A stretch of DNA of 43,575 bases from a bacterium. GTDB taxonomy: Bacteria > Hydrothermota > Tepidihabitantia > Tepidihabitantales > Tepidihabitantaceae. The position numbers and the translations under genes were made by a program. The notes under the pieces were generated by a model. That model had not been told where the DNA came from, searched no databases, and saw only the letters and a list, made by a program, of their open reading frames with translations. The stretch covers positions 1 to 43,575 of the forward strand of contig JAWOIB010000114.1 of assembly GCA_046484845.1 (NCBI GenBank), read 5' to 3'. Below, piece by piece: positions 1 through 43,575 of the stretch. How positions within the stretch are numbered: the stretch's first letter is position 1; the number at the start of each line of letters is the position of its first letter.

Positions 1-1023
1 TTCCACGCGGCGGCTTACAAACACGTGCCGCTGATGGAATCGCATCCCGGCGAGGCCGTCAAGAACATCACGTTTGCCAGTCGCCTGTTGGCCGACACAG
101 CCCATCGGCACGGGGTTTCGTCCTTTGTCATGATCTCCACCGACAAGGCCGTCAATCCGACGAGCGTCATGGGGACCTGCAAGCGAGCCGCGGAATTGTA
201 CGTTCAGGCGTTGGCGCAGACCTCGACGACCTGCTTCGTGACGGTCCGCTTCGGCAACGTGTTGGATTCGGCGGGCAGCGTGATTCCGATTTTTCGCGAG
301 CAGATCGAGCGCGGCGGGCCGGTGACGGTGACCCATCCAGAGATGCGGCGGTACTTCATGACCATCCTCGAGGCATCGCAGTTGGTCCTTCAAGCCGGCG
401 CGATGGGCCGCGGCGGCGAGATCTTCGTGTTGGACATGGGCGAACCGGTCCAAGTTGTCGATCTGGCCCGCGACATGATCCGGCTGTCCGGACTGGAAGT
501 GGGCCAAGACATCGACATCGCCTTCACCGGCATTCGGCCGGGAGAGAAGTTGTTCGAAGAACTGCAATGCGACGGCGAGCGTAGACTGCCCACCAAGCAC
601 GCCAAGATCATGGAGATGCGGCAGCGCCTCGGCATCGACACGACCATCGTGACCCGCGACACTACCTATATCCTGAAGCGCGATGAGTTCGTGCTCTGTT
701 TCTCGGCGCTCGATGATACCGAACCGGACACGATGCTGTCCCTGCCCGTTACCGAGGGGAAGACCTGGAACGTCTGGGTGGACGGCGCCGAGAAGGTCGA
801 GGCGATGGTGCTGGGCAGGGAAGACGCGGTCGTCCCGGCCGGTACGTTCAGGGACTGTTGGAAGATGAAGTTCACCTACACCGGCCCGGACCCGGAGACG
901 CCGCTGATGCACTACTGGGTGGCTGACGGCGTGGGCACGGTCCGTCACCTGATGGAGCTGGAGACGCCGGAGTACACCAGCACGATCAACCTGAGGCTCA
1001 CGCACCACGATGTGAAGGACTGA
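1..1023 (+). CDS. 5'-truncated CapD/PglF/WbpM-type polysaccharide-biosynthesis nucleotide-sugar dehydratase (C-terminal half) that runs into an unrelated ~120-aa tail
   Basis: Frame 1 is open from base 1 and reads [13 protein letters not shown], the conserved CapD motif. Further CapD-like blocks follow: [34 protein letters not shown], and [10 protein letters not shown]. After about aa 205 the CapD similarity ends and codon usage changes (see findings). Confidence 0.6.
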
Positions 1024-1047
1024 TCCTTTTCCGCGCCTGTTCCCGGT

Positions 1048-1071
1048 ACGCCGGTCCCCGCGGGCCGGCGT
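1048..1071 (+). terminator. hairpin after the first ORF (ACGCCGG-N10-CCGGCGT)
   Basis: A 7-bp stem lies 25 nt after the stop at 1023. It is followed by UCCGUUCUG, which is only a weak U-tract. Confidence 0.35.
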
Positions 1072-1083
1072 TCCGTTCTGCCG

Positions 1084-1836
1084 GTGACCGGGGCGCAGGG
1101 AATCGGGCGGACCGAGGTCTATACCGGTGACGTTGATGGAGGTGCCAGGAGTCGTTTTGTCGTGACCGCGGCCTCGGCGGTGTTGTTCCTCGGTTGCGGC
1201 CGGTTCCAGCTTGCCGGCACCGCGGCGGAGGAGCCGGCCGAGCCGGCGCCGCCGAGCGTGGTGGTGTACGAGATTCACCACGAGCGGCCGGTGTATTACG
1301 TGGATACCGCCTGGGTGGAGCCGGAACCGGCGCCGGCCGAGACGGTGTTCGTGGTGGAGGAGTTCGAGACTTACATCGATGTGTGGGAGTCGGGCCGGCC
1401 GGTCCGGCGCGCGCGCCGGCCGGGCCACGCGGCCCCGCCCGCCCCGACGCGGCCGGACCGTTCGCGGTCGCCCGACCCGCGGCCGAACCCGAGACCGGAG
1501 CCGGATGAGCCGCCGCCGCGGGAGCGGCCGAGGCCGGTGGAGGCGCCGAGAACCGCCGAGTCGGTGCGGCCGGTGAGCCTGCCGGTGGGGCCGGGACCGC
1601 AGGAGCCGCCCGTGCCGTCGAAGCCGGCGGAACTGCCGGTGGCAGAGCGGCCGGAGCCGCCCGCGGAGCCGCTGACGCCGGCGGAGGCGACCCGGACGCC
1701 GGAGCAGGAGAGCCCGCCGCCGGCGAAGGCCGCGCCGGCGGAGGAGGAGAGTTCACCGCCGGTGAAAGCCGCGCCGGCGGAGCCGCCGAAGGGCGGGGAG
1801 TCGGAGCTGGCGCTGGGGCAGGCCGGGGCGAACTGA
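1084..1836 (+). CDS. Pro/Glu/Ala-rich putative lipoprotein (hypothetical)
   Basis: The frame has high GC3. The N-terminus reads RSRFVVTAASAVLFLGC, with a lipobox-like FLGC. A structured segment of about 60 aa is followed by a proline-rich low-complexity tail (PPAKAAPAEEESSPPVKAAPAEPP). The start is uncertain (GTG 1084 or GTG 1162). Confidence 0.45.
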   Translation: MTGAQGIGRTEVYTGDVDGGARSRFVVTAASAVLFLGCGRFQLAGTAAEEPAEPAPPSVVVYEIHHERPVYYVDTAWVEPEPAPAETVFVVEEFETYIDVWESGRPVRRARRPGHAAPPAPTRPDRSRSPDPRPNPRPEPDEPPPRERPRPVEAPRTAESVRPVSLPVGPGPQEPPVPSKPAELPVAERPEPPAEPLTPAEATRTPEQESPPPAKAAPAEEESSPPVKAAPAEPPKGGESELALGQAGAN

Positions 1837-1840
1837 GCGG

Positions 1841-2584
1841 TCAGTCGTATTCGACGCGGTCGAGGGTCAGGCCCTGGGCCGGGGCGGTGCGGTAGCCGAG
1901 GCCGGGCCTGCCGGCGAGCGCGGCCCGGATGTCGGCCAGCGTCAGCCGGCCCGCGCCGTAGGTGACCGCGGCCCCGACGATGCGGCGGACCATCTTGTAG
2001 AGGAAGCGGTCGCCGGTGACCGCGATTTCGATTTCATCCCCGGCCGTGTTGACCTCGATGCCCCGGACGGTGCAGGTGCCGGTGGCGTCGCGGGCCTGGC
2101 AGAGGGGCCGGAAGTCGCGGGTGCCGACAAACTCGGCCGCCGCGCGCCGGATGCGCGCGAGGTCCACCGGGTAGCGGAGTTCCCAGGCCCGGGCGTGGCG
2201 GAGCGGGGAGTGACCCCGGACGATGCGGTAGCGGTAGAGTTTGCCCCGGGCGCTGAACCGGGCGTGGAACCCGGGCGGGGCGGGCTCGACGAGTTTGACG
2301 TGGATGGCCGGGGGCAGGTGCTGGTTGAGCGCCCGGCGCCAGCGCTCGCAGGGGAGCTGGCGGGTGGCGGTGAAGTTGGCGACGTAGTTGCGGGCGGACA
2401 CGCCCGCGTCGGTGCGGCTGCAGCCGTGGACGACGGTCGGGGCGCCGTTGAGCCGGCCGGCCGCGGCCTGGAGCTCGGCCTGGACGGTCGGGCGGTTGGC
2501 CTGGTACTGCCAGCCGTGGTACCCGCCGCCGTCGTACTCGATGGTGAGCTTGAGGTTGATGGGCGGCCGGGCGCGGGCGTTCAT
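1841..2584 (-). CDS. truA: tRNA pseudouridine(38-40) synthase TruA
   Basis: Translation from ATG 2584 gives MNARARPPINLKLTIEYDGGGYHGWQYQ...GCSRTDAGVSA...GKLYRYRI...DRFLYKMVR, the TruA family pattern with the RTDAGV catalytic Asp. The ORF-track extension to 2962 overlaps the dksA-like gene and is Pro/Arg-rich junk. Confidence 0.9.
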   Translation of the reverse strand: MNARARPPINLKLTIEYDGGGYHGWQYQANRPTVQAELQAAAGRLNGAPTVVHGCSRTDAGVSARNYVANFTATRQLPCERWRRALNQHLPPAIHVKLVEPAPPGFHARFSARGKLYRYRIVRGHSPLRHARAWELRYPVDLARIRRAAAEFVGTRDFRPLCQARDATGTCTVRGIEVNTAGDEIEIAVTGDRFLYKMVRRIVGAAVTYGAGRLTLADIRAALAGRPGLGYRTAPAQGLTLDRVEYD

Positions 2585-2645
2585 CTCAGCGGGAGCGCGA
2601 CGGGTCGCGGCGGGCACGGCGCAGGAGCAGGGGATGTTCCCCGGC

Positions 2646-3200
2646 TTACTTCCTGAGGCAGACCATGCAGAAGTGCGCGTGCGGGACGACTTCGAGCCGG
2701 GCCTTGGGAATCGGCTTGCCGCAGGATTCGCAGATGCCGTAGGTGTCGTTCTCGATGCGCCTGAGCGCGTCGGTGATTTCCCGCATGATCGCGCCTTCCA
2801 TCTGTTTGAGCCGGGAGGCAACCTCAACCTGGTGGCTCTCGCCGCCGATTTCGGCGGCGTGGGTGCGCCGGGTCGGCTCGCCGCTGGTGGCGTCGGTGCC
2901 GCCGGATTCCATGATTTCGTCGGTGGCCCGGCCCTGGCGGAGTATCCGCCGCTTTTCTTCAAGCAGGGCTTGTTCGAACTCGCGGAGTTCCTTGCGGCTG
3001 TAGGGCGAGCGTATCAACCGGGCGGGTTTCGCGGGCGCGGTCCGCTTGCGCCCGGCGGCCGGTTTCTTCGGCGCGACGGGTTTCTTCGGGGCGGCGGCCT
3101 GCTTCCCACGGGCGGGCTTCTTCGGGGCGGTTTTCTTCCCGCGGGCCGGTTTCTTCGGGGCGGCGGCCTGTTGCTTTGGTTTCGGCTTTGGTTTCGTCAT
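2646..3200 (-). CDS. DksA/TraR-family C4 zinc-finger protein with a Lys/Pro/Ala-rich N-terminal tail
   Basis: The C-terminus has a CxxC-N17-CxxC finger (CESCGKPIPKARLEVVPHAHFCMVC) preceded by a coiled-coil-like region. A GGAGGAG Shine-Dalgarno sequence lies upstream. The start ATG overlaps the ileS stop (ATGA). The N-terminal ~60 aa consist of PKKPA-type repeats. Confidence 0.85.
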   Translation of the reverse strand: MTKPKPKPKQQAAAPKKPARGKKTAPKKPARGKQAAAPKKPVAPKKPAAGRKRTAPAKPARLIRSPYSRKELREFEQALLEEKRRILRQGRATDEIMESGGTDATSGEPTRRTHAAEIGGESHQVEVASRLKQMEGAIMREITDALRRIENDTYGICESCGKPIPKARLEVVPHAHFCMVCLRK

Positions 3201-6160
3201 TGTTTCTCCTCCCGGGCGAGAGCGAGCCGGACCTTAATGCCGTTCAGGTTGAACGCGCGCTCGGCGGCCGGCGGTTCGGAGCTGATGTTGAGCGTCAGGG
3301 TTTCGCGGGTGATGTACTCGCGGTGCGCGGCCAGCGCCTCGGCCAGCCGCTCGCGGCCCGGCTCGTCGTCGGCCGCGCAGAACAGGGTGATACGGTCGGT
3401 GACTTCGAGCCCGGCCTGCTTGCGCAGGTTCTGAATCTTGTTGACGAGTTCCCGGGCCAGGCCTTCGCTTTCGAGTTCGCGGGTGAGCCGGGTGTTGATG
3501 CCGACCGCCCGGGTGTCGTCCCGGGCAACTTCGTAGTCGGCCGGGAACTCCGCGCCGGGCTCGGTGAACAGGACCTCGCGGATGTTGAGTTCTTCCCGGA
3601 TGACGTCGGCGTGGCGGAGCCAGGCTTGCCGCTCCGCCTCGTCGGCCGCGGTGATGATGACCGCCGAGAGCGGCTGGCGGACCTTGAGCTTCGCCTTCTC
3701 CCGGGCGGAATGGCCGAGCGAGACCGCGGCCCGGACCATCCCGACCTCGCGCTCGAGCGCCTCGTTCACCCGGGAGGGGTCCGGCTCCGGGTACGGGCAG
3801 AGGTGGACCGATTCGGGCGCGGTCGGGTCGCAGGGCAGGACGAGGTTTCGGTAGATTTCCTCGGCGAGGAAGGGCATGAACGGCGCCAGCAGCCGGACCA
3901 GCCCTTCGAGGCAGGTGTAGAGCGTCTGGTACGCGGCCAGTTTGTCGTCGTCGCCGACTTCCCGGGCCGGCTTCCAGAACCGGCGCCGGTTGCGCCGGAC
4001 GTACCAGGTGGAGAGGTCGTCGATGAAGGCTTCCACCGCCCGGGGGACCGCCGAGGGGTCGTAGTCGTCGAGCCGTTCGTGGCAGAGCCGAACGAGCGAG
4101 TCGAGCCGGGAAATTATCCAGCGGTCGAGGAGCCGGAGCCGGTCCGCGGGCAGGTTGATTTCGGCCGGGTTGAGCCCGTCGATTTCGGCGTAGGTGACGA
4201 GGAAGCTGTAAACGTTCCAGAGCGTGAGCAGTTTGCGTTCGGCTTCGCGGCCGATGGCGTACCCGAAGCTGAGGTTCTGGGTCGGGTTGTTGTTGAGGAA
4301 CACCCAGCGCATGACGTCCGCGCCCATCCGGTCCGCGGCTTCCTCGAAGGGGATGGCGTTGCCGGCGGATTTGTGCATGTCCTGGCCGTGTTCGTCCTTG
4401 ACCAGCGCGTGGCCGAGCAGGGTTTTGAACGGGGCCTGCTTTTCGAGCACCGTGCTCATCGCCAGGATGGCGTAGAACCAGTTGCGGAACTGGCCGGGGA
4501 AGCATTCGGTGATGAAGTCGAACGGGAACCAGTCGCGCCAGTAGCCCGGGTCGGTGAGGTAATGGGTGGTCGAGAACGGGACGATGCCCGCGTCGAGCCA
4601 GGGGTTGCCGACGTCGCCGACCCGGCTGACTTCCGCCCCGCATTTCGGGCAGCGGATGCGGACTTCGTCCACCCAGGGCCGGTGCGGGCTGTGGCCGTCG
4701 AACCGCTCCCAGCCGGCGACCGCCCGCTCCCGGAGTTCTTCGCGGGAGCCGATGACCTCGAACCCGCCGCAGGCGCAGCGGTAGATGGGCAGGGCGAGGC
4801 CCCAGTAGCGCTTCTTGGAGATGCACCAGTCGGACATGTTGCGCAGCCAGTCGAGCTCGCGGTCGAGGCCGTAGCCGGGAAGCCAGCGTACCTGGCGGGC
4901 GGAGGCCATGATTTCCTCGCGCACCGGGTCCATGGCGATGAACCATTCGTCCACCAGCCGGAAGACCAGTTCGTCGCCGCAGCGCCAGCAGACCGGGTAG
5001 CGGTGGCGGAATTCTTCGACCTTGAACAGCCGGCCTTTCGCCTCGAGCCCGCGGAAGACGTCGGGCGCGACCTCGGCCGCGCCGCGGCCCGCGAACGGGC
5101 CGAACTCGGGCCGGAACCGGCCGTCTTCGTCGAGCGGGGCGATGACCGCGAGGCCGTGCTCCCGGCCGAGCAGGAAGTCTTCTTTGCCGCAGCCGGGCGC
5201 GATGTGGACGATGCCGGTGCCGTCGTCGGCGCTGACTTCGTCCCAGGGGATGACCCGGTGCTCGACGCCCTGCTGGGGGGCGAGCTCGTCGAACGGGCCG
5301 GCGTAGCGGAGCCCGATGAGCGCGCTGCCGGTCAGGCGCTCGACGACTTCCGCGCCCGGGCCGAGCAGGCCGAGCCGGGCCTCGGCGAGGATGAGCGTTT
5401 CGCCGTCGAGCCGGGCCCGGACGTAATCGAGCCCGGGATGGACCGCGGCCGCGGTGTTGGCGGTCAGGGTCCAGGGCGTGGTGGTCCAGACGAGCAGGGC
5501 CTCGCGCCCGCGGTCGGGGACCGGGAGCTTGAGGTACACCGCCTTGTGGGCAAGCTCGCGGTAGCCCTCGGTGGCGATTTCCATATCCGAGATGGCGGTG
5601 CCGCACCGGGAGCACCAGGGCATCACGTCGGTGCCCTCGTAGATGAGCCCGCGCTCGTGGCATTTCTTCAGGAAGTGCCAGATGGTGTAGTTGTTCTCGT
5701 CGGACATGGTGTAGTAGGAGTTGTCCCAGTCCATCCACTGGCCGAGCCGGACCGACTGCCGGGCCTGGATTGCGGAGTACTTGAGGACCCGCTCTTTGCA
5801 TTTCTCGACGAACCGGTCGATGCCGAAGGTCTCGATGTCGCGCTTGCACTTGAAGCCGAGTTCCTTTTCGACCTCGACCTCGACCCAGAGGCCCTGGCAG
5901 TCGAACCCGTTCTGCCAGCGCTGGTCGCGGCCCTGCATCGCCTGGTAGCGCTGGAACAGGTCCTTGATGGTCCGGCCCCAGGCGTGGTGGACGCCCATCG
6001 GGTTGTTGGCGGTTATCGGGCCGTCGAGGAACCGGAACTTGTCGCCGCCACGGTTGCGCTCGACGAGCCGACGGAAGAAGCCGCCTTCCTGCCAGAACGC
6101 GAGGATGCGCCGCTCGAGTTCGACATGGTCGGGCCGGCGGGGAACGGGCTGGAAGCGCAT
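3197..6160 (-). CDS. ileS: isoleucine--tRNA ligase
   Basis: The 987-aa product has class I aaRS signatures: PITANNPMGVHHAWGR (HIGH region) and DMHKSAGN (KMSKS region), plus editing-domain blocks. Overall it resembles the eukaryote-like type of bacterial IleRS. Confidence 0.95.
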   Translation of the reverse strand: MRFQPVPRRPDHVELERRILAFWQEGGFFRRLVERNRGGDKFRFLDGPITANNPMGVHHAWGRTIKDLFQRYQAMQGRDQRWQNGFDCQGLWVEVEVEKELGFKCKRDIETFGIDRFVEKCKERVLKYSAIQARQSVRLGQWMDWDNSYYTMSDENNYTIWHFLKKCHERGLIYEGTDVMPWCSRCGTAISDMEIATEGYRELAHKAVYLKLPVPDRGREALLVWTTTPWTLTANTAAAVHPGLDYVRARLDGETLILAEARLGLLGPGAEVVERLTGSALIGLRYAGPFDELAPQQGVEHRVIPWDEVSADDGTGIVHIAPGCGKEDFLLGREHGLAVIAPLDEDGRFRPEFGPFAGRGAAEVAPDVFRGLEAKGRLFKVEEFRHRYPVCWRCGDELVFRLVDEWFIAMDPVREEIMASARQVRWLPGYGLDRELDWLRNMSDWCISKKRYWGLALPIYRCACGGFEVIGSREELRERAVAGWERFDGHSPHRPWVDEVRIRCPKCGAEVSRVGDVGNPWLDAGIVPFSTTHYLTDPGYWRDWFPFDFITECFPGQFRNWFYAILAMSTVLEKQAPFKTLLGHALVKDEHGQDMHKSAGNAIPFEEAADRMGADVMRWVFLNNNPTQNLSFGYAIGREAERKLLTLWNVYSFLVTYAEIDGLNPAEINLPADRLRLLDRWIISRLDSLVRLCHERLDDYDPSAVPRAVEAFIDDLSTWYVRRNRRRFWKPAREVGDDDKLAAYQTLYTCLEGLVRLLAPFMPFLAEEIYRNLVLPCDPTAPESVHLCPYPEPDPSRVNEALEREVGMVRAAVSLGHSAREKAKLKVRQPLSAVIITAADEAERQAWLRHADVIREELNIREVLFTEPGAEFPADYEVARDDTRAVGINTRLTRELESEGLARELVNKIQNLRKQAGLEVTDRITLFCAADDEPGRERLAEALAAHREYITRETLTLNISSEPPAAERAFNLNGIKVRLALAREEKQ

Positions 6161-6198
6161 CGCCGTTACTTCAACGGTCGCCCGGGTTCCTCACCGTG

Positions 6199-7674
6199 TC
6201 AGCGCGCCCGGCCGGTGTTCTGGCCGTCGCGTTGGAACATCGGCCAGGACGACGCGGCCGGCCCGCCCAGCCCGCGTACCACCCAGGCGTAGTAGCCGTT
6301 GCCGAAGTAGATGTAGCCGGCGTCGTCGACCTTGGGCGCGGACATCAGGTCGTCCCAGGCGCCGAAGTCGAGCCCGACCGCCCAGCGGCGGCTGCCGTCG
6401 GCGTTGACCGCGTAGAGCGAATCGACGTCCTCGAATGCCCGGTCCCGGTCCTTCCGGCCGCCGCTGACGATGACGTACACGAGGCCCGCGCTGGAGACCG
6501 CCGGGGTCGAGAGGATGCCGGCGAGCGTGGGCTGAAACGTCCAGCTGGGCATGCCGTCGGCCGGGTTGAGCGCGACCAGCTTGCCCTCGGTGCCGATGTA
6601 GACGGTGCCGTCCGCCCCGATGACCGGCGAGGAGGGCGAGGGGCCGATTCGCTCGTCCCAGTCCGGGGTGAACGAGGTGAGGTTCAACGCGATGAGGGTG
6701 CCTTCCTCGTCCGCGACGTAGAGCCGGTTCCGGCCCGGGTCGAGCGCGGGCGAGGCGGAGATGGAGTTGCCGCCCATCACGTAGAGGTTCTTCTGCGCGC
6801 CGGAGCCGGGCTCGATCGCGAAGATGCTGCCTTCGTCGTTGCAGGCGTAGACCGTGCCGTCCGGGCCAATGACCGGCGAGGAGAAGCCGTTGCTGGGGAA
6901 GGACCAGCGCCGGGTGCCGTCCGGGCCGTAGGCGTAGAGCGAGTCGGAGACGGTCTGGATGTAGATGGCGCCGTCGCTGCCCAGCGCGGCGGTTGCCATC
7001 ACTTCGTCGCCGACGTTGCGGGTCCAGCGCCGGGTGCCGTCGGTGTTGAAGGCGTAGAGCGAGTCGTTCTCGCAGGCGATGTAGACCGTGCCGTCTTCGC
7101 TCAGGGTCGGGGCGGGGTAGAAGCCGTCGTAGTCCCGGGTGATGAATTCCTTGTCGCGCCGGCCCTCGGTGGTCCGGAACAGGAAGCCCCACTCGCTGCC
7201 GACGTAGGAGCGGCCGTCAGTGCCGAGCGCGAAGGTGTTGAAGCTGAAATCGGCCGAGTCCTCGGGTTCCTCCGGGTCGGGCAGGCCGAACCGGCGCAGC
7301 AACTCGCCCTCACCCACCTCGACGCGCAGGATGAACGGGTCGGACCATTCGCTGGCGCCACTGCGGGCGGTCTTGGCCCGGGCTCGGACGCTGAAGCTGC
7401 CGGTTAAGGTGTAGGTGTGGGTGTCCCCGAACGCGGCCGAGCCGGCCCGCAACGCAGACCATTCGGACTGGCTGCCGTCGCCCCAGTCGAACTGGAAGGC
7501 GACTTCGCCCGCCTCCGGGTCCGCGGTCCTGGTCGAGCAGGCGACAGTGGTGTTGCGGGCGGCGGAAGCCGGGCCCCAGGGTTGTTCGGGCGCGGCCGGC
7601 GGTTTGGGGCAGCCGGTAATGATGACGGCCAGCGCGACCAGCGCTGCCGGGAGTGTCAGCCGAAAGCTTTTCAT
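6199..7674 (-). CDS. lipoprotein with an N-terminal PKD-like domain and a PQQ/BamB-like beta-propeller
   Basis: The signal peptide and lipobox read MKSFRLTLPAALVALAVIITGC. A PKD-like module contains FDWGDGSQSEWS. Repeated 'DGTVY...LYA...DGT.RW' propeller blades follow. The C-terminal motif is WPMFQRDGQNTGRA. A GGAGGAAACA Shine-Dalgarno sequence precedes the ATG. Confidence 0.8.
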   Translation of the reverse strand: MKSFRLTLPAALVALAVIITGCPKPPAAPEQPWGPASAARNTTVACSTRTADPEAGEVAFQFDWGDGSQSEWSALRAGSAAFGDTHTYTLTGSFSVRARAKTARSGASEWSDPFILRVEVGEGELLRRFGLPDPEEPEDSADFSFNTFALGTDGRSYVGSEWGFLFRTTEGRRDKEFITRDYDGFYPAPTLSEDGTVYIACENDSLYAFNTDGTRRWTRNVGDEVMATAALGSDGAIYIQTVSDSLYAYGPDGTRRWSFPSNGFSSPVIGPDGTVYACNDEGSIFAIEPGSGAQKNLYVMGGNSISASPALDPGRNRLYVADEEGTLIALNLTSFTPDWDERIGPSPSSPVIGADGTVYIGTEGKLVALNPADGMPSWTFQPTLAGILSTPAVSSAGLVYVIVSGGRKDRDRAFEDVDSLYAVNADGSRRWAVGLDFGAWDDLMSAPKVDDAGYIYFGNGYYAWVVRGLGGPAASSWPMFQRDGQNTGRAR

Positions 7675-7751
7675 TGTTTCCTCCAGCGAGGCTCTATACC
7701 TCTATAAAATCAGAAGTTACACCAGGGCGCGATGCGCCGAGGGCAGCTAAG

Positions 7752-7779
7752 AGGATACTCTCAGGAGCCGGGCTGTCAA
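7752..7779 (-). promoter_or_regulatory. promoter TTGACA-N16-TATCCT upstream of 6199..7674 (about 75-nt leader with SD)
   Basis: The reverse complement of 7774..7779 is TTGACA, and the reverse complement of 7752..7757 is TATCCT. Confidence 0.5.
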
Positions 7780-7803
7780 CAGGATTGCTGTTTCGCCGAA
7801 AAG

Positions 7804-7833
7804 GCGGAAGGCCCGGCGAACCGGGCCTTCCGC
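7804..7833 (-). terminator. perfect 13-bp stem / 4-nt loop hairpin after the 7853..9691 gene
   Basis: The sequence is gcggaaggcccgg-cgaa-ccgggccttccgc. On the minus-strand transcript the loop is UUCG and the hairpin is followed by CUUUUC. Confidence 0.6.
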
Positions 7834-7852
7834 AAGGTCGGACAAAGCGGGG

Positions 7853-9691
7853 CTAGAACCCCCCGGCTTTGCCGGTATTGTGCATCCCGCCCTGCCATTT
7901 CGGCCAGGCACTGGGCGCGAGCGTGCCTTCGGTGTACCCGGCCACGAGGTAGAGCGCATCCAGCCCGACGATGACGATGTCGCCGATCGAGGTGAGCGCC
8001 GGGTTCGATTCCGGCAGCTCGAAGTCACGCCGGGCGCGGCCGCCGCGGCCGGTGGAGCGCATCGGCGCAAACTGGGCGCAGTTGACGAGCCAGACGTAGG
8101 CGCCGTCTTCCTGCTTGATGCAGTGGAGCACGTCCTGGTCGTCGTGGAGGTAGATGAGCCCGTTGGCGGTGAGAATCGGGCTGGTCTCGATGTCGGAGGC
8201 GTCGGTGAGCGCGATGTTCCAGACCGCGCCGCCGGTTTCCGGGTTCAGGCGGTACACCCGGCCCATGCCGGTCGCGACGTAAACCGCGCCGATGCCGAGG
8301 ACGATGCGGTTGGCCTCGCCGTTGACCTGGACCCGCCACCTGACGGTGTTGTCCGGGTTGAGGCAGTAGACGTTGCCGCCGATATCACCGACGTAGATGT
8401 GGCCGGCGGTGCCGACGACCGGCGAGGAGAGCGCCGTGCCGCCGGTGGTGAGCACGGTGTCGAAGACCGGGTTGAGGTTGTTGCCGTCCAGCACCAGCAG
8501 CCGGCCGTTGTCGGTTACGACGATGACCTGCCCGGCCGGGTTGATGGCCGGGTTGCTCTTGATGCCCGGGACGGAGTAGTGAGCGTTGTACCTGCCGCTG
8601 GCGCCGTTGTCGGTCAGGTAGTAGATGCGGTCGTCGTCGCGGGTGCAGTAGATCTTGTTGCCGTTGACCGCGGGCACACCCCACTCGATGTAGGACGGGT
8701 ACTCGCGGCTGGAGTCGGGCCAGCTCCATTGCTTGCTCAGCCCGAGGTTGAAGGCGTAGAGCTCGCCGTTCTCGTTGCCGACGATGATGTTGCCGGTCTG
8801 GGCGACGTAAGCCGGGTGGCCGGTGTAGTAGTCTTCGTCGGTGGAGCTGCTGCGCACCCCGACCCGGCTGTCGGAGGTCTTGATGCCGTAGAAGCGGCCG
8901 AATTCGTCCTCGGCCCCGACGTAGATCAGCTCGTCTTCGTTCCGCACCTGGATGACCGGCGAGCCGATGGCCGGGCCTTCGTCCTCGTCCGGGGTGATCC
9001 AGGCCCAGATGACCACGCCGGTCGTGTCGACCCTGACCATTACCGAGTCGGACCAGCCGGACATCGAGCCCTTCTGGTCGCGGGCGCGGACCTTGACGTA
9101 GTGCTCGCCGAGGGTGCGGAACCGGCCGTAGTCCTCGACCGGGGTGCCGCTCGGGACGAGCGGGGTGGTCCAGTTGCCGAGCGTGTTGCTGTAGTTGAAC
9201 TGGAACTGGATGCTGTCGCCGTCCGGGTCGGTCGCGACCGCCTCGAAGCGGGTGTCGCGGTTGCGGGCGGTCTGGATCGGGGCGTAGGTGATGCGCACGT
9301 CGGTCGGGGACTGGTTGGGCGAAATCGTGACCGTGACCGGGTCGGACCAGTCCGATTCGAGCTCGGGTTTGTCGGCGACGAACGCCAGCGCCTTGACCTC
9401 GTAGCTGCCCGCGTCGGTCCAGACGTGGCGGAGGGTGGCCTCGGTGCCGGACGGGTAGTCGATGGCCGAGGTGTCGGTGACCCCGTCGTCCCAGTTGACG
9501 ACGTACTTGACGTTCTTTTCCTGCGGCTGGGTGGAAACGGCCCGGATCGCGACCTCGGCGTTCTGGTAGACCGTTCCCGAGGGCGGCGTGAGCTGGGGCT
9601 CGGTCGGCGGGTCGTCCCCGCACTTCAGCGCCAGCGTGAATACCGCCAGCAACCCGATGCCGGCGATGAGAATCAGTTGTCTGCGATTCAT
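7853..9691 (-). CDS. secreted protein or lipoprotein with two PKD-like domains and a PQQ/BamB-like beta-propeller (paralog of 6199..7674)
   Basis: The N-terminus has a signal or transmembrane segment ending in LALKCG. Two PKD-like modules are present (VNWDDGVTDTS and ATDPDGDSIQFQF). Propeller blades follow, and the C-terminal motif is WPKWQGGMHNTGKA. The architecture matches the downstream gene. Confidence 0.8.
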   Translation of the reverse strand: MNRRQLILIAGIGLLAVFTLALKCGDDPPTEPQLTPPSGTVYQNAEVAIRAVSTQPQEKNVKYVVNWDDGVTDTSAIDYPSGTEATLRHVWTDAGSYEVKALAFVADKPELESDWSDPVTVTISPNQSPTDVRITYAPIQTARNRDTRFEAVATDPDGDSIQFQFNYSNTLGNWTTPLVPSGTPVEDYGRFRTLGEHYVKVRARDQKGSMSGWSDSVMVRVDTTGVVIWAWITPDEDEGPAIGSPVIQVRNEDELIYVGAEDEFGRFYGIKTSDSRVGVRSSSTDEDYYTGHPAYVAQTGNIIVGNENGELYAFNLGLSKQWSWPDSSREYPSYIEWGVPAVNGNKIYCTRDDDRIYYLTDNGASGRYNAHYSVPGIKSNPAINPAGQVIVVTDNGRLLVLDGNNLNPVFDTVLTTGGTALSSPVVGTAGHIYVGDIGGNVYCLNPDNTVRWRVQVNGEANRIVLGIGAVYVATGMGRVYRLNPETGGAVWNIALTDASDIETSPILTANGLIYLHDDQDVLHCIKQEDGAYVWLVNCAQFAPMRSTGRGGRARRDFELPESNPALTSIGDIVIVGLDALYLVAGYTEGTLAPSAWPKWQGGMHNTGKAGGF

Positions 9692-9731
9692 CAGTCCTCC
9701 CTGGTCAATTGCGGCTCAAGCGCGCCGGCGG

Positions 9732-10766
9732 CTACCTGGTGACCACCGGCCCGTGGAAATTGCCCTGGGCCGGGAACCGGACGCTGCCGCCGCGACCGTC
9801 CTCGAAGTGAAAGTAGTAGTCATGCTCCCAGCCGACATGGTGGCGGGTGCGGTAGATGTACAGCCCTTCGTGGGGCTTGCCCGCGGCGAGCTTGATCGGG
9901 TACTCGATGCCGTTGATGTAGATGAGCGCGAGCGCGGGGGCGTTGCCGTCGGGGTCCCGGTAATGGACGGTGTAGGCGTACTTGGTGCGGTAGCTGCCGG
10001 TCGGGGGGATGAGCCGGTTGTCGGTGAGCGTGGGCACCGCGTTCGGGGTCTCGGTGACCTCGGGCCCGCGGATGAAGCCGTGCACCGGGTGGGTCGCACA
10101 GTAGCCGTCGCCGTCAATCGCCTCGAAGTAGTAGGCATGCGGGCCGGCGGGCAGCGTCGTCTGGTAGATGTAGGTGCCGTTGTTGGGCGTGCCGTCGTGC
10201 AGCTTCATGTCGTGGCGGATGCCGTCGACGACCACGGTGACACGCTGGGGTCTCTTGCAGATGTCGCGGTCGCGGTAATGGACGGTGTAGGCGTAGAGCC
10301 GGTTGTCGTTGCCGCGGTCGTGGTACACGCCGCCGTTGGTCAGGACGGCCTGGCGGTTGTAGCGCGTACGGCCGCCGACCCAGGGGCCGGGTTTGGCGCC
10401 GTAGCGCGGGAAGCGCTCGCTGTGGCCGCTCTGGTTCTCGGCGTAGAAGAAGTACTCGTACTCGCCCTGCTCGGGCAGGTTCACCCGCGCCCGGTAGATG
10501 CCGTCGTGGGCGCTGCCCTTCGCGAGGCTCAGCGGGTAGTTGCTGCCGCCGATGTTGACTTCGATCCGGGCCGGGGCCTCAGCGGACGGGTCCTTGTAGC
10601 GGACCGAGGCGGTGAAGGCGGTCCGGGTAGTGCCGTCCATCGGCCGGATCATCGGCTGGCAGAGGCAGGGCTTGAGAGTGGCTTCGGCAGCCGGGGCCGG
10701 GGCTGCCATGATGGCGAGGACGATAACCAACAGGCCTGCGACACAAGCATGATGCTGTCTGCGCAT
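9732..10766 (-). CDS. secreted protein made of three ~100-aa tandem repeats (unknown domain)
   Basis: The signal peptide is MRRQHHACVAGLLVIVLAIMAAPAPAAEA. Three repeats share the pattern Y..V.Y+D.D...P....V.I.G....+L..G....G.Y.Y......G.H.YYF.A.DG.G.....P..G...GP.V. A strong Shine-Dalgarno sequence (AAGGAGGAAGC) precedes the start. The next gene begins 40 nt downstream. Confidence 0.7.
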   Translation of the reverse strand: MRRQHHACVAGLLVIVLAIMAAPAPAAEATLKPCLCQPMIRPMDGTTRTAFTASVRYKDPSAEAPARIEVNIGGSNYPLSLAKGSAHDGIYRARVNLPEQGEYEYFFYAENQSGHSERFPRYGAKPGPWVGGRTRYNRQAVLTNGGVYHDRGNDNRLYAYTVHYRDRDICKRPQRVTVVVDGIRHDMKLHDGTPNNGTYIYQTTLPAGPHAYYFEAIDGDGYCATHPVHGFIRGPEVTETPNAVPTLTDNRLIPPTGSYRTKYAYTVHYRDPDGNAPALALIYINGIEYPIKLAAGKPHEGLYIYRTRHHVGWEHDYYFHFEDGRGGSVRFPAQGNFHGPVVTR

Positions 10767-10908
10767 GCTTCCTCCTTATTTTACTGCTTCCTCCCGGCAC
10801 GGGGCCGGGCGACGGCTGCCCGGGCCGGGTTGCTGAAGGGCCGAAATCAGGACTCTGCCTTGGGCCGTCACCCCGGGCGGGGTCGCGGCAGCAGAGTGCC
10901 GGTTGGGA

Positions 10909-10937
10909 ATTATAGGTCTGCGGTTTCCGGGTGTCAA
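10909..10937 (-). promoter_or_regulatory. consensus promoter TTGACA-N17-TATAAT for the 9732..10766 operon (about 130-nt leader)
   Basis: The reverse complement of 10932..10937 is TTGACA, which contains the TGA stop of the symporter gene. The reverse complement of 10909..10914 is TATAAT. Confidence 0.6.
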
Positions 10938-12427
10938 GACGGCTCCCGGTCGGCCGGTCGGCTGCCGAACGCCGCGTCCAGGATTGCGGCCGGAGGCGCG
11001 GGGGTGAGCAGGCCGACCGCGAGGTAGAGCAGCAGCCCGACCGCCAGCCCGGGAATGAAGCCGTGCAGCCCGAGCGGCCGCCGGAATGCCTCCCAGGCCA
11101 GTGCGGTCAGGCAGCCGCCGAGCATCGAGGCGAGGGTGCCGAGCCGGGTGGCCCGGCGCCAGTAGAGCCCGAGGACGTAGGGCCAGAGCGTGGTCGAGGC
11201 GATGACCGCCCAGGCGAAGCCGGTGATGACCAGGATCATCGCCGGCGGCCGGAGCGCGACCGCGAGCGCGACCAGCCCGACGCCGACCGAGGCCAGCCGG
11301 GACCAGCGCACCTGCCCGCGGTCAGACAGCCGGCGGTGGAAAGCGTCCCGGGCGAGGTCTTTGACGAGCGAGCTGACTACCACGATCAGCACCGCGGCGA
11401 AGCTGGACATCCCGGCCGCGACAACCGCGGCGAGGAAGACCGCCGAGGCCCAGGGCGGCATGACGTCCCGGACCAGGAAGGGTATCGCCAGGTCGTAGGC
11501 CTGCGCGCCGGTGGCCCGGGCGGTCTCGGCGATTTCCGGGCGGAGCAGCCGGGTGAGCGCGCCGTTGAGGTAGGGCAGGAGCGCCATCGCGCCGCCGACG
11601 GTGGCGAGCACGGTGCCGAGCCTGAGCACCTTCGAGCTCTTGACGGAGTAGAAGCGGGATACGAGCTGGGGCATGCCCCAGACCCCGAAGCTGACAATCA
11701 TCGAGTAGGAGATGAGCCCGGACCAGCCCCAGATTCCGGGCGTGCGCAGGTACTGGCCGTTCTCGACCGCGGCCAGCCGGGCGCAGGCCGCGCCGAACCC
11801 GCCCAGCCGGGTGAGCGCGAGCACGGTGAGCAGCACCAGCCCGAAGATCATCACCCAGCCCTGGAAGAACCCGGTCCAGACCACCGCCAGGTACCCGCCG
11901 AGCGCGACGTAGGCCACGATCATCAGCCCGGAGAGCAGGATCGAGGTTTCGTAGGAGATGCCGAGCAGGACCTCGAACGCGTTGCCCATGCCCTTGAGAA
12001 TCGAGACCGAGTAGAGCACGAGGAAAAACGCGATGACCAGCGCGGCGATGACCCGGGCGGCGGGCGAACCGTACCGGCGGGCGAAGAAGTCGGGCATGGT
12101 GATGGAGTTGAGCCGGCCGGTCATCCGGCGGGTACGGTGACCGAGCACGGTCCAGGCGAGCAGGGTGCCGACGATGACGTTGGTCGCGCCGACCCAGAGC
12201 GTGGCCAGTCCGAACCGGTAGCCGAACCCGCCGCCGCCGATGATGACCACCGAGCTGTAGTAGGCGGAGACGAAGCTGAACGCGGTTACCCAGGGCCCGA
12301 CCGAGCGGGAGCCGAGGAAGAACCCCTCGGCCGAGGATTTCACCCGGCGGCCGGTGACGATGCCGACCGCGAACATCGCCAGCAGATAGAGCGCGAGGAC
12401 GAGGACGTGGACCGCGACGGGAGACAC
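10934..12427 (-). CDS. sodium:solute symporter family (SSF) transporter
   Basis: The 497-aa polytopic membrane protein starts with an SSF-like N-terminus (GRRVKSSAEGFFLGSRSVGPWVTAFSFVSAYYSS). About 13 hydrophobic segments are evident. Confidence 0.9.
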   Translation of the reverse strand: MSPVAVHVLVLALYLLAMFAVGIVTGRRVKSSAEGFFLGSRSVGPWVTAFSFVSAYYSSVVIIGGGGFGYRFGLATLWVGATNVIVGTLLAWTVLGHRTRRMTGRLNSITMPDFFARRYGSPAARVIAALVIAFFLVLYSVSILKGMGNAFEVLLGISYETSILLSGLMIVAYVALGGYLAVVWTGFFQGWVMIFGLVLLTVLALTRLGGFGAACARLAAVENGQYLRTPGIWGWSGLISYSMIVSFGVWGMPQLVSRFYSVKSSKVLRLGTVLATVGGAMALLPYLNGALTRLLRPEIAETARATGAQAYDLAIPFLVRDVMPPWASAVFLAAVVAAGMSSFAAVLIVVVSSLVKDLARDAFHRRLSDRGQVRWSRLASVGVGLVALAVALRPPAMILVITGFAWAVIASTTLWPYVLGLYWRRATRLGTLASMLGGCLTALAWEAFRRPLGLHGFIPGLAVGLLLYLAVGLLTPAPPAAILDAAFGSRPADREPS

Positions 12428-12430
12428 CGG

Positions 12431-12547
12431 TCAGTCTCCGTCCTTGAAGCGCACGAGGACCGCCCAGAGGATGCTGGCGACCGCGGCGGCCGCGACCGCG
12501 ATAATGGCGGAGAAGGTCAGCCACGGACAGCCGAAGGGTCCAGCCAC
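12431..12547 (-). CDS. unannotated 38-aa single-TM small ORF, candidate symporter small accessory subunit
   Basis: My own translation is (GTG)MAGPFGCPWLTFSAIIAVAAAAVASILWAVLVRFKDGD*. Its stop lies 3 nt before the symporter start. The GTG sits exactly 6 nt after a TAACAT -10 box of a TTGACA-N16 promoter, the same geometry seen at other genes here. The ORF is below the ORF-track length cutoff. Confidence 0.5.
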   Translation of the reverse strand: MAGPFGCPWLTFSAIIAVAAAAVASILWAVLVRFKDGD

Positions 12548-12553
12548 GCTGCG

Positions 12554-12581
12554 ATGTTAGCGGGCGAAGGGTTGATGTCAA
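12554..12581 (-). promoter_or_regulatory. promoter TTGACA-N16-TAACAT; GTG of the 38-aa ORF lies 6 nt after the -10 box (leaderless geometry)
   Basis: The reverse complement of 12576..12581 is TTGACA, and the reverse complement of 12554..12559 is TAACAT. The GTG is at 12547. Confidence 0.5.
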
Positions 12582-12598
12582 CGCCCGGCCGGGGCCGG

Positions 12599-13675
12599 TC
12601 AGTGCCGGGCGACCTGCTTGACCGCGACCGCGCCGCCGACGAACGCGCCGATGTAGAAGCTGAACAGCCGCCAGAGGACGACGAACACCCCGAGCATGTG
12701 GCGCGGGCAGAGCATCGCGTACAGCCCGGCCGCGCCCGCCTCGGCCACCCCGCCCGCGCCCGGGGTCGGGATGTAGAGCAGGATCGCGACGAGCAGGTTG
12801 TTGATGCCGAGCACGCGCGGGACGTCCTCGAACCCGATGACCCCGAGCCCGCCGAGAATCGCGGCGGTCATCCCGAAGTAGGACAGGCCGTAAACAACGG
12901 TCAGCAGCGCGGCGACGAGCAGGTACCAGACGTTCCGGCCGATGAAGTAGAGCTTCAGCCCGTCCGCGAAATGCCGGAACTCGCCGAGGGTGCGGACGAG
13001 CAGCCGGCGCAGCCGGCCGGGCTCCGGCTTCGCCGCCAGCCGGTCGCGCCAGCGGGCGACGATCGCCGGGAAGAACAGCGTCAGCACCACGAACGCGGTG
13101 CCGCCGGCGATGATGACCCCGATGTAGGTGCCCAGCACCTTGAGCAGGACGGAGCTGATGTTCAGCCGGGTGGCGATGAACGGCGCGGCCGCGAACACCA
13201 TCCCGTAGAACAGGATGCCGCGGGCGAGCAGCATCGCCGAGGCCTTGCCGGGCGAGATGCCCCACCGGTTCATGGCGTAGAGCTGGAGCGGCAGGCCGCC
13301 GACTTGGAACGGGGTGATGGCGGCCATGAAATACCCGACGAGGATGATCTCCGCGGAGCGGATGATCCCGAGCCGGTGCTCGCCCGCCCGGGAGAGTACC
13401 GCCAGCCGCAGGCCGTCCACCCCGGTCGCGACCAGCCAGAGCAGGCCGGTCAGCAGCAGCCAGTGCGGCTTGAGCCGGGCGAGGTCAGCGAGCGTCTCCC
13501 GGCTGACGGTCACCGCCATCACCACCACCGCGGCCACCACGCCGATGAGCACGAATAGCCGGATGCCGCGCCGGATGTTGCGCGCGCGCAGCCGCTCGCG
13601 GACTTCCTCCTCGGTGGCGGGGCGGGTTTCGACCGGGGGCGGCAGTCCCTGCCCGGCGCGTGCTGGCTCGGTCAT
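12599..13675 (-). CDS. UPF0104 / lysylphosphatidylglycerol-synthase-TM-region (flippase-like) family membrane protein
   Basis: The 358-aa protein has about 8 TM segments. Family-like blocks include FMAAITPFQVGGLPLQLY and PTPGAGGVAEAG. Confidence 0.75.
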   Translation of the reverse strand: MTEPARAGQGLPPPVETRPATEEEVRERLRARNIRRGIRLFVLIGVVAAVVVMAVTVSRETLADLARLKPHWLLLTGLLWLVATGVDGLRLAVLSRAGEHRLGIIRSAEIILVGYFMAAITPFQVGGLPLQLYAMNRWGISPGKASAMLLARGILFYGMVFAAAPFIATRLNISSVLLKVLGTYIGVIIAGGTAFVVLTLFFPAIVARWRDRLAAKPEPGRLRRLLVRTLGEFRHFADGLKLYFIGRNVWYLLVAALLTVVYGLSYFGMTAAILGGLGVIGFEDVPRVLGINNLLVAILLYIPTPGAGGVAEAGAAGLYAMLCPRHMLGVFVVLWRLFSFYIGAFVGGAVAVKQVARH

Positions 13676-13684
13676 AGCTCGGTG

Positions 13685-13712
13685 ATGTTAGGGTTCGCGA
13701 CGCGTGAGTCAA
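13685..13712 (-). promoter_or_regulatory. promoter TTGACT-N16-TAACAT; ATG 13675 lies 9 nt after the -10 box
   Basis: The hexamers are the reverse complements of 13707..13712 and 13685..13690. Confidence 0.5.
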
Positions 13713-13721
13713 GCGAGGGCG

Positions 13722-13749
13722 TTGACTTCGCCGGTCGGCCGGGTATTAC
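13722..13749 (+). promoter_or_regulatory. promoter TTGACT-N16-TATTAC; GTG 13756 lies 6 nt after the -10 box (leaderless geometry)
   Basis: Read directly from the sequence. It lies back-to-back with the divergent promoter at 13685..13712. Confidence 0.5.
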
Positions 13750-13755
13750 TTCAGG

Positions 13756-14244
13756 GTGAGACCATCAATACTGCTCGCGACCGCGCTGCTGCTGGCGGTG
13801 GGCTGCGCCCCGCGGCTGGAGCCGGTCGGGGTTGACTTCCAGAACCTGCGGCTCGACGGCTTCGAACGCGGCGAGTTGGACCTGCTGATTACCAACCCCA
13901 ACCGGGTCGCAGTGGACATCGAGGCGATGCGCTACTCGCTGGCGCTGGGCCGGGACACGGTCGCGCTGGGCGAGCGGCAGGTGCCGCTCCGGGTGCCGGC
14001 CGGGGACACGGTGACCGCAACGTTCGGGTTCGAATTCCGATTCGAGCTCGACGGCATCTTCAACCGGCTGGGCGCGCTGCTCGACGATACGCTCCAGTTC
14101 GAGCTGGACGGTCGTTACTCGGTGCCGGGGCTGTTCGGACCCAGGCGCTGGCCGTTTCGCTACCGGCACGAGCTTCCGCTGCGGGCGGAGGTCGAGAAAC
14201 TGCTCGGGCCGCTCCGGTCGCTGTTCGGCGGAGAGGGTCGGTGA
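13756..14244 (+). CDS. LEA_2 / WHy (NDR1/HIN1-like) domain lipoprotein
   Basis: The lipoprotein signal is MRPSILLATALLLAVGC. The remainder is a beta-sandwich-like sequence (LDLLITNPNRVAVDIEAMRYSLALGRDTVA...VPAGDTVT) typical of LEA14/WHy domains. Confidence 0.65.
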   Translation: MRPSILLATALLLAVGCAPRLEPVGVDFQNLRLDGFERGELDLLITNPNRVAVDIEAMRYSLALGRDTVALGERQVPLRVPAGDTVTATFGFEFRFELDGIFNRLGALLDDTLQFELDGRYSVPGLFGPRRWPFRYRHELPLRAEVEKLLGPLRSLFGGEGR

Positions 14245-15389
14245 AGGTAGCGGTGTTCGGCGCCGGGATGATGGCCCGGGCGGTGGTGTACGACCTGCTG
14301 GGTCGGCCCGGGGTCGGCGAGGTCCGGGTCGCGGACCGCGACCGGCGGCGGCTCGGCGCGTTCCAGCGGTGGTTCCCGGGCCGGGAGCTGCGCACCGCGG
14401 CGGTGGACGCGGGGGTGCGGCGGCAGGCGGAGAAGTTCATCGGCGGGTGCGACGTGGCGGTGTCCTGCGTGCCGTACTCGTTCAACCTCGGACTGACCGA
14501 GGCGGCGCTCGCCTGCGGGGCGCATTTCTGTGACCTCGGCGGCAACAACGACGTGGTGCGGGCCCAGCTTGCGCTCGATGCCCGGGCGCGGCGGGCCGGG
14601 GTGACGGTGGTGCCCGACTGCGGGTTGGCGCCCGGGCTGGTCAGCATCATCGCCGCGGACGCGCTGGAGCGGCTGGACCGGTGCGAGAGCATCCGGCTGC
14701 GGGTCGGCGGTCTGCCGCGCCGGCCGAGGCCGCCGCTCAACTACGCGCTGGTGTTCTCGGCCAACGGGCTGGTCAACGAGTACTCGGAACCCTGCGAGGT
14801 CCTGCACGGGGGCAGGCCGGCGATGGTGCGGCCGCTGGCCGACCTCGAAACGCTGCGGTTCCCGCCGCTGGGCCGGCTCGAGGCGTTCAACACCTCGGGC
14901 GGGGTCTCGACCCTGGTCCGGACCCTGCGGGGCAAGGTCCGCGAGCTGGACTACAAGACCATCCGCTACCCGGGCCACTGCGAGAAAGTCCGCCTGCTTC
15001 TCGACCTCGGGCTTGCCTCGGTCGCGCCGGTCGAAATCGGCGGGCGCGAGGTTTCTCCCCGGGAACTGCTCATCCGGCAGCTTGAGACCACGCTCGGATT
15101 CGAGCAGGACGACCTGGTCCTGCTCCGGGTGGACGCGACCGGGACGCGGCGCGGCCGGCCCTGCCGGATCCGCTACCGGCTGTTCGACCGGGCGGACCGC
15201 CGGACCGGGCTGACCGCGATGATGCGCTGCACCGGGTTTCCGGCCGCGCTGGCCGCGTTCACGCTCGGCCGGGGCGAGGCCCGTCGGGCCGGGGTGCTGC
15301 CGGGCGAGCTGGCGTTCGCGCCCGGGCATTACCTTGCCGGGTTGCGCGAGCGCGGGCTGAGGCTTACCGTCCGGTCCGGTAGGTCCTGA
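14241..15389 (+). CDS. saccharopine dehydrogenase family NAD(P)-binding oxidoreductase
   Basis: The N-terminal Rossmann motif is MKVAVFGAGMMARAVVYDL. The GLAPGL and NEY blocks of the saccharopine / carboxynorspermidine dehydrogenase family are present. The start overlaps the previous gene's stop (GTGA). Confidence 0.8.
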   Translation: MKVAVFGAGMMARAVVYDLLGRPGVGEVRVADRDRRRLGAFQRWFPGRELRTAAVDAGVRRQAEKFIGGCDVAVSCVPYSFNLGLTEAALACGAHFCDLGGNNDVVRAQLALDARARRAGVTVVPDCGLAPGLVSIIAADALERLDRCESIRLRVGGLPRRPRPPLNYALVFSANGLVNEYSEPCEVLHGGRPAMVRPLADLETLRFPPLGRLEAFNTSGGVSTLVRTLRGKVRELDYKTIRYPGHCEKVRLLLDLGLASVAPVEIGGREVSPRELLIRQLETTLGFEQDDLVLLRVDATGTRRGRPCRIRYRLFDRADRRTGLTAMMRCTGFPAALAAFTLGRGEARRAGVLPGELAFAPGHYLAGLRERGLRLTVRSGRS

Positions 15390-15602
15390 CCGCGAGGACG
15401 GACGGGGACATGACGCAATTGTCCTGAATTGGGATCGTGTTCCAGTTCCAGCGGGGGCGGGCTTCAGGACCGCCCGGAGATGTTACCTGTCGGGGAAGCG
15501 GCCGAGCCCGCGGCTCGCGCCGGTGACGAGCGCCAGCCGGCCAGAGAGGTCTATCCTAACCATCGGGGTCGTTGGTTCCGCGACCGCGGAAGGCGGGCGC
15601 TA

Positions 15603-16775
15603 TCAGGTCTTGCAGTCGGAGGGCGGGGCGGTAAGCGCGGCCGGGTCCGCGGCCCGGGCGACGAACCGGTCCACTTCTTCCTCGGTGTTGTAGTAGTGCG
15701 GGGCAACTCGGAGCAGGTTCTCGCGCAGGGCGCAAACGAAACCGCCCGCCCGGAGCCAGGCGTGGATTGAGGCGTTGCAGGCGCCGGGTTTGCGGCAGGT
15801 GGTGAAGCAGCCGGAGCGTTCCGGCTCGGCCGGGGTGACGATTTCGAACCCGGCCGCGGCCAGCCCGGCGTGGAGCCGACGGTTGAGCGCGCGCAGGCGG
15901 GCCTCGATGGCGGCGATGCCGTCCTGTTCCCAGAGGTCGAGGCTGGCGTTGAGCCCGGCGATGCCGAGGTAGTTCTTGGTGCCGGCCTCGAACCGGGCGG
16001 CACCGGGTTTGAGGGGCTTGGCCGAGAAGATTTCGTTGAATTCGCGCCAGTCGGCCGAGAGCCAGCCGAGGTGCGCCGGGCGCAGGCCGGGCAGGGTGTC
16101 CGGCCGGACGTGGAGCATGCCCGAGCCCTGCGGGGAGAGCAGCCACTTGGCGCCGTGGCCGATGACGAAGTCGGCATCCACCGCGCGCCAGTCGCAGTCC
16201 ACCGCGCCGATGCCCTGGATGGCGTCGATGACCGAGACGACCCCGCGCTCGCGGCAGTGGCGGGCGATCGCCGTGACGTCGAACCGGCGGGCGGTGAGAA
16301 AATGGACCCAGGAGACCGCGACCAGCCGGGTGCGCTCGTCGACCAGCGAGCAGGCCGCGTCCGGGCCCTCGACCAGCGCCGCGGAGGTGACGAATCGTTG
16401 CTCTACCTGCGGCAGCAGGAACCGGAACGGGGCGGTGACGGTCGGGAAGTCGTCCGCCATCAGCACGACGTTGTCCCCGGGATGCCATTCTATCGAGCCG
16501 ATGGCGATGAGCAGGCCGGCGGTGGTGGAGCCGGTAAACGCGACCGAGTCGGGCGGAGCGTGGAGCAGGCGGGCGAGCTTCTGCCGGCAGGTCTCCGCAA
16601 CCGCCTCGGCTTCGGGGTAGGGGTACTCGCCGTCGCGGGCGGCGCGGTCCGCGAAATCCGCGACCGCCTGTACCGTGGGCGCGGGCAGCGGGCCGGTGCC
16701 GGCGTGGTTGAACCAGGTCCAGCGCTCGGTGACCGGGAACAGCCGGCGGAGGGCGGCGAGGCGATTGGAGTCCAT
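15603..16775 (-). CDS. class V aminotransferase (cysteine desulfurase / SufS-CsdA-like fold), PLP-dependent
   Basis: Class V motifs are present: FNHAGTGPLP, VSVIDAIQGIG, and the PLP-Lys context GHGAKWLLSPQGSG. I prefer the start at ATG 16775 (MDSNRL), which lies 7 nt after a GATAAT -10 box. The ORF-track start is 16793. Confidence 0.8.
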   Translation of the reverse strand: MDSNRLAALRRLFPVTERWTWFNHAGTGPLPAPTVQAVADFADRAARDGEYPYPEAEAVAETCRQKLARLLHAPPDSVAFTGSTTAGLLIAIGSIEWHPGDNVVLMADDFPTVTAPFRFLLPQVEQRFVTSAALVEGPDAACSLVDERTRLVAVSWVHFLTARRFDVTAIARHCRERGVVSVIDAIQGIGAVDCDWRAVDADFVIGHGAKWLLSPQGSGMLHVRPDTLPGLRPAHLGWLSADWREFNEIFSAKPLKPGAARFEAGTKNYLGIAGLNASLDLWEQDGIAAIEARLRALNRRLHAGLAAAGFEIVTPAEPERSGCFTTCRKPGACNASIHAWLRAGGFVCALRENLLRVAPHYYNTEEEVDRFVARAADPAALTAPPSDCKT

Positions 16776-16782
16776 CGGGCTG

Positions 16783-16810
16783 ATTATCCGCACCGGCCGG
16801 GAGGATGCAA
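16783..16810 (-). promoter_or_regulatory. promoter TTGCAT-N16-GATAAT; ATG 16775 lies 7 nt after the -10 box (leaderless geometry)
   Basis: The hexamers are the reverse complements of 16805..16810 and 16783..16788. Confidence 0.5.
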
Positions 16811-16815
16811 GCGGT

Positions 16816-16843
16816 TTGAATCCGCGGCCGGCGCTGGTAGTAT
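16816..16843 (+). promoter_or_regulatory. promoter TTGAAT-N16-TAGTAT; ATG 16850 lies 6 nt after the -10 box (leaderless geometry)
   Basis: Read directly from the sequence. It is divergent from the promoter at 16783..16810. Confidence 0.5.
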
Positions 16844-16849
16844 CTACTC

Positions 16850-18325
16850 ATGCATAGGACGATAGCAGTATTCTTCTTCGCGCTGGCGGTGGCGACCGGG
16901 ACCGGGCACCGGCTCGGGCTGGTTCCCGAAGACCTGGATACGATTCCCTGGGTGCGCAGGGTGGAACAGGTGCCGGTCGCGGACGGGAAGCTCCCGGCCG
17001 GGGACCTGGTCCGGGTGGACCATTCCCCGGACATGCCGCCGATCGGCAACCAGGGCGCGCAGGGTTCCTGCGTGGCCTGGGCGCACGGGTATAATCACAT
17101 GACCCACAACGAGTTCGTGGAGCGGGGCTGGAACGTCCGGGACCCGCACCACCAGTTCAGCCCGGCGTTCCTCTACAACCAGGTGAACGGCGGCCGGGAC
17201 TGGGGCACGAGCGGCAGCGTGGTGATGCGGCTGGCGATCGAGCAGGGCTGCGCGAGCATCGTGGACCATCCCTACAACCAGTATGACTATACGACCTGGC
17301 CGAGCGAGTCGGCGTACTTCAACGCGCTCTGGTTCCGGGGGGAGGAGGCCTGCTTCATCCACGCCCGCGATACCGCGGGCATCAACCTGGTGCGCCAGCA
17401 CCTCGCCAACGGCTACACCTGCGTGATCGGCATCGCGGTCTGGTCGAACTTCGACAACATCCGCAACTTCCGCAATATCTATTCTTCGAGCGAGCGCTAC
17501 GGCACGATGCGCGGCTGGCACGCGGTGACGATCGTCGGTTACGACGATACGCTGACGACCGCGGACGGGCCGGGCGCGTTCCGGGTCGCCAATTCCTGGG
17601 GCACCGGCTGGGGCGACGCGGGCTGGTTCTGGATGACCTACGCGGCGGTGATGGACCAGGAGATGAGCGGCCGACAGGTTGAGTTCATCCGAGACTTGGT
17701 CGGTTACGAGCCGAGGATGGTGGGCCGGGTGACCATCTCCCACCCGACCCGGGACCGGGTCGGCATCGAACTGGGCGTGGCGCCGATACCGATGCCGCCC
17801 TGGTTCTTTGAGTACCGGGCCTGGCGACCGACCGGCATCGACCGCCCGTTCCCGGACCACCCGATCGTGTTCGATATGACCGGGGGCGCGGATTTCCTCA
17901 CCGGCGGGGGCGATGATTGGCTGTACCTGGGGGCGTGGGACGATATCAACGACGGCGCGACCGGGTCAATCACCGGTTTCGCAGTCGACCACCTGGAATG
18001 GGGCACGCGGGCGGTGTCCTTCGAAACCCCGGTGCCGATACCGGACGGAGCCGGGCCGGTGTTCGTGACCGCGCAGTTGCCGGCGAGCGGCGCGGCAGAG
18101 GATCCCGGGGCGGGAATTCCGGGGCGCGTCTTGCGTCTGCCGTCGGTCAGCCGCGGCACGCTGCTGCTGCCCGCCGACCAGCGTGCCGGGGCCACCCTGC
18201 GCGACGCCTCCGGCCGGAAGGTGATGGAGCTTCAGCCGGGCGAGAACGACGTCACCCGGCTCGCGCCGGGCGTGTATTTCGTGCGCACTGCGCCGGGCGT
18301 CCACCGGGTCGTGGTCCTGCGGTAG
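16850..18325 (+). CDS. secreted papain-family (C1) cysteine peptidase with a P-domain-like module and a T9SS-type C-terminal sorting domain
   Basis: A signal peptide is present. The catalytic triad contexts are Cys in NQGAQGSCVAWA, His in GWHAVTIVGYDD, and Asn in NSWGTGWGDAGW. The C-terminus (GVYFVRTAPGVHRVVVLR) is typical of T9SS/FlgD-Ig tails. Confidence 0.9.
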   Translation: MHRTIAVFFFALAVATGTGHRLGLVPEDLDTIPWVRRVEQVPVADGKLPAGDLVRVDHSPDMPPIGNQGAQGSCVAWAHGYNHMTHNEFVERGWNVRDPHHQFSPAFLYNQVNGGRDWGTSGSVVMRLAIEQGCASIVDHPYNQYDYTTWPSESAYFNALWFRGEEACFIHARDTAGINLVRQHLANGYTCVIGIAVWSNFDNIRNFRNIYSSSERYGTMRGWHAVTIVGYDDTLTTADGPGAFRVANSWGTGWGDAGWFWMTYAAVMDQEMSGRQVEFIRDLVGYEPRMVGRVTISHPTRDRVGIELGVAPIPMPPWFFEYRAWRPTGIDRPFPDHPIVFDMTGGADFLTGGGDDWLYLGAWDDINDGATGSITGFAVDHLEWGTRAVSFETPVPIPDGAGPVFVTAQLPASGAAEDPGAGIPGRVLRLPSVSRGTLLLPADQRAGATLRDASGRKVMELQPGENDVTRLAPGVYFVRTAPGVHRVVVLR

Positions 18326-18341
18326 CCGGCCGCCCGTTTGC

Positions 18342-18369
18342 TTGACCGGGACAAGCGCCGGACTATAAT
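18342..18369 (+). promoter_or_regulatory. promoter TTGACC-N16-TATAAT upstream of the lipoprotein gene (about 75-nt leader)
   Basis: Read directly from the sequence. Confidence 0.55.
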
Positions 18370-18450
18370 CCCGAAGCCTGACCAAGGCCGCCGCTGGCCG
18401 GGTCGGTCCAGCTTCAGCGGCATGGCCGGGCTGTCAGTAAAGGAGGCATA

Positions 18451-19161
18451 GTGGTGAAGAAGATGCTCGTCTCGGTGGTTCTGTCGGTGATGGTGTTCAG
18501 CCTCGTCGGCTGTGACAAGCCCACCAAACTCATCGGCACGCTGATCCTGCAGACCGGGCAGACCGGCGATGTCCAGAACGCGAAGGTCCAGCTGTTCTTG
18601 TCGTCCGACCTGACCGGCAACCCGGTGAAGGAAGTGGCCTCGATGTCCGCAGGCAACGCGTCCCGGTCCCAGTTCGAGTTCGTTGACGTGCTGCCGGGCT
18701 ACTACTACCTGTTGGCCTGGAAGGACCTTAACGGCGACGGCCAGCTGAGCGATCGTGATATCGTCGGTATTCACGGCGGCACTTATCTTCCCGGGCACGG
18801 CGGTACCCAGGTGACGGTGTCGGAGGGCAAGACCTCCGATGTCGGCGATGTCGTGATGATGATCTACAAGGAGCTGAAGACGACCGCCGGCGGCACCCGG
18901 GCGCAAGGTGGGGTTGTCACCAACTTCAGCTATTCGTTCAACTACGACCTGACCCTGAGTTCGCTGACCATCACGTTCCCGGGTTTCGACCCGATCACCG
19001 ACCCGGACGCGCCGGGCGCCAAGACCGCGGGAGTGACTTACACTTCCGAGGGCTGGAACACCGGCGGCGGGCAGATGCCGACCGGCGACCATCTCCTGCG
19101 GTTCCAGGGAACCTGGGAAGGCGCCGCTTTCGATATCACGGTTACGGTCAGCGTCAACTGA
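18451..19161 (+). CDS. hypothetical lipoprotein
   Basis: An AGGAGG Shine-Dalgarno sequence lies at 18441..18446, followed by GTG GTG. The signal and lipobox read VKKMLVSVVLSVMVFSLVGC. I recognise no protein family. Confidence 0.65.
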   Translation: MVKKMLVSVVLSVMVFSLVGCDKPTKLIGTLILQTGQTGDVQNAKVQLFLSSDLTGNPVKEVASMSAGNASRSQFEFVDVLPGYYYLLAWKDLNGDGQLSDRDIVGIHGGTYLPGHGGTQVTVSEGKTSDVGDVVMMIYKELKTTAGGTRAQGGVVTNFSYSFNYDLTLSSLTITFPGFDPITDPDAPGAKTAGVTYTSEGWNTGGGQMPTGDHLLRFQGTWEGAAFDITVTVSVN

Positions 19162-19183
19162 CAGGCCGGACGTTGGCAATGTG

Positions 19184-19213
19184 CTGCGGGAGGAGCGCAG
19201 GCTCCTCCCGCAG
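19184..19213 (+). terminator. perfect 13-bp stem / 4-nt loop hairpin after the lipoprotein gene
   Basis: The sequence is ctgcgggaggagc-gcag-gctcctcccgcag. No U-tract follows, so it may act as an attenuator or RNA-stability element rather than a full terminator. Confidence 0.4.
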
Positions 19214-19289
19214 CCGAATCCGCCCGCGGCGGATCCGGGAGGTTGCAGGCCGAGCCGGCGGGATGCCGCCGGCGGAAAGAAGAGATGAA

Positions 19290-21464
19290 ATGAATCGTAC
19301 AGTGATGACGGTTGCTTTGGTCGCGGTGCTGGCCGGGGTCGGGTTTGCCGGCGAGGGATCGGTCCGGGCTGAGGCGCAACCCGGTCGGGAACTGAAGCTC
19401 GTCCCGGAGCTCCTCGAGATACTGGCCGGGGCCGGGCCGGAGGAGGAACTCAACGTTATCGTCCGCACCCGCGTCCAGGCAGACTTGGCCGCACTGCCGC
19501 CCAGCACGGGATACGATGAGAAGATTTCTCACCTGCAGGCGACGGCCGAGGCGGCCCAGCGGGATATCTTGAGCTGGTTGGCAACGACCGGCGCACGTGA
19601 CGTCCGCAGCTTCTGGCTGGTGAGCGGGATTGCGCTCACCGCCACGCCGGAGGTTATCCGGAGCATGGCCGCCCGCGATGATGTCCAGTTCGTGACCGAC
19701 GACTTCATCATCACCGTCGGCGCGGGGCCGGTTCCGCCGCTGACCGCGGCCGCGACCGCGGGCACCGACCTGCAGGAGTGGAACATCAACAAGGTCCGCG
19801 CGCCGGAATGCTGGGCGGCCGGGTTCAATGGCGCGGGCATCGTGGTCGGCAACATCGATACCGGCGTGTACACTTCGCACCCCGCGTTCGGCGGTCGGTG
19901 GCGGTCGAGCAACGGTTGGTTCGACGGGGTCAGCGGGCAGTCCAGCCCGTACGACGACAACGGCCACGGCACCCACTGCATGGGCTCGGCGGTCGGCGGC
20001 AGCGGTATCGGGGTCGCGCCGGGCGCGACCTTCATCGCGGCCAAGGCGCTGAACGCGCAGGGCTCGGGTCAGGGTTCCTGGTTCGATGCCTGCCTGGAAT
20101 GGATGGCGGGCACCGGCCGGCCGGACGTGCTGTCCAATTCTTGGGGCACCAGCGAGCGGACCTCGACCTACTTCTTCAATCATTTCGTGAACCTGCGCAG
20201 CCTCGGCGTGGTGGTGGTCGGGGCGGTGGGCAACGAGGGTCCGGGTACCGAGACCTCGCTGCCGCCCGGCAGTTACCCGAACGTCATCGGGGTCGGCGCG
20301 ACCAACAGCGGCGACGGCATCGCCTACTTCTCATCGCGCGGGCCTGCGCCCAACCGCTACCCGTGGTGGGACAACGGGTTCTGGCCGCGGCCGGACTGGA
20401 ACCTGGTCAACCCGGGCATCTCCGCCCCGGGCGAGAACATCCGCTCGGCAATCCCGGGCGGAGGCTACTACAGCCTCGACGGCACCTCGATGGCCGCCCC
20501 CCACGTGGCCGGCGCGGCCGCGCTCCTGCTGCAGAAGAAGTCGGACCTGACCCACGACGAGATTTTCAACCTGTTCGCGAACCACGCGGTCCGGCCGTCC
20601 GGCGGCTCGCCCTACCCGAACAACAACTACGGCTGGGGCCGGCTGGACTGCAAGGCCGCGCTGGATAACGCCGGGGGCGGCGGGGGCGATGAAGAGACGC
20701 TCAAGGTCCATTACGTCTACAACGACAACGCGGTTGGGTTGACCAACGGCGGGGTCTTCTACACCGCGGCACGGCTTACCCCGACCCGCGGCAACTGCAA
20801 CGTGGTCGCCGGCATCTTCCTGCACCACGAGGCTTCGCAGAACCAGCGGTTCTTCGTCTGGCGGGGCAGCACCGCCACCAACCCGGGCGCGGTGGTCGAG
20901 TCCATCCCGTACACCGGGTCGGGCACCGGCTGGAAGCGGGTCGAGTTGACCCAGCCGTTCCGGGTCAACGCCGGCGAGGATGTCTGGCTCGGTCCCCGGT
21001 ACCAGCACGCGGCGGGCCAGTTCCCGGGCGGGGTGGACGGCGGACCGCCGGTGTCGCAGCGCGGCGGCTGGCTGAACTACGACGGGAGCTGGATCGAGCT
21101 GAGCTCCGCCGGGCTGGACTTCAACTGGATGGTTGCCGCGATCGTGCGCTACGACGGGGCGGTCGAGGAGGACCTGCTCGAACCGCTGCCGGCCGGGCCG
21201 GCGGTCAGCGCGCCGAGTTTCCTTGTCAATCCCGGCCGGGTGGAGTACTCCCTGCCCGGGGCGGGCCGGGCGGAGCTGGTGGTGTGCGATGTCAGCGGCA
21301 AGCTGGTGCGGATGCTGGCCAGCGGGGTCTTCCCGGCGGGTCGGCACAGCGCGGGCTGGGACCTGACCGACAGCCGCGGCCGCCGCGTGGCGAGCGGTAC
21401 ATACCTGTTCCGGCTGACGGTCGGCGGCCGGACGCAGACTTCCCGGTCGGTGGTGCTGGACTAG
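19290..21464 (+). CDS. secreted subtilisin-family (S8) serine peptidase with an I9-like propeptide, a beta-sandwich module and a T9SS-type C-terminal domain
   Basis: The catalytic triad contexts are Asp in VGNIDTGV, His in DDNGHGTHC, and Ser in GTSMAAPHVAGAAALL. A signal peptide follows ATG 19290 (MNRTVMTVALVAVLAGVGFA). The C-terminus reads GTYLFRLTVGGRTQTSRSVVLD. Confidence 0.9.
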   Translation: MNRTVMTVALVAVLAGVGFAGEGSVRAEAQPGRELKLVPELLEILAGAGPEEELNVIVRTRVQADLAALPPSTGYDEKISHLQATAEAAQRDILSWLATTGARDVRSFWLVSGIALTATPEVIRSMAARDDVQFVTDDFIITVGAGPVPPLTAAATAGTDLQEWNINKVRAPECWAAGFNGAGIVVGNIDTGVYTSHPAFGGRWRSSNGWFDGVSGQSSPYDDNGHGTHCMGSAVGGSGIGVAPGATFIAAKALNAQGSGQGSWFDACLEWMAGTGRPDVLSNSWGTSERTSTYFFNHFVNLRSLGVVVVGAVGNEGPGTETSLPPGSYPNVIGVGATNSGDGIAYFSSRGPAPNRYPWWDNGFWPRPDWNLVNPGISAPGENIRSAIPGGGYYSLDGTSMAAPHVAGAAALLLQKKSDLTHDEIFNLFANHAVRPSGGSPYPNNNYGWGRLDCKAALDNAGGGGGDEETLKVHYVYNDNAVGLTNGGVFYTAARLTPTRGNCNVVAGIFLHHEASQNQRFFVWRGSTATNPGAVVESIPYTGSGTGWKRVELTQPFRVNAGEDVWLGPRYQHAAGQFPGGVDGGPPVSQRGGWLNYDGSWIELSSAGLDFNWMVAAIVRYDGAVEEDLLEPLPAGPAVSAPSFLVNPGRVEYSLPGAGRAELVVCDVSGKLVRMLASGVFPAGRHSAGWDLTDSRGRRVASGTYLFRLTVGGRTQTSRSVVLD

Positions 21465-21480
21465 CGGCACCGGTAATCGT

Positions 21481-21509
21481 TGCGGCCCCGCACCGGGTGC
21501 GGGGCCGCA
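21481..21509. terminator. 13-bp stem / 3-nt loop hairpin between convergent S8 and M1 peptidase genes (bidirectional terminator candidate)
   Basis: The sequence is tgcggccccgcac-cgg-gtgcggggccgca, followed by GTTCTTCC on the plus strand. Confidence 0.55.
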
Positions 21510-21527
21510 GTTCTTCCAGGCCGGCGG

Positions 21528-23525
21528 CTACTCGAAGATGAGCTTACGGGTCTCGGTTACGCCGCCGGCGGTGAGCCGGACCAGGTAGGCTCCGGCGGCC
21601 AGCCCGCGGACCTCGGCCGAGTAATGACCGGCCGTCCGTCGGCCGGAGGCGAGGGTGCGGACGAGCCGGCCGGTGACGTCGTGGACCGCGAGCGTGACGT
21701 CCCGGGCTTGGGGCAGGCTGTAGCGCACCACGGACCGGCCCCGGGCCGGGTTGGGCGCGGGCGCGTGCAGGACCGGCCGCGTCACGCCGACCTCGGGCGA
21801 GAGCTGCTGTTCGATGCCGCTGGTGATGCTGACCTTGTGGAGGAGCCACTTGCCCGGGTCGAAGACGATGCCGACCGGCCGGGCCCGGAGCGGGAAGGCG
21901 TCGCGCTGGGGATTGGCCTCGATGCCCCAGTGCAGGAGCGTATCGCCGCCGCCTTCGAGGTTGACCAGCACCTCGACCGGGGTGCGGAAGAAGTCCGGGG
22001 CCTGCGGGCCGTTGTCCTGGCCGACGTCTATGACCACCTCCCAGCCGTCCGCGGTTTCGCGCGGAAACCAGTTGACGGTGTAGTTGGGGAAGCCGGCCTG
22101 GAACACCCACTCGTCGTAGAACCAGCCGATGTCCCCGAGCCAGCGTTCCTGGATGGCCTGGCGCTCATAGGTAGTGCCGGTGCCGTAGGCGAAGCTGTCG
22201 GCCCAGGCGCGCTCGGATTCAAACCAGGTGCCCGGGCTGTCGAAGATGGTGTCGCCGTGCAGGTACCGGGTCATGTGGTTGACCCAGGCCGCCTTGCAGT
22301 AGGTATGCCCCCAGTCGAACATCCGGGACAGGCCCGGGTCGTAGAGCGGACGGCGGAAGCTGGCGTCGGACTGGAAGTAGGCGGTGGCGTAGTCCGCCAT
22401 CCGGGTCTCGAAGGCCGCAGCGCCGTAGTAGTGGTGGAACCAGAGCGGGTCGAGGTAGGTGGCCGAGCCTTCGTTGAGCCAGATTTCCCGCCAGTCCTGG
22501 CAGGTGATGTAGTCGCCGAACCACATATGGGCGAGCTCGTGAGCGATGCCCCATTCCGATGCGTTGAGCACCCACGCGCGGTGCACCGTCGTCATAGTCT
22601 GGTGCTCCATCCCGCCGAAGCTGAACGGGAAGACCGCGACGTGGCCGTATTTCTCTTCCGGGAACGGGTAGGGACCGAACCGGTCCGGCCGCGAAAAGAA
22701 CTCAATCATGTCCGGCACATTCCGGTAGGCCTGGTTTCGGGCGGCCGTGTCCTCAGGCCAGACGTAATTGTAAACCGGTATCGAGTCACCGCCGCCGATA
22801 TGCGCATGCTGAACTTGGGCGACATAGCTGCTCGCCGCGAAGTTGATGAGGTAGGTCGAGACCGGGTAACGGTGGGTCCACCAGAAGGTCCTCTTTCCGC
22901 CCCGGGTCGTGACGCTGTCGAGCAGGCCGGGCGCGCAGGCGACGAAGCTGTCGGGTACGGTGACGCTGACCATGCAGCCGGCCTCGGCCTTGTCCCAGGG
23001 ATGGTCCCAGCCGGGGAACCAGTAGCGCGAGTCGTTGGGCTGGGTAATCGAGTAGGCCACGGAATGGAGCCGCTGCTGGCCCGGGTCCTTTGCGTACCAG
23101 TAGAAGCCGCGGTTGCTCGTGCCCGCGTTGCGGCGGTAGAAGACGTCGATTGTGACCGAGTCGCCTTCGGGCACCGGCGGGTCGGGGAAGACATTGAGGA
23201 ACTGGTAGGACTCGACGAAACGCAGGTGGTCGTTGCCGAGCTTGACCGAGTCGCAGGTCAGGTTGGCGAAATCCAGGAAAATGCTGTCGAGCGCGGGCCG
23301 GTTGCTCCGGAGCCGGATTGCGCAGCGGGCGGTCATCGAGCCATCGGTCATCGGCAGGTCCATGTCTATCCGGTAGTGGCGGACATCGTAACTGTGGGAG
23401 GATTCCGCCGCGATGGCGGGAGGGGTGAGGCCGGGCAGGTGCCACTTGGCCTCGTAGGTCTCCGGCCCGGGTATGTGGCCCGGGGCCGCGGCCGCGAGCA
23501 GGGCCAGGATGACGAGCGTTTTCAT
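21528..23525 (-). CDS. secreted M1-family zinc metallopeptidase (aminopeptidase N-like) with a T9SS-type C-terminal domain
   Basis: The motifs are GGMEHQ (a GxMEN variant), HELAHMWFG, and WLNEG for the zinc site. The start is ATG 23525 (MKTLVILALLAAAAPG), preceded by a GGAGG Shine-Dalgarno sequence. The C-terminus reads GAYLVRLTAGGVTETRKLIFE. Confidence 0.9.
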   Translation of the reverse strand: MKTLVILALLAAAAPGHIPGPETYEAKWHLPGLTPPAIAAESSHSYDVRHYRIDMDLPMTDGSMTARCAIRLRSNRPALDSIFLDFANLTCDSVKLGNDHLRFVESYQFLNVFPDPPVPEGDSVTIDVFYRRNAGTSNRGFYWYAKDPGQQRLHSVAYSITQPNDSRYWFPGWDHPWDKAEAGCMVSVTVPDSFVACAPGLLDSVTTRGGKRTFWWTHRYPVSTYLINFAASSYVAQVQHAHIGGGDSIPVYNYVWPEDTAARNQAYRNVPDMIEFFSRPDRFGPYPFPEEKYGHVAVFPFSFGGMEHQTMTTVHRAWVLNASEWGIAHELAHMWFGDYITCQDWREIWLNEGSATYLDPLWFHHYYGAAAFETRMADYATAYFQSDASFRRPLYDPGLSRMFDWGHTYCKAAWVNHMTRYLHGDTIFDSPGTWFESERAWADSFAYGTGTTYERQAIQERWLGDIGWFYDEWVFQAGFPNYTVNWFPRETADGWEVVIDVGQDNGPQAPDFFRTPVEVLVNLEGGGDTLLHWGIEANPQRDAFPLRARPVGIVFDPGKWLLHKVSITSGIEQQLSPEVGVTRPVLHAPAPNPARGRSVVRYSLPQARDVTLAVHDVTGRLVRTLASGRRTAGHYSAEVRGLAAGAYLVRLTAGGVTETRKLIFE

Positions 23526-23584
23526 CAGGTAACCTCCGTGGTGTTCGTCCGGACAGCGGGCGCGAGACATGAGACATTATAGCC

Positions 23585-23613
23585 CGGCCGGACGGGCATG
23601 CCAGAGGCGGCGT
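23585..23613 (-). promoter_or_regulatory. promoter CTGGCA-N17-TATAAT upstream of the M1 peptidase gene (about 50-nt leader with GGAGG SD)
   Basis: The reverse complement of 23585..23590 is TATAAT. The -35 hexamer matches the consensus at only 4 of 6 positions. Confidence 0.4.
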
Positions 23614-23632
23614 GTCGTTCCGGGCCCGCCGG

Positions 23633-25582
23633 TCAGCGCAGGATGGTGACCGGTACCGCGCCGGGCGCGCCGGCGAGGCGCAGGAAGTAACCGCCCGCGG
23701 GCAGGTCCGGCCGCCATTCCCGGGTGCCTTCGAACTCGAGCCGCTCGACGACCCGGCCGAGCGCGTCCGCAACCTCGACCTCGGCAACGCCCTCCTGCCC
23801 GGGCGCGGTCAGCACGAACCGCCGGCCGGCCGGGTGCGGGCGGACGATGAGCGCGGGCCTGTTCGACCCGGACGGGCAAGGTTCCTCGACCCCGGTGGCG
23901 AGCAGGCGGTCCATCGTCGCCATCACCGCCTGCGGGTCGAACTGGTCCGACCAGTAGCGGACGATGCCGTCCCGGTCAATGATGTGGTCCTGCGGGTAGG
24001 GCGCCTCGGGCTGGGGCACGCGCCAGGACTGGTAGACCGCGCTCGTCGGGTCAACCAGCCCGACGTAGCGCATCCCGAAGACATCGCGGAATTCGCTGAG
24101 CTGGTTGATGTTGGCCCCGATGGCGAAGATGGCGACCTCGGCGGTGTCGTAGCGAGGATAGACGGTTCCGTCAATTGCCGCAGACTGCGGCCCGCAGAGC
24201 GGTCACCACGAGGCGCCGAACTGGAGGTAGACGACCTTACCCCGGTAGTCCGAGAGCCGGTGCCAGCGGCTGTCCGTGCCCTGGAGGTTGAAGTCCGGCG
24301 CGGCCGAGCCCGCCTGCGGGAAGCCGGGGTTGTTCTTGTAGACCTCGACGCGGTAGGCCGGGAAGTGCGGGTCGTTCGAGTTGAAGACGATGCCGGCGTT
24401 GACGCGGTCGCTGCCGGCCGCGCCGACGGTGACGAACAGCGAGTCGCCGGCCGACACCGAGAACGACGGCGGCGCAACGGTGATGCCGCCCGGCGCATCC
24501 ACCGAGGTGACCGTCAGCGTCCCGGCCCCGGTGTTGCGCACGACGATGGTGGTCTCGACCGGGCTGGACACCGCGCCGAAATCGAGCGCCTCCGGCTCCA
24601 CGTCAATGTCCGCGCCCGGGTCCGGCCCGACCCGGAAAGTGGACATTCCGCGCCAGTCGCCGATGACGATGAGGTCGCCGCTGATGTCGGCACCGAGCGC
24701 CCAGGTCTTGGTGTTGTCCCAGCCCGCGCGCCTGACCGCAGCCGGGTTCGTGATGTCGAAGAGTTCCAGGTAGCGCCACGAACCGCACACAACCAGGTTG
24801 CCGCTCACGCCGATGCCCCAGGCACAGCCTTCGGTCGCCGCGATGTCGAGCAGGGCCGGCTGGTAGGGGTCGGTAAGGTCCACCGTCGCGAGGCCGCTCG
24901 CACCGAGCGAAAGGACCGCGACGTCGCCCGCCATTATGATGTCGTTGGCAAGGCCGGGCAGGGCAAGGTCCGCGATGCGGCGGGGCGTGCCCGCCAGCGC
25001 GATGACCGCCAGCCCGTGCCGGCCGTTGGCCACGAACAGGAAGGAGTCCCGGGCCTCGACGTTCCAGGCCGCGGCGGTCGGCGCGAGCGAGATGCCGCCA
25101 ACCCGGGTTATCGTCGCCGGGTCGGAGCAGTCTATGAGGTAGATGCCGTTCTGGTGCGCCGCGGCGTAGAGCGTGTCGCCGACCAGCGCGCCGCCTTCGA
25201 GCGCCTCGCGATTGCCGGGCGGGTTATACTGGCCCCGGCCCACGGGCGCACCGACGATACCGTAGCGGACGACGCCGTCCTGCCGGCAGAACGCGAAGAG
25301 GAGGGTATCGCCGTAGACGCGGGTGCGCCAGGCATCCGGGCCTCCGGTCCAGGTCCGAACCGGGACGGCCGGGTCGCTGATATCGTAGACCTCGAGGCCC
25401 TGGCCGAGCCCGTTGGCGATGAAGGCCCGCTCGCCAACCACCTCCGCATCCATCAGGTGGGCGCGGTTGACCTCGTTGTGGCCGACCAGGCGGATGTTGT
25501 CAATCCCGGCCCGCGCCGGGACCGCGGTGAGCATGAGCATGACCGCGGCAAGCGGGAGCGACTGACCGGTGAGTCTTACCAT
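23633..25582 (-). CDS. secreted LVIVD-repeat beta-propeller / Ig-like / thioredoxin-fold (TlpA-ResA/AhpC-TSA-like) protein with a T9SS-type tail; one in-frame TGA (24203..24205) is read as a candidate selenocysteine
   Basis: ORF-track entries 24203..25627 and 23633..24073 share a frame and are separated only by this TGA. Read-through gives ...VVYLQFGASW-U-PLCGPQSAAIDG..., so the TGA occupies the first Cys of the WCxxC motif. The signal peptide is MVRLTGQSLPLAAVMLMLTAVPARAG. The C-terminus reads GGYFLRLAGAPGAVPVTILR. If there is no recoding, this is a split or pseudogenised gene. Confidence 0.6.
24177..24191 (-). other. candidate bacterial SECIS apical hairpin (GCCGC-AGUCU-GCGGC)
   Basis: On the mRNA the sequence reads UGA CCGCUCUGCGG GCCGC AGUCU GCGGC. 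The stem starts 12 nt after the UGA and the loop starts 17 nt after it, with G-U in the loop. From memory, this resembles the E. coli fdhF SECIS apex GCAGGUCUGC. An alternative pairing, CUGCG-GGC-CGCAG, competes with it. Confidence 0.4.
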
Positions 25583-25588
25583 CAGGAG

Positions 25589-25616
25589 ATTGTACCCGAC
25601 CCGGGGAGCCGCACAA
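25589..25616 (-). promoter_or_regulatory. promoter TTGTGC-N16-TACAAT; ATG 25582 lies 6 nt after the -10 box (leaderless geometry)
   Basis: The hexamers are the reverse complements of 25611..25616 and 25589..25594. The -35 hexamer is weak. Confidence 0.45.
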
Positions 25617-25640
25617 ACCCGGGGCAAGCCGGTTTTCTCT

Positions 25641-25668
25641 TGGACAGCCCCGGGCTGGGCGCTATAAT
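25641..25668 (+). promoter_or_regulatory. promoter TGGACA-N16-TATAAT for the mvhD/flx-like operon (23-nt leader)
   Basis: Read directly from the sequence. It is divergent from the promoter at 25589..25616. Confidence 0.55.
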
Positions 25669-25691
25669 CCCTGTCCCTACGGTGACTGCTG

Positions 25692-26153
25692 ATGAGTGAT
25701 ACTCAACCGGTAACGCCCGACTGGCAGCCGCGCATCGTCGCGTTCCTGTGCAACTGGTGTTCCTACGCGGGGGCCGACCTCGCGGGCATCTCGCGCATCC
25801 AGTACCCGCCGAGCATCCGGGTCATCCGGGTGCCCTGCTCGGGGCGGGTTGACCCGTTCTACATCCTGAAGTCGCTGCAACTGGGCGCAGACGGCGTGCT
25901 CGTCTCCGGCTGTCACCCGGGCGACTGCCATTACCTCACCGGCAACTACGTCGCCCGCCGCCGGTTCGCGGTGCTCAACGACCTGCTCGAGTTCTTCGGC
26001 ATCGAGCCGGGCCGGGTGATGTTCTCGTGGGTTTCCGCGGCCGAGGGCGAGCGGTTCGCCGAAGTCGTCCGCGAGGTGACCGAAGCCGTGCGCCGGCTCG
26101 GCCCTTCCAACCGGCTGGCCGCCGGCCGGAGCCCGCTCGAGGCGACCACTTGA
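25692..26153 (+). CDS. MvhD/FlxD-like protein (methyl-viologen-reducing hydrogenase delta-subunit family, [2Fe-2S])
   Basis: The sequence PRIVAFLCNWCSYAGADLAG...IRVIRVPCSGRVDPFYILKSL..GADGVLVSGCHPGDCHY is the MvhD/FlpD signature. Confidence 0.85.
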   Translation: MSDTQPVTPDWQPRIVAFLCNWCSYAGADLAGISRIQYPPSIRVIRVPCSGRVDPFYILKSLQLGADGVLVSGCHPGDCHYLTGNYVARRRFAVLNDLLEFFGIEPGRVMFSWVSAAEGERFAEVVREVTEAVRRLGPSNRLAAGRSPLEATT

Positions 26154-26965
26154 GCGCGATCGAGCAGGTCCGGGCCCGGTGCCGCGAGCGGCTGAAGCGA
26201 GGTGAGACCGATATCGTGCTTGGATACCGCGCCGGCCGTCGGACCGGGACCGCGGTACCCGCGTTTGTCACCACGGCGGGGGATTGCGAGAAGTTGGTGC
26301 TCGACGAGAGCTGTCATCACAACCTTGCCGCCTACCTGCCCGGCCTGCGCCACAAGGGCCGGGTGACGGTCATCGCCACCGGCCCGACTTCGCGTTCGGT
26401 CGTCAACCTGCTGAAGGAAAGCCAGTTCGACCGCGAGAAGCTCTACATCATCGGGGTCAGCGACCCGTTCCCGGAGCCGGCATCGGGGGTCCGGGACGCG
26501 GTACTCTGCGACGAGTTCCCAGGTGAACGGTCCGGTGAGGTCGAGCCTGCCCCGGACCCGGCGCTGCAGGCCTTCGAGGCAAAGAGTTCGGACGAACGCT
26601 GGGAACTGCTGACCGCAGAGTTCGGGCGCTGTATCCGGTGCTACGCCTGCCGGCAGGTCTGCCCGAACTGCTACTGCCCGACCTGTTTCGTGGATGCGAA
26701 CCGTCCCCAGTGGGTCGGCCGGACGCCCGACCTGTCCGACAACCTCCTGTTTCACCTGGTGCGGGCCATGCACATGGTCGGCCGGTGCGTTGAGTGCGGA
26801 GCCTGCGCCCGGGCCTGCCCGAGGGGAATAGACCTGATGCTCGTCAACCGGAAGGTGAGCGCAATCGTGCGCGACCGGTTCGGACATGCCTCCGGGATGA
26901 GCCTGGACGACCAACTGCCGCTGACCGGTTTCAGTCCCGACGACCGCCAGGATTTCATCAGGTGA
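26150..26965 (+). CDS. 4Fe-4S cluster protein, FlxC-like (HydB/AsrA-related Fe-S subunit)
   Basis: Two Cys clusters are present: CIRCYACRQVCPNCYCPTC and CVECGACARACPRGID. The proposed TTG start at 26150 overlaps the mvhD-like stop (TTGA) and is therefore tentative. Confidence 0.65.
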   Translation: MSAIEQVRARCRERLKRGETDIVLGYRAGRRTGTAVPAFVTTAGDCEKLVLDESCHHNLAAYLPGLRHKGRVTVIATGPTSRSVVNLLKESQFDREKLYIIGVSDPFPEPASGVRDAVLCDEFPGERSGEVEPAPDPALQAFEAKSSDERWELLTAEFGRCIRCYACRQVCPNCYCPTCFVDANRPQWVGRTPDLSDNLLFHLVRAMHMVGRCVECGACARACPRGIDLMLVNRKVSAIVRDRFGHASGMSLDDQLPLTGFSPDDRQDFIR

Positions 26966-27972
26966 CCCCCCGGTTGCTGCGGAAGGATGGGCTGGCCGGG
27001 TTCCTGGCCGGGAAGGTCGAAGTCCTGGCGCCGGTGCGGGTCCCGGGAGAGGAGGCGAGCAGGTACGGCCCGGTGAAGAGCGCGCAGGACGTCTGCCTTG
27101 ACTACCTGAATACCAGGTTGCCGGTGAAGGAACTATTCTTCCCCCAGCGCGAGGTGCTGTTCCGGTTCCGGCCCGGCCGGCTGGCCGAGGCGGAGCCGGT
27201 GCCCGAACCGCCGGAGCGGGTGGTGTTCGGTGTCCGGCCCTGCGATGCGGCCGCGCTGGAGTTGTTCGACCGGGTGTTCCTGGACCCGAAGTACGACGAC
27301 CCGGGCTATCGCCGCCGGCGCGAGCAGACCACGCTTGTGGGGCTCGCCTGCGACAAGCCCGGCGAAGCCTGTTTCTGCACCGCGGTGGGAGGGGACCCGC
27401 ACGGTACCGCCGCGCTCGACCTCCTGCTCGAGGATATCGGCGATAGCTGGCTCTGCCGGCCGCTGACCGAGAAGGGCGAGAAACTTGTCGAGGGTCTGAA
27501 AGAGGCGGCGGCGGGCGACGTCGCGGACGCCGACAAGCACGCCGAGGCGGCCCGGGCCGCGCTCCAGTTCGCCCTCGACCGGGCCGGGCTGGAGAACAAG
27601 CTGGCCGGGGCGTTCGAGCATGACGTCTGGGAAGAGCTGGCCCGGCCCTGCGTCAACTGCGGGGTCTGCACCTTTGTCTGCCCGACCTGTCACTGCTTCG
27701 ACGTGACCGACGAGGAGCGTGCCGACCGGGGTGCGCGCATCCGGACCTGGGACTCGTGCCAGTTCGCGCTGTTCACCCGGCACGCGTCCGGACACAACCC
27801 CCGGCCGACCGGCCGCGACCGCCTGCGCAACCGCACCCTGCACAAGTTCCGATTCTTCCCGACCACCCACGGTTCGGTGCTCTGCGTCGGCTGCGGCCGC
27901 TGCATTACCGACTGCCCGGCCGGCATCGATTTGCGCGAAACCCTGGAGACGCTCGACGAGGCGCTGGAATGA
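26962..27972 (+). CDS. 4Fe-4S dicluster protein, FlxB-like (sulfhydrogenase beta HydB / anaerobic sulfite reductase AsrA family)
   Basis: The motifs are CVNCGVCTFVCPTCHCFD...WDSCQF...HKF...CVGCGRCITDCPAGID. The GTG start at 26962 overlaps the previous stop (GTGA). Confidence 0.8.
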   Translation: MTPRLLRKDGLAGFLAGKVEVLAPVRVPGEEASRYGPVKSAQDVCLDYLNTRLPVKELFFPQREVLFRFRPGRLAEAEPVPEPPERVVFGVRPCDAAALELFDRVFLDPKYDDPGYRRRREQTTLVGLACDKPGEACFCTAVGGDPHGTAALDLLLEDIGDSWLCRPLTEKGEKLVEGLKEAAAGDVADADKHAEAARAALQFALDRAGLENKLAGAFEHDVWEELARPCVNCGVCTFVCPTCHCFDVTDEERADRGARIRTWDSCQFALFTRHASGHNPRPTGRDRLRNRTLHKFRFFPTTHGSVLCVGCGRCITDCPAGIDLRETLETLDEALE

Positions 27973-28808
27973 CAGGAAACCCCTACCTGCCCTGGCCGGT
28001 GCGGTTGGAGAAGGTTACCACCGAGAACGACGCGAGGGACCTCAAGACTTTCGAACTGTCGTTTGCGGATCCGTCCGCCCGGGAGCGGTTTCGCTTCGAG
28101 CCCGGCCAGTTCGGGTTCATAAGCCTGTCCGGTGTGGGCGAGGCGCCTTTCGGCATCGCTTCGGCCCCGCACGAGGAGCGGGTCTGGTTCACGGTCAAGA
28201 AAGCCGGGGTATTCACCACCGCGCTCCACGAGCTGTCGGTCGGTGTGGAAATCGGGATGCGCGGGCCCTACGGCAATAACTACCCGCTCGCGGCGTCAAA
28301 GGGCCGAGATATCGTCATCGTGTCCGGCGGGTTCAGTTTTACCACCCTGCGGTCGACAATAGTCCACCTGCTGCGGCCCGAACGTCGCGGCGATTACGGC
28401 CGGATCACGGTGGTCTATGGTGCCCGTAGCCCGGGCGAACTCCTCTACAAGGACGAGCTCCGGGCCTGGGAGGCATCGCCTGACCTGGACCTGACGCTCT
28501 GCGTCGACCGCCGGGCGGGCGAATGGCCCGCGACCGAGGGCCTGGTCCCGAACGTGCTGAAGCAGGTTTCGCCGTCGGCGAAGAACGCGGTCGCGCTCGT
28601 CTGCGGCCCGCCGGTGATGCTTCGGTTCACCCACCCGGTGCTGGAAGCGCTCGGGTTCGGCCCCGACGACATCTACCTGTCACTCGAGAACCGGATGAAA
28701 TGCGGTATCGGCAAGTGCGGGCGGTGCAACATCGGCGAGAAGTACGTCTGCAAGGACGGCCCGGTGTTCAGTCACCGGCAGCTGCTCTCACTGCCGGCCG
28801 ATTTCTGA
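27969..28808 (+). CDS. FAD/NAD(P)H-binding oxidoreductase with a C-terminal [2Fe-2S] site, FlxA-like (HydG / AsrB / PyrK family)
   Basis: The ferredoxin-reductase-type blocks are FEPGQFGFISL, PFGIAS, IVIVSGGFSFTTL and LVCGPPVM. The C-terminal cluster motif is CGIGKCGRCNIGEKYVCKDG. The ATG start overlaps the previous stop (ATGA). Confidence 0.85.
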   Translation: MTGNPYLPWPVRLEKVTTENDARDLKTFELSFADPSARERFRFEPGQFGFISLSGVGEAPFGIASAPHEERVWFTVKKAGVFTTALHELSVGVEIGMRGPYGNNYPLAASKGRDIVIVSGGFSFTTLRSTIVHLLRPERRGDYGRITVVYGARSPGELLYKDELRAWEASPDLDLTLCVDRRAGEWPATEGLVPNVLKQVSPSAKNAVALVCGPPVMLRFTHPVLEALGFGPDDIYLSLENRMKCGIGKCGRCNIGEKYVCKDGPVFSHRQLLSLPADF

Positions 28809-28834
28809 AGGTGGCGAGCGAAAGGCCGGTTCGC

Positions 28835-28862
28835 TTGACAGGCCAAAGACCCGTCCTATAAT
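28835..28862 (+). promoter_or_regulatory. consensus promoter TTGACA-N16-TATAAT; pilT GTG 28869 lies 6 nt after the -10 box (leaderless geometry)
   Basis: Read directly from the sequence. Confidence 0.6.
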
Positions 28863-28868
28863 CCTGCG

Positions 28869-29981
28869 GTGACTGACGAAGAATTCTTCGAGTCATTGCT
28901 GGCCGAGTGCATCAAGGTTAATGCTTCGGACCTGCACATTACTGTCGGTCGTCCACCCACGCTGCGTGTCGACGGTTTCCTGAAGCCGATCGCGGGTTGC
29001 CCGGTGCTGACCCCGGAGATGACCGAGCGGTTCAAGAACATCGCGACCAAGGACGTTAAGCACCTCCGGGCCCAGATCGATAACGGCGGCGGCGGCGACT
29101 TCGCGTTGTCCTTCCGCAACATGGCTCGGTTCCGGGTGGCGGTCTACAAGCAGAAGGGCTACTTCGGTCTTGCGCTCCGGCTCATCCCGCGGAGGATCCT
29201 GAGTTTCGAAGAGCTGTTCGTGTCGCAACACATGATTCCCCGGATCAAGAGCCTGCTCGACCGCCCGCACGGCCTGGTGCTGGTTACCGGCCCGACCGGG
29301 ATGGGCAAGACGACGACCCAGGCAACTTTCGTGGACTACATCCTGGAGAGTCCCCGCCACGTGCTGACCATCGAGGACCCGGTCGAGTTCGTCCACGACC
29401 ACAAGAATGGCCTCATCACCCAGCGCGAAGTCGGCGTTGACGTGTCGTCGTTCCGCGAGGCGATCATGAAGGGTCTGCGCTCGAACCCGAACGTTATTCT
29501 CGTGGCCGAGATTCGAGACCTTGCCACCGCCGAGGCCACGATCTGGGCTGCGGAATCGGGCCACTTGGTCATTGGTACCCTGCACACGACCAACGCCTCG
29601 GAAACCGTGACCCGGTTCATCGACATCTTCCCGCCCGAAATCCGTGACCAGATCAGGATCCAGTTCTCAATCTCTTTGCTGGCGGTTTTCTGCCAGCGGC
29701 TGCTGGTGAAGGCCGGCGGCAAGGGCAGGGTCGGCGTGTACGAGGTGATGGTCGCGACGCCGGCGGTGCGCAACCTGATTCGCGAGCGGAAGGTGGAACA
29801 CCTGCCCTCGGCGATCCAGACCGGCACCTCCGAGGGCAGCATCTCTTTCGATGCCTACATGGCCGATCTCTACCGGGCGGGCAAAGTCACCTACGAGACC
29901 GCCATTGCCTCCTCGATGGACCCGAAGGGTTTCCGCGAGCTCATCGAGTACGGCGCGAGCAAGCCCGGCAAGCACAAGTAG
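28869..29981 (+). CDS. pilT: type IV pilus retraction (twitching motility) ATPase PilT
   Basis: The sequence contains ASDLHITVGRPPTLRVDG, Walker A GPTGMGKTT, the Asp box ITIEDPVEF, Walker B NVILVAEIRD, and the His box GHLVIGTLHT. The N-terminal length fits the GTG 28869 start. Confidence 0.9.
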   Translation: MTDEEFFESLLAECIKVNASDLHITVGRPPTLRVDGFLKPIAGCPVLTPEMTERFKNIATKDVKHLRAQIDNGGGGDFALSFRNMARFRVAVYKQKGYFGLALRLIPRRILSFEELFVSQHMIPRIKSLLDRPHGLVLVTGPTGMGKTTTQATFVDYILESPRHVLTIEDPVEFVHDHKNGLITQREVGVDVSSFREAIMKGLRSNPNVILVAEIRDLATAEATIWAAESGHLVIGTLHTTNASETVTRFIDIFPPEIRDQIRIQFSISLLAVFCQRLLVKAGGKGRVGVYEVMVATPAVRNLIRERKVEHLPSAIQTGTSEGSISFDAYMADLYRAGKVTYETAIASSMDPKGFRELIEYGASKPGKHK

Positions 29982-30084
29982 TCTCCCGCGGGCTGTCAGC
30001 CGCTGGTCGGGGCGGTTTCTGTCGCGCGGACGCATTCCTGCTGGAGAGGACCGGACCGGCTTGTCGTGTGCGGTGCGGGTTGAG

Positions 30085-30912
30085 CTAGCCGGCTTCGTAC
30101 CGCCGGCGGTTGAAGACCATGACCGTCCGGGCCGGGACCGGCTCCCAGTCCATCTCGCCCAGCGATTCGAGCCGTATCGGGGCCAGCACCCGCAGGAGGC
30201 CTCCCCGGCCGAGCCAGAGCGCCGGGTCGTCGCCAGTCGGTTCCCGCCAGGTGCTGACGAGCAGCGTCTTGGTGTTCAGGAGCATGAATCGCTGGTCAGG
30301 TTCGTCAGCCAGTCGTTCGTGCATCGCAGTGAGCGAGCCGAGCGGGTCAGCTTCGTCGTACGAGGTGAGGACGTGCAGCAAGAAGCGCTCAGCCGGATCC
30401 GAGCTGTCGGTGATGCGGCGTCCTATGTCGAGCACCTCGGGGCTCTGGAGCCGGCCGGGAGCGCAGAAAGACTGGGGCCGCGGGGTTTCCTGCCGCAGGA
30501 ACGGCTGAAGGTCGCGTGAGTAGGCCGGCATCTCCGCCCGGTCGGTCAGTCGGATGATTGCCAGATCGGTCTTGATGTCCCGGAGGCGGTCGTAGCTGGC
30601 CTGGGTGCAGTAGTTGTCGCGTGCGGGGCTGGCTTCGGTCGGGGCGACCGCGGCCTCCGCCGCCGCTACGTCCGGGCGGGAGCGGCCGGTTGATCCGGCA
30701 CCGGCCGGACTCCGCGGCACGGCGTCCGGCCCGGGCACCTTCTCTCCCGGCTGGCGGCGTCCGGCCCGAGCTACTTCGAGCAGGGTTCCGTAGCACCAGG
30801 CCACTCCCCAGCCGCCGTAGCGTTCCACCGGTCCGGCGGTGGCGAGTTCGTCGAGAGCGGCAATCAACTGGTCGCTGTAGAATCGTCCGGCCAGCGCCAT
30901 GACTTCGCTCAT
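30085..30912 (-). CDS. class II glutamine amidotransferase-like (YafJ/GATase_4-type Ntn fold) protein with a degenerate active site
   Basis: From memory, several blocks align to YafJ-type proteins. GGWGVAW matches DGWGI, AIIRLTDRAEMPAYSRDLQPF matches AHIR.A..G.....N.HPF, TDSSDPAERFLLHVL matches ETDSE.AF, FMLLNTKTLLVST matches NMLLSDG, and WEPVPARTVMVF is also aligned. The N-terminus is MSEV rather than the catalytic MC. A low-complexity insert spans about aa 55-100. Confidence 0.5.
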   Translation of the reverse strand: MSEVMALAGRFYSDQLIAALDELATAGPVERYGGWGVAWCYGTLLEVARAGRRQPGEKVPGPDAVPRSPAGAGSTGRSRPDVAAAEAAVAPTEASPARDNYCTQASYDRLRDIKTDLAIIRLTDRAEMPAYSRDLQPFLRQETPRPQSFCAPGRLQSPEVLDIGRRITDSSDPAERFLLHVLTSYDEADPLGSLTAMHERLADEPDQRFMLLNTKTLLVSTWREPTGDDPALWLGRGGLLRVLAPIRLESLGEMDWEPVPARTVMVFNRRRYEAG

Positions 30913-30913
30913 G

Positions 30914-31435
30914 CTAGAACTCCAACCGGATCTCTGCCCGACCCGGGCCGGCCGCGAACTCCATCTGGCGGTCGAAACGGTACATCCGGGCCGATACCCA
31001 GGCGTCAGCCATCGAGTAGGCCAGTACCGCGCCGGTGAAATAGAGGAGGGTGTTGCGTCGGTCGCGGAGGGTGAGGTAGCGGGCTTCGTCGCCGGCCCTG
31101 AGGGCGGAACTGGCGGCCTGGTGGTCGCGCACCGAGAGATATGCCAGGGTCAGTTCTGCCGGTGCGATGATCGCGGCTTTCCACCAGTAGCCGGTGTATA
31201 CCTGGCCACCGCCCGGGACGGCCAGCGACAGCAGTACCGCCCTGCCCGGGGACTTGCTGGAGTGCCCGGGTTCACCGACCTCGGTTTCGGGGGAGACAGG
31301 ACCGGGTGGGGGGGATTCGTGCCGGAGGGTGTCCGGCCCGGCCGGGTCCGGCGGAAGCCCGAGTGTCTTGGGTACCGGGTCAGCCTGGGCCGCAACCAGC
31401 CCGGCCGCCAGCAGAATCAGCGCCAGGCATCTCAC
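30914..31435 (-). CDS. secreted or membrane protein with a DUF5683-like C-terminal domain
   Basis: GTG 31435 overlaps the upstream stop (GTGA). The signal peptide is VRCLALILLAAGLVAAQA. The block LLSLAVPGGGQVYTGYWWKAAII resembles the DUF5683 motif (PG.GQ.Y...YWK). The longer N-terminus in the ORF track is Arg/Gly junk. Confidence 0.5.
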   Translation of the reverse strand: MRCLALILLAAGLVAAQADPVPKTLGLPPDPAGPDTLRHESPPPGPVSPETEVGEPGHSSKSPGRAVLLSLAVPGGGQVYTGYWWKAAIIAPAELTLAYLSVRDHQAASSALRAGDEARYLTLRDRRNTLLYFTGAVLAYSMADAWVSARMYRFDRQMEFAAGPGRAEIRLEF

Positions 31436-32001
31436 TGCTGGTTCCTGAGGACCAAGACCTCTACCCGGCGGTTGCGGGTGCGCCCGTCCGGGGTGGCGTT
31501 CGAGTCCCGGGGACGGGTTGCCCCGGCGCTCCTGACTTCCAGCCGGTCGGCCGCGATTCCCCAGTCCGCCAGCCCGCGGGCGACCGCGGCCGCGCCGGCG
31601 GCGGCGTAATGCCAAGAGCTGGGGTGAAGGCCTTTGACCCGGGCGGGGAGTTCGCCGGCGTCGGTGTGCCCGGTGATGGTGACGGTCTCGCTGGACTGCT
31701 GGAGCATCGTCACGATACCGCGCAGGGTACTTTCGCCGCCGGTCCCGATGGCCAGCGCCTCGGAGGAGCCGAAGAGTTCGTCGAAGGTGAAAATGGCCGC
31801 GAAGGCGGTCTCGGGCCGGACGTCGCGGCGGTCGAGGTCGGCGCGCAGGGACTCAATTTCGCTGGTCCACATCCCGATTTCGTCGAGCTGGCGCGCGGAG
31901 CGGCGCAGGGTCGGGACGTGCACCGCGTTGTAGAGGATGAGTCCGAGCGCAACAACCGCCAGCAGCAGCAGCCAGCCGAGAAAGCTGAAGAGGCTTTTCA
32001 T
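31432..32001 (-). CDS. OmpA/MotB-domain protein (N-terminal TM anchor, C-terminal peptidoglycan-binding domain)
   Basis: The N-terminal TM segment is MKSLFSFLGWLLLLAVVALGLILY. The OmpA-like C-terminus reads ITGHTD...ARGLADWGIAADRLEVRSAGATRP...TPDGRTRNRRVEVLV. The start abuts the valS stop with no gap. Confidence 0.8.
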   Translation of the reverse strand: MKSLFSFLGWLLLLAVVALGLILYNAVHVPTLRRSARQLDEIGMWTSEIESLRADLDRRDVRPETAFAAIFTFDELFGSSEALAIGTGGESTLRGIVTMLQQSSETVTITGHTDAGELPARVKGLHPSSWHYAAAGAAAVARGLADWGIAADRLEVRSAGATRPRDSNATPDGRTRNRRVEVLVLRNQQ

Positions 32002-34644
32002 CTAGAGGGACTCCAGCTGGCGTTTCAACCGGGCAAGACGGTCCTTCATCTCGGCCTGGCGGGCGCGCTCGTTTTCGACGACCTCCGGCCGGGCCCGGGC
32101 GGCGAATTCGGGGTTGGCGAACTTGGCGTCAATGCCGGCCAGCGCCTGGCGCAGGTTCGCGAGCTCCCTGCCGATGCGGGTCGCTTCCTGTTCGAGGTCC
32201 ACGATGCCTTCAAGCGGGACATAGAGTTCTGCCCCGGCGATGACCGCCAGCGAGGATTTCGCCGGGCGGTCGCCGGGCGGCCCGCAGTCGAGCCGGCTCA
32301 CCCGGGCCATCGTCCGCACCAGTCCGGCGCCGGCATCGAGGAAGGCGAGCAGGCCGGTGTCCGCGCTCCTGACCAGGCAGGTGATTTCGGCCTTCGCGGG
32401 CACCCGCATTTCCGAGCGGATGTTCCGCACCGCGCTGACGAGCTCGCGCAGGGCCTCGACCCGGGCGACCTCCGCGGTATTGCAGGCGAGCGGGCCCGGC
32501 CAGCTGGAGGACAGGATTGAGCGGGAGGCCGCATCGCCCGCCGCCGGCCCGTAGCCGAGTTTCTGCCAGAGTTCTTCGGTGATGAAGGGCATCAGCGGGT
32601 GCAGGAGCTGGAGCGTGCCCCGGAACAGTTCGCGGACGGTCGCGGTTGCGGCCGGGTCGCCCGCGCGCAGGCGGGCCTTGGCGAACTCGAGGTACCAGTC
32701 GCAGAGGTCGTGCCGGAAGAAGTCGTAGAGCGCGGCGGCGACCTGCGAGAAGGCGTAGCGGTCGAAGCCGTCGTCGACCCGCGCCAGCAGTTCATTGAAT
32801 CGGTGCTTTATCCAGTTGTCGACCGGGTCCGGCGGCGCGTCACCGGCCGCGGCCGCGGCCACCTGCGGCGCGACCAGCCGGCAGGCGTTCCAGATTTTGT
32901 TGGCGAAGTTGCGGCCCAGCTCGAAGCGTTCGTTCCAGAGCCGGTAGCTCTGGGACTGGCTTTCGAGGTAGCAGATGGTGAACCGGGCGGCGTCGGTGCC
33001 GTATTCGTCGAAGATGACGAGCGGGTCCACCCCGATGCCCTTGGAACGGCTCATCCGGGCGCCGGTCTTGTCGAGCACCGTCGAGTGAATGTAGACGTCC
33101 CGGAAGGGCACCGTGCCGGTGAACTCGAGCGCCGAGAATATCATCCGGGCTTCCCAGCGGAAGATGATGTCCGGGTCGGTGGTCAGGAAGTCAGTCGGAT
33201 AGAATTTGCGGTAGTCCGGGGTGTCCCCCGGCCAGCCCATCGTCGAGAAGGGCCAGAGGGCGGAACTGAACCAGGTGTCGAGCACGTCTTCGTCCTGGCG
33301 AAGCTGTGTGGAGCCGCATTCGGGGCAGGCCGCCGGGGTGTCCCGGCTGACGATGACCTCGCCGCAGGCGCAGTACCAGACGGGTATCCGGTGGCCCCAC
33401 CAGAGCTGGCGGGAGATGCACCAGTCGCGGATGTTTTTCATCCAGTCGAGGTAGACCTTGTTCCAGCGCTCGGGGTGGAAGCGGACCCGGCCGTCTTCAA
33501 CCGCCTTGATGGCCGGCTCGGCCAGCGGCTGCATCCGCACCCACCACTGCATCGAGGCCAGCGGCTCGATGGTTTCTTCGCAGCGGTCGCAGGTACCGAC
33601 CGCGTGCCGGTAGGGCTCGACCTTTTCGAGCAGGCCGGCCGCTTCGAGGTCCGCGACTACCTCCCGGCGGCAGTCTTCGCGGCTCATCCCGCGGTACTTT
33701 TCCGGGACGGCGTCGGTCATCTTCGCGTCGTCGCCGATGACGGTGACGCGCTCGAGCTTGTGCCGCTCGCCGATTTCGAAGTCCACCGGGTCGTGGGCCG
33801 GGGTGACCTTGACCGCGCCGGTGCCGAACCCGGCCTCGACCGCGCCGTCGGCAACGACCGGGATTTCCCGGCCGGTCAGCGGCAGCGAGAGCCGCCGGCC
33901 GACGAACCCGCGGAACCGCTCGTCGTCCGGGTTCACCGCCACCGCGGTGTCGCCGAGCATGGTCTCAGGCCGGGTGGTCGCGACGGTCAGGTGGCGCGAA
34001 GGGTCGCCGGCCAGCGGGTAGCGGATGTACCAGAGCGAGGTATCCTCTTCCCTGAACTTCACCTCGAGGTCGGAGACCGCGGTGCCGCAGCGCGGGCACC
34101 AGTTGACGATGCGCAGGCCACGGTAAACCAGGCCCTTCTCGTGGTAGCGGACAAACGCCTCCCGCACCGCCCGGGACAGCCCTTGGTCGAGGGTGAAGCG
34201 CAGCCGGGTCCAGTCCAGGCAGCAGCCCAGCCCGCGCAGCTGGTTGATTATCTCCCCGCCGTAGCGTTCCTTCCACTGCCAGGCCCGCTTGAGAAACTCT
34301 TCCCGGCCGATGTCGAACCTGGTCTTGCCTTCCTGCGCCAGCATCCGCTCGACCTTGACCTGCGTGCCGATGCCGGCGTGGTCGGTGCCGGGCAGCCAGA
34401 GCGTTTCGAACCCCTGCATCCGCTTGCGCCGGATGAGCATGTCCGGCAGGCCGTTGTCGAGCGCGTGGCCCATGTGCAGGGAGCCGGTCACGTTCGGCGG
34501 CGGGATGACGATTGAGTACTTCGGCTTCGGCGACGCCGCGTCAGCGGTGAAGAACCCGCTGTCTTCCCAGAACTTATACCACTTCGCCTCGACCGGGCCG
34601 GGGTCGTAGCGGGTCGGGAACGTATGCGCGGGGGTATCTACCAT
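32002..34644 (-). CDS. valS: valine--tRNA ligase
   Basis: The 880-aa product contains PPPNVTGSLHMGHA (HIGH region), RMSRSKG (KMSKS region), an editing domain, and the C-terminal coiled coil typical of ValRS. Confidence 0.95.
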   Translation of the reverse strand: MVDTPAHTFPTRYDPGPVEAKWYKFWEDSGFFTADAASPKPKYSIVIPPPNVTGSLHMGHALDNGLPDMLIRRKRMQGFETLWLPGTDHAGIGTQVKVERMLAQEGKTRFDIGREEFLKRAWQWKERYGGEIINQLRGLGCCLDWTRLRFTLDQGLSRAVREAFVRYHEKGLVYRGLRIVNWCPRCGTAVSDLEVKFREEDTSLWYIRYPLAGDPSRHLTVATTRPETMLGDTAVAVNPDDERFRGFVGRRLSLPLTGREIPVVADGAVEAGFGTGAVKVTPAHDPVDFEIGERHKLERVTVIGDDAKMTDAVPEKYRGMSREDCRREVVADLEAAGLLEKVEPYRHAVGTCDRCEETIEPLASMQWWVRMQPLAEPAIKAVEDGRVRFHPERWNKVYLDWMKNIRDWCISRQLWWGHRIPVWYCACGEVIVSRDTPAACPECGSTQLRQDEDVLDTWFSSALWPFSTMGWPGDTPDYRKFYPTDFLTTDPDIIFRWEARMIFSALEFTGTVPFRDVYIHSTVLDKTGARMSRSKGIGVDPLVIFDEYGTDAARFTICYLESQSQSYRLWNERFELGRNFANKIWNACRLVAPQVAAAAAGDAPPDPVDNWIKHRFNELLARVDDGFDRYAFSQVAAALYDFFRHDLCDWYLEFAKARLRAGDPAATATVRELFRGTLQLLHPLMPFITEELWQKLGYGPAAGDAASRSILSSSWPGPLACNTAEVARVEALRELVSAVRNIRSEMRVPAKAEITCLVRSADTGLLAFLDAGAGLVRTMARVSRLDCGPPGDRPAKSSLAVIAGAELYVPLEGIVDLEQEATRIGRELANLRQALAGIDAKFANPEFAARARPEVVENERARQAEMKDRLARLKRQLESL

Positions 34645-34652
34645 GTCGCGAG

Positions 34653-34680
34653 ATTATAGGATGGCGCGATACCCTGTCAA
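34653..34680 (-). promoter_or_regulatory. consensus promoter TTGACA-N16-TATAAT; valS ATG 34644 lies 8 nt after the -10 box (leaderless geometry)
   Basis: The reverse complement of 34675..34680 is TTGACA, which contains the TGA stop of the upstream DedA-like gene. The reverse complement of 34653..34658 is TATAAT. Confidence 0.6.
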
Positions 34681-35435
34681 TGCGGCTCCCGGCCGACGCC
34701 GCTCCAGCGCTCGAGCAGTTGCGTTACCCGGCGCCGGAAGCGGAGGTAGAGCAGGACCGCGACCAGCGCCGCCGCGCCCAGCAGCAGCCATTCCAACCAT
34801 CCGAACCGGGTCGCACCACTACCCAGCCCGCATTCGAGCAGGCTGGTCGGCAGCCGGGCGAGGAACACAACCGTAAGGAACAGCGGCAGGGGCAGGGCGG
34901 TCAGCCCGGCGATGTAATAAGCAAGGTCTCCGACCGGGTTGGGAATAAGTATCAGCAGGAACACGTAGAATGCCCCGCGCCGGATGACCATGCGGTCGAG
35001 CTGCGCGAGCCGGTCGGCCGATACGAAGAAGCGCAGCAGCCGCCGGCCCAGGATTCGCGCCAGCAGGAAATTGATGGTGGCGCCGAGCATGATGCCGACC
35101 ATCAGCCAGGCGATGCCGGGCCAGAAGCCGTAGGCGTACCCGACCGCGAACGACAGCGGGTGCCCGGGCAGGGGCGCGAGCAATATCTGGAGGACCTGGA
35201 AGCCGATGATGCCGAGCGGGGCCCAGGCGCCCCAGCCGGCCACGAGCGCGCGCAGTTCCGCCGGGCGGCGGAACAGGTGCCAGAGTTGCCGGCCGTAGAG
35301 CAGGAGCAGGGTGATGGCCGCGGCGACGAGCAACCCGGTCAGCACGGCGGATACAACCGCGCCTTTGGGCCTGTCGCCCGGTCCGCCCCCGGCGGCGGGG
35401 GCGTCGGGGTGGTCGGCGCTGTCGGGACCAGCCAT
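34677..35435 (-). CDS. TVP38/TMEM64 (DedA/SNARE-associated) family membrane protein
   Basis: Multiple TM segments are present. Family-like blocks include LLAPLPGHPLSFAVGYAYGFWPG and IPNPVGDLAYYIAGLT. I prefer the start at ATG 35435; the ORF-track start is 35483. Confidence 0.75.
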   Translation of the reverse strand: MAGPDSADHPDAPAAGGGPGDRPKGAVVSAVLTGLLVAAAITLLLLYGRQLWHLFRRPAELRALVAGWGAWAPLGIIGFQVLQILLAPLPGHPLSFAVGYAYGFWPGIAWLMVGIMLGATINFLLARILGRRLLRFFVSADRLAQLDRMVIRRGAFYVFLLILIPNPVGDLAYYIAGLTALPLPLFLTVVFLARLPTSLLECGLGSGATRFGWLEWLLLGAAALVAVLLYLRFRRRVTQLLERWSGVGREPH

Positions 35436-35443
35436 CAGGCTCA

Positions 35444-35471
35444 AGGATATTGAGCCGGCCCGGGAAGTAAA
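35444..35471 (-). promoter_or_regulatory. promoter TTTACT-N16-TATCCT; ATG 35435 lies 8 nt after the -10 box
   Basis: The hexamers are the reverse complements of 35466..35471 and 35444..35449. Both are weaker matches to consensus. Confidence 0.35.
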
Positions 35472-35476
35472 GCCGG

Positions 35477-35504
35477 TTGACACGAGAGACAGCGTGCCGA
35501 TAAT
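35477..35504 (+). promoter_or_regulatory. promoter TTGACA-N16-GATAAT for the FG-GAP protein gene (34-nt leader with AAGGAGG SD)
   Basis: Read directly from the sequence. Confidence 0.55.
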
Positions 35505-35538
35505 CGGTCAGCGGCGTCCGCACAAAAAGGAGGCGTTC

Positions 35539-37425
35539 ATGATGCTGGCCGTGCTCGCTCTGCTGCCCGGGCTGTTCATCCCGCCCGGCGCGACCGCGAC
35601 CGTCGGCCGCACGTCCGCGGCCGGAATCGACCATCACAGCTTCACGCACGGGGAAGCGCTCGACGATACCACGATAATGCTCAGCGACCGCTGGGGCGTG
35701 ACCATCAACACCGGCTTCTTCACCGGCGGCACGAAGCCGGGCATCGCGGTCCGCCTGTCCCGGCCCGCGTACGAAAACCCGGGACTGAGCGTTTCGAAGC
35801 TGGTCGTGCTCGATTACGACTTAAGGGTGATGTGGCAGGACTCCTGGGGCTACTCCGGGAACCCGGAGATGGGCTCGGTCACCGTCGCGGACCTCGACGG
35901 CGACGGCCGCGACGAGGTCATCATCCCGTTCGCCCAGACCTTCTTCGACGTGCCGCCGCTGTACAAGAACCGAATCCTGGTGCTCGACGGTGCGACCGGC
36001 GCGGTCCGGCCCGGCTGGCCGTTCATCCTGCCCGGCTGGCCCGAGGACCCGTACCACAAGGTCCCGTCCGAGGTCGCGGCCGCGGACCTCACCGGCGACG
36101 GCCGGCTGGAAATCGTCGTCCAGGTCTCGGACCTCGGCTCGATCCGCAAGCCTGGGAACGGGGTCTACCTGCTCAACGCGGACGGGGACTCGCTCTGGAA
36201 ATACCTGTTCTACAAGGACAGCATCCACCGGCACGGCTCCTATACCAGCCCGGCGGTCGCGGACATTGACGGTGACGGCATCCCGGAGATCCTCTGCCAC
36301 ATCGGGGTGTTCTCCGACGACCATCCCTACCCGGTGGTCGAGAAGCGCTTCTTCATCATGAATGCCGACGGCACGGTCCGCCGCCAGTGGCAGACCGAAG
36401 GCCCGGGCGGAGGCTGGTCGCCGGACTACGCCTCGCCCGCGGTCGCGGACCTCGACGGCGACGGCCGGCCGGAGATTGTCGTCGTCCGGCGCCGCGGCTG
36501 GCTCGACTGCTACGACACGCTCGGCAACATGCGCCCCGGCTTCCCGGTCGACCTCCACATCGATGCCGGGTACTACCCGCCGACGCGTGAAATCACCCGG
36601 GCTTTCGCCACCCCGGCGCTGGCGGACCTCACCGGCGACGGCCGGCTGGAGATAGTCTTCGGCAGTTCGGGCCGGGAATCCTGCAACACCCGCTGGGCGG
36701 GCCGGGTCCACGCCTTCGATGCGGACGGCAACGCCCTGCCCGGCTTCCCGGTCGCGACCCGCAACGCCATCTGGTACTCGCCCGCGGTCGGCAACGTGGA
36801 CAGCGACCCCGGCCTGGAAATCATCACCGCCGGCTGTGACTCCAGCTTCTACGCCCTCGACGCGGCGGGCAGTCACCTGCCGGGCTGGCCCAGGACCGGC
36901 TTCCCGACCTACTGGCTTCCCGACCGCGGCTCCTACGCCTTCATCGAAGGCATCATCCCGATGTCGAGGACGCCGTTCCTTGCCGACCCGGACCTTGACG
37001 GGCTGGTGGACATCCTGATGTCCGGTGCGGACGGCAGCTTCCACGCCTGGCGCACGGAGGCCGAATACGACCCGCTGCGCCTGCCCTGCCCGACGTTCCG
37101 GTTCGACCGCGAGCGCACCGGCTGGTACCGGGCGCCGCCGACCGGGGTCGCCGGGCCGCGTCCCGTGCCCGCGGCCCGTCCCGCGCTCGTCGGCCCTGCC
37201 ATCCGGCGTCCGGGTCCGGTCCGGCTGAACCTGCCCGGACCGGCGGGCGCTTCCCGCGCGGCCGTGGCGCGCGACGCCGCCGGCCGGACCCTGCGCAGCT
37301 GGCCCGCGGCCGGGGAAGCGGGCGGCCGGACGCTCGAACTCGACCTCACCGGCCTGCCGGCCGGGGTGGTGTTTATCGGCGTGGCAGGGGAGAGCGGGAC
37401 GCTGCGGCTGGTGCTGGTGGACTGA
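35539..37425 (+). CDS. secreted FG-GAP/VCBS-repeat (integrin-alpha-like 7-blade propeller) protein with a T9SS-type C-terminal domain
   Basis: An AAGGAGG Shine-Dalgarno sequence precedes ATG 35539, which is followed by a signal peptide. There are seven 'ADLDGDGR.EIV'-type Ca-binding FG-GAP repeats. The C-terminus reads GVVFIGVAGESGTLRLVLVD. Confidence 0.8.
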   Translation: MMLAVLALLPGLFIPPGATATVGRTSAAGIDHHSFTHGEALDDTTIMLSDRWGVTINTGFFTGGTKPGIAVRLSRPAYENPGLSVSKLVVLDYDLRVMWQDSWGYSGNPEMGSVTVADLDGDGRDEVIIPFAQTFFDVPPLYKNRILVLDGATGAVRPGWPFILPGWPEDPYHKVPSEVAAADLTGDGRLEIVVQVSDLGSIRKPGNGVYLLNADGDSLWKYLFYKDSIHRHGSYTSPAVADIDGDGIPEILCHIGVFSDDHPYPVVEKRFFIMNADGTVRRQWQTEGPGGGWSPDYASPAVADLDGDGRPEIVVVRRRGWLDCYDTLGNMRPGFPVDLHIDAGYYPPTREITRAFATPALADLTGDGRLEIVFGSSGRESCNTRWAGRVHAFDADGNALPGFPVATRNAIWYSPAVGNVDSDPGLEIITAGCDSSFYALDAAGSHLPGWPRTGFPTYWLPDRGSYAFIEGIIPMSRTPFLADPDLDGLVDILMSGADGSFHAWRTEAEYDPLRLPCPTFRFDRERTGWYRAPPTGVAGPRPVPAARPALVGPAIRRPGPVRLNLPGPAGASRAAVARDAAGRTLRSWPAAGEAGGRTLELDLTGLPAGVVFIGVAGESGTLRLVLVD

Positions 37426-37439
37426 GCCGGCCCCTGCGG

Positions 37440-38948
37440 TCAGGCCGCGAACAGGCTGTGGCTGGAGAACTGCGGGTCGCTGGTCAGGTTCACGCCGAGC
37501 TTGCGCAGGCCCTCCTCGTCCCCCGGGGTGGGGATGTGGGTGCTGTGAACCTCGCAGCCCCGCAGGTGCTGGAGCTGTTCCAGCGCCAGCTTCGCGGTCG
37601 GGTTGGTGGTGGCGCTGACACTCAGCGCGACCAGGGTTTCCGCAAGGTCGAGGCTGGCCGCGGTCTTCTTCAGGATGTGCCGGTCGAGGCTGGCGATCGC
37701 CTCGATGACCGCGGGTGACAGCAGGTGGAGCTGGTCCGGCAGGCCGGCCAACTGCTTGGCGGCGTTGAGCACCAGGCTGGAGGCGGCGTGCATCTGCGGT
37801 GAGTTCTTGCCGGTGACGACGGTGCCGTCGGGCAACTGGATGGCGGTGCCGCAGAAAATGCCCTCGTGTCCCTTCCCCGTCGCCTGGGCTTCCGCCGCGG
37901 CCCGGCGCGCGGGCTCGACCACCGCCCGGTCCTCGGGCGCGAGCCCGAGCTCCCGCAGGAGCAGTTCCGACTTCTGGACCGTCTCCCGGCTCACGAAACC
38001 CATCACGTGCTCGCACCGGTACCGGAAATACCGCCGGATGACCTCCTGCCGGGCGGCTTCCCGCACCGTCTCGTCGTCGGTGATGCCGAACCCGGCCCGG
38101 TTGACGCCCATGTCGGTCGGCGACCGGTAGCGCGACTCGCCCGAGATCCGGGCCAGGATACGGCGCAGGACCGGGAAGACCTCGACGTCCCGGTTGTAGT
38201 TCACCGCGGTTTCGCCGCAGGCTTCCAGGTGGTACGGGTCGATGACGTTGCGGTCCTGGAGGTCCGCGGTCGCGGCCTCGTAGGCGACGTTGACCGGGTG
38301 CTTGAGCGGGAGGTTCCAGACCGGGAAGGTCTCGAACTTGGCGTACCCGGACTTCACCCCGCGCCGGTGGTCGTGGTAGAGCTGGGAAAGGCAGGTCGCC
38401 AGCTTGCCGCTTCCCGGGCCGGGCCCGGTCACCACTACCAGCCGGTTGCCGGTTTCGATGTAGCTGTTGGCGCCGTAGCCTTCCTCGCTGACGATGGTGT
38501 CGACGTCGGTTGGGTAGCCCCTGGTGTAGCGGTGGGTGTGGACGCTCACTCCCCGGTGCTCCAGCTTGTTCCGGAAGACCGCCGCGGCGGGCTGGTCGTC
38601 GAACCGGGTGATGACCACCGCAGAGACCGACAGCCCCTGTTCCTTCAGGTCGTCAATCAGCTTCAGCGCGTCCGCGTCGTAGGTGATGCCGAAATCGGCC
38701 CGGATTTTCCGGCGTTCGATGTCGCCGGCGTGGATGCAGAGGATGATGTCGGCGTCGTCGCGCAGCATCCGGAGTAGCTCCATCTTGACGTTGGGGTCGA
38801 ACCCGGGGAGCACGCGCGCCGCGTGGTAGTCATAAACCAGCTTGCCGCCCAGTTCGAGGTAGAGCTTACTGCCGAACTCGGCCACACGCGCGCGGATCGC
38901 CGCCGACTGCTCGGCGAGGTACTTCCGGTTGTCGAACCCGGGCTTCAT
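37440..38948 (-). CDS. DUF1846 (UPF0371) family protein
   Basis: The sequence MKPGFDNRKYLAEQSAAI...LYLELGGKL.YD.HAARVLPGFDPN matches the N-terminus I remember for UPF0371 proteins of about 500 aa. The ORF-track start at 38960 adds 4 aa. Confidence 0.8.
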   Translation of the reverse strand: MKPGFDNRKYLAEQSAAIRARVAEFGSKLYLELGGKLVYDYHAARVLPGFDPNVKMELLRMLRDDADIILCIHAGDIERRKIRADFGITYDADALKLIDDLKEQGLSVSAVVITRFDDQPAAAVFRNKLEHRGVSVHTHRYTRGYPTDVDTIVSEEGYGANSYIETGNRLVVVTGPGPGSGKLATCLSQLYHDHRRGVKSGYAKFETFPVWNLPLKHPVNVAYEAATADLQDRNVIDPYHLEACGETAVNYNRDVEVFPVLRRILARISGESRYRSPTDMGVNRAGFGITDDETVREAARQEVIRRYFRYRCEHVMGFVSRETVQKSELLLRELGLAPEDRAVVEPARRAAAEAQATGKGHEGIFCGTAIQLPDGTVVTGKNSPQMHAASSLVLNAAKQLAGLPDQLHLLSPAVIEAIASLDRHILKKTAASLDLAETLVALSVSATTNPTAKLALEQLQHLRGCEVHSTHIPTPGDEEGLRKLGVNLTSDPQFSSHSLFAA

Positions 38949-38993
38949 TCGAAGGGGCATATCCGCGCGGCAACTGCCTCAGTCATCATCCCA

Positions 38994-39022
38994 GCAATAC
39001 CCGAAACCCGCTCGCCTGTCAA
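38994..39022 (-). promoter_or_regulatory. promoter TTGACA-N17-TATTGC upstream of the DUF1846 gene
   Basis: The hexamers are the reverse complements of 39017..39022 and 38994..38999. Confidence 0.45.
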
Positions 39023-39068
39023 AGAACGCCGGTCGGCAGGCCCGGGAGTCCGGCGGCGCGCCGCGGGT

Positions 39069-39389
39069 TCAGCCGCGCCACTGGAACCGGCGGAGAGAGA
39101 AGCGGCCGTCCGGCCCGAACTCGACGTCCTCCTGCTCCAGCAGTCTGCGCTGGAGCCTGCCGCCCTCGCCGGGCAGGGAGACGACGCCCTTCGAACTGAC
39201 GACCCGGTGCCAGGGCAGGCCGTGCTTCTCCGACATCGCCCAGAGAGCGCGCGCGACCAGCCGCGCGCCCGACGGGCTGCCGGCCATCGCCGCGACCTGG
39301 CCGTAGGTCGCGACCCGGCCCGCGGGAATGGAGCTCACGACGGTCGCCACCCGGGTGGCGAAGGTGGCGGCCGGGGAGGCAGCGGGCAT
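39069..39389 (-). CDS. alkyltransferase-like (ATL) protein, MGMT DNA-binding domain without the acceptor Cys
   Basis: The sequence IPAGRVATYGQVAAMAG...ARLVARAL...LPWHRVV shows the canonical PCHRV site replaced by PWHRV, as in ATL proteins. The start shares one base with the upstream stop (TGATG). Confidence 0.8.
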   Translation of the reverse strand: MPAASPAATFATRVATVVSSIPAGRVATYGQVAAMAGSPSGARLVARALWAMSEKHGLPWHRVVSSKGVVSLPGEGGRLQRRLLEQEDVEFGPDGRFSLRRFQWRG

Positions 39390-39865
39390 CAGCCGCCGGC
39401 CGCAGAACCCAGCAGGAACCCGGCCAGCGGCGCGATGGCGGCCCGGTCGGTATGGTCGACGTCACGCGCCTTCATCAGCTTCATCACGGTCCGCTCGATG
39501 GCATTCAGCCTGGCCAGCTCGATGCGGCCGCGCAGGAAGAAGAACCGCATCCCGGCCCGCACCTCCTCGGGCAGGGCGTTGTCGTAGCCCTTGCGCGCGT
39601 CCGGGCTGTCCGGTTCCGCGGCCCCGACCGCGAAGAAGGCGACGCGCTTGCCGGCAAGCCGCGGCGCGCAGGCCTTCACGAACCCGGCCAGTTTCAACTG
39701 TCCCGCATAGTAAGGACAGCCGAACGCAACCGCGTCATACCCGGCGAACTCAAGCTTCTTCGCCTCGGCCTGCGGCACCAGTTCGGCCCCGGTCGCCTCG
39801 GCCAGCCACTCGGCGTAAGTTCGTGTCGAGCCATACTTCGAGTAGTAGATGACAACGCTCTTCAT
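39389..39865 (-). CDS. flavodoxin-domain protein
   Basis: The N-terminus MKSVVIYYSKYGSTRTYAEWLAE is a flavodoxin-like FMN-binding P-loop-type segment. The size (158 aa) fits the family, and an AGGAGAGAGGAAG Shine-Dalgarno region lies upstream. Confidence 0.7.
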   Translation of the reverse strand: MKSVVIYYSKYGSTRTYAEWLAEATGAELVPQAEAKKLEFAGYDAVAFGCPYYAGQLKLAGFVKACAPRLAGKRVAFFAVGAAEPDSPDARKGYDNALPEEVRAGMRFFFLRGRIELARLNAIERTVMKLMKARDVDHTDRAAIAPLAGFLLGSAAGG

Positions 39866-39938
39866 CGTTCTTCCTCTCTCCTGTCCAACTGCAGCGTTCC
39901 TCCGGATTTCCCGGTCCGTCCTGCCCGCGCCCGCGCGC

Positions 39939-40880
39939 TCATTTCCCGCCCGCGTCCGCCCGCGGCGTCACCCTCCTCCGCAGGTACAGCCTGCCCCCCG
40001 CGTAGTCGTAGACCGTGTTCAGCCGCGAGAGCAGGCCGTTGCACACCACCGCGTCCGCGCCCGGCTGTTTCGACCGCGCCTCGTCCGGCGCAAATGAAAC
40101 CGGTACGTCCTCGAACCGGAACCCGCCCAGCTCCAACAGCGCGGCCCGGCCCTGCCAGCCGTGGATGTCGCCGCTCAGTCCCCGCCCGAGATACAGCGGC
40201 TCCAGCCCCTCCGGCATCGCGACCTTCGCGTCATCCCGGACCAGGAACACCACCTCGTCGCGCGCGGCGAGGTCGATGTAGCAGTCCAGCTCCACCGGCT
40301 CCTCGCCGCCGATGCTCGCCCGGAGCTTCACCCACGGCATATTGTTCTTGCGCAGTTCCATCGGGACGACGGTCCAGGACGAATCCGGCACGAAACTGCC
40401 CGGCTCGTGCAGGACGATCACCGACCGGTCGTAGTCCAGCTCCACCGTCCAGTGCCCGAAAAGCGAGTAGCCCATCACCCCGTCGCTCGAGAACCCGGAC
40501 ATCAACCCGTCGACGAGCCAGACCACCCGCTGGCGCGAGAACTCCAGCGCGCCGGACCGGAACGACGCCGACTCGGCCATCAGCCCCCGCGCCGGTTCAT
40601 CCGACCCGGCCCCGGGAATCCGCACCTCGTACAGCGGCCCGGGCACCGCCGACTCGGGCAGCGGCTCGTACAACAGCACCCCGTCGAAGCTCATCCCGGT
40701 ATCGAGACGGAGCCTGAGGACCCGCGACTCCCCGACCTGCACCGGCACCAGCACGCCGCCGCCCTGGGACTCGAACGGGATTTCACGGCCCGGGACGCCC
40801 CGGGCCGGGATGACCCGCGGCGCGCAGGACAATAACCCTGCGGCCAGCGCCGCAGACAGCGCAACGCGACAAGAACGCAT
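39939..40880 (-). CDS. retropepsin-like (clan AA) aspartic peptidase lipoprotein with two tandem lobes
   Basis: An AAGGAG Shine-Dalgarno sequence precedes ATG 40880. The signal and lipobox read MRSCRVALSAALAAGLLSC. The first lobe has LRLRLDTGMSFDGVLL (a DTG site). The second lobe has LDCYIDLAARDEVVF, where the site is degenerate. Confidence 0.6.
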   Translation of the reverse strand: MRSCRVALSAALAAGLLSCAPRVIPARGVPGREIPFESQGGGVLVPVQVGESRVLRLRLDTGMSFDGVLLYEPLPESAVPGPLYEVRIPGAGSDEPARGLMAESASFRSGALEFSRQRVVWLVDGLMSGFSSDGVMGYSLFGHWTVELDYDRSVIVLHEPGSFVPDSSWTVVPMELRKNNMPWVKLRASIGGEEPVELDCYIDLAARDEVVFLVRDDAKVAMPEGLEPLYLGRGLSGDIHGWQGRAALLELGGFRFEDVPVSFAPDEARSKQPGADAVVCNGLLSRLNTVYDYAGGRLYLRRRVTPRADAGGK

Positions 40881-40902
40881 ACTGACTCCTTTCAGACCCG
40901 CC

Positions 40903-40930
40903 ATGGTAGTCCGGCCCGGCAGACTGTCAA
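40903..40930 (-). promoter_or_regulatory. promoter TTGACA-N16-TACCAT upstream of the aspartic peptidase gene (22-nt leader with AAGGAG SD)
   Basis: The hexamers are the reverse complements of 40925..40930 and 40903..40908. Confidence 0.5.
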
Positions 40931-40953
40931 TGGGCGGCGGTGCCGCGCCCGGC

Positions 40954-41505
40954 TCAGCCCGGGCGGACGATGTCGGCGAAGACGGTGAGCAGGTCTCGGT
41001 CGAGGACCCGGCTGAACTCGCCGAGCCAGTGCTCGATGTACCGGCGGTCGTATCCCGGGTTGCGTGCGAGGACCATGCGCGCGTCTTCCAGGTCGCGCAG
41101 CCGTCCCGCCACCAGCTTGTGGACGACCAGGTCCTCCATGCCGGCAAAGTGCACGTCGGCGCCCCCCAGCCTCACCGTGCGGCTCCGGCTGATTGCCTGC
41201 CGTTCATAGCCGGTCGTGGAGAAGATGAAGTCAACCCTGATGCCGGTTTCCGGCTCCTGGGCCGGCAGGACCATCGTCTCGGGAACGAAGCTGTCCGGGT
41301 TCTCGACGAGAGGGGAAAGCCCGGTCTTCCGGCAGACACCGAGTACCCGGCCGAATTCCTCCGGGCCGATGCCCAGGGTCAGGTCAATGTCCCGGGTCAG
41401 CCGCGGCTCGCCATACACCAGCACCGCCTGTCCGCCGACGACCATGTAGGGGATTCCGGACCCGGTCAGCGCGCGGTCGAGCCGGGCGAGCAGGGACTCA
41501 AACAC
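40954..41505 (-). CDS. Pol-beta-superfamily nucleotidyltransferase (DUF6036/MNT-like)
   Basis: The NTase motif hGG-x(n)-DhDh is present in YMVVGGQAVLVYGEPRLTRDIDLTL. The proposed GTG start at 41505 overlaps the end of the upstream small ORF by 8 nt. The ORF-track start is 41550. Confidence 0.6.
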   Translation of the reverse strand: MFESLLARLDRALTGSGIPYMVVGGQAVLVYGEPRLTRDIDLTLGIGPEEFGRVLGVCRKTGLSPLVENPDSFVPETMVLPAQEPETGIRVDFIFSTTGYERQAISRSRTVRLGGADVHFAGMEDLVVHKLVAGRLRDLEDARMVLARNPGYDRRYIEHWLGEFSRVLDRDLLTVFADIVRPG

Positions 41506-41695
41506 TGTTGATGTCGCGGGCGAGACGGACAACCGCTTCGATGCCCTCAAGCGGGTCCTGACGCCGGACTACGCCGAGCGCCAGCGCCTCACTCCACAGC
41601 GCTTCGAAGATGCGGAGGTTCCGGAGCAGGTCAGGCGGGGACTTACGAGCCTGCTCCAGCTCGAACCGCTCCAGCGTTTCCGTGTTCCTGACCAC
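41498..41695 (-). CDS. 65-aa helical protein, putative partner (antitoxin-like) of the downstream nucleotidyltransferase
   Basis: The ORF-track protein is MVRNTETLERFELEQARKSPPDLLRNLRIFEALWSEALALG.... Its GTG lies exactly 6 nt after a GATACT -10 box of a TTGACT-N16 promoter. The gene is translationally coupled to the NTase gene. Confidence 0.5.
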   Translation of the reverse strand: MVRNTETLERFELEQARKSPPDLLRNLRIFEALWSEALALGVVRRQDPLEGIEAVVRLARDINSV

Positions 41696-41701
41696 GACTA
41701 G

Positions 41702-41729
41702 AGTATCACCTCGCCCCGCGGAAAGTCAA
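41702..41729 (-). promoter_or_regulatory. promoter TTGACT-N16-GATACT; GTG 41695 lies 6 nt after the -10 box (leaderless geometry)
   Basis: The hexamers are the reverse complements of 41724..41729 and 41702..41707. Confidence 0.5.
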
Positions 41730-41769
41730 CCCCATGACCCGCCCGGCACGTGCACTCCCGCCGCTCGCC

Positions 41770-42261
41770 TCACTCCCCGAACTCCAGCAACGTCTGCCCG
41801 CCGCTTGCCTCCCGCGCCACCTCATCATCACCCTGCACCCGGCCGTCGGCCCGGACATGCCGCACCTCGACCCCAAGCCGCACGAGCGCCGGGGTAACCA
41901 GCGACCGCCGGTGACACCGCGCCGGGTTCTCCTCCCCGCAGACCACGGCGACTATCCGCTCCGCGGCCAGCCCGGCCAGTTGCTCGATGCCCTGCCGGAA
42001 CTCCGGCAGTCGGGCGACCCGGTCGAAAGACAGCGGCGGCTCCCGCTTCCCGCCCAGCTCCCGGCCCAGGTACAGATACTCGATTCCCGCCCGCACCAGC
42101 GCGGCGGCCAGCGCCTCCCGGTTGAACTGCGGGGCGTGGCGCGAATACGGCGCGGACCGCACATCTACGACCAGCGTGACCGACCGCTCCCGCAACAGCG
42201 CGAGGAACCGCTCAAGCGGCAGGTTCGAATGGCCGATGGTGAGGACGCTCCGTCCGCTCAC
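41770..42261 (-). CDS. DUF488 family protein
   Basis: The sequence LTIGHSNLPLERFLALL....V..VVDVRS.P.SR..PQFN...L...L...GI.Y..LG.ELGG...C.E..P..CHR matches the DUF488 pattern. Confidence 0.85.
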   Translation of the reverse strand: MSGRSVLTIGHSNLPLERFLALLRERSVTLVVDVRSAPYSRHAPQFNREALAAALVRAGIEYLYLGRELGGKREPPLSFDRVARLPEFRQGIEQLAGLAAERIVAVVCGEENPARCHRRSLVTPALVRLGVEVRHVRADGRVQGDDEVAREASGGQTLLEFGE

Positions 42262-42267
42262 GCCGGG

Positions 42268-42296
42268 ATTCTAAAGTTCCCGCCCGCGCCTGTCCA
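42268..42296 (-). promoter_or_regulatory. promoter TGGACA-N17-TAGAAT; DUF488 GTG 42261 lies 6 nt after the -10 box (leaderless geometry)
   Basis: The hexamers are the reverse complements of 42291..42296 and 42268..42273. Confidence 0.5.
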
Positions 42297-42330
42297 GCCC
42301 GGCTGTGCTGGTCGGAACCTTCGTCCCTTC

Positions 42331-42359
42331 TTGACTTCCCCGGTTCCCGGGGCCACAAT
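42331..42359 (+). promoter_or_regulatory. promoter TTGACT-N17-CACAAT; hicB ATG 42366 lies 6 nt after the -10 box (leaderless geometry)
   Basis: Read directly from the sequence. Confidence 0.45.
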
Positions 42360-42365
42360 TGCCCG

Positions 42366-42608
42366 ATGCTGACCGACTATATCACCGCCGCGATGCACCG
42401 CGCGCGCTACGAAATCCTGCCCGACGACAAGTCGTTCTACGGCGAGATACCGGGATTTGAGGGTGTCTATGTGAACGCCGCAGACCTCGAAACCTGCCGC
42501 GAAGAGCTCGAAAGCACACTCGAAGACTGGATCCTGTTCCGCGTATCGCGCGGGCTCGACCTGCCGGTTGTTGACGGGCTCAAGCTCGAAGTAGTCGAAG
42601 TCGCCTGA
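42366..42608 (+). CDS. hicB: HicB-like (UPF0150) antitoxin-family protein
   Basis: The 80-aa product reads MLTDYITAAMHRARYEILPDDKSFYGEIPGFEGVYVNAADLETCREELESTLEDWI. This is the HicB N-terminal domain pattern, with no DNA-binding extension. Confidence 0.7.
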   Translation: MLTDYITAAMHRARYEILPDDKSFYGEIPGFEGVYVNAADLETCREELESTLEDWILFRVSRGLDLPVVDGLKLEVVEVA

Positions 42609-42661
42609 TGCCGGCCTTCGGCCCCATCAGCCGCACAGCCCTCATCCGCAACCACCGCTAG
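42608..42661 (+). pseudogene. possible hicA remnant (17 codons, MPAFGPISRTALIRNHR*)
   Basis: The ATG overlaps the hicB stop (TGATG), as in intact hicBA pairs. The short peptide resembles a HicA N-terminus (P.ISG.ELI+) but terminates after 17 codons. Confidence 0.3.
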
Positions 42662-42679
42662 GACTGGGAACGGCTCTAG

Positions 42680-42714
42680 CCCGCCCAGCTCCCGGCCCAG
42701 GTACAGATACTCGA
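42680..42714 (-). repeat. 35-nt exact copy of an internal segment of the DUF488 gene (42049..42083); likely relic of a second DUF488 copy
   Basis: The sequence cccgcccagctcccggcccaggtacagatactcga occurs at both positions in the same orientation. The flanks are only partly similar. Confidence 0.8.
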
Positions 42715-42756
42715 CCCCTCCGCCCGGGCCCGTCTTCCGCTTTCCTCACTTTGCAG

Positions 42757-42777
42757 TCTGCACTCTGCACTCTGCAA
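42757..42777. repeat. heptanucleotide tandem repeat (TCTGCAC TCTGCAC TCTGCAA)
   Basis: Read directly from the sequence in non-coding DNA between the hicB remnant region and the AbrB/PIN pair. Confidence 0.8.
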
Positions 42778-42872
42778 TCACTCCTCGCTCCCCTCGCCTC
42801 CGGCCCGGCGTTCCGCATCCCGGCCCCCTGATACTGCCTCCCGGCCATGGTCCAGCCCGGCCGTCCGGCGGC

Positions 42873-42901
42873 TTGACCCCGGCCGCGCCGGCGGGTAGCA
42901 T
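42873..42901 (+). promoter_or_regulatory. promoter TTGACC-N17-TAGCAT for the AbrB/PIN pair (30-nt leader with AAGGAG SD)
   Basis: Read directly from the sequence. Confidence 0.45.
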
Positions 42902-42923
42902 AGTAAGCAAGTAAGAAAGTAAG
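42902..42923 (+). promoter_or_regulatory. three AGTAAG direct repeats with 8-nt period between the -10 box and the SD; candidate operator of the AbrB-type antitoxin
   Basis: The sequence AGTAAGcaAGTAAGaaAGTAAGgag lies immediately upstream of the AAGGAG Shine-Dalgarno sequence and ATG 42932. Confidence 0.3.
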
Positions 42924-42931
42924 GAGACGCC

Positions 42932-43165
42932 ATGCTGACCAAGAAGACCAGCAAGAACCAGGTCACCATCCCCCGGGCGTTGCTCGACGAACTGCCCGAG
43001 ACCGACTACTTCGACGCCAGCATCCGGGACGGGGCGATACTGCTCCGGCCGGTGCGGGTCACCCCGGCCGCGGATATCGAGGTTGTCCGCGACCGGCTCG
43101 CGTCCGAAGGCATCGAACCGGACGAGGTCGAGCAGGCCATCAAGTGGGCGCGCCGCAGGAAGTAG
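42932..43165 (+). CDS. AbrB/MazE/SpoVT-family antitoxin (VapB-like)
   Basis: The N-terminus MLTKKTSKNQVTIPRALLDEL is a SpoVT-AbrB swapped-hairpin motif. An AAGGAG Shine-Dalgarno sequence is present. A PIN gene follows directly. Confidence 0.8.
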   Translation: MLTKKTSKNQVTIPRALLDELPETDYFDASIRDGAILLRPVRVTPAADIEVVRDRLASEGIEPDEVEQAIKWARRRK

Positions 43166-43173
43166 CCCGGCTC

Positions 43174-43566
43174 GTGCTCGACACGAACGTGCTCGTGTCG
43201 GCCCTGCTCTTCCGGGGCGAAGCCTCGCGGCTCATCCCGCTCTGGCATCGCGGCCCCTGCCGGCTCGCGGTCAGCCGCGACATCCTGCGCGAATACCTCC
43301 GCGTGCTCGCCTACCCCCGGTTCGGACTGACGCCCGACGAAATCCGTGCCCTTGCCGGCGAACACATCCTGCCCTGGTGCGACGCCTTTTCCCCGGCGGG
43401 CGGCCCGCCGGTCTGCCGGGACCGCGACGACGACAAGTTCCTCCACTGCGCCCGGGCCGCCCGCGCCCGCGCGCTCATCACCGGTGACGCGGACCTCCTC
43501 GCCCTTGCCCCGCGCTGGCGCACAGTCCGCATCCTCACCGTCGCCGCCGCGCTCCGCGACCTCTGA
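43174..43566 (+). CDS. PIN-domain toxin (TIGR00305-like putative toxin-antitoxin system toxin)
   Basis: The sequence LDTNVLVSALLF...REYLRVLAYPRF...D.DD.KFL.CA.AA.A..LITGD.DLL is the PIN acidic-residue pattern. The start is ambiguous: GTG 43174 is preferred, and GTG 43144 is the ORF-track start. Confidence 0.8.
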   Translation: MLDTNVLVSALLFRGEASRLIPLWHRGPCRLAVSRDILREYLRVLAYPRFGLTPDEIRALAGEHILPWCDAFSPAGGPPVCRDRDDDKFLHCARAARARALITGDADLLALAPRWRTVRILTVAAALRDL

Positions 43567-43575
43567 CCCCGCGCC

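Follow-up and report, generated by a model that had tools for sequence, protein, structure and literature searches.

Promoter-to-start geometry in the window

The 43,575-nt stretch analysed here (the window) raised the question of whether many of its transcription units begin at promoters placed so close to the start codon that their mRNAs would be leaderless. The initial annotation had described thirteen such starts but listed twelve, and at all 12 of these the proposed geometry, with a -35 box, a spacer of 16–17 nt, a -10 box and a gap of 6–9 nt before an ATG or GTG, was reproduced. The sites were the following:

12545..12581, minus strand: promoter of a 38-aa membrane peptide gene (12431..12547), TTGACA (12576-12581)-16-TAACAT (12554-12559)-6-GTG 12547
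13673..13712, minus strand: promoter of an LPG_synthase_TM/UPF0104 gene, TTGACT-16-TAACAT-9-ATG 13675
13722..13758, plus strand: promoter of a LEA_2 lipoprotein gene, TTGACT-16-TATTAC-6-GTG 13756
16773..16810, minus strand: promoter of a class-V aminotransferase gene, TTGCAT-16-GATAAT-7-ATG 16775
16816..16852, plus strand: promoter of a C1 peptidase gene, TTGAAT-16-TAGTAT-6-ATG 16850
25580..25616, minus strand: promoter of a secreted LVIVD/thioredoxin-like protein gene, TTGTGC-16-TACAAT-6-ATG 25582
28835..28871, plus strand: pilT promoter, TTGACA-16-TATAAT-6-GTG 28869
34642..34680, minus strand: valS promoter, TTGACA-16-TATAAT-8-ATG 34644
35433..35471, minus strand: promoter of a DedA/VTT-domain membrane protein gene, TTTACT-16-TATCCT-8-ATG 35435
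41693..41729, minus strand: promoter of a 65-aa ORF (41498..41695), TTGACT-16-GATACT-6-GTG 41695
42259..42296, minus strand: promoter of a DUF488 gene, TGGACA-17-TAGAAT-6-GTG 42261
42331..42368, plus strand: promoter of a hicB-like (UPF0150) gene, TTGACT-17-CACAAT-6-ATG 42366

The spacer was 16 nt long at 10 sites and 17 nt at two (DUF488 and hicB), and the -10 box lies 6 nt ahead of the start at eight sites, 7 nt at one, 8 nt at two and 9 nt at one; sites with a gap of 8–9 nt may have a leader of 1–3 nt rather than zero. The description of the hexamers as near-consensus held for some sites only: the -35 boxes TTGCAT (aminotransferase) and TTGTGC (LVIVD/thioredoxin-like protein) match TTGACA at just three of six positions, CACAAT, GATACT and TATCCT match TATAAT at four, and the weak -10 box of LEA_2, TATTAC, is without the final T. 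Both boxes of the DedA/VTT gene are weak, and five of the 12 promoters, with boxes matching at 3 or 4 of 6 positions, would fail a stringent scan.

The earlier statement that these starts are without a Shine-Dalgarno (SD) sequence was borne out, as none fits into the gap between the -10 box and the start at any of the 12. For nine of the starts the open frame holds no earlier start codon, and at eight an in-frame stop lies 12–33 nt upstream, within the promoter. ATG 13675 (UPF0104), ATG 16850 (C1 peptidase) and GTG 42261 (DUF488) are each the earliest start in frame, with a stop 15, 12 and 12 nt upstream, respectively, while an in-frame GTG is also present six codons upstream of the aminotransferase ATG 16775. 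Independent support from signal peptides and family N-termini had also been claimed, and the Pfam families were confirmed, with domain matches beginning near the proposed N-termini (at residue 4 for the hicB-like protein); ATG 25582 is followed by a signal peptide and GTG 13756 by a lipoprotein signal (LLAVGC).

The promoter at GTG 12547 heads both the 38-aa peptide gene and a downstream Na+/solute symporter gene, and the -35 box of valS shares bases with the stop codon that ends the DedA-like gene upstream. Both divergent sets reported previously, aminotransferase/C1 peptidase (74-nt intergenic region) and DUF488/hicB, indeed have back-to-back promoters, and the same arrangement was found for UPF0104/LEA_2 within an 80-nt intergenic region. 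The 65-aa ORF, with no match in Pfam or NCBIfam, is the least certain gene of the list because an ORF on the plus strand overlaps it.

Leadered genes and the Shine-Dalgarno class

Against the 12 predicted leaderless units, the window holds about seven recognisable leadered promoters. Three further sites were compared:

18342..18453, plus strand: leadered control, TTGACC-16-TATAAT, leader of ∼75–80 nt with AAGGAGG, then GTG 18451
25641..25694, plus strand: flpD/mvhD-like gene, short-leader exception, TGGACA-16-TATAAT, 23 nt before ATG 25692, without an SD sequence
23523..23604, minus strand: M1 peptidase gene, counter-example, CTGGCA-17-TATAAT, 5 nt before ATG 23570

The claim that all genes with longer leaders carry an SD sequence held at 7674, 10766, 18451, 23525, 35539/35542 and 40880, and failed at flpD (25692). 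For the M1 peptidase, a GGAGG followed by ATG 23525 leads into the signal peptide MKTLVILALL, in agreement with its previous placement in the SD class. Judged from these features, its mRNA probably has a 45-nt SD-bearing leader, and ATG 23570 is unlikely to be the true start. This gene fits an alternative reading in which the promoters are real, yet the adjacent ATG or GTG is incidental, translation starts from a downstream codon, and what look like N-termini belong to the 5′ UTR of leadered mRNAs. Since ATG 23570 is probably unused for translation, some fraction of the leaderless-register class would be coincidental. As a general account the reading is unlikely: in the 12 listed cases no SD-like core was found in the 16 nt before the next in-frame start, and signal peptides and Pfam domains start right at the proposed codons.

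Genome-wide, GGAGG peaked 4–7 nt upstream of a distinct set of starts, and at no start were both signals found together. The 16S rRNA ends at its 3′ side in GGATCACCTCCTT, a canonical anti-SD, so that an SD-type ribosome-binding site and its canonical partner (16S 3′ end CACCTCCTT) are kept for other genes. Loss of ribosomal protein S1 was ruled out by the presence of a normal six-domain rpsA.

Genome-wide distribution of promoter-to-start distances

Gene models were based on ORF and GC3 heuristics, which required a long ORF downstream whose third codon positions are rich in GC, with no trained gene finder. Out of 788 promoter-like sites in the genome, 569 had such an ORF downstream, and at 195 of these (34%) the first long-ORF start lay 5–9 nt from the -10 box (43, 62, 41, 28, and 21 sites at 5, 6, 7, 8, and 9 nt), with counts of 2–7 at 0–4 nt and about 3–5 per nt past 12 nt. 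The scan of -10-to-start distances that the initial annotation had proposed therefore returned a sharp 5–9 nt peak, in addition to the separate GGAGG class. At the mode of this peak, 6 nt, position +1 would coincide with the first nucleotide of the start codon. With the ORF filter omitted, the peak was 80/107/84/72 at 5–8 nt over a baseline of ∼25; when true starts were approximated by the first start in every stop-to-stop ORF, it was visible and heavily diluted, because high-GC ORFs run upstream of real starts. Divergent-head genes, which require their own promoter, were in the leaderless register in 69 of 374 cases (18%) under a stringent two-box filter, compared with 4–15 at control offsets.

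AT-rich intergenic DNA in a genome of 68% GC might mimic promoter boxes near starts by chance or composition, and some enrichment close to the 5′ ends of ORFs was indeed present at control offsets too. The -10-only histogram also had a high background of in-gene TANNNT with a 3-nt periodicity, from which an excess of ∼180 emerged, in agreement with the two-box count. Such an artefact is nevertheless hardly credible given that the positional peak is limited to 5–9 nt and that TTGACN-16/17-TANNNT-5..8-RTG had 230 matches forward vs 1 for the reversed pattern. The same motif in E. coli K-12 gave 17 matches vs 21 reversed, with no peak, and the ratios in external genomes were just 1.1–1.7. Positions 12000-31999 of the window held 7 promoter-like sites vs 1.3 ± 1.1 in shuffles, and relatives of 31–44% GC keep the geometry.

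The two boxes were coupled. Of the TANNNT boxes 5–9 nt before a good start, 49% were accompanied by a -35 box, vs 17% of those at 20–40 nt, and the excess of about 200 TANNNT boxes was essentially all two-box. Since a -35 box accompanies nearly every -10 box of this excess, they are best read as promoters and not as ribosome-binding sites. This bears on the proposal that the AT-rich box is a non-SD translation signal on a longer mRNA rather than a -10 element, which would resemble group B of GeneMarkS-2, where bacteria of the FCB group have AT-rich ribosome-binding motifs of a non-SD kind about as far from the start (Lomsadze et al., 2018, PMC6028130). The proposal is very improbable here: the box is TATAAT-like and tied to TTGACA at a fixed 16–17 nt, the two-box motif also lies upstream of SD-bearing leaders in the same window, at 20–140 nt, and the genome has a canonical anti-SD together with a clear GGAGG class.

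Start codons in the leaderless register were biased (ATG 133, GTG 58, and TTG 4, or 2%, n = 195). Incidental codons ahead of a downstream start would give neither this exclusion of TTG nor the sharp 5–9 nt peak. Moreover, only 22 of the 195 starts were followed within 30 codons by an in-frame start that has an SD sequence ahead of it, vs 16 in a within-ORF control.

Conservation in related genomes

The geometry was conserved at orthologous loci, and its elements are of the sigma-70 type, for which a TTGACA-like -35 box, a spacer of 16–18 nt and a TATAAT-like -10 box are characteristic. It was found at valS in 21 of the 23 relatives compared, at protein identities as low as 51%, and at pilT in all 16 same-family genomes, with exchange of GTG and ATG. 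The 38-aa peptide (xGPFGCPWLTF..IWA) and its promoter geometry were kept in 13/13 relatives; neither this ORF nor the AbrB-region ORFs had Pfam or NCBIfam matches, and the peptide was validated through this conservation of orthologues. At all three loci the geometry persisted though spacers and GC content diverged, and the residues right after the proposed start were conserved, as in the (M/V)(T/S)DEEFF N-terminus of pilT, which again argues against translation from a downstream codon. Among the loci already compared, two of three syntenic orthologues of DedA keep the geometry, a small sample, and syntenic orthologues of UPF0104 and LEA_2 were too few.

The signal was present across the WOR-3 class of this genome and weaker elsewhere in the phylum. 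Same-order WOR-3 genomes of 31–44% GC also had the spacing peak; a promoter threshold of at least 10 of 12 was used for genomes of 31% GC, because a 9-of-12 threshold was swamped by chance matches at that composition.

Predicted mode of initiation

Taken together, we infer that transcription starts at the start codon and that the mRNAs are translated as leaderless, a term used here for a 5′ UTR of 0–5 nt. Widespread leaderless mRNAs of the GeneMarkS-2 group C type are very probably a feature of the whole genome, beyond this window, and the predicted organisation is common to the WOR-3 (Caldifarciminota) order and class of this genome, low-GC members included. At housekeeping (sigma-70-type) promoters, RNA polymerase would start on the purine (A or G) that opens the start codon or 0–3 nt from it, and the resulting mRNAs would have neither a 5′ untranslated region nor an SD sequence. 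By analogy, their 5′-terminal AUG or GUG would be recognised directly by ribosomes. In operon-internal genes and leadered units, a GGAGG ribosome-binding site would pair with the CCUCC tail of 16S rRNA.

No new mechanism is revealed. An uncultured phylum-level lineage, low-GC members included, would join the short list of leaderless-rich bacteria, with clear cases in which one and the same gene is predicted to have turned over between a leaderless and a leadered form. In these genomes, gene callers that assume SD sequences would be expected to misplace starts and miss small genes, such as the conserved 38-aa peptide gene.

Comparison with known leaderless systems

Deinococcus and Actinobacteria are well-known cases of this layout, which would here be extended to WOR-3 by sequence analysis; a literature search found no report pairing "leaderless" with "WOR-3". 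Mycobacterial promoters are generally without a clear -35 consensus, whereas the WOR-3 -35 box is near-consensus and spaced by 16–17 nt. Shared with M. tuberculosis and M. smegmatis is a TANNNT ∼6–8 nt before ATG or GTG, without an SD sequence (Cortes 2013 and Shell 2015, cited in PMC6028130).

In the sections of the GeneMarkS-2 paper that describe group C, which covers Actinobacteria and Deinococcus-Thermus among the RefSeq genomes surveyed, 25–50% of operons are estimated to be leaderless, with a Pribnow box 6–8 nt from operon-first starts and an SD-type site for the rest, and WOR-3 is not named there (Lomsadze et al., 2018, PMC6028130). The WOR-3 genome has the same two classes, its peak lying at 5–9 nt (mode 6), and differs from group C as described there in its strong TTGACA -35 box. 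By one report (bioRxiv 10.1101/2022.07.25.500264), code-11 group C genomes are nearly all GC-rich, unlike the same-order WOR-3 genomes of 31–44% GC that show the peak.

In Deinococcus deserti, 1,174 leaderless mRNAs (60%) were identified, with starts mapped by dRNA-seq and translation demonstrated by proteomics (de Groot et al., 2014, PMC4007540). As in that high-GC genome, the promoter in the high-GC WOR-3 genome would lie directly at an AUG or GUG start in a large share of transcription units, an SD class is kept for other genes, and small peptides would be made from 5′-AUG/GUG transcripts, the 38-aa peptide being a candidate. Unlike D. deserti, the WOR-3 case belongs to an unrelated, uncultured phylum, is read from sequence, and includes low-GC relatives that keep the trait. 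On balance, we lean toward viewing the WOR-3 (Caldifarciminota) class as a third major bacterial lineage, next to Actinobacteria and Deinococcus-Thermus, where a dominant mode of initiation at operon-first genes is leaderless. Unlike in those two lineages, the trait would be kept at both ∼68% and ∼31% GC under the standard code. Genes such as pilT would be leaderless in one family and SD-led in a sister family, and the class would then provide a natural system for how the two initiation modes interconvert.

Promoter-to-start geometry in the window

The promoter-to-start geometry described in the initial annotation was confirmed: in the 50 nt upstream of each start, taken on the correct strand, the assigned hexamers were found at all 12 starts (twelve are listed, not the thirteen counted there). 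The spacer between the boxes was 16 nt at ten sites and 17 nt at two, and the start codon followed the -10 box after 6 nt at eight, 7 nt at one, 8 nt at two and 9 nt at one. The description of the boxes as near-consensus stood except at five of the 12 promoters, which are weaker than that label: the -35 boxes of the aminotransferase and LVIVD genes match at 3 of 6 positions, the -10 boxes of LEA_2 (TATTAC) and hicB (CACAAT) are weak, and DedA is weak in both (TTTACT/TATCCT).

At nine genes the proposed start is the earliest start codon in its frame, an in-frame stop lies 12–33 nt upstream, within the promoter, at eight, and no Shine-Dalgarno (SD)-like core precedes the next in-frame start at any of the 12 genes. 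The gene families were borne out by Pfam, with domain matches that open near the proposed N-termini (at residue 21 in valS, 6 in pilT, 4 in hicB, 16 in DUF488 and 21 in the aminotransferase). The N-terminal support claimed for the starts was also found, signal or lipoprotein peptides following directly after those of LEA_2, C1 peptidase and LVIVD. The -35 hexamer of valS (34675–34680) overlaps the stop codon (34677–34679) of the DedA-like gene upstream. Divergent back-to-back promoters were present as proposed at 16775/16850 and 42261/42366, and also at 13675/13756; in these pairs the intergenic regions of 74–104 nt are almost wholly two promoters. Across the genome, 14 divergent pairs that passed the stringent screen in the leaderless register (-35, 16–17 nt, -10, 5–9 nt, start codon) lie 61–124 nt apart.

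Two small ORFs on opposite strands overlap, both with a coding-like third-position GC (0.78) and neither with a family match; either may be the real gene:
41450–41701, + strand, small ORF
41498–41695, - strand, small ORF

In the window, 12 predicted leaderless units stand against about seven leadered promoters, whose starts are at 7674, 10766, 18451, 23525, 25692, 35539 and 40880. Two loci bear on leader length:
23523–23604, - strand, M1 peptidase
25641–25694, + strand, flpD/mvhD-like gene, first of a four-gene redox operon

At the M1 peptidase gene, ATG 23570 sits 5 nt past a TATAAT box, and 15 codons downstream ATG 23525, led by GGAGG, opens the signal peptide MKTLVILALL; because of this GGAGG-led signal peptide, the gene probably carries a 45-nt leader. 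On that reading ATG 23570 is an incidental codon in the leaderless register; a dual start is the alternative. With the 45-nt leader preferred, some members of the leaderless register would therefore be incidental. The flpD/mvhD-like gene lacks an SD, and its consensus promoter lies 23 nt upstream of the ATG, giving a start of the short-leader, non-SD type.

Genome-wide spacing

The window contig (C83, 43.6 kb) belongs to a 2.2-Mb assembly of 196 contigs, about 97% complete and with 67.7% GC. Its valS shares 74–86% identity with the valS of a MAG that carries the label "candidate division WOR-3", for which the current NCBI phylum name is Caldifarciminota. A normal, six-domain ribosomal protein S1 is present in the genome (G000).

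Seven promoter-like sites occur between positions 12000 and 31999 of the window, against 1.3 ± 1.1 in dinucleotide shuffles. Genome-wide there were 788 two-box promoter-like sites, of which 569 passed an ORF filter (start codon within 200 nt, ORF ≥80 aa, third-position GC ≥0.78). The scan of -10-to-start distances proposed in the initial annotation gave a peak at 5–9 nt. A distance of 6 nt from the -10 box is canonical and makes the first base of the codon position +1. Without the ORF filter the peak remained, with 80, 107, 84 and 72 sites at 5, 6, 7 and 8 nt over a background of about 25.

Table. Spacing between -10 box and start codon at 569 ORF-filtered sites.
Distance (nt), sites
0–4, 2–7 each
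5, 43
6, 62 (mode)
7, 41
8, 28
9, 21
beyond 12, about 3–5 per nt

The pattern TTGACN-16/17-TANNNT-5..8-RTG was also searched, with a gap of 15–18 nt for comparison; its backwards version matched once in G000, against 230 forward matches.

Table. Pattern matches by gap.
Genome, 5–8 nt, 15–18 nt, ratio
G000 (2.2 Mb), 230, 74, 3.1
E. coli K-12 (4.6 Mb), 17 (backwards 21), 16, 1.1
Paenibacillus, 65, 52, 1.25
Geomonas, 49, 33, 1.5
Cohnella, 33, 19, 1.7

A -35 box (≥4/6) accompanied 267 of 541 (49%) TANNNT boxes located 5–9 nt before a good start, a share that fell to 17% for boxes 20–40 nt before the start. Since TANNNT boxes with a -35 partner show an excess (about 200) that accounts for all of the surplus of such boxes (about 170–180), the element 5–9 nt before starts is a two-box promoter. 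The separate SD class that had been claimed was evident as a GGAGG peak 4–7 nt before different starts, with zero starts bearing both signals; the 3' end of the 16S rRNA is GGATCACCTCCTT.

Start codons in the leaderless register were ATG (133), GTG (58) and TTG (4), a bias that fits a purine transcription start together with the AUG or GUG needed for leaderless translation (PMC4007540). The GTG share was 37% at gaps of 5–7 nt and 8% at 8–9 nt (Fisher p = 6e-5), and genome-wide in G000 a purine preference at intermediate positions did not explain this drop.

The stringent screen yielded a net of about 175–200 leaderless-register starts, the register making up 34% of promoter-like sites having a downstream ORF. 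Among divergent-head genes, which need their own promoter, 69 of 374 (18%) passed, against 1–4% at control offsets. Owing to its thresholds on ORF length, third-position GC and box strength, the screen recovered only four of the 12 listed sites, and the actual number of leaderless starts is therefore probably above its figure. The gene models are heuristic.

Conservation in relatives

The motif TTGACN-16/17-TATAAT-5..9-ATG/GTG precedes valS in 21 of 23 relatives, which range from members of the genus to members of the order and whose protein identity goes as low as 51%, with TATACT in place of TATAAT in two relatives; the geometry is missing in two (loci L097 and L100). The spacers have fully diverged, and base composition runs from GC-rich to AT-rich.

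For pilT, compared over loci L106–L128, TTGACA-16/17-TATAAT-6..9 before the start (28835–28871 in the window) is kept in 16/16 genomes of the same family. Some of these genomes start the gene with GTG and others with ATG, while the N-terminus (M/V)(T/S)DEEFF is conserved. Sister families within the order instead have leaders of 35–50 nt with AAGG-type motifs before the gene. To judge from these upstream regions, pilT is one gene turning over between two initiation modes.

The weakest case of the initial annotation was a conserved hydrophobic membrane peptide:
12431–12547, - strand, 38-aa ORF

Its motif, xGPFGCPWLTF...IWA, reads GP(F/L)GCPWLTF...IWA across relatives (loci L130–L141). In 13/13 relatives the ORF lies directly upstream of an SSF-family sodium:solute symporter gene, and every copy (13/13) has the same promoter-to-start geometry. 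Pfam and NCBIfam gave no match for the peptide, which may be a candidate for an undescribed small accessory subunit of the symporter.

Spread across the phylum

Pattern counts at 5–8 nt and 15–18 nt were compared in 100 sampled genomes. For the class of G000 the ratio was 2.4–4.9 in each of the 19 genomes sampled; in other classes it was 0.65–3.0. Over all 101 genomes, G000 counted in, the median was 1.9. Hardly any TTGACN/TANNNT-RTG promoters occur in a few families. The survey suggests that parts of the WOR-3 phylum use another promoter consensus. An ORF-anchored histogram of three genomes of the same order (358 kb, 31–44% GC) placed 47 of 175 sites at 5–9 nt, compared with a background of about 1.8 sites per nt, and a 31% GC genome from another class had only a weak peak.

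The low-match genomes were G032, G048, G053, G058, G063, G073, G078, G088, G093 and G098. In families f21, f23, f25, f28 and f31, TTGACN-16/17-TANNNT plus RTG gave about 5–40 matches, most near the reversed control.

Comparison with known leaderless systems

The leaderless reading of the geometry is supported by the genome-wide peak and by conservation among orthologues, as is the presence of widespread predicted leaderless starts in G000. No paper joining "leaderless" and "WOR-3" turned up in the library searched. Genomes of GeneMarkS-2 group C (PMC6028130) have a Pribnow box 6–8 nt from operon-first starts, SD for the remaining genes and 25–50% leaderless operons, and this group dominates in Actinobacteria and Deinococcus-Thermus. 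In its spacing and its SD class, the arrangement read from the G000 sequence matches that description. Low-GC WOR-3 members would be a modest extension, because code-11 group C genomes are reported to be almost all high GC (bioRxiv 10.1101/2022.07.25.500264). The arrangement also matches that of D. deserti, in which 60% of mRNAs are leaderless, translation starts at AUG or GUG and small peptides are among the leaderless products (PMC4007540), although the D. deserti transcripts were mapped experimentally whereas those of G000 are read from the genome sequence only.

Follow-up and report, generated by a model that had tools for sequence, protein, structure and literature searches.

A conserved in-frame TGA almost certainly encodes the active-site selenocysteine of a secreted, multidomain thiol-disulfide oxidoreductase

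The thioredoxin-fold proteins ResA, TlpA, CcmG and Etrx are cysteine-containing, periplasmic membrane-anchored proteins or lipoproteins, and are reduced by CcdA/DsbD. Selenocysteine (Sec) occurs in the same kind of motif in two described families, the 'Prx-like thiol:disulfide oxidoreductase' (PF00578, UxxC) and the 'thiol-disulfide isomerase-like / TlpA-family' (cd02966, UxxC) selenoproteins (PMC13188914), and the list of known selenoproteins given there includes exported and outer-membrane ones. According to the same source, a bacterial SECIS element (bSECIS) has a loop of 3-9 nt with a G in the first two loop positions and an upper stem of 4-16 bp, lies 16-37 nt from the UGA, and has a minimum free energy (MFE) of <= -7.5 kcal/mol.

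The gene described here lies on the minus strand of the window, by which we mean the whole stretch of 43,575 nucleotides that was analysed. It shares with the two selenoprotein families a thioredoxin fold (PF00578/PF08534) with Sec in place of the first Cys of CxxC, and a putative SECIS in the coding region directly downstream. It differs from them in that the Sec module comes fourth among the elements of a secreted protein of about 650 residues with a tail of the type IX secretion system (T9SS) type, a distinction drawn from the listed descriptions of these families (PMC13188914) and not from reference sequences. We conclude that the gene almost certainly specifies a secreted multidomain thiol-disulfide oxidoreductase whose active-site selenocysteine is encoded by the in-frame TGA; to the reading of the locus as a single secreted selenoprotein gene of ~650 residues, with UGA codon 460 decoded as Sec, we assign a probability of roughly 0.9. 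The features of the gene are the following:

23633..25582, minus strand: complete predicted selenoprotein gene, 649 codons plus the terminal TGA at 23635..23633
25508..25582, minus strand: Sec-type signal peptide MVRLTGQSLPLAAVMLMLTAVPARA, recognised by eye, with cleavage predicted after A-R-A
24623..25507, minus strand: LVIVD-repeat beta-propeller (Pfam PF08309), approximately residues 26-320
24365..24610, minus strand: Ig-like domain (HYDIN/VesB / choice-of-anchor D type), residues 325-406
23945..24316, minus strand: ResA/TlpA-like thioredoxin fold (Pfam AhpC-TSA/Redoxin), residues 423-546, with U460-P-L-C463
24203..24205, minus strand: UGA codon 460, which we read as selenocysteine, aligned with the first Cys of WCxxC
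24194..24196, minus strand: TGC codon 463, putative resolving Cys of UxxC, present in 30/32 genome-set copies
24177..24191, minus strand: putative SECIS apical hairpin GCCGCA-GUC-UGCGGC, 6 bp, loop at 24183..24185
23636..23839, minus strand: putative C-terminal beta-sandwich sorting domain, T9SS type A (TIGR04183), residues 582-649

Translation of the window from the ATG at 25582 gives 459 codons, the TGA at 24205..24203, a further 189 codons and the stop at 23635..23633; this TGA is the only one in frame within the minus-strand gene 25582..23633. The initial annotation had placed the minus-strand ORFs 24203..25627 and 23633..24073 in a common frame, which the window sequence bears out, and had read the same context around the codon, ...VVYLQFGASW-[TGA]-PLCGPQSAAIDGTVYPRY...; the predicted tryptic peptide spanning the UGA is VVYLQFGASW-U-PLCGPQSAAIDGTVYPR. 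Third-position GC content (GC3) is 0.89-0.90 both upstream and downstream of the TGA. The NCBI annotation, R6X14_06235 (hypothetical protein), covers the first 459 codons only.

Comparison across loci revealed that the TGA is strictly conserved. It occupies the site in 31/31 genome loci and in 44/44 orthologous metagenome loci readable there, and TAA, TAG or a Cys codon was found in 0/75, so that the earlier proposal of a candidate Sec site now extends to 75 independent loci. The gene is present in the complete genomes CP070680.1, which has two paralogues of it, and CP070802.1. Downstream of the TGA the frame remains open for 188-232 codons and encodes a strongly conserved protein (PYPQDxxID..G.VRYW). 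If the TGA were a genuine stop, the locus would consist of a 459-residue propeller-Ig protein and a downstream ORF that is either independent or in decay, making it two genes or a pseudogene, which is how all public annotations call the gene. We consider this very unlikely: the codon is TGA at 75/75 sites, whereas the true terminal stops of the genome set are mixed (15 TAG, 13 TGA and 4 TAA), and the 188-232 codons that follow are under strong constraint at the protein level. Moreover, no conserved start codon follows the TGA, and the first ATG after it in the window lies 44 codons on, within the thioredoxin fold.

In the databases, some 115 homologues (45-74% identity) stop precisely at ...FG..W, and a search of 1.84 billion representatives returned matches that are almost all short 'orphan' post-TGA fragments. 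Since the same TGA is kept at at least 75 other loci from uncultured bacteria, these relatives are recorded in databases as truncated hypothetical proteins. The initial annotation had regarded homologues that consistently terminate here as grounds for refutation. Their annotations do stop at this point, but the codon there is TGA in every case and the frame stays open beyond it; because Sec families look exactly like this in annotation, such termination does not refute Sec.

Equally, the conservation of the codon bears on whether the TGA might be a sequencing or assembly error, or UGA a sense codon (code 4 or 25). Nothing beyond the bare fact of an in-frame TGA in a MAG speaks for either, and their probability is negligible. 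The identical TGA recurs in 75 assemblies that are independent of one another and come from many projects, and in the window TGA is the stop most often used by ordinary genes, IleRS among them, and ends most of them at normal lengths, which indicates the standard genetic code and leads us to reject codes 4 and 25. Among the fetched loci with >55% GC, in-frame TGAs with a two-sided coding signal are almost confined to the LVIVD-Trx(U) family and one other, a restriction that argues against both error and recoding. Related genomes contain another gene, unrelated to this one, with a conserved TGA and a hairpin, which provides independent support for Sec decoding in this lineage.

For the domain searches on the window protein, Cys was substituted at the TGA. 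AhpC-TSA (PF00578) matched residues 425-543 with 57.1 bits (cutoff 26) and Redoxin (PF08534) scored 45.8 bits. The TGA replaces the first Cys of W-C-x-x-C, giving W-U-P-L-C. The initial annotation had located it at that Cys in a ResA/TlpA-type fold, and PDB alignments indeed set the substituted residue opposite it: the best PDB sequence matches are ResA/TlpA/CcmG/Etrx proteins (1su9, 3c71, 4hqs, 2ls5, 1jfu), whose WCxxC falls on W-U-x-x-C. As a structural proxy we used the AlphaFold model of P0074, a 47%-identical read-through variant, in which the motif sits between the strand 412-417 and the helix 423-440, that is, at the beta1/alpha1 junction. A genuine stop would therefore split the thioredoxin fold between beta1 and alpha1, at the catalytic residue. 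The domain of this model superposes on ResA with a TM-score of 0.83-0.85 and an rmsd of 1.9-2.2 A; ResA chains 1su9, 3c71 and 2h1g, the best structural match of the model, are extracytoplasmic, as the gene product here is predicted to be. The protein is not a ResA equivalog, since the NCBIfam ResA model, with a cutoff of 170, gave it 47.7 bits; unlike ResA, TlpA, CcmG and Etrx, it combines the predicted Sec with an N-terminal propeller-Ig portion and a tail for secretion. A typical peroxiredoxin (AhpC/Prx) was rejected: the P-x-x-x-(T/S)-x-x-C motif is absent, L-Q-F-G-A-S-W stands upstream of U with no Pro at -7 and no Thr/Ser at -3, and the best PDB and structural matches are to ResA/TlpA instead. 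Two orthologues (L020, L021) have U-P-V-V and thus no resolving Cys, which suggests that the reaction may differ from classical dithiol exchange.

The orthologous clade is essentially Sec-only, and cysteine-containing forms were found among more distant relatives. P0175, P0231, P0245 and P0253 combine WCPxC with LVIVD and AhpC-TSA/Redoxin Pfam domains, and in P0202, P0231, P0245 and P0253 a (W/I)CPxC stands at the position matching the UGA. In the pairwise alignment with P0175 (28% identity over 448 columns, E 1e-41), which also spans the Ig-like region, WCPIC is set opposite W[U]PLC; together with the PDB ResA/Etrx1 chains, it provides the Cys homologues, with WCxxC aligned to the TGA, that the initial annotation had asked for. 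P0175, P0231, P0245 and P0253 thus share the LVIVD and redoxin domains with the window protein, but with only 26-36% domain identity and Cys for Sec, and they end right behind the thioredoxin domain, without the C-terminal sorting domain. In a distant Sec subfamily (L090, L092, L093, L095) the motif reads F-TGA-P-x-C and is followed by a hairpin of different sequence in the same register; L091, a Cys form, has TGC at the site and lacks a hairpin.

The hairpin described initially at 24177..24191, with a loop about 17 nt past the UGA, was confirmed in the sequence. Its bases also code for G464-P-Q-S-A-A469, and the loop begins 17 nt past the UGA in the window copy and in every other copy. The stem measures 6 bp in the window copy and 7 bp in most orthologues (24176..24192). 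For the window copy alone, the fold has z = -2.05, 7/200 shuffles fold equally well and the lower stem is weak; the significance of the hairpin therefore comes from the comparison across loci and not from the window sequence alone. A stem of 6-7 bp closed by a 3-nt loop is present in 72/72 sequences, four of them from the distant Sec subfamily, and the loops of the 32-sequence genome set are GGC (25), GUC (4) and AGG (3). Pairing is realised in 97.6% of cells, compared with 23-56% when the partner is slid. Compensatory changes affect 5/7 stem pairs (53 cells), a result that 0/500 shuffles match: Pro<->Leu and Gly<->Pro/Ala/Ser changes on the 5' arm are met on the 3' arm by synonymous changes (GCG<->GCA and GCC<->GCG). 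At codons +4, +5 and +7 the wobble entropy amounts to 0-0.34 bit, against ~1.5-1.9 bits at other four-fold sites, and the hairpin is kept in genomes with 41-49% GC. Frozen wobble positions and covariation reveal an RNA element just past the TGA, further evidence against a genuine stop.

The SECIS-like pattern proposed from the window sequence is thus conserved with covariation, and it agrees with the bSECIS criteria in 4/4 points (PMC13188914 Fig. 2), with loops GUC/GGC/AGG, a stem of 6-7 bp and a spacing of 17 nt. The MFE over 40 nt is -11.8 to -26.5 kcal/mol in 32/32 sequences. Rfam searches at gathering and permissive thresholds returned no SECIS family, only chance matches. As in the SECIS elements of E. 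coli fdhF and fdnG, the hairpin follows right behind the UGA and has an apical GCAG-GU-CUGC-like sequence; in fdhF numbering the loop G/U stands ~21-24 nt from the U of UGA, a placement that we take to be common to the hairpin here. Unlike in fdhF/fdnG, the loop is shorter, at 3 nt (GGC, GUC, AGG), and an equivalent of the bulged U is not established.

A hairpin and a conserved TGA by themselves leave the inserted residue unspecified, and the UGA could in principle be read through as Trp, Cys or Arg by a near-cognate tRNA with stimulation by the hairpin. We regard this as improbable. To our knowledge, no established mechanism in bacteria involves stop-codon read-through of this kind with conservation across phyla. 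The site corresponds to the catalytic Cys of WCxxC, where Sec and Cys classically replace each other; a Cys-form relative has TGC there without the hairpin; and the spacing, loop size and loop G fit the SelB-type bSECIS consensus (PMC13188914).

The Sec machinery was searched for by tblastn with E. coli SelA, SelB and SelD queries against the window and all fetched loci, and for tRNA-Sec with ARAGORN. Neither selA, selB, selD nor tRNA-Sec was found in the window or the fetched flanks of family-bearing contigs (115 loci), ARAGORN reporting no tRNA-Sec for either the window or the 73 loci that it covered; a 91-nt 'tRNA-Gly' that it called within a coding region of the window (13959..14049) is probably a false positive. 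This negative result is a point in favour of a genuine stop. The sel genes are, however, not expected to be linked to the Sec gene, and we infer that the machinery is present in the genomes.

The remaining domains follow the order given in the initial annotation: signal peptide, LVIVD propeller, Ig-like domain, thioredoxin (U) domain and C-terminal sorting domain. Orthologue N-termini are equivalent to the signal peptide of the window copy. The LVIVD match scored 37.6 bits, and the AlphaFold model of P0074 shows an all-beta propeller that matches WD40, BamB and sialidase propellers. The HYDIN/VesB Ig-like match (22 bits, under the cutoff of 25.5) and the choice-of-anchor D match of the window copy both fall below curated cutoffs, which many homologues exceed. 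The T9SS tail, also proposed initially, stays below threshold in the window copy (TIGR04183, 17.1-18.6 bits, cutoff 23) and draws its support from the orthologues, 23/32 of whose C-termini match TIGR04183 with E <= 0.01 (best E 1.8e-10). By tblastn, the window-copy tail is linked to that of the neighbouring M1 peptidase. Neighbouring genes carry clear T9SS tails, and the presence in the window of several other cargo genes with such C-terminal domains implies T9SS machinery in the genome.

Two further statements of the initial annotation fared less well. An exported selenoprotein had been called unusual; exported and outer-membrane selenoproteins are already known (PMC13188914), so export by itself is less unusual than suggested. 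None of the first 33 loci showed synteny for the divergent flx-like redox operon, and a functional link to that operon is therefore unsupported and was rejected.

In the proposed mechanism, the hairpin would act as a bacterial SECIS that recruits SelB-GTP-Sec-tRNA(Sec) to the ribosome, UGA codon 460 would be decoded as selenocysteine, and the hairpin nucleotides would then be translated as G-P-Q-S-A-A. The protein would be exported by the Sec translocon and, for the window copy, presumably pass on to the type IX secretion system, which would place it on the cell surface or outside it. In that location, Sec460 may be the attacking nucleophile in thiol-disulfide (or peroxide/sulfenate) exchange, forming a selenenylsulfide that Cys463 would resolve, with the substrate probably held by the propeller and Ig domains. 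A point against the mechanism is that no reductant is known to serve thioredoxin-fold proteins outside the outer membrane.

None of the NCBIfam selenoprotein models matches the window protein. In the literature searched, selenocysteine was not paired with LVIVD, nor a selenoprotein with WOR-3, and selenocysteine was not linked to type IX secretion, one paper that has both terms, with a single passing mention of selenocysteine, aside. A WOR-3 MAG paper mentions selA/selB, for other MAGs only. The gene is a new architecture for a known kind of selenoprotein, a UxxC thioredoxin fold within a multidomain secreted protein.

The finding changes how more than 100 database entries are to be read, each a truncated 'hypothetical protein' plus an orphan fragment that are really one selenoprotein. 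These misannotated entries span WOR-3, Stahlbacteria, Eisenbacteria, Gemmatimonadota and Planctomycetota MAGs, and a corrected annotation gives each of them back a redox domain and a secretion signal. The clean hairpin, with its synonymous compensation of amino-acid changes, is also a good training case for bacterial SECIS models. The family indicates selenocysteine use in poorly known candidate phyla, and it extends a selenoproteome made up mostly of small cytoplasmic redox proteins by a large architecture of several domains with a secretion-type tail. For a Sec-based thioredoxin fold located outside the outer membrane, the question arises of its reductant and its target. Speculatively, WOR-3 and neighbouring FCB-group lineages may possess a T9SS-exported extracellular selenium redox toolkit, in which this obligately Sec propeller-Ig-thioredoxin oxidoreductase, often next to a second, undescribed 'G-C-U' repeat selenoprotein and secreted peptidases, might reduce or reshuffle the disulfides of external proteins before proteolysis. 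If true, Sec would be a cell-surface catalytic residue in a secretion system for which Sec has had no prior description.

The gene on the minus strand opens with an ATG at 25582 and runs through 459 sense codons to a TGA at 24205..24203, and from there through a further 189 sense codons to a stop at 23635..23633. Reading through from the ATG to 23633 confirmed that an in-frame TGA joins two same-frame ORFs, as the initial annotation had proposed, with the flanking residues VVYLQFGASW-[TGA]-PLCGPQSAAIDG. GC3 is 0.89-0.90 both before and after the TGA, so that both halves appear to be coding. The first ATG 3' of the TGA lies 44 codons on, within the thioredoxin fold, and a separate post-TGA product would be without helix alpha1 and the active site. 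A non-standard code, in which TGA would simply be a sense codon, is ruled out because TGA is the most frequent ordinary stop among the window genes (for example, that of IleRS). The TGA is thus a real observation, and its meaning is not decidable from a single sequence; considering its conservation and that of the frame and the hairpin, together with a Cys homologue at the UGA, we regard the gene as very probably a selenoprotein gene (probability about 0.9), and the original reading of this codon as selenocysteine as correct.

A protein search with the read-through query returned about 115 homologues (45-74% identity) from WOR-3, Stahlbacteria and unclassified MAGs, nearly all of 441-485 residues and sharing the end point ...FG(A/G)xW. 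Nearly all the database proteins end at the same site, yet in the DNA the stop is always TGA and the frame continues. TGA occupies the site in all 31 readable genome loci, among them two complete WOR-3 chromosomes as well as MAGs of Eisenbacteria, Gemmatimonadota and Phycisphaerales, and in 44/44 orthologous metagenome loci, with no TAA, TAG or Cys codon at any of them. The true terminal stops of the 32 genome-set genes are mixed (15 TAG, 13 TGA, 4 TAA) and four-fold sites near the TGA approach saturation; TGA would therefore not have persisted at a stop that was free of constraint. In 32/32 genome-set copies no stop interrupts the frame for 188-232 codons after the TGA, and the encoded sequence shows strong conservation (Q, A, D, PYPQD, ID..G.VRYW). 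When 1.84 billion representative proteins were searched without filters, with the post-TGA fragment as query, 134 matches were obtained, nearly all of them 'orphan' ORFs of 70-230 residues starting a few to about 45 residues past the TGA position, the pattern that annotation leaves when it splits a selenoprotein gene; all public entries for the family are truncated. Of the proteins returned by the read-through query, P0074 (630 aa, from a Logan contig) is the only one that reads through; it carries Ser-x-x-Ser in place of U-x-x-C (FGSSA-S-PI-S, with Trp, Sec and Cys all substituted) and, judging by this motif, is probably redox-dead. Several genomes harbour a pair of paralogues of the selenoprotein gene, with a TGA and hairpin in each copy: L002/L010 (both CP070680.1), L019/L023 (CAZUHB01) and L018/L027 (JALGZR01). 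One orthologue (L089:418-490) is frameshifted straight after the hairpin (PLCGPQAARPRMALY...*), reflecting either an assembly error or pseudogene status.

The SECIS-like hairpin noticed downstream of the UGA was evaluated across relatives.

24191..24177, minus strand, SECIS hairpin GCCGCA-GUC-UGCGGC (window copy)

Taken alone, the window copy folds only modestly better than its shuffles (z = -2.05). In an ungapped 72-nt alignment of 72 distinct sequences, columns 20-26 and 30-36 are paired in 97.6% of cells, compared with 23-56% when the partner is slid, and both-sided changes occur in 5/7 pairs (53 cells); neither the observed pairing nor the covariation was reached by any of 500 shuffles. 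Protein coding as the source of this covariation is ruled out, since second codon bases covary with wobble bases and wobbles are frozen: the second base of codon +5 (Pro CCG/Leu CTG) covaries with the wobble of Ala codon +8 (GCG/GCA) in 32/32 genome-set sequences (CG 19, UA 13), and that of codon +4 (Gly, or Pro/Ala/Ser) with the wobble of codon +9. The wobble positions of codons +4, +5 and +7 have entropies of 0.34, 0 and 0 bits, against about 1.5-1.9 bits at other four-fold sites; that of codon +7 is an invariant T (GCT in 25/32), in loci mostly rich in GC. The hairpin agrees with all four published constraints on bacterial SECIS elements (PMC13188914, Fig. 2 legend), having, in the 32-sequence genome set, a 3-nt loop with G at position 1 or 2 (GGC n=25, GUC n=4, AGG n=3), an upper stem of 6-7 bp, a UGA-to-loop distance of 17 nt and an MFE over 40 nt of -11.8 to -26.5 kcal/mol. 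It is retained in genomes of 41-49% GC, and a lower stem, weak in the window copy, prolongs it in many orthologues. No Rfam model matched it.

The claim that the TGA replaces the first redox Cys was borne out by Cys-form homologues. The PDB sequence matches are ResA, TlpA, Etrx1 and their relatives, whose ASWCxxC aligns residue-for-residue with ASW-U-PLC. Four full-length database proteins (P0175, P0231, P0245, P0253) match both LVIVD and AhpC-TSA/Redoxin and contain WCPxC or ICPxC; P0175 is collinear with residues 135-562 of the window protein (28% identity, E 1e-41) and places WCPIC opposite W[U]PLC, thus supplying the Cys homologue at the UGA that is the standard criterion. In a distant LVIVD-redoxin subfamily (26-28% identity), F-TGA-P-x-C occurs at L090:3957, L092:2373, L093:1784 and L095:1182, with a hairpin (GUCUGGA-GUU-xCCAGAC) of quite different sequence in exactly the register of the window family, while the Cys-form relative L091:1660 (W-TGC-P-V-C) has no hairpin at that place.

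Pfam matches of the protein, with Cys placed at the TGA, were as follows.

Residues 425-543, AhpC-TSA, 57.1 bits (cutoff 26)
Redoxin, 45.8 bits
LVIVD, 37.6 bits
HYDIN/VesB Ig-like, 22 bits, sub-threshold (cutoff 25.5)

The N-terminus, MVRLTGQSLPLAAVMLMLTAVPARA|G, resembles a Sec signal peptide when read by eye, and those of the orthologues are equivalent. The AlphaFold model of P0074, a proxy 47% identical to the window protein (mean pLDDT 84.9, pTM 0.77), comprises a beta-propeller and an Ig-like sandwich, then a thioredoxin fold whose redox motif sits between strand 412-417 and helix 423-440, and finally a C-terminal beta-sandwich of lower confidence. With Foldseek, its propeller resembled WD40, BamB and sialidase propellers, and its redox domain matched ResA (TM 0.83-0.85, rmsd 1.9-2.2 A). 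The peroxiredoxin motif PxxxTxxC is absent from the window protein; a typical Prx is therefore rejected and the domain is ResA/TlpA-like. The proposed T9SS tail draws support from the orthologues, with 23/32 of their C-termini matching the type A sorting-domain model at E <= 0.01 (best E 1.8e-10), but the C-terminal 68 residues of the window copy score 17.1-18.6 bits, under the cutoff of 23.

The gene closes a series of secreted-peptidase genes (16850-23570) and lies opposite the redox operon pointed out earlier.

16850..18325, plus strand, C1 papain-like peptidase
19173..21464, plus strand, S8 subtilase with FlgD_ig tail
21528..23570, minus strand, M1 aminopeptidase with Por_Secre_tail
25692..28808, plus strand, 'flx-like' mvhD/Fe-S/FAD operon of four genes, divergent from the selenoprotein gene
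25692-26153, plus strand, MvhD/FlpD-like
about 26150-26965, plus strand, 4Fe-4S protein
about 26962-27972, plus strand, HydB/AsrA-like beta subunit
27975-28808, plus strand, FAD/NAD and 2Fe-2S gamma-like subunit

The M1 gene is also next after the selenoprotein gene in loci L002 and L003. The operon is indeed divergent in the window and contains no in-frame TGA, but it adjoins the selenoprotein gene in 0 of the first 33 related loci, leaving its role as a functional partner without support. Further window ORFs (e.g. 35311-37425) finish in T9SS-like tails, ...VVLR or ...VLVD. A class-V aminotransferase gene (cysteine desulfurase/selenocysteine lyase superfamily) lies a few genes away at 15603-16793 (minus strand), and a similar gene lies near an M1 peptidase at L118:5006-6181. 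Strong sigma-70-like promoter matches (0.1 expected by chance) occur at two places, upstream of the mvhD-like operon (25641-25668, plus strand) and between the selenoprotein and M1 genes (23604-23576, minus strand); downstream of the selenoprotein gene there is no intrinsic terminator-like site.

The genes selA, selB, selD and tRNA-Sec are normally unlinked to selenoprotein genes, so that their absence from the window and fetched flanks is uninformative. A 91-nt ARAGORN 'tRNA-Gly(GCC)' at 13959-14049 (plus strand) falls within a high-GC coding region and is very likely a false positive, not tRNA-Sec. A second, unrelated gene family, absent from the window, has a conserved in-frame TGA and its own covarying hairpin at six loci of related genomes.

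L003:6794-8260, TGA 7142-7144
L038:3056-4510, TGA 3407-3409
L116:9626-11113
L117:882-2369
L118:802-2373
L119:1642-3045, same MAG as L005

It encodes a secreted repeat protein of about 470 residues with a T9SS/FlgD_ig-type tail and no Pfam match; in L003 and L038 it comes immediately after the LVIVD-Trx selenoprotein gene. The motif W(Q/H)(E/R)G-C-U-F(T/Q)RDV.G.RV is found in 6/6 loci, the hairpin GGxGxC-CGGGU-GxCxCC lies 24 nt past the UGA with compensatory changes, and the closest database entries (P0255-P0260, P0262) are post-TGA fragments only. This candidate selenoprotein family offers independent, indirect support that these lineages decode Sec. A further in-frame TGA, at L114:11894, lies between stretches of 685 and 280 codons that both show coding signal, in the motif ...AWNAG-C-U-RPHTP.

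By analogy with the well-established mechanism, SelB-GTP-Sec-tRNA(Sec) would bind the hairpin 17 nt 3' of UGA460 and decode it as Sec, after which the hairpin would be unwound and translated. The protein would first undergo Sec-dependent export, and the T9SS would then secrete it or anchor it at the surface. Sec460 would attack a disulfide, sulfenate or peroxide, Cys463 would resolve the selenenylsulfide, and the propeller and Ig domains would bind the substrate. One-selenol chemistry is also possible, because L020:7339 and L021:7396 (L020 labelled Eisenbacteria) have U-P-V-V for U-P-x-C, lacking the resolving cysteine and keeping TGA and hairpin. From gene context alone, one may guess that the protein loosens disulfide-bonded substrates for the secreted peptidases encoded next to it.

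The established selenoprotein families include thiol:disulfide oxidoreductases of Prx-like or TlpA-like type with Sec in a UxxC motif (PMC13188914); in contrast to these, the window protein is a fusion in which an LVIVD propeller and an Ig domain precede the Sec-Trx module and a T9SS-type tail follows it. Export, which the initial annotation considered unusual, is predicted here, but outer-membrane selenoproteins of the TonB-dependent receptor and MtrB/PioB-type barrel types are already listed (PMC13188914). No NCBIfam selenoprotein model matched the protein, and the literature searched yielded nothing relevant. The fusion appears undescribed, even if its Trx domain may already count under a listed family, as do the nearly Sec-only state of the orthologous clade and the spread of the family over several candidate and FCB-group phyla. 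The window gene thus adds an architectural variant to the known Sec-Trx selenoproteins.
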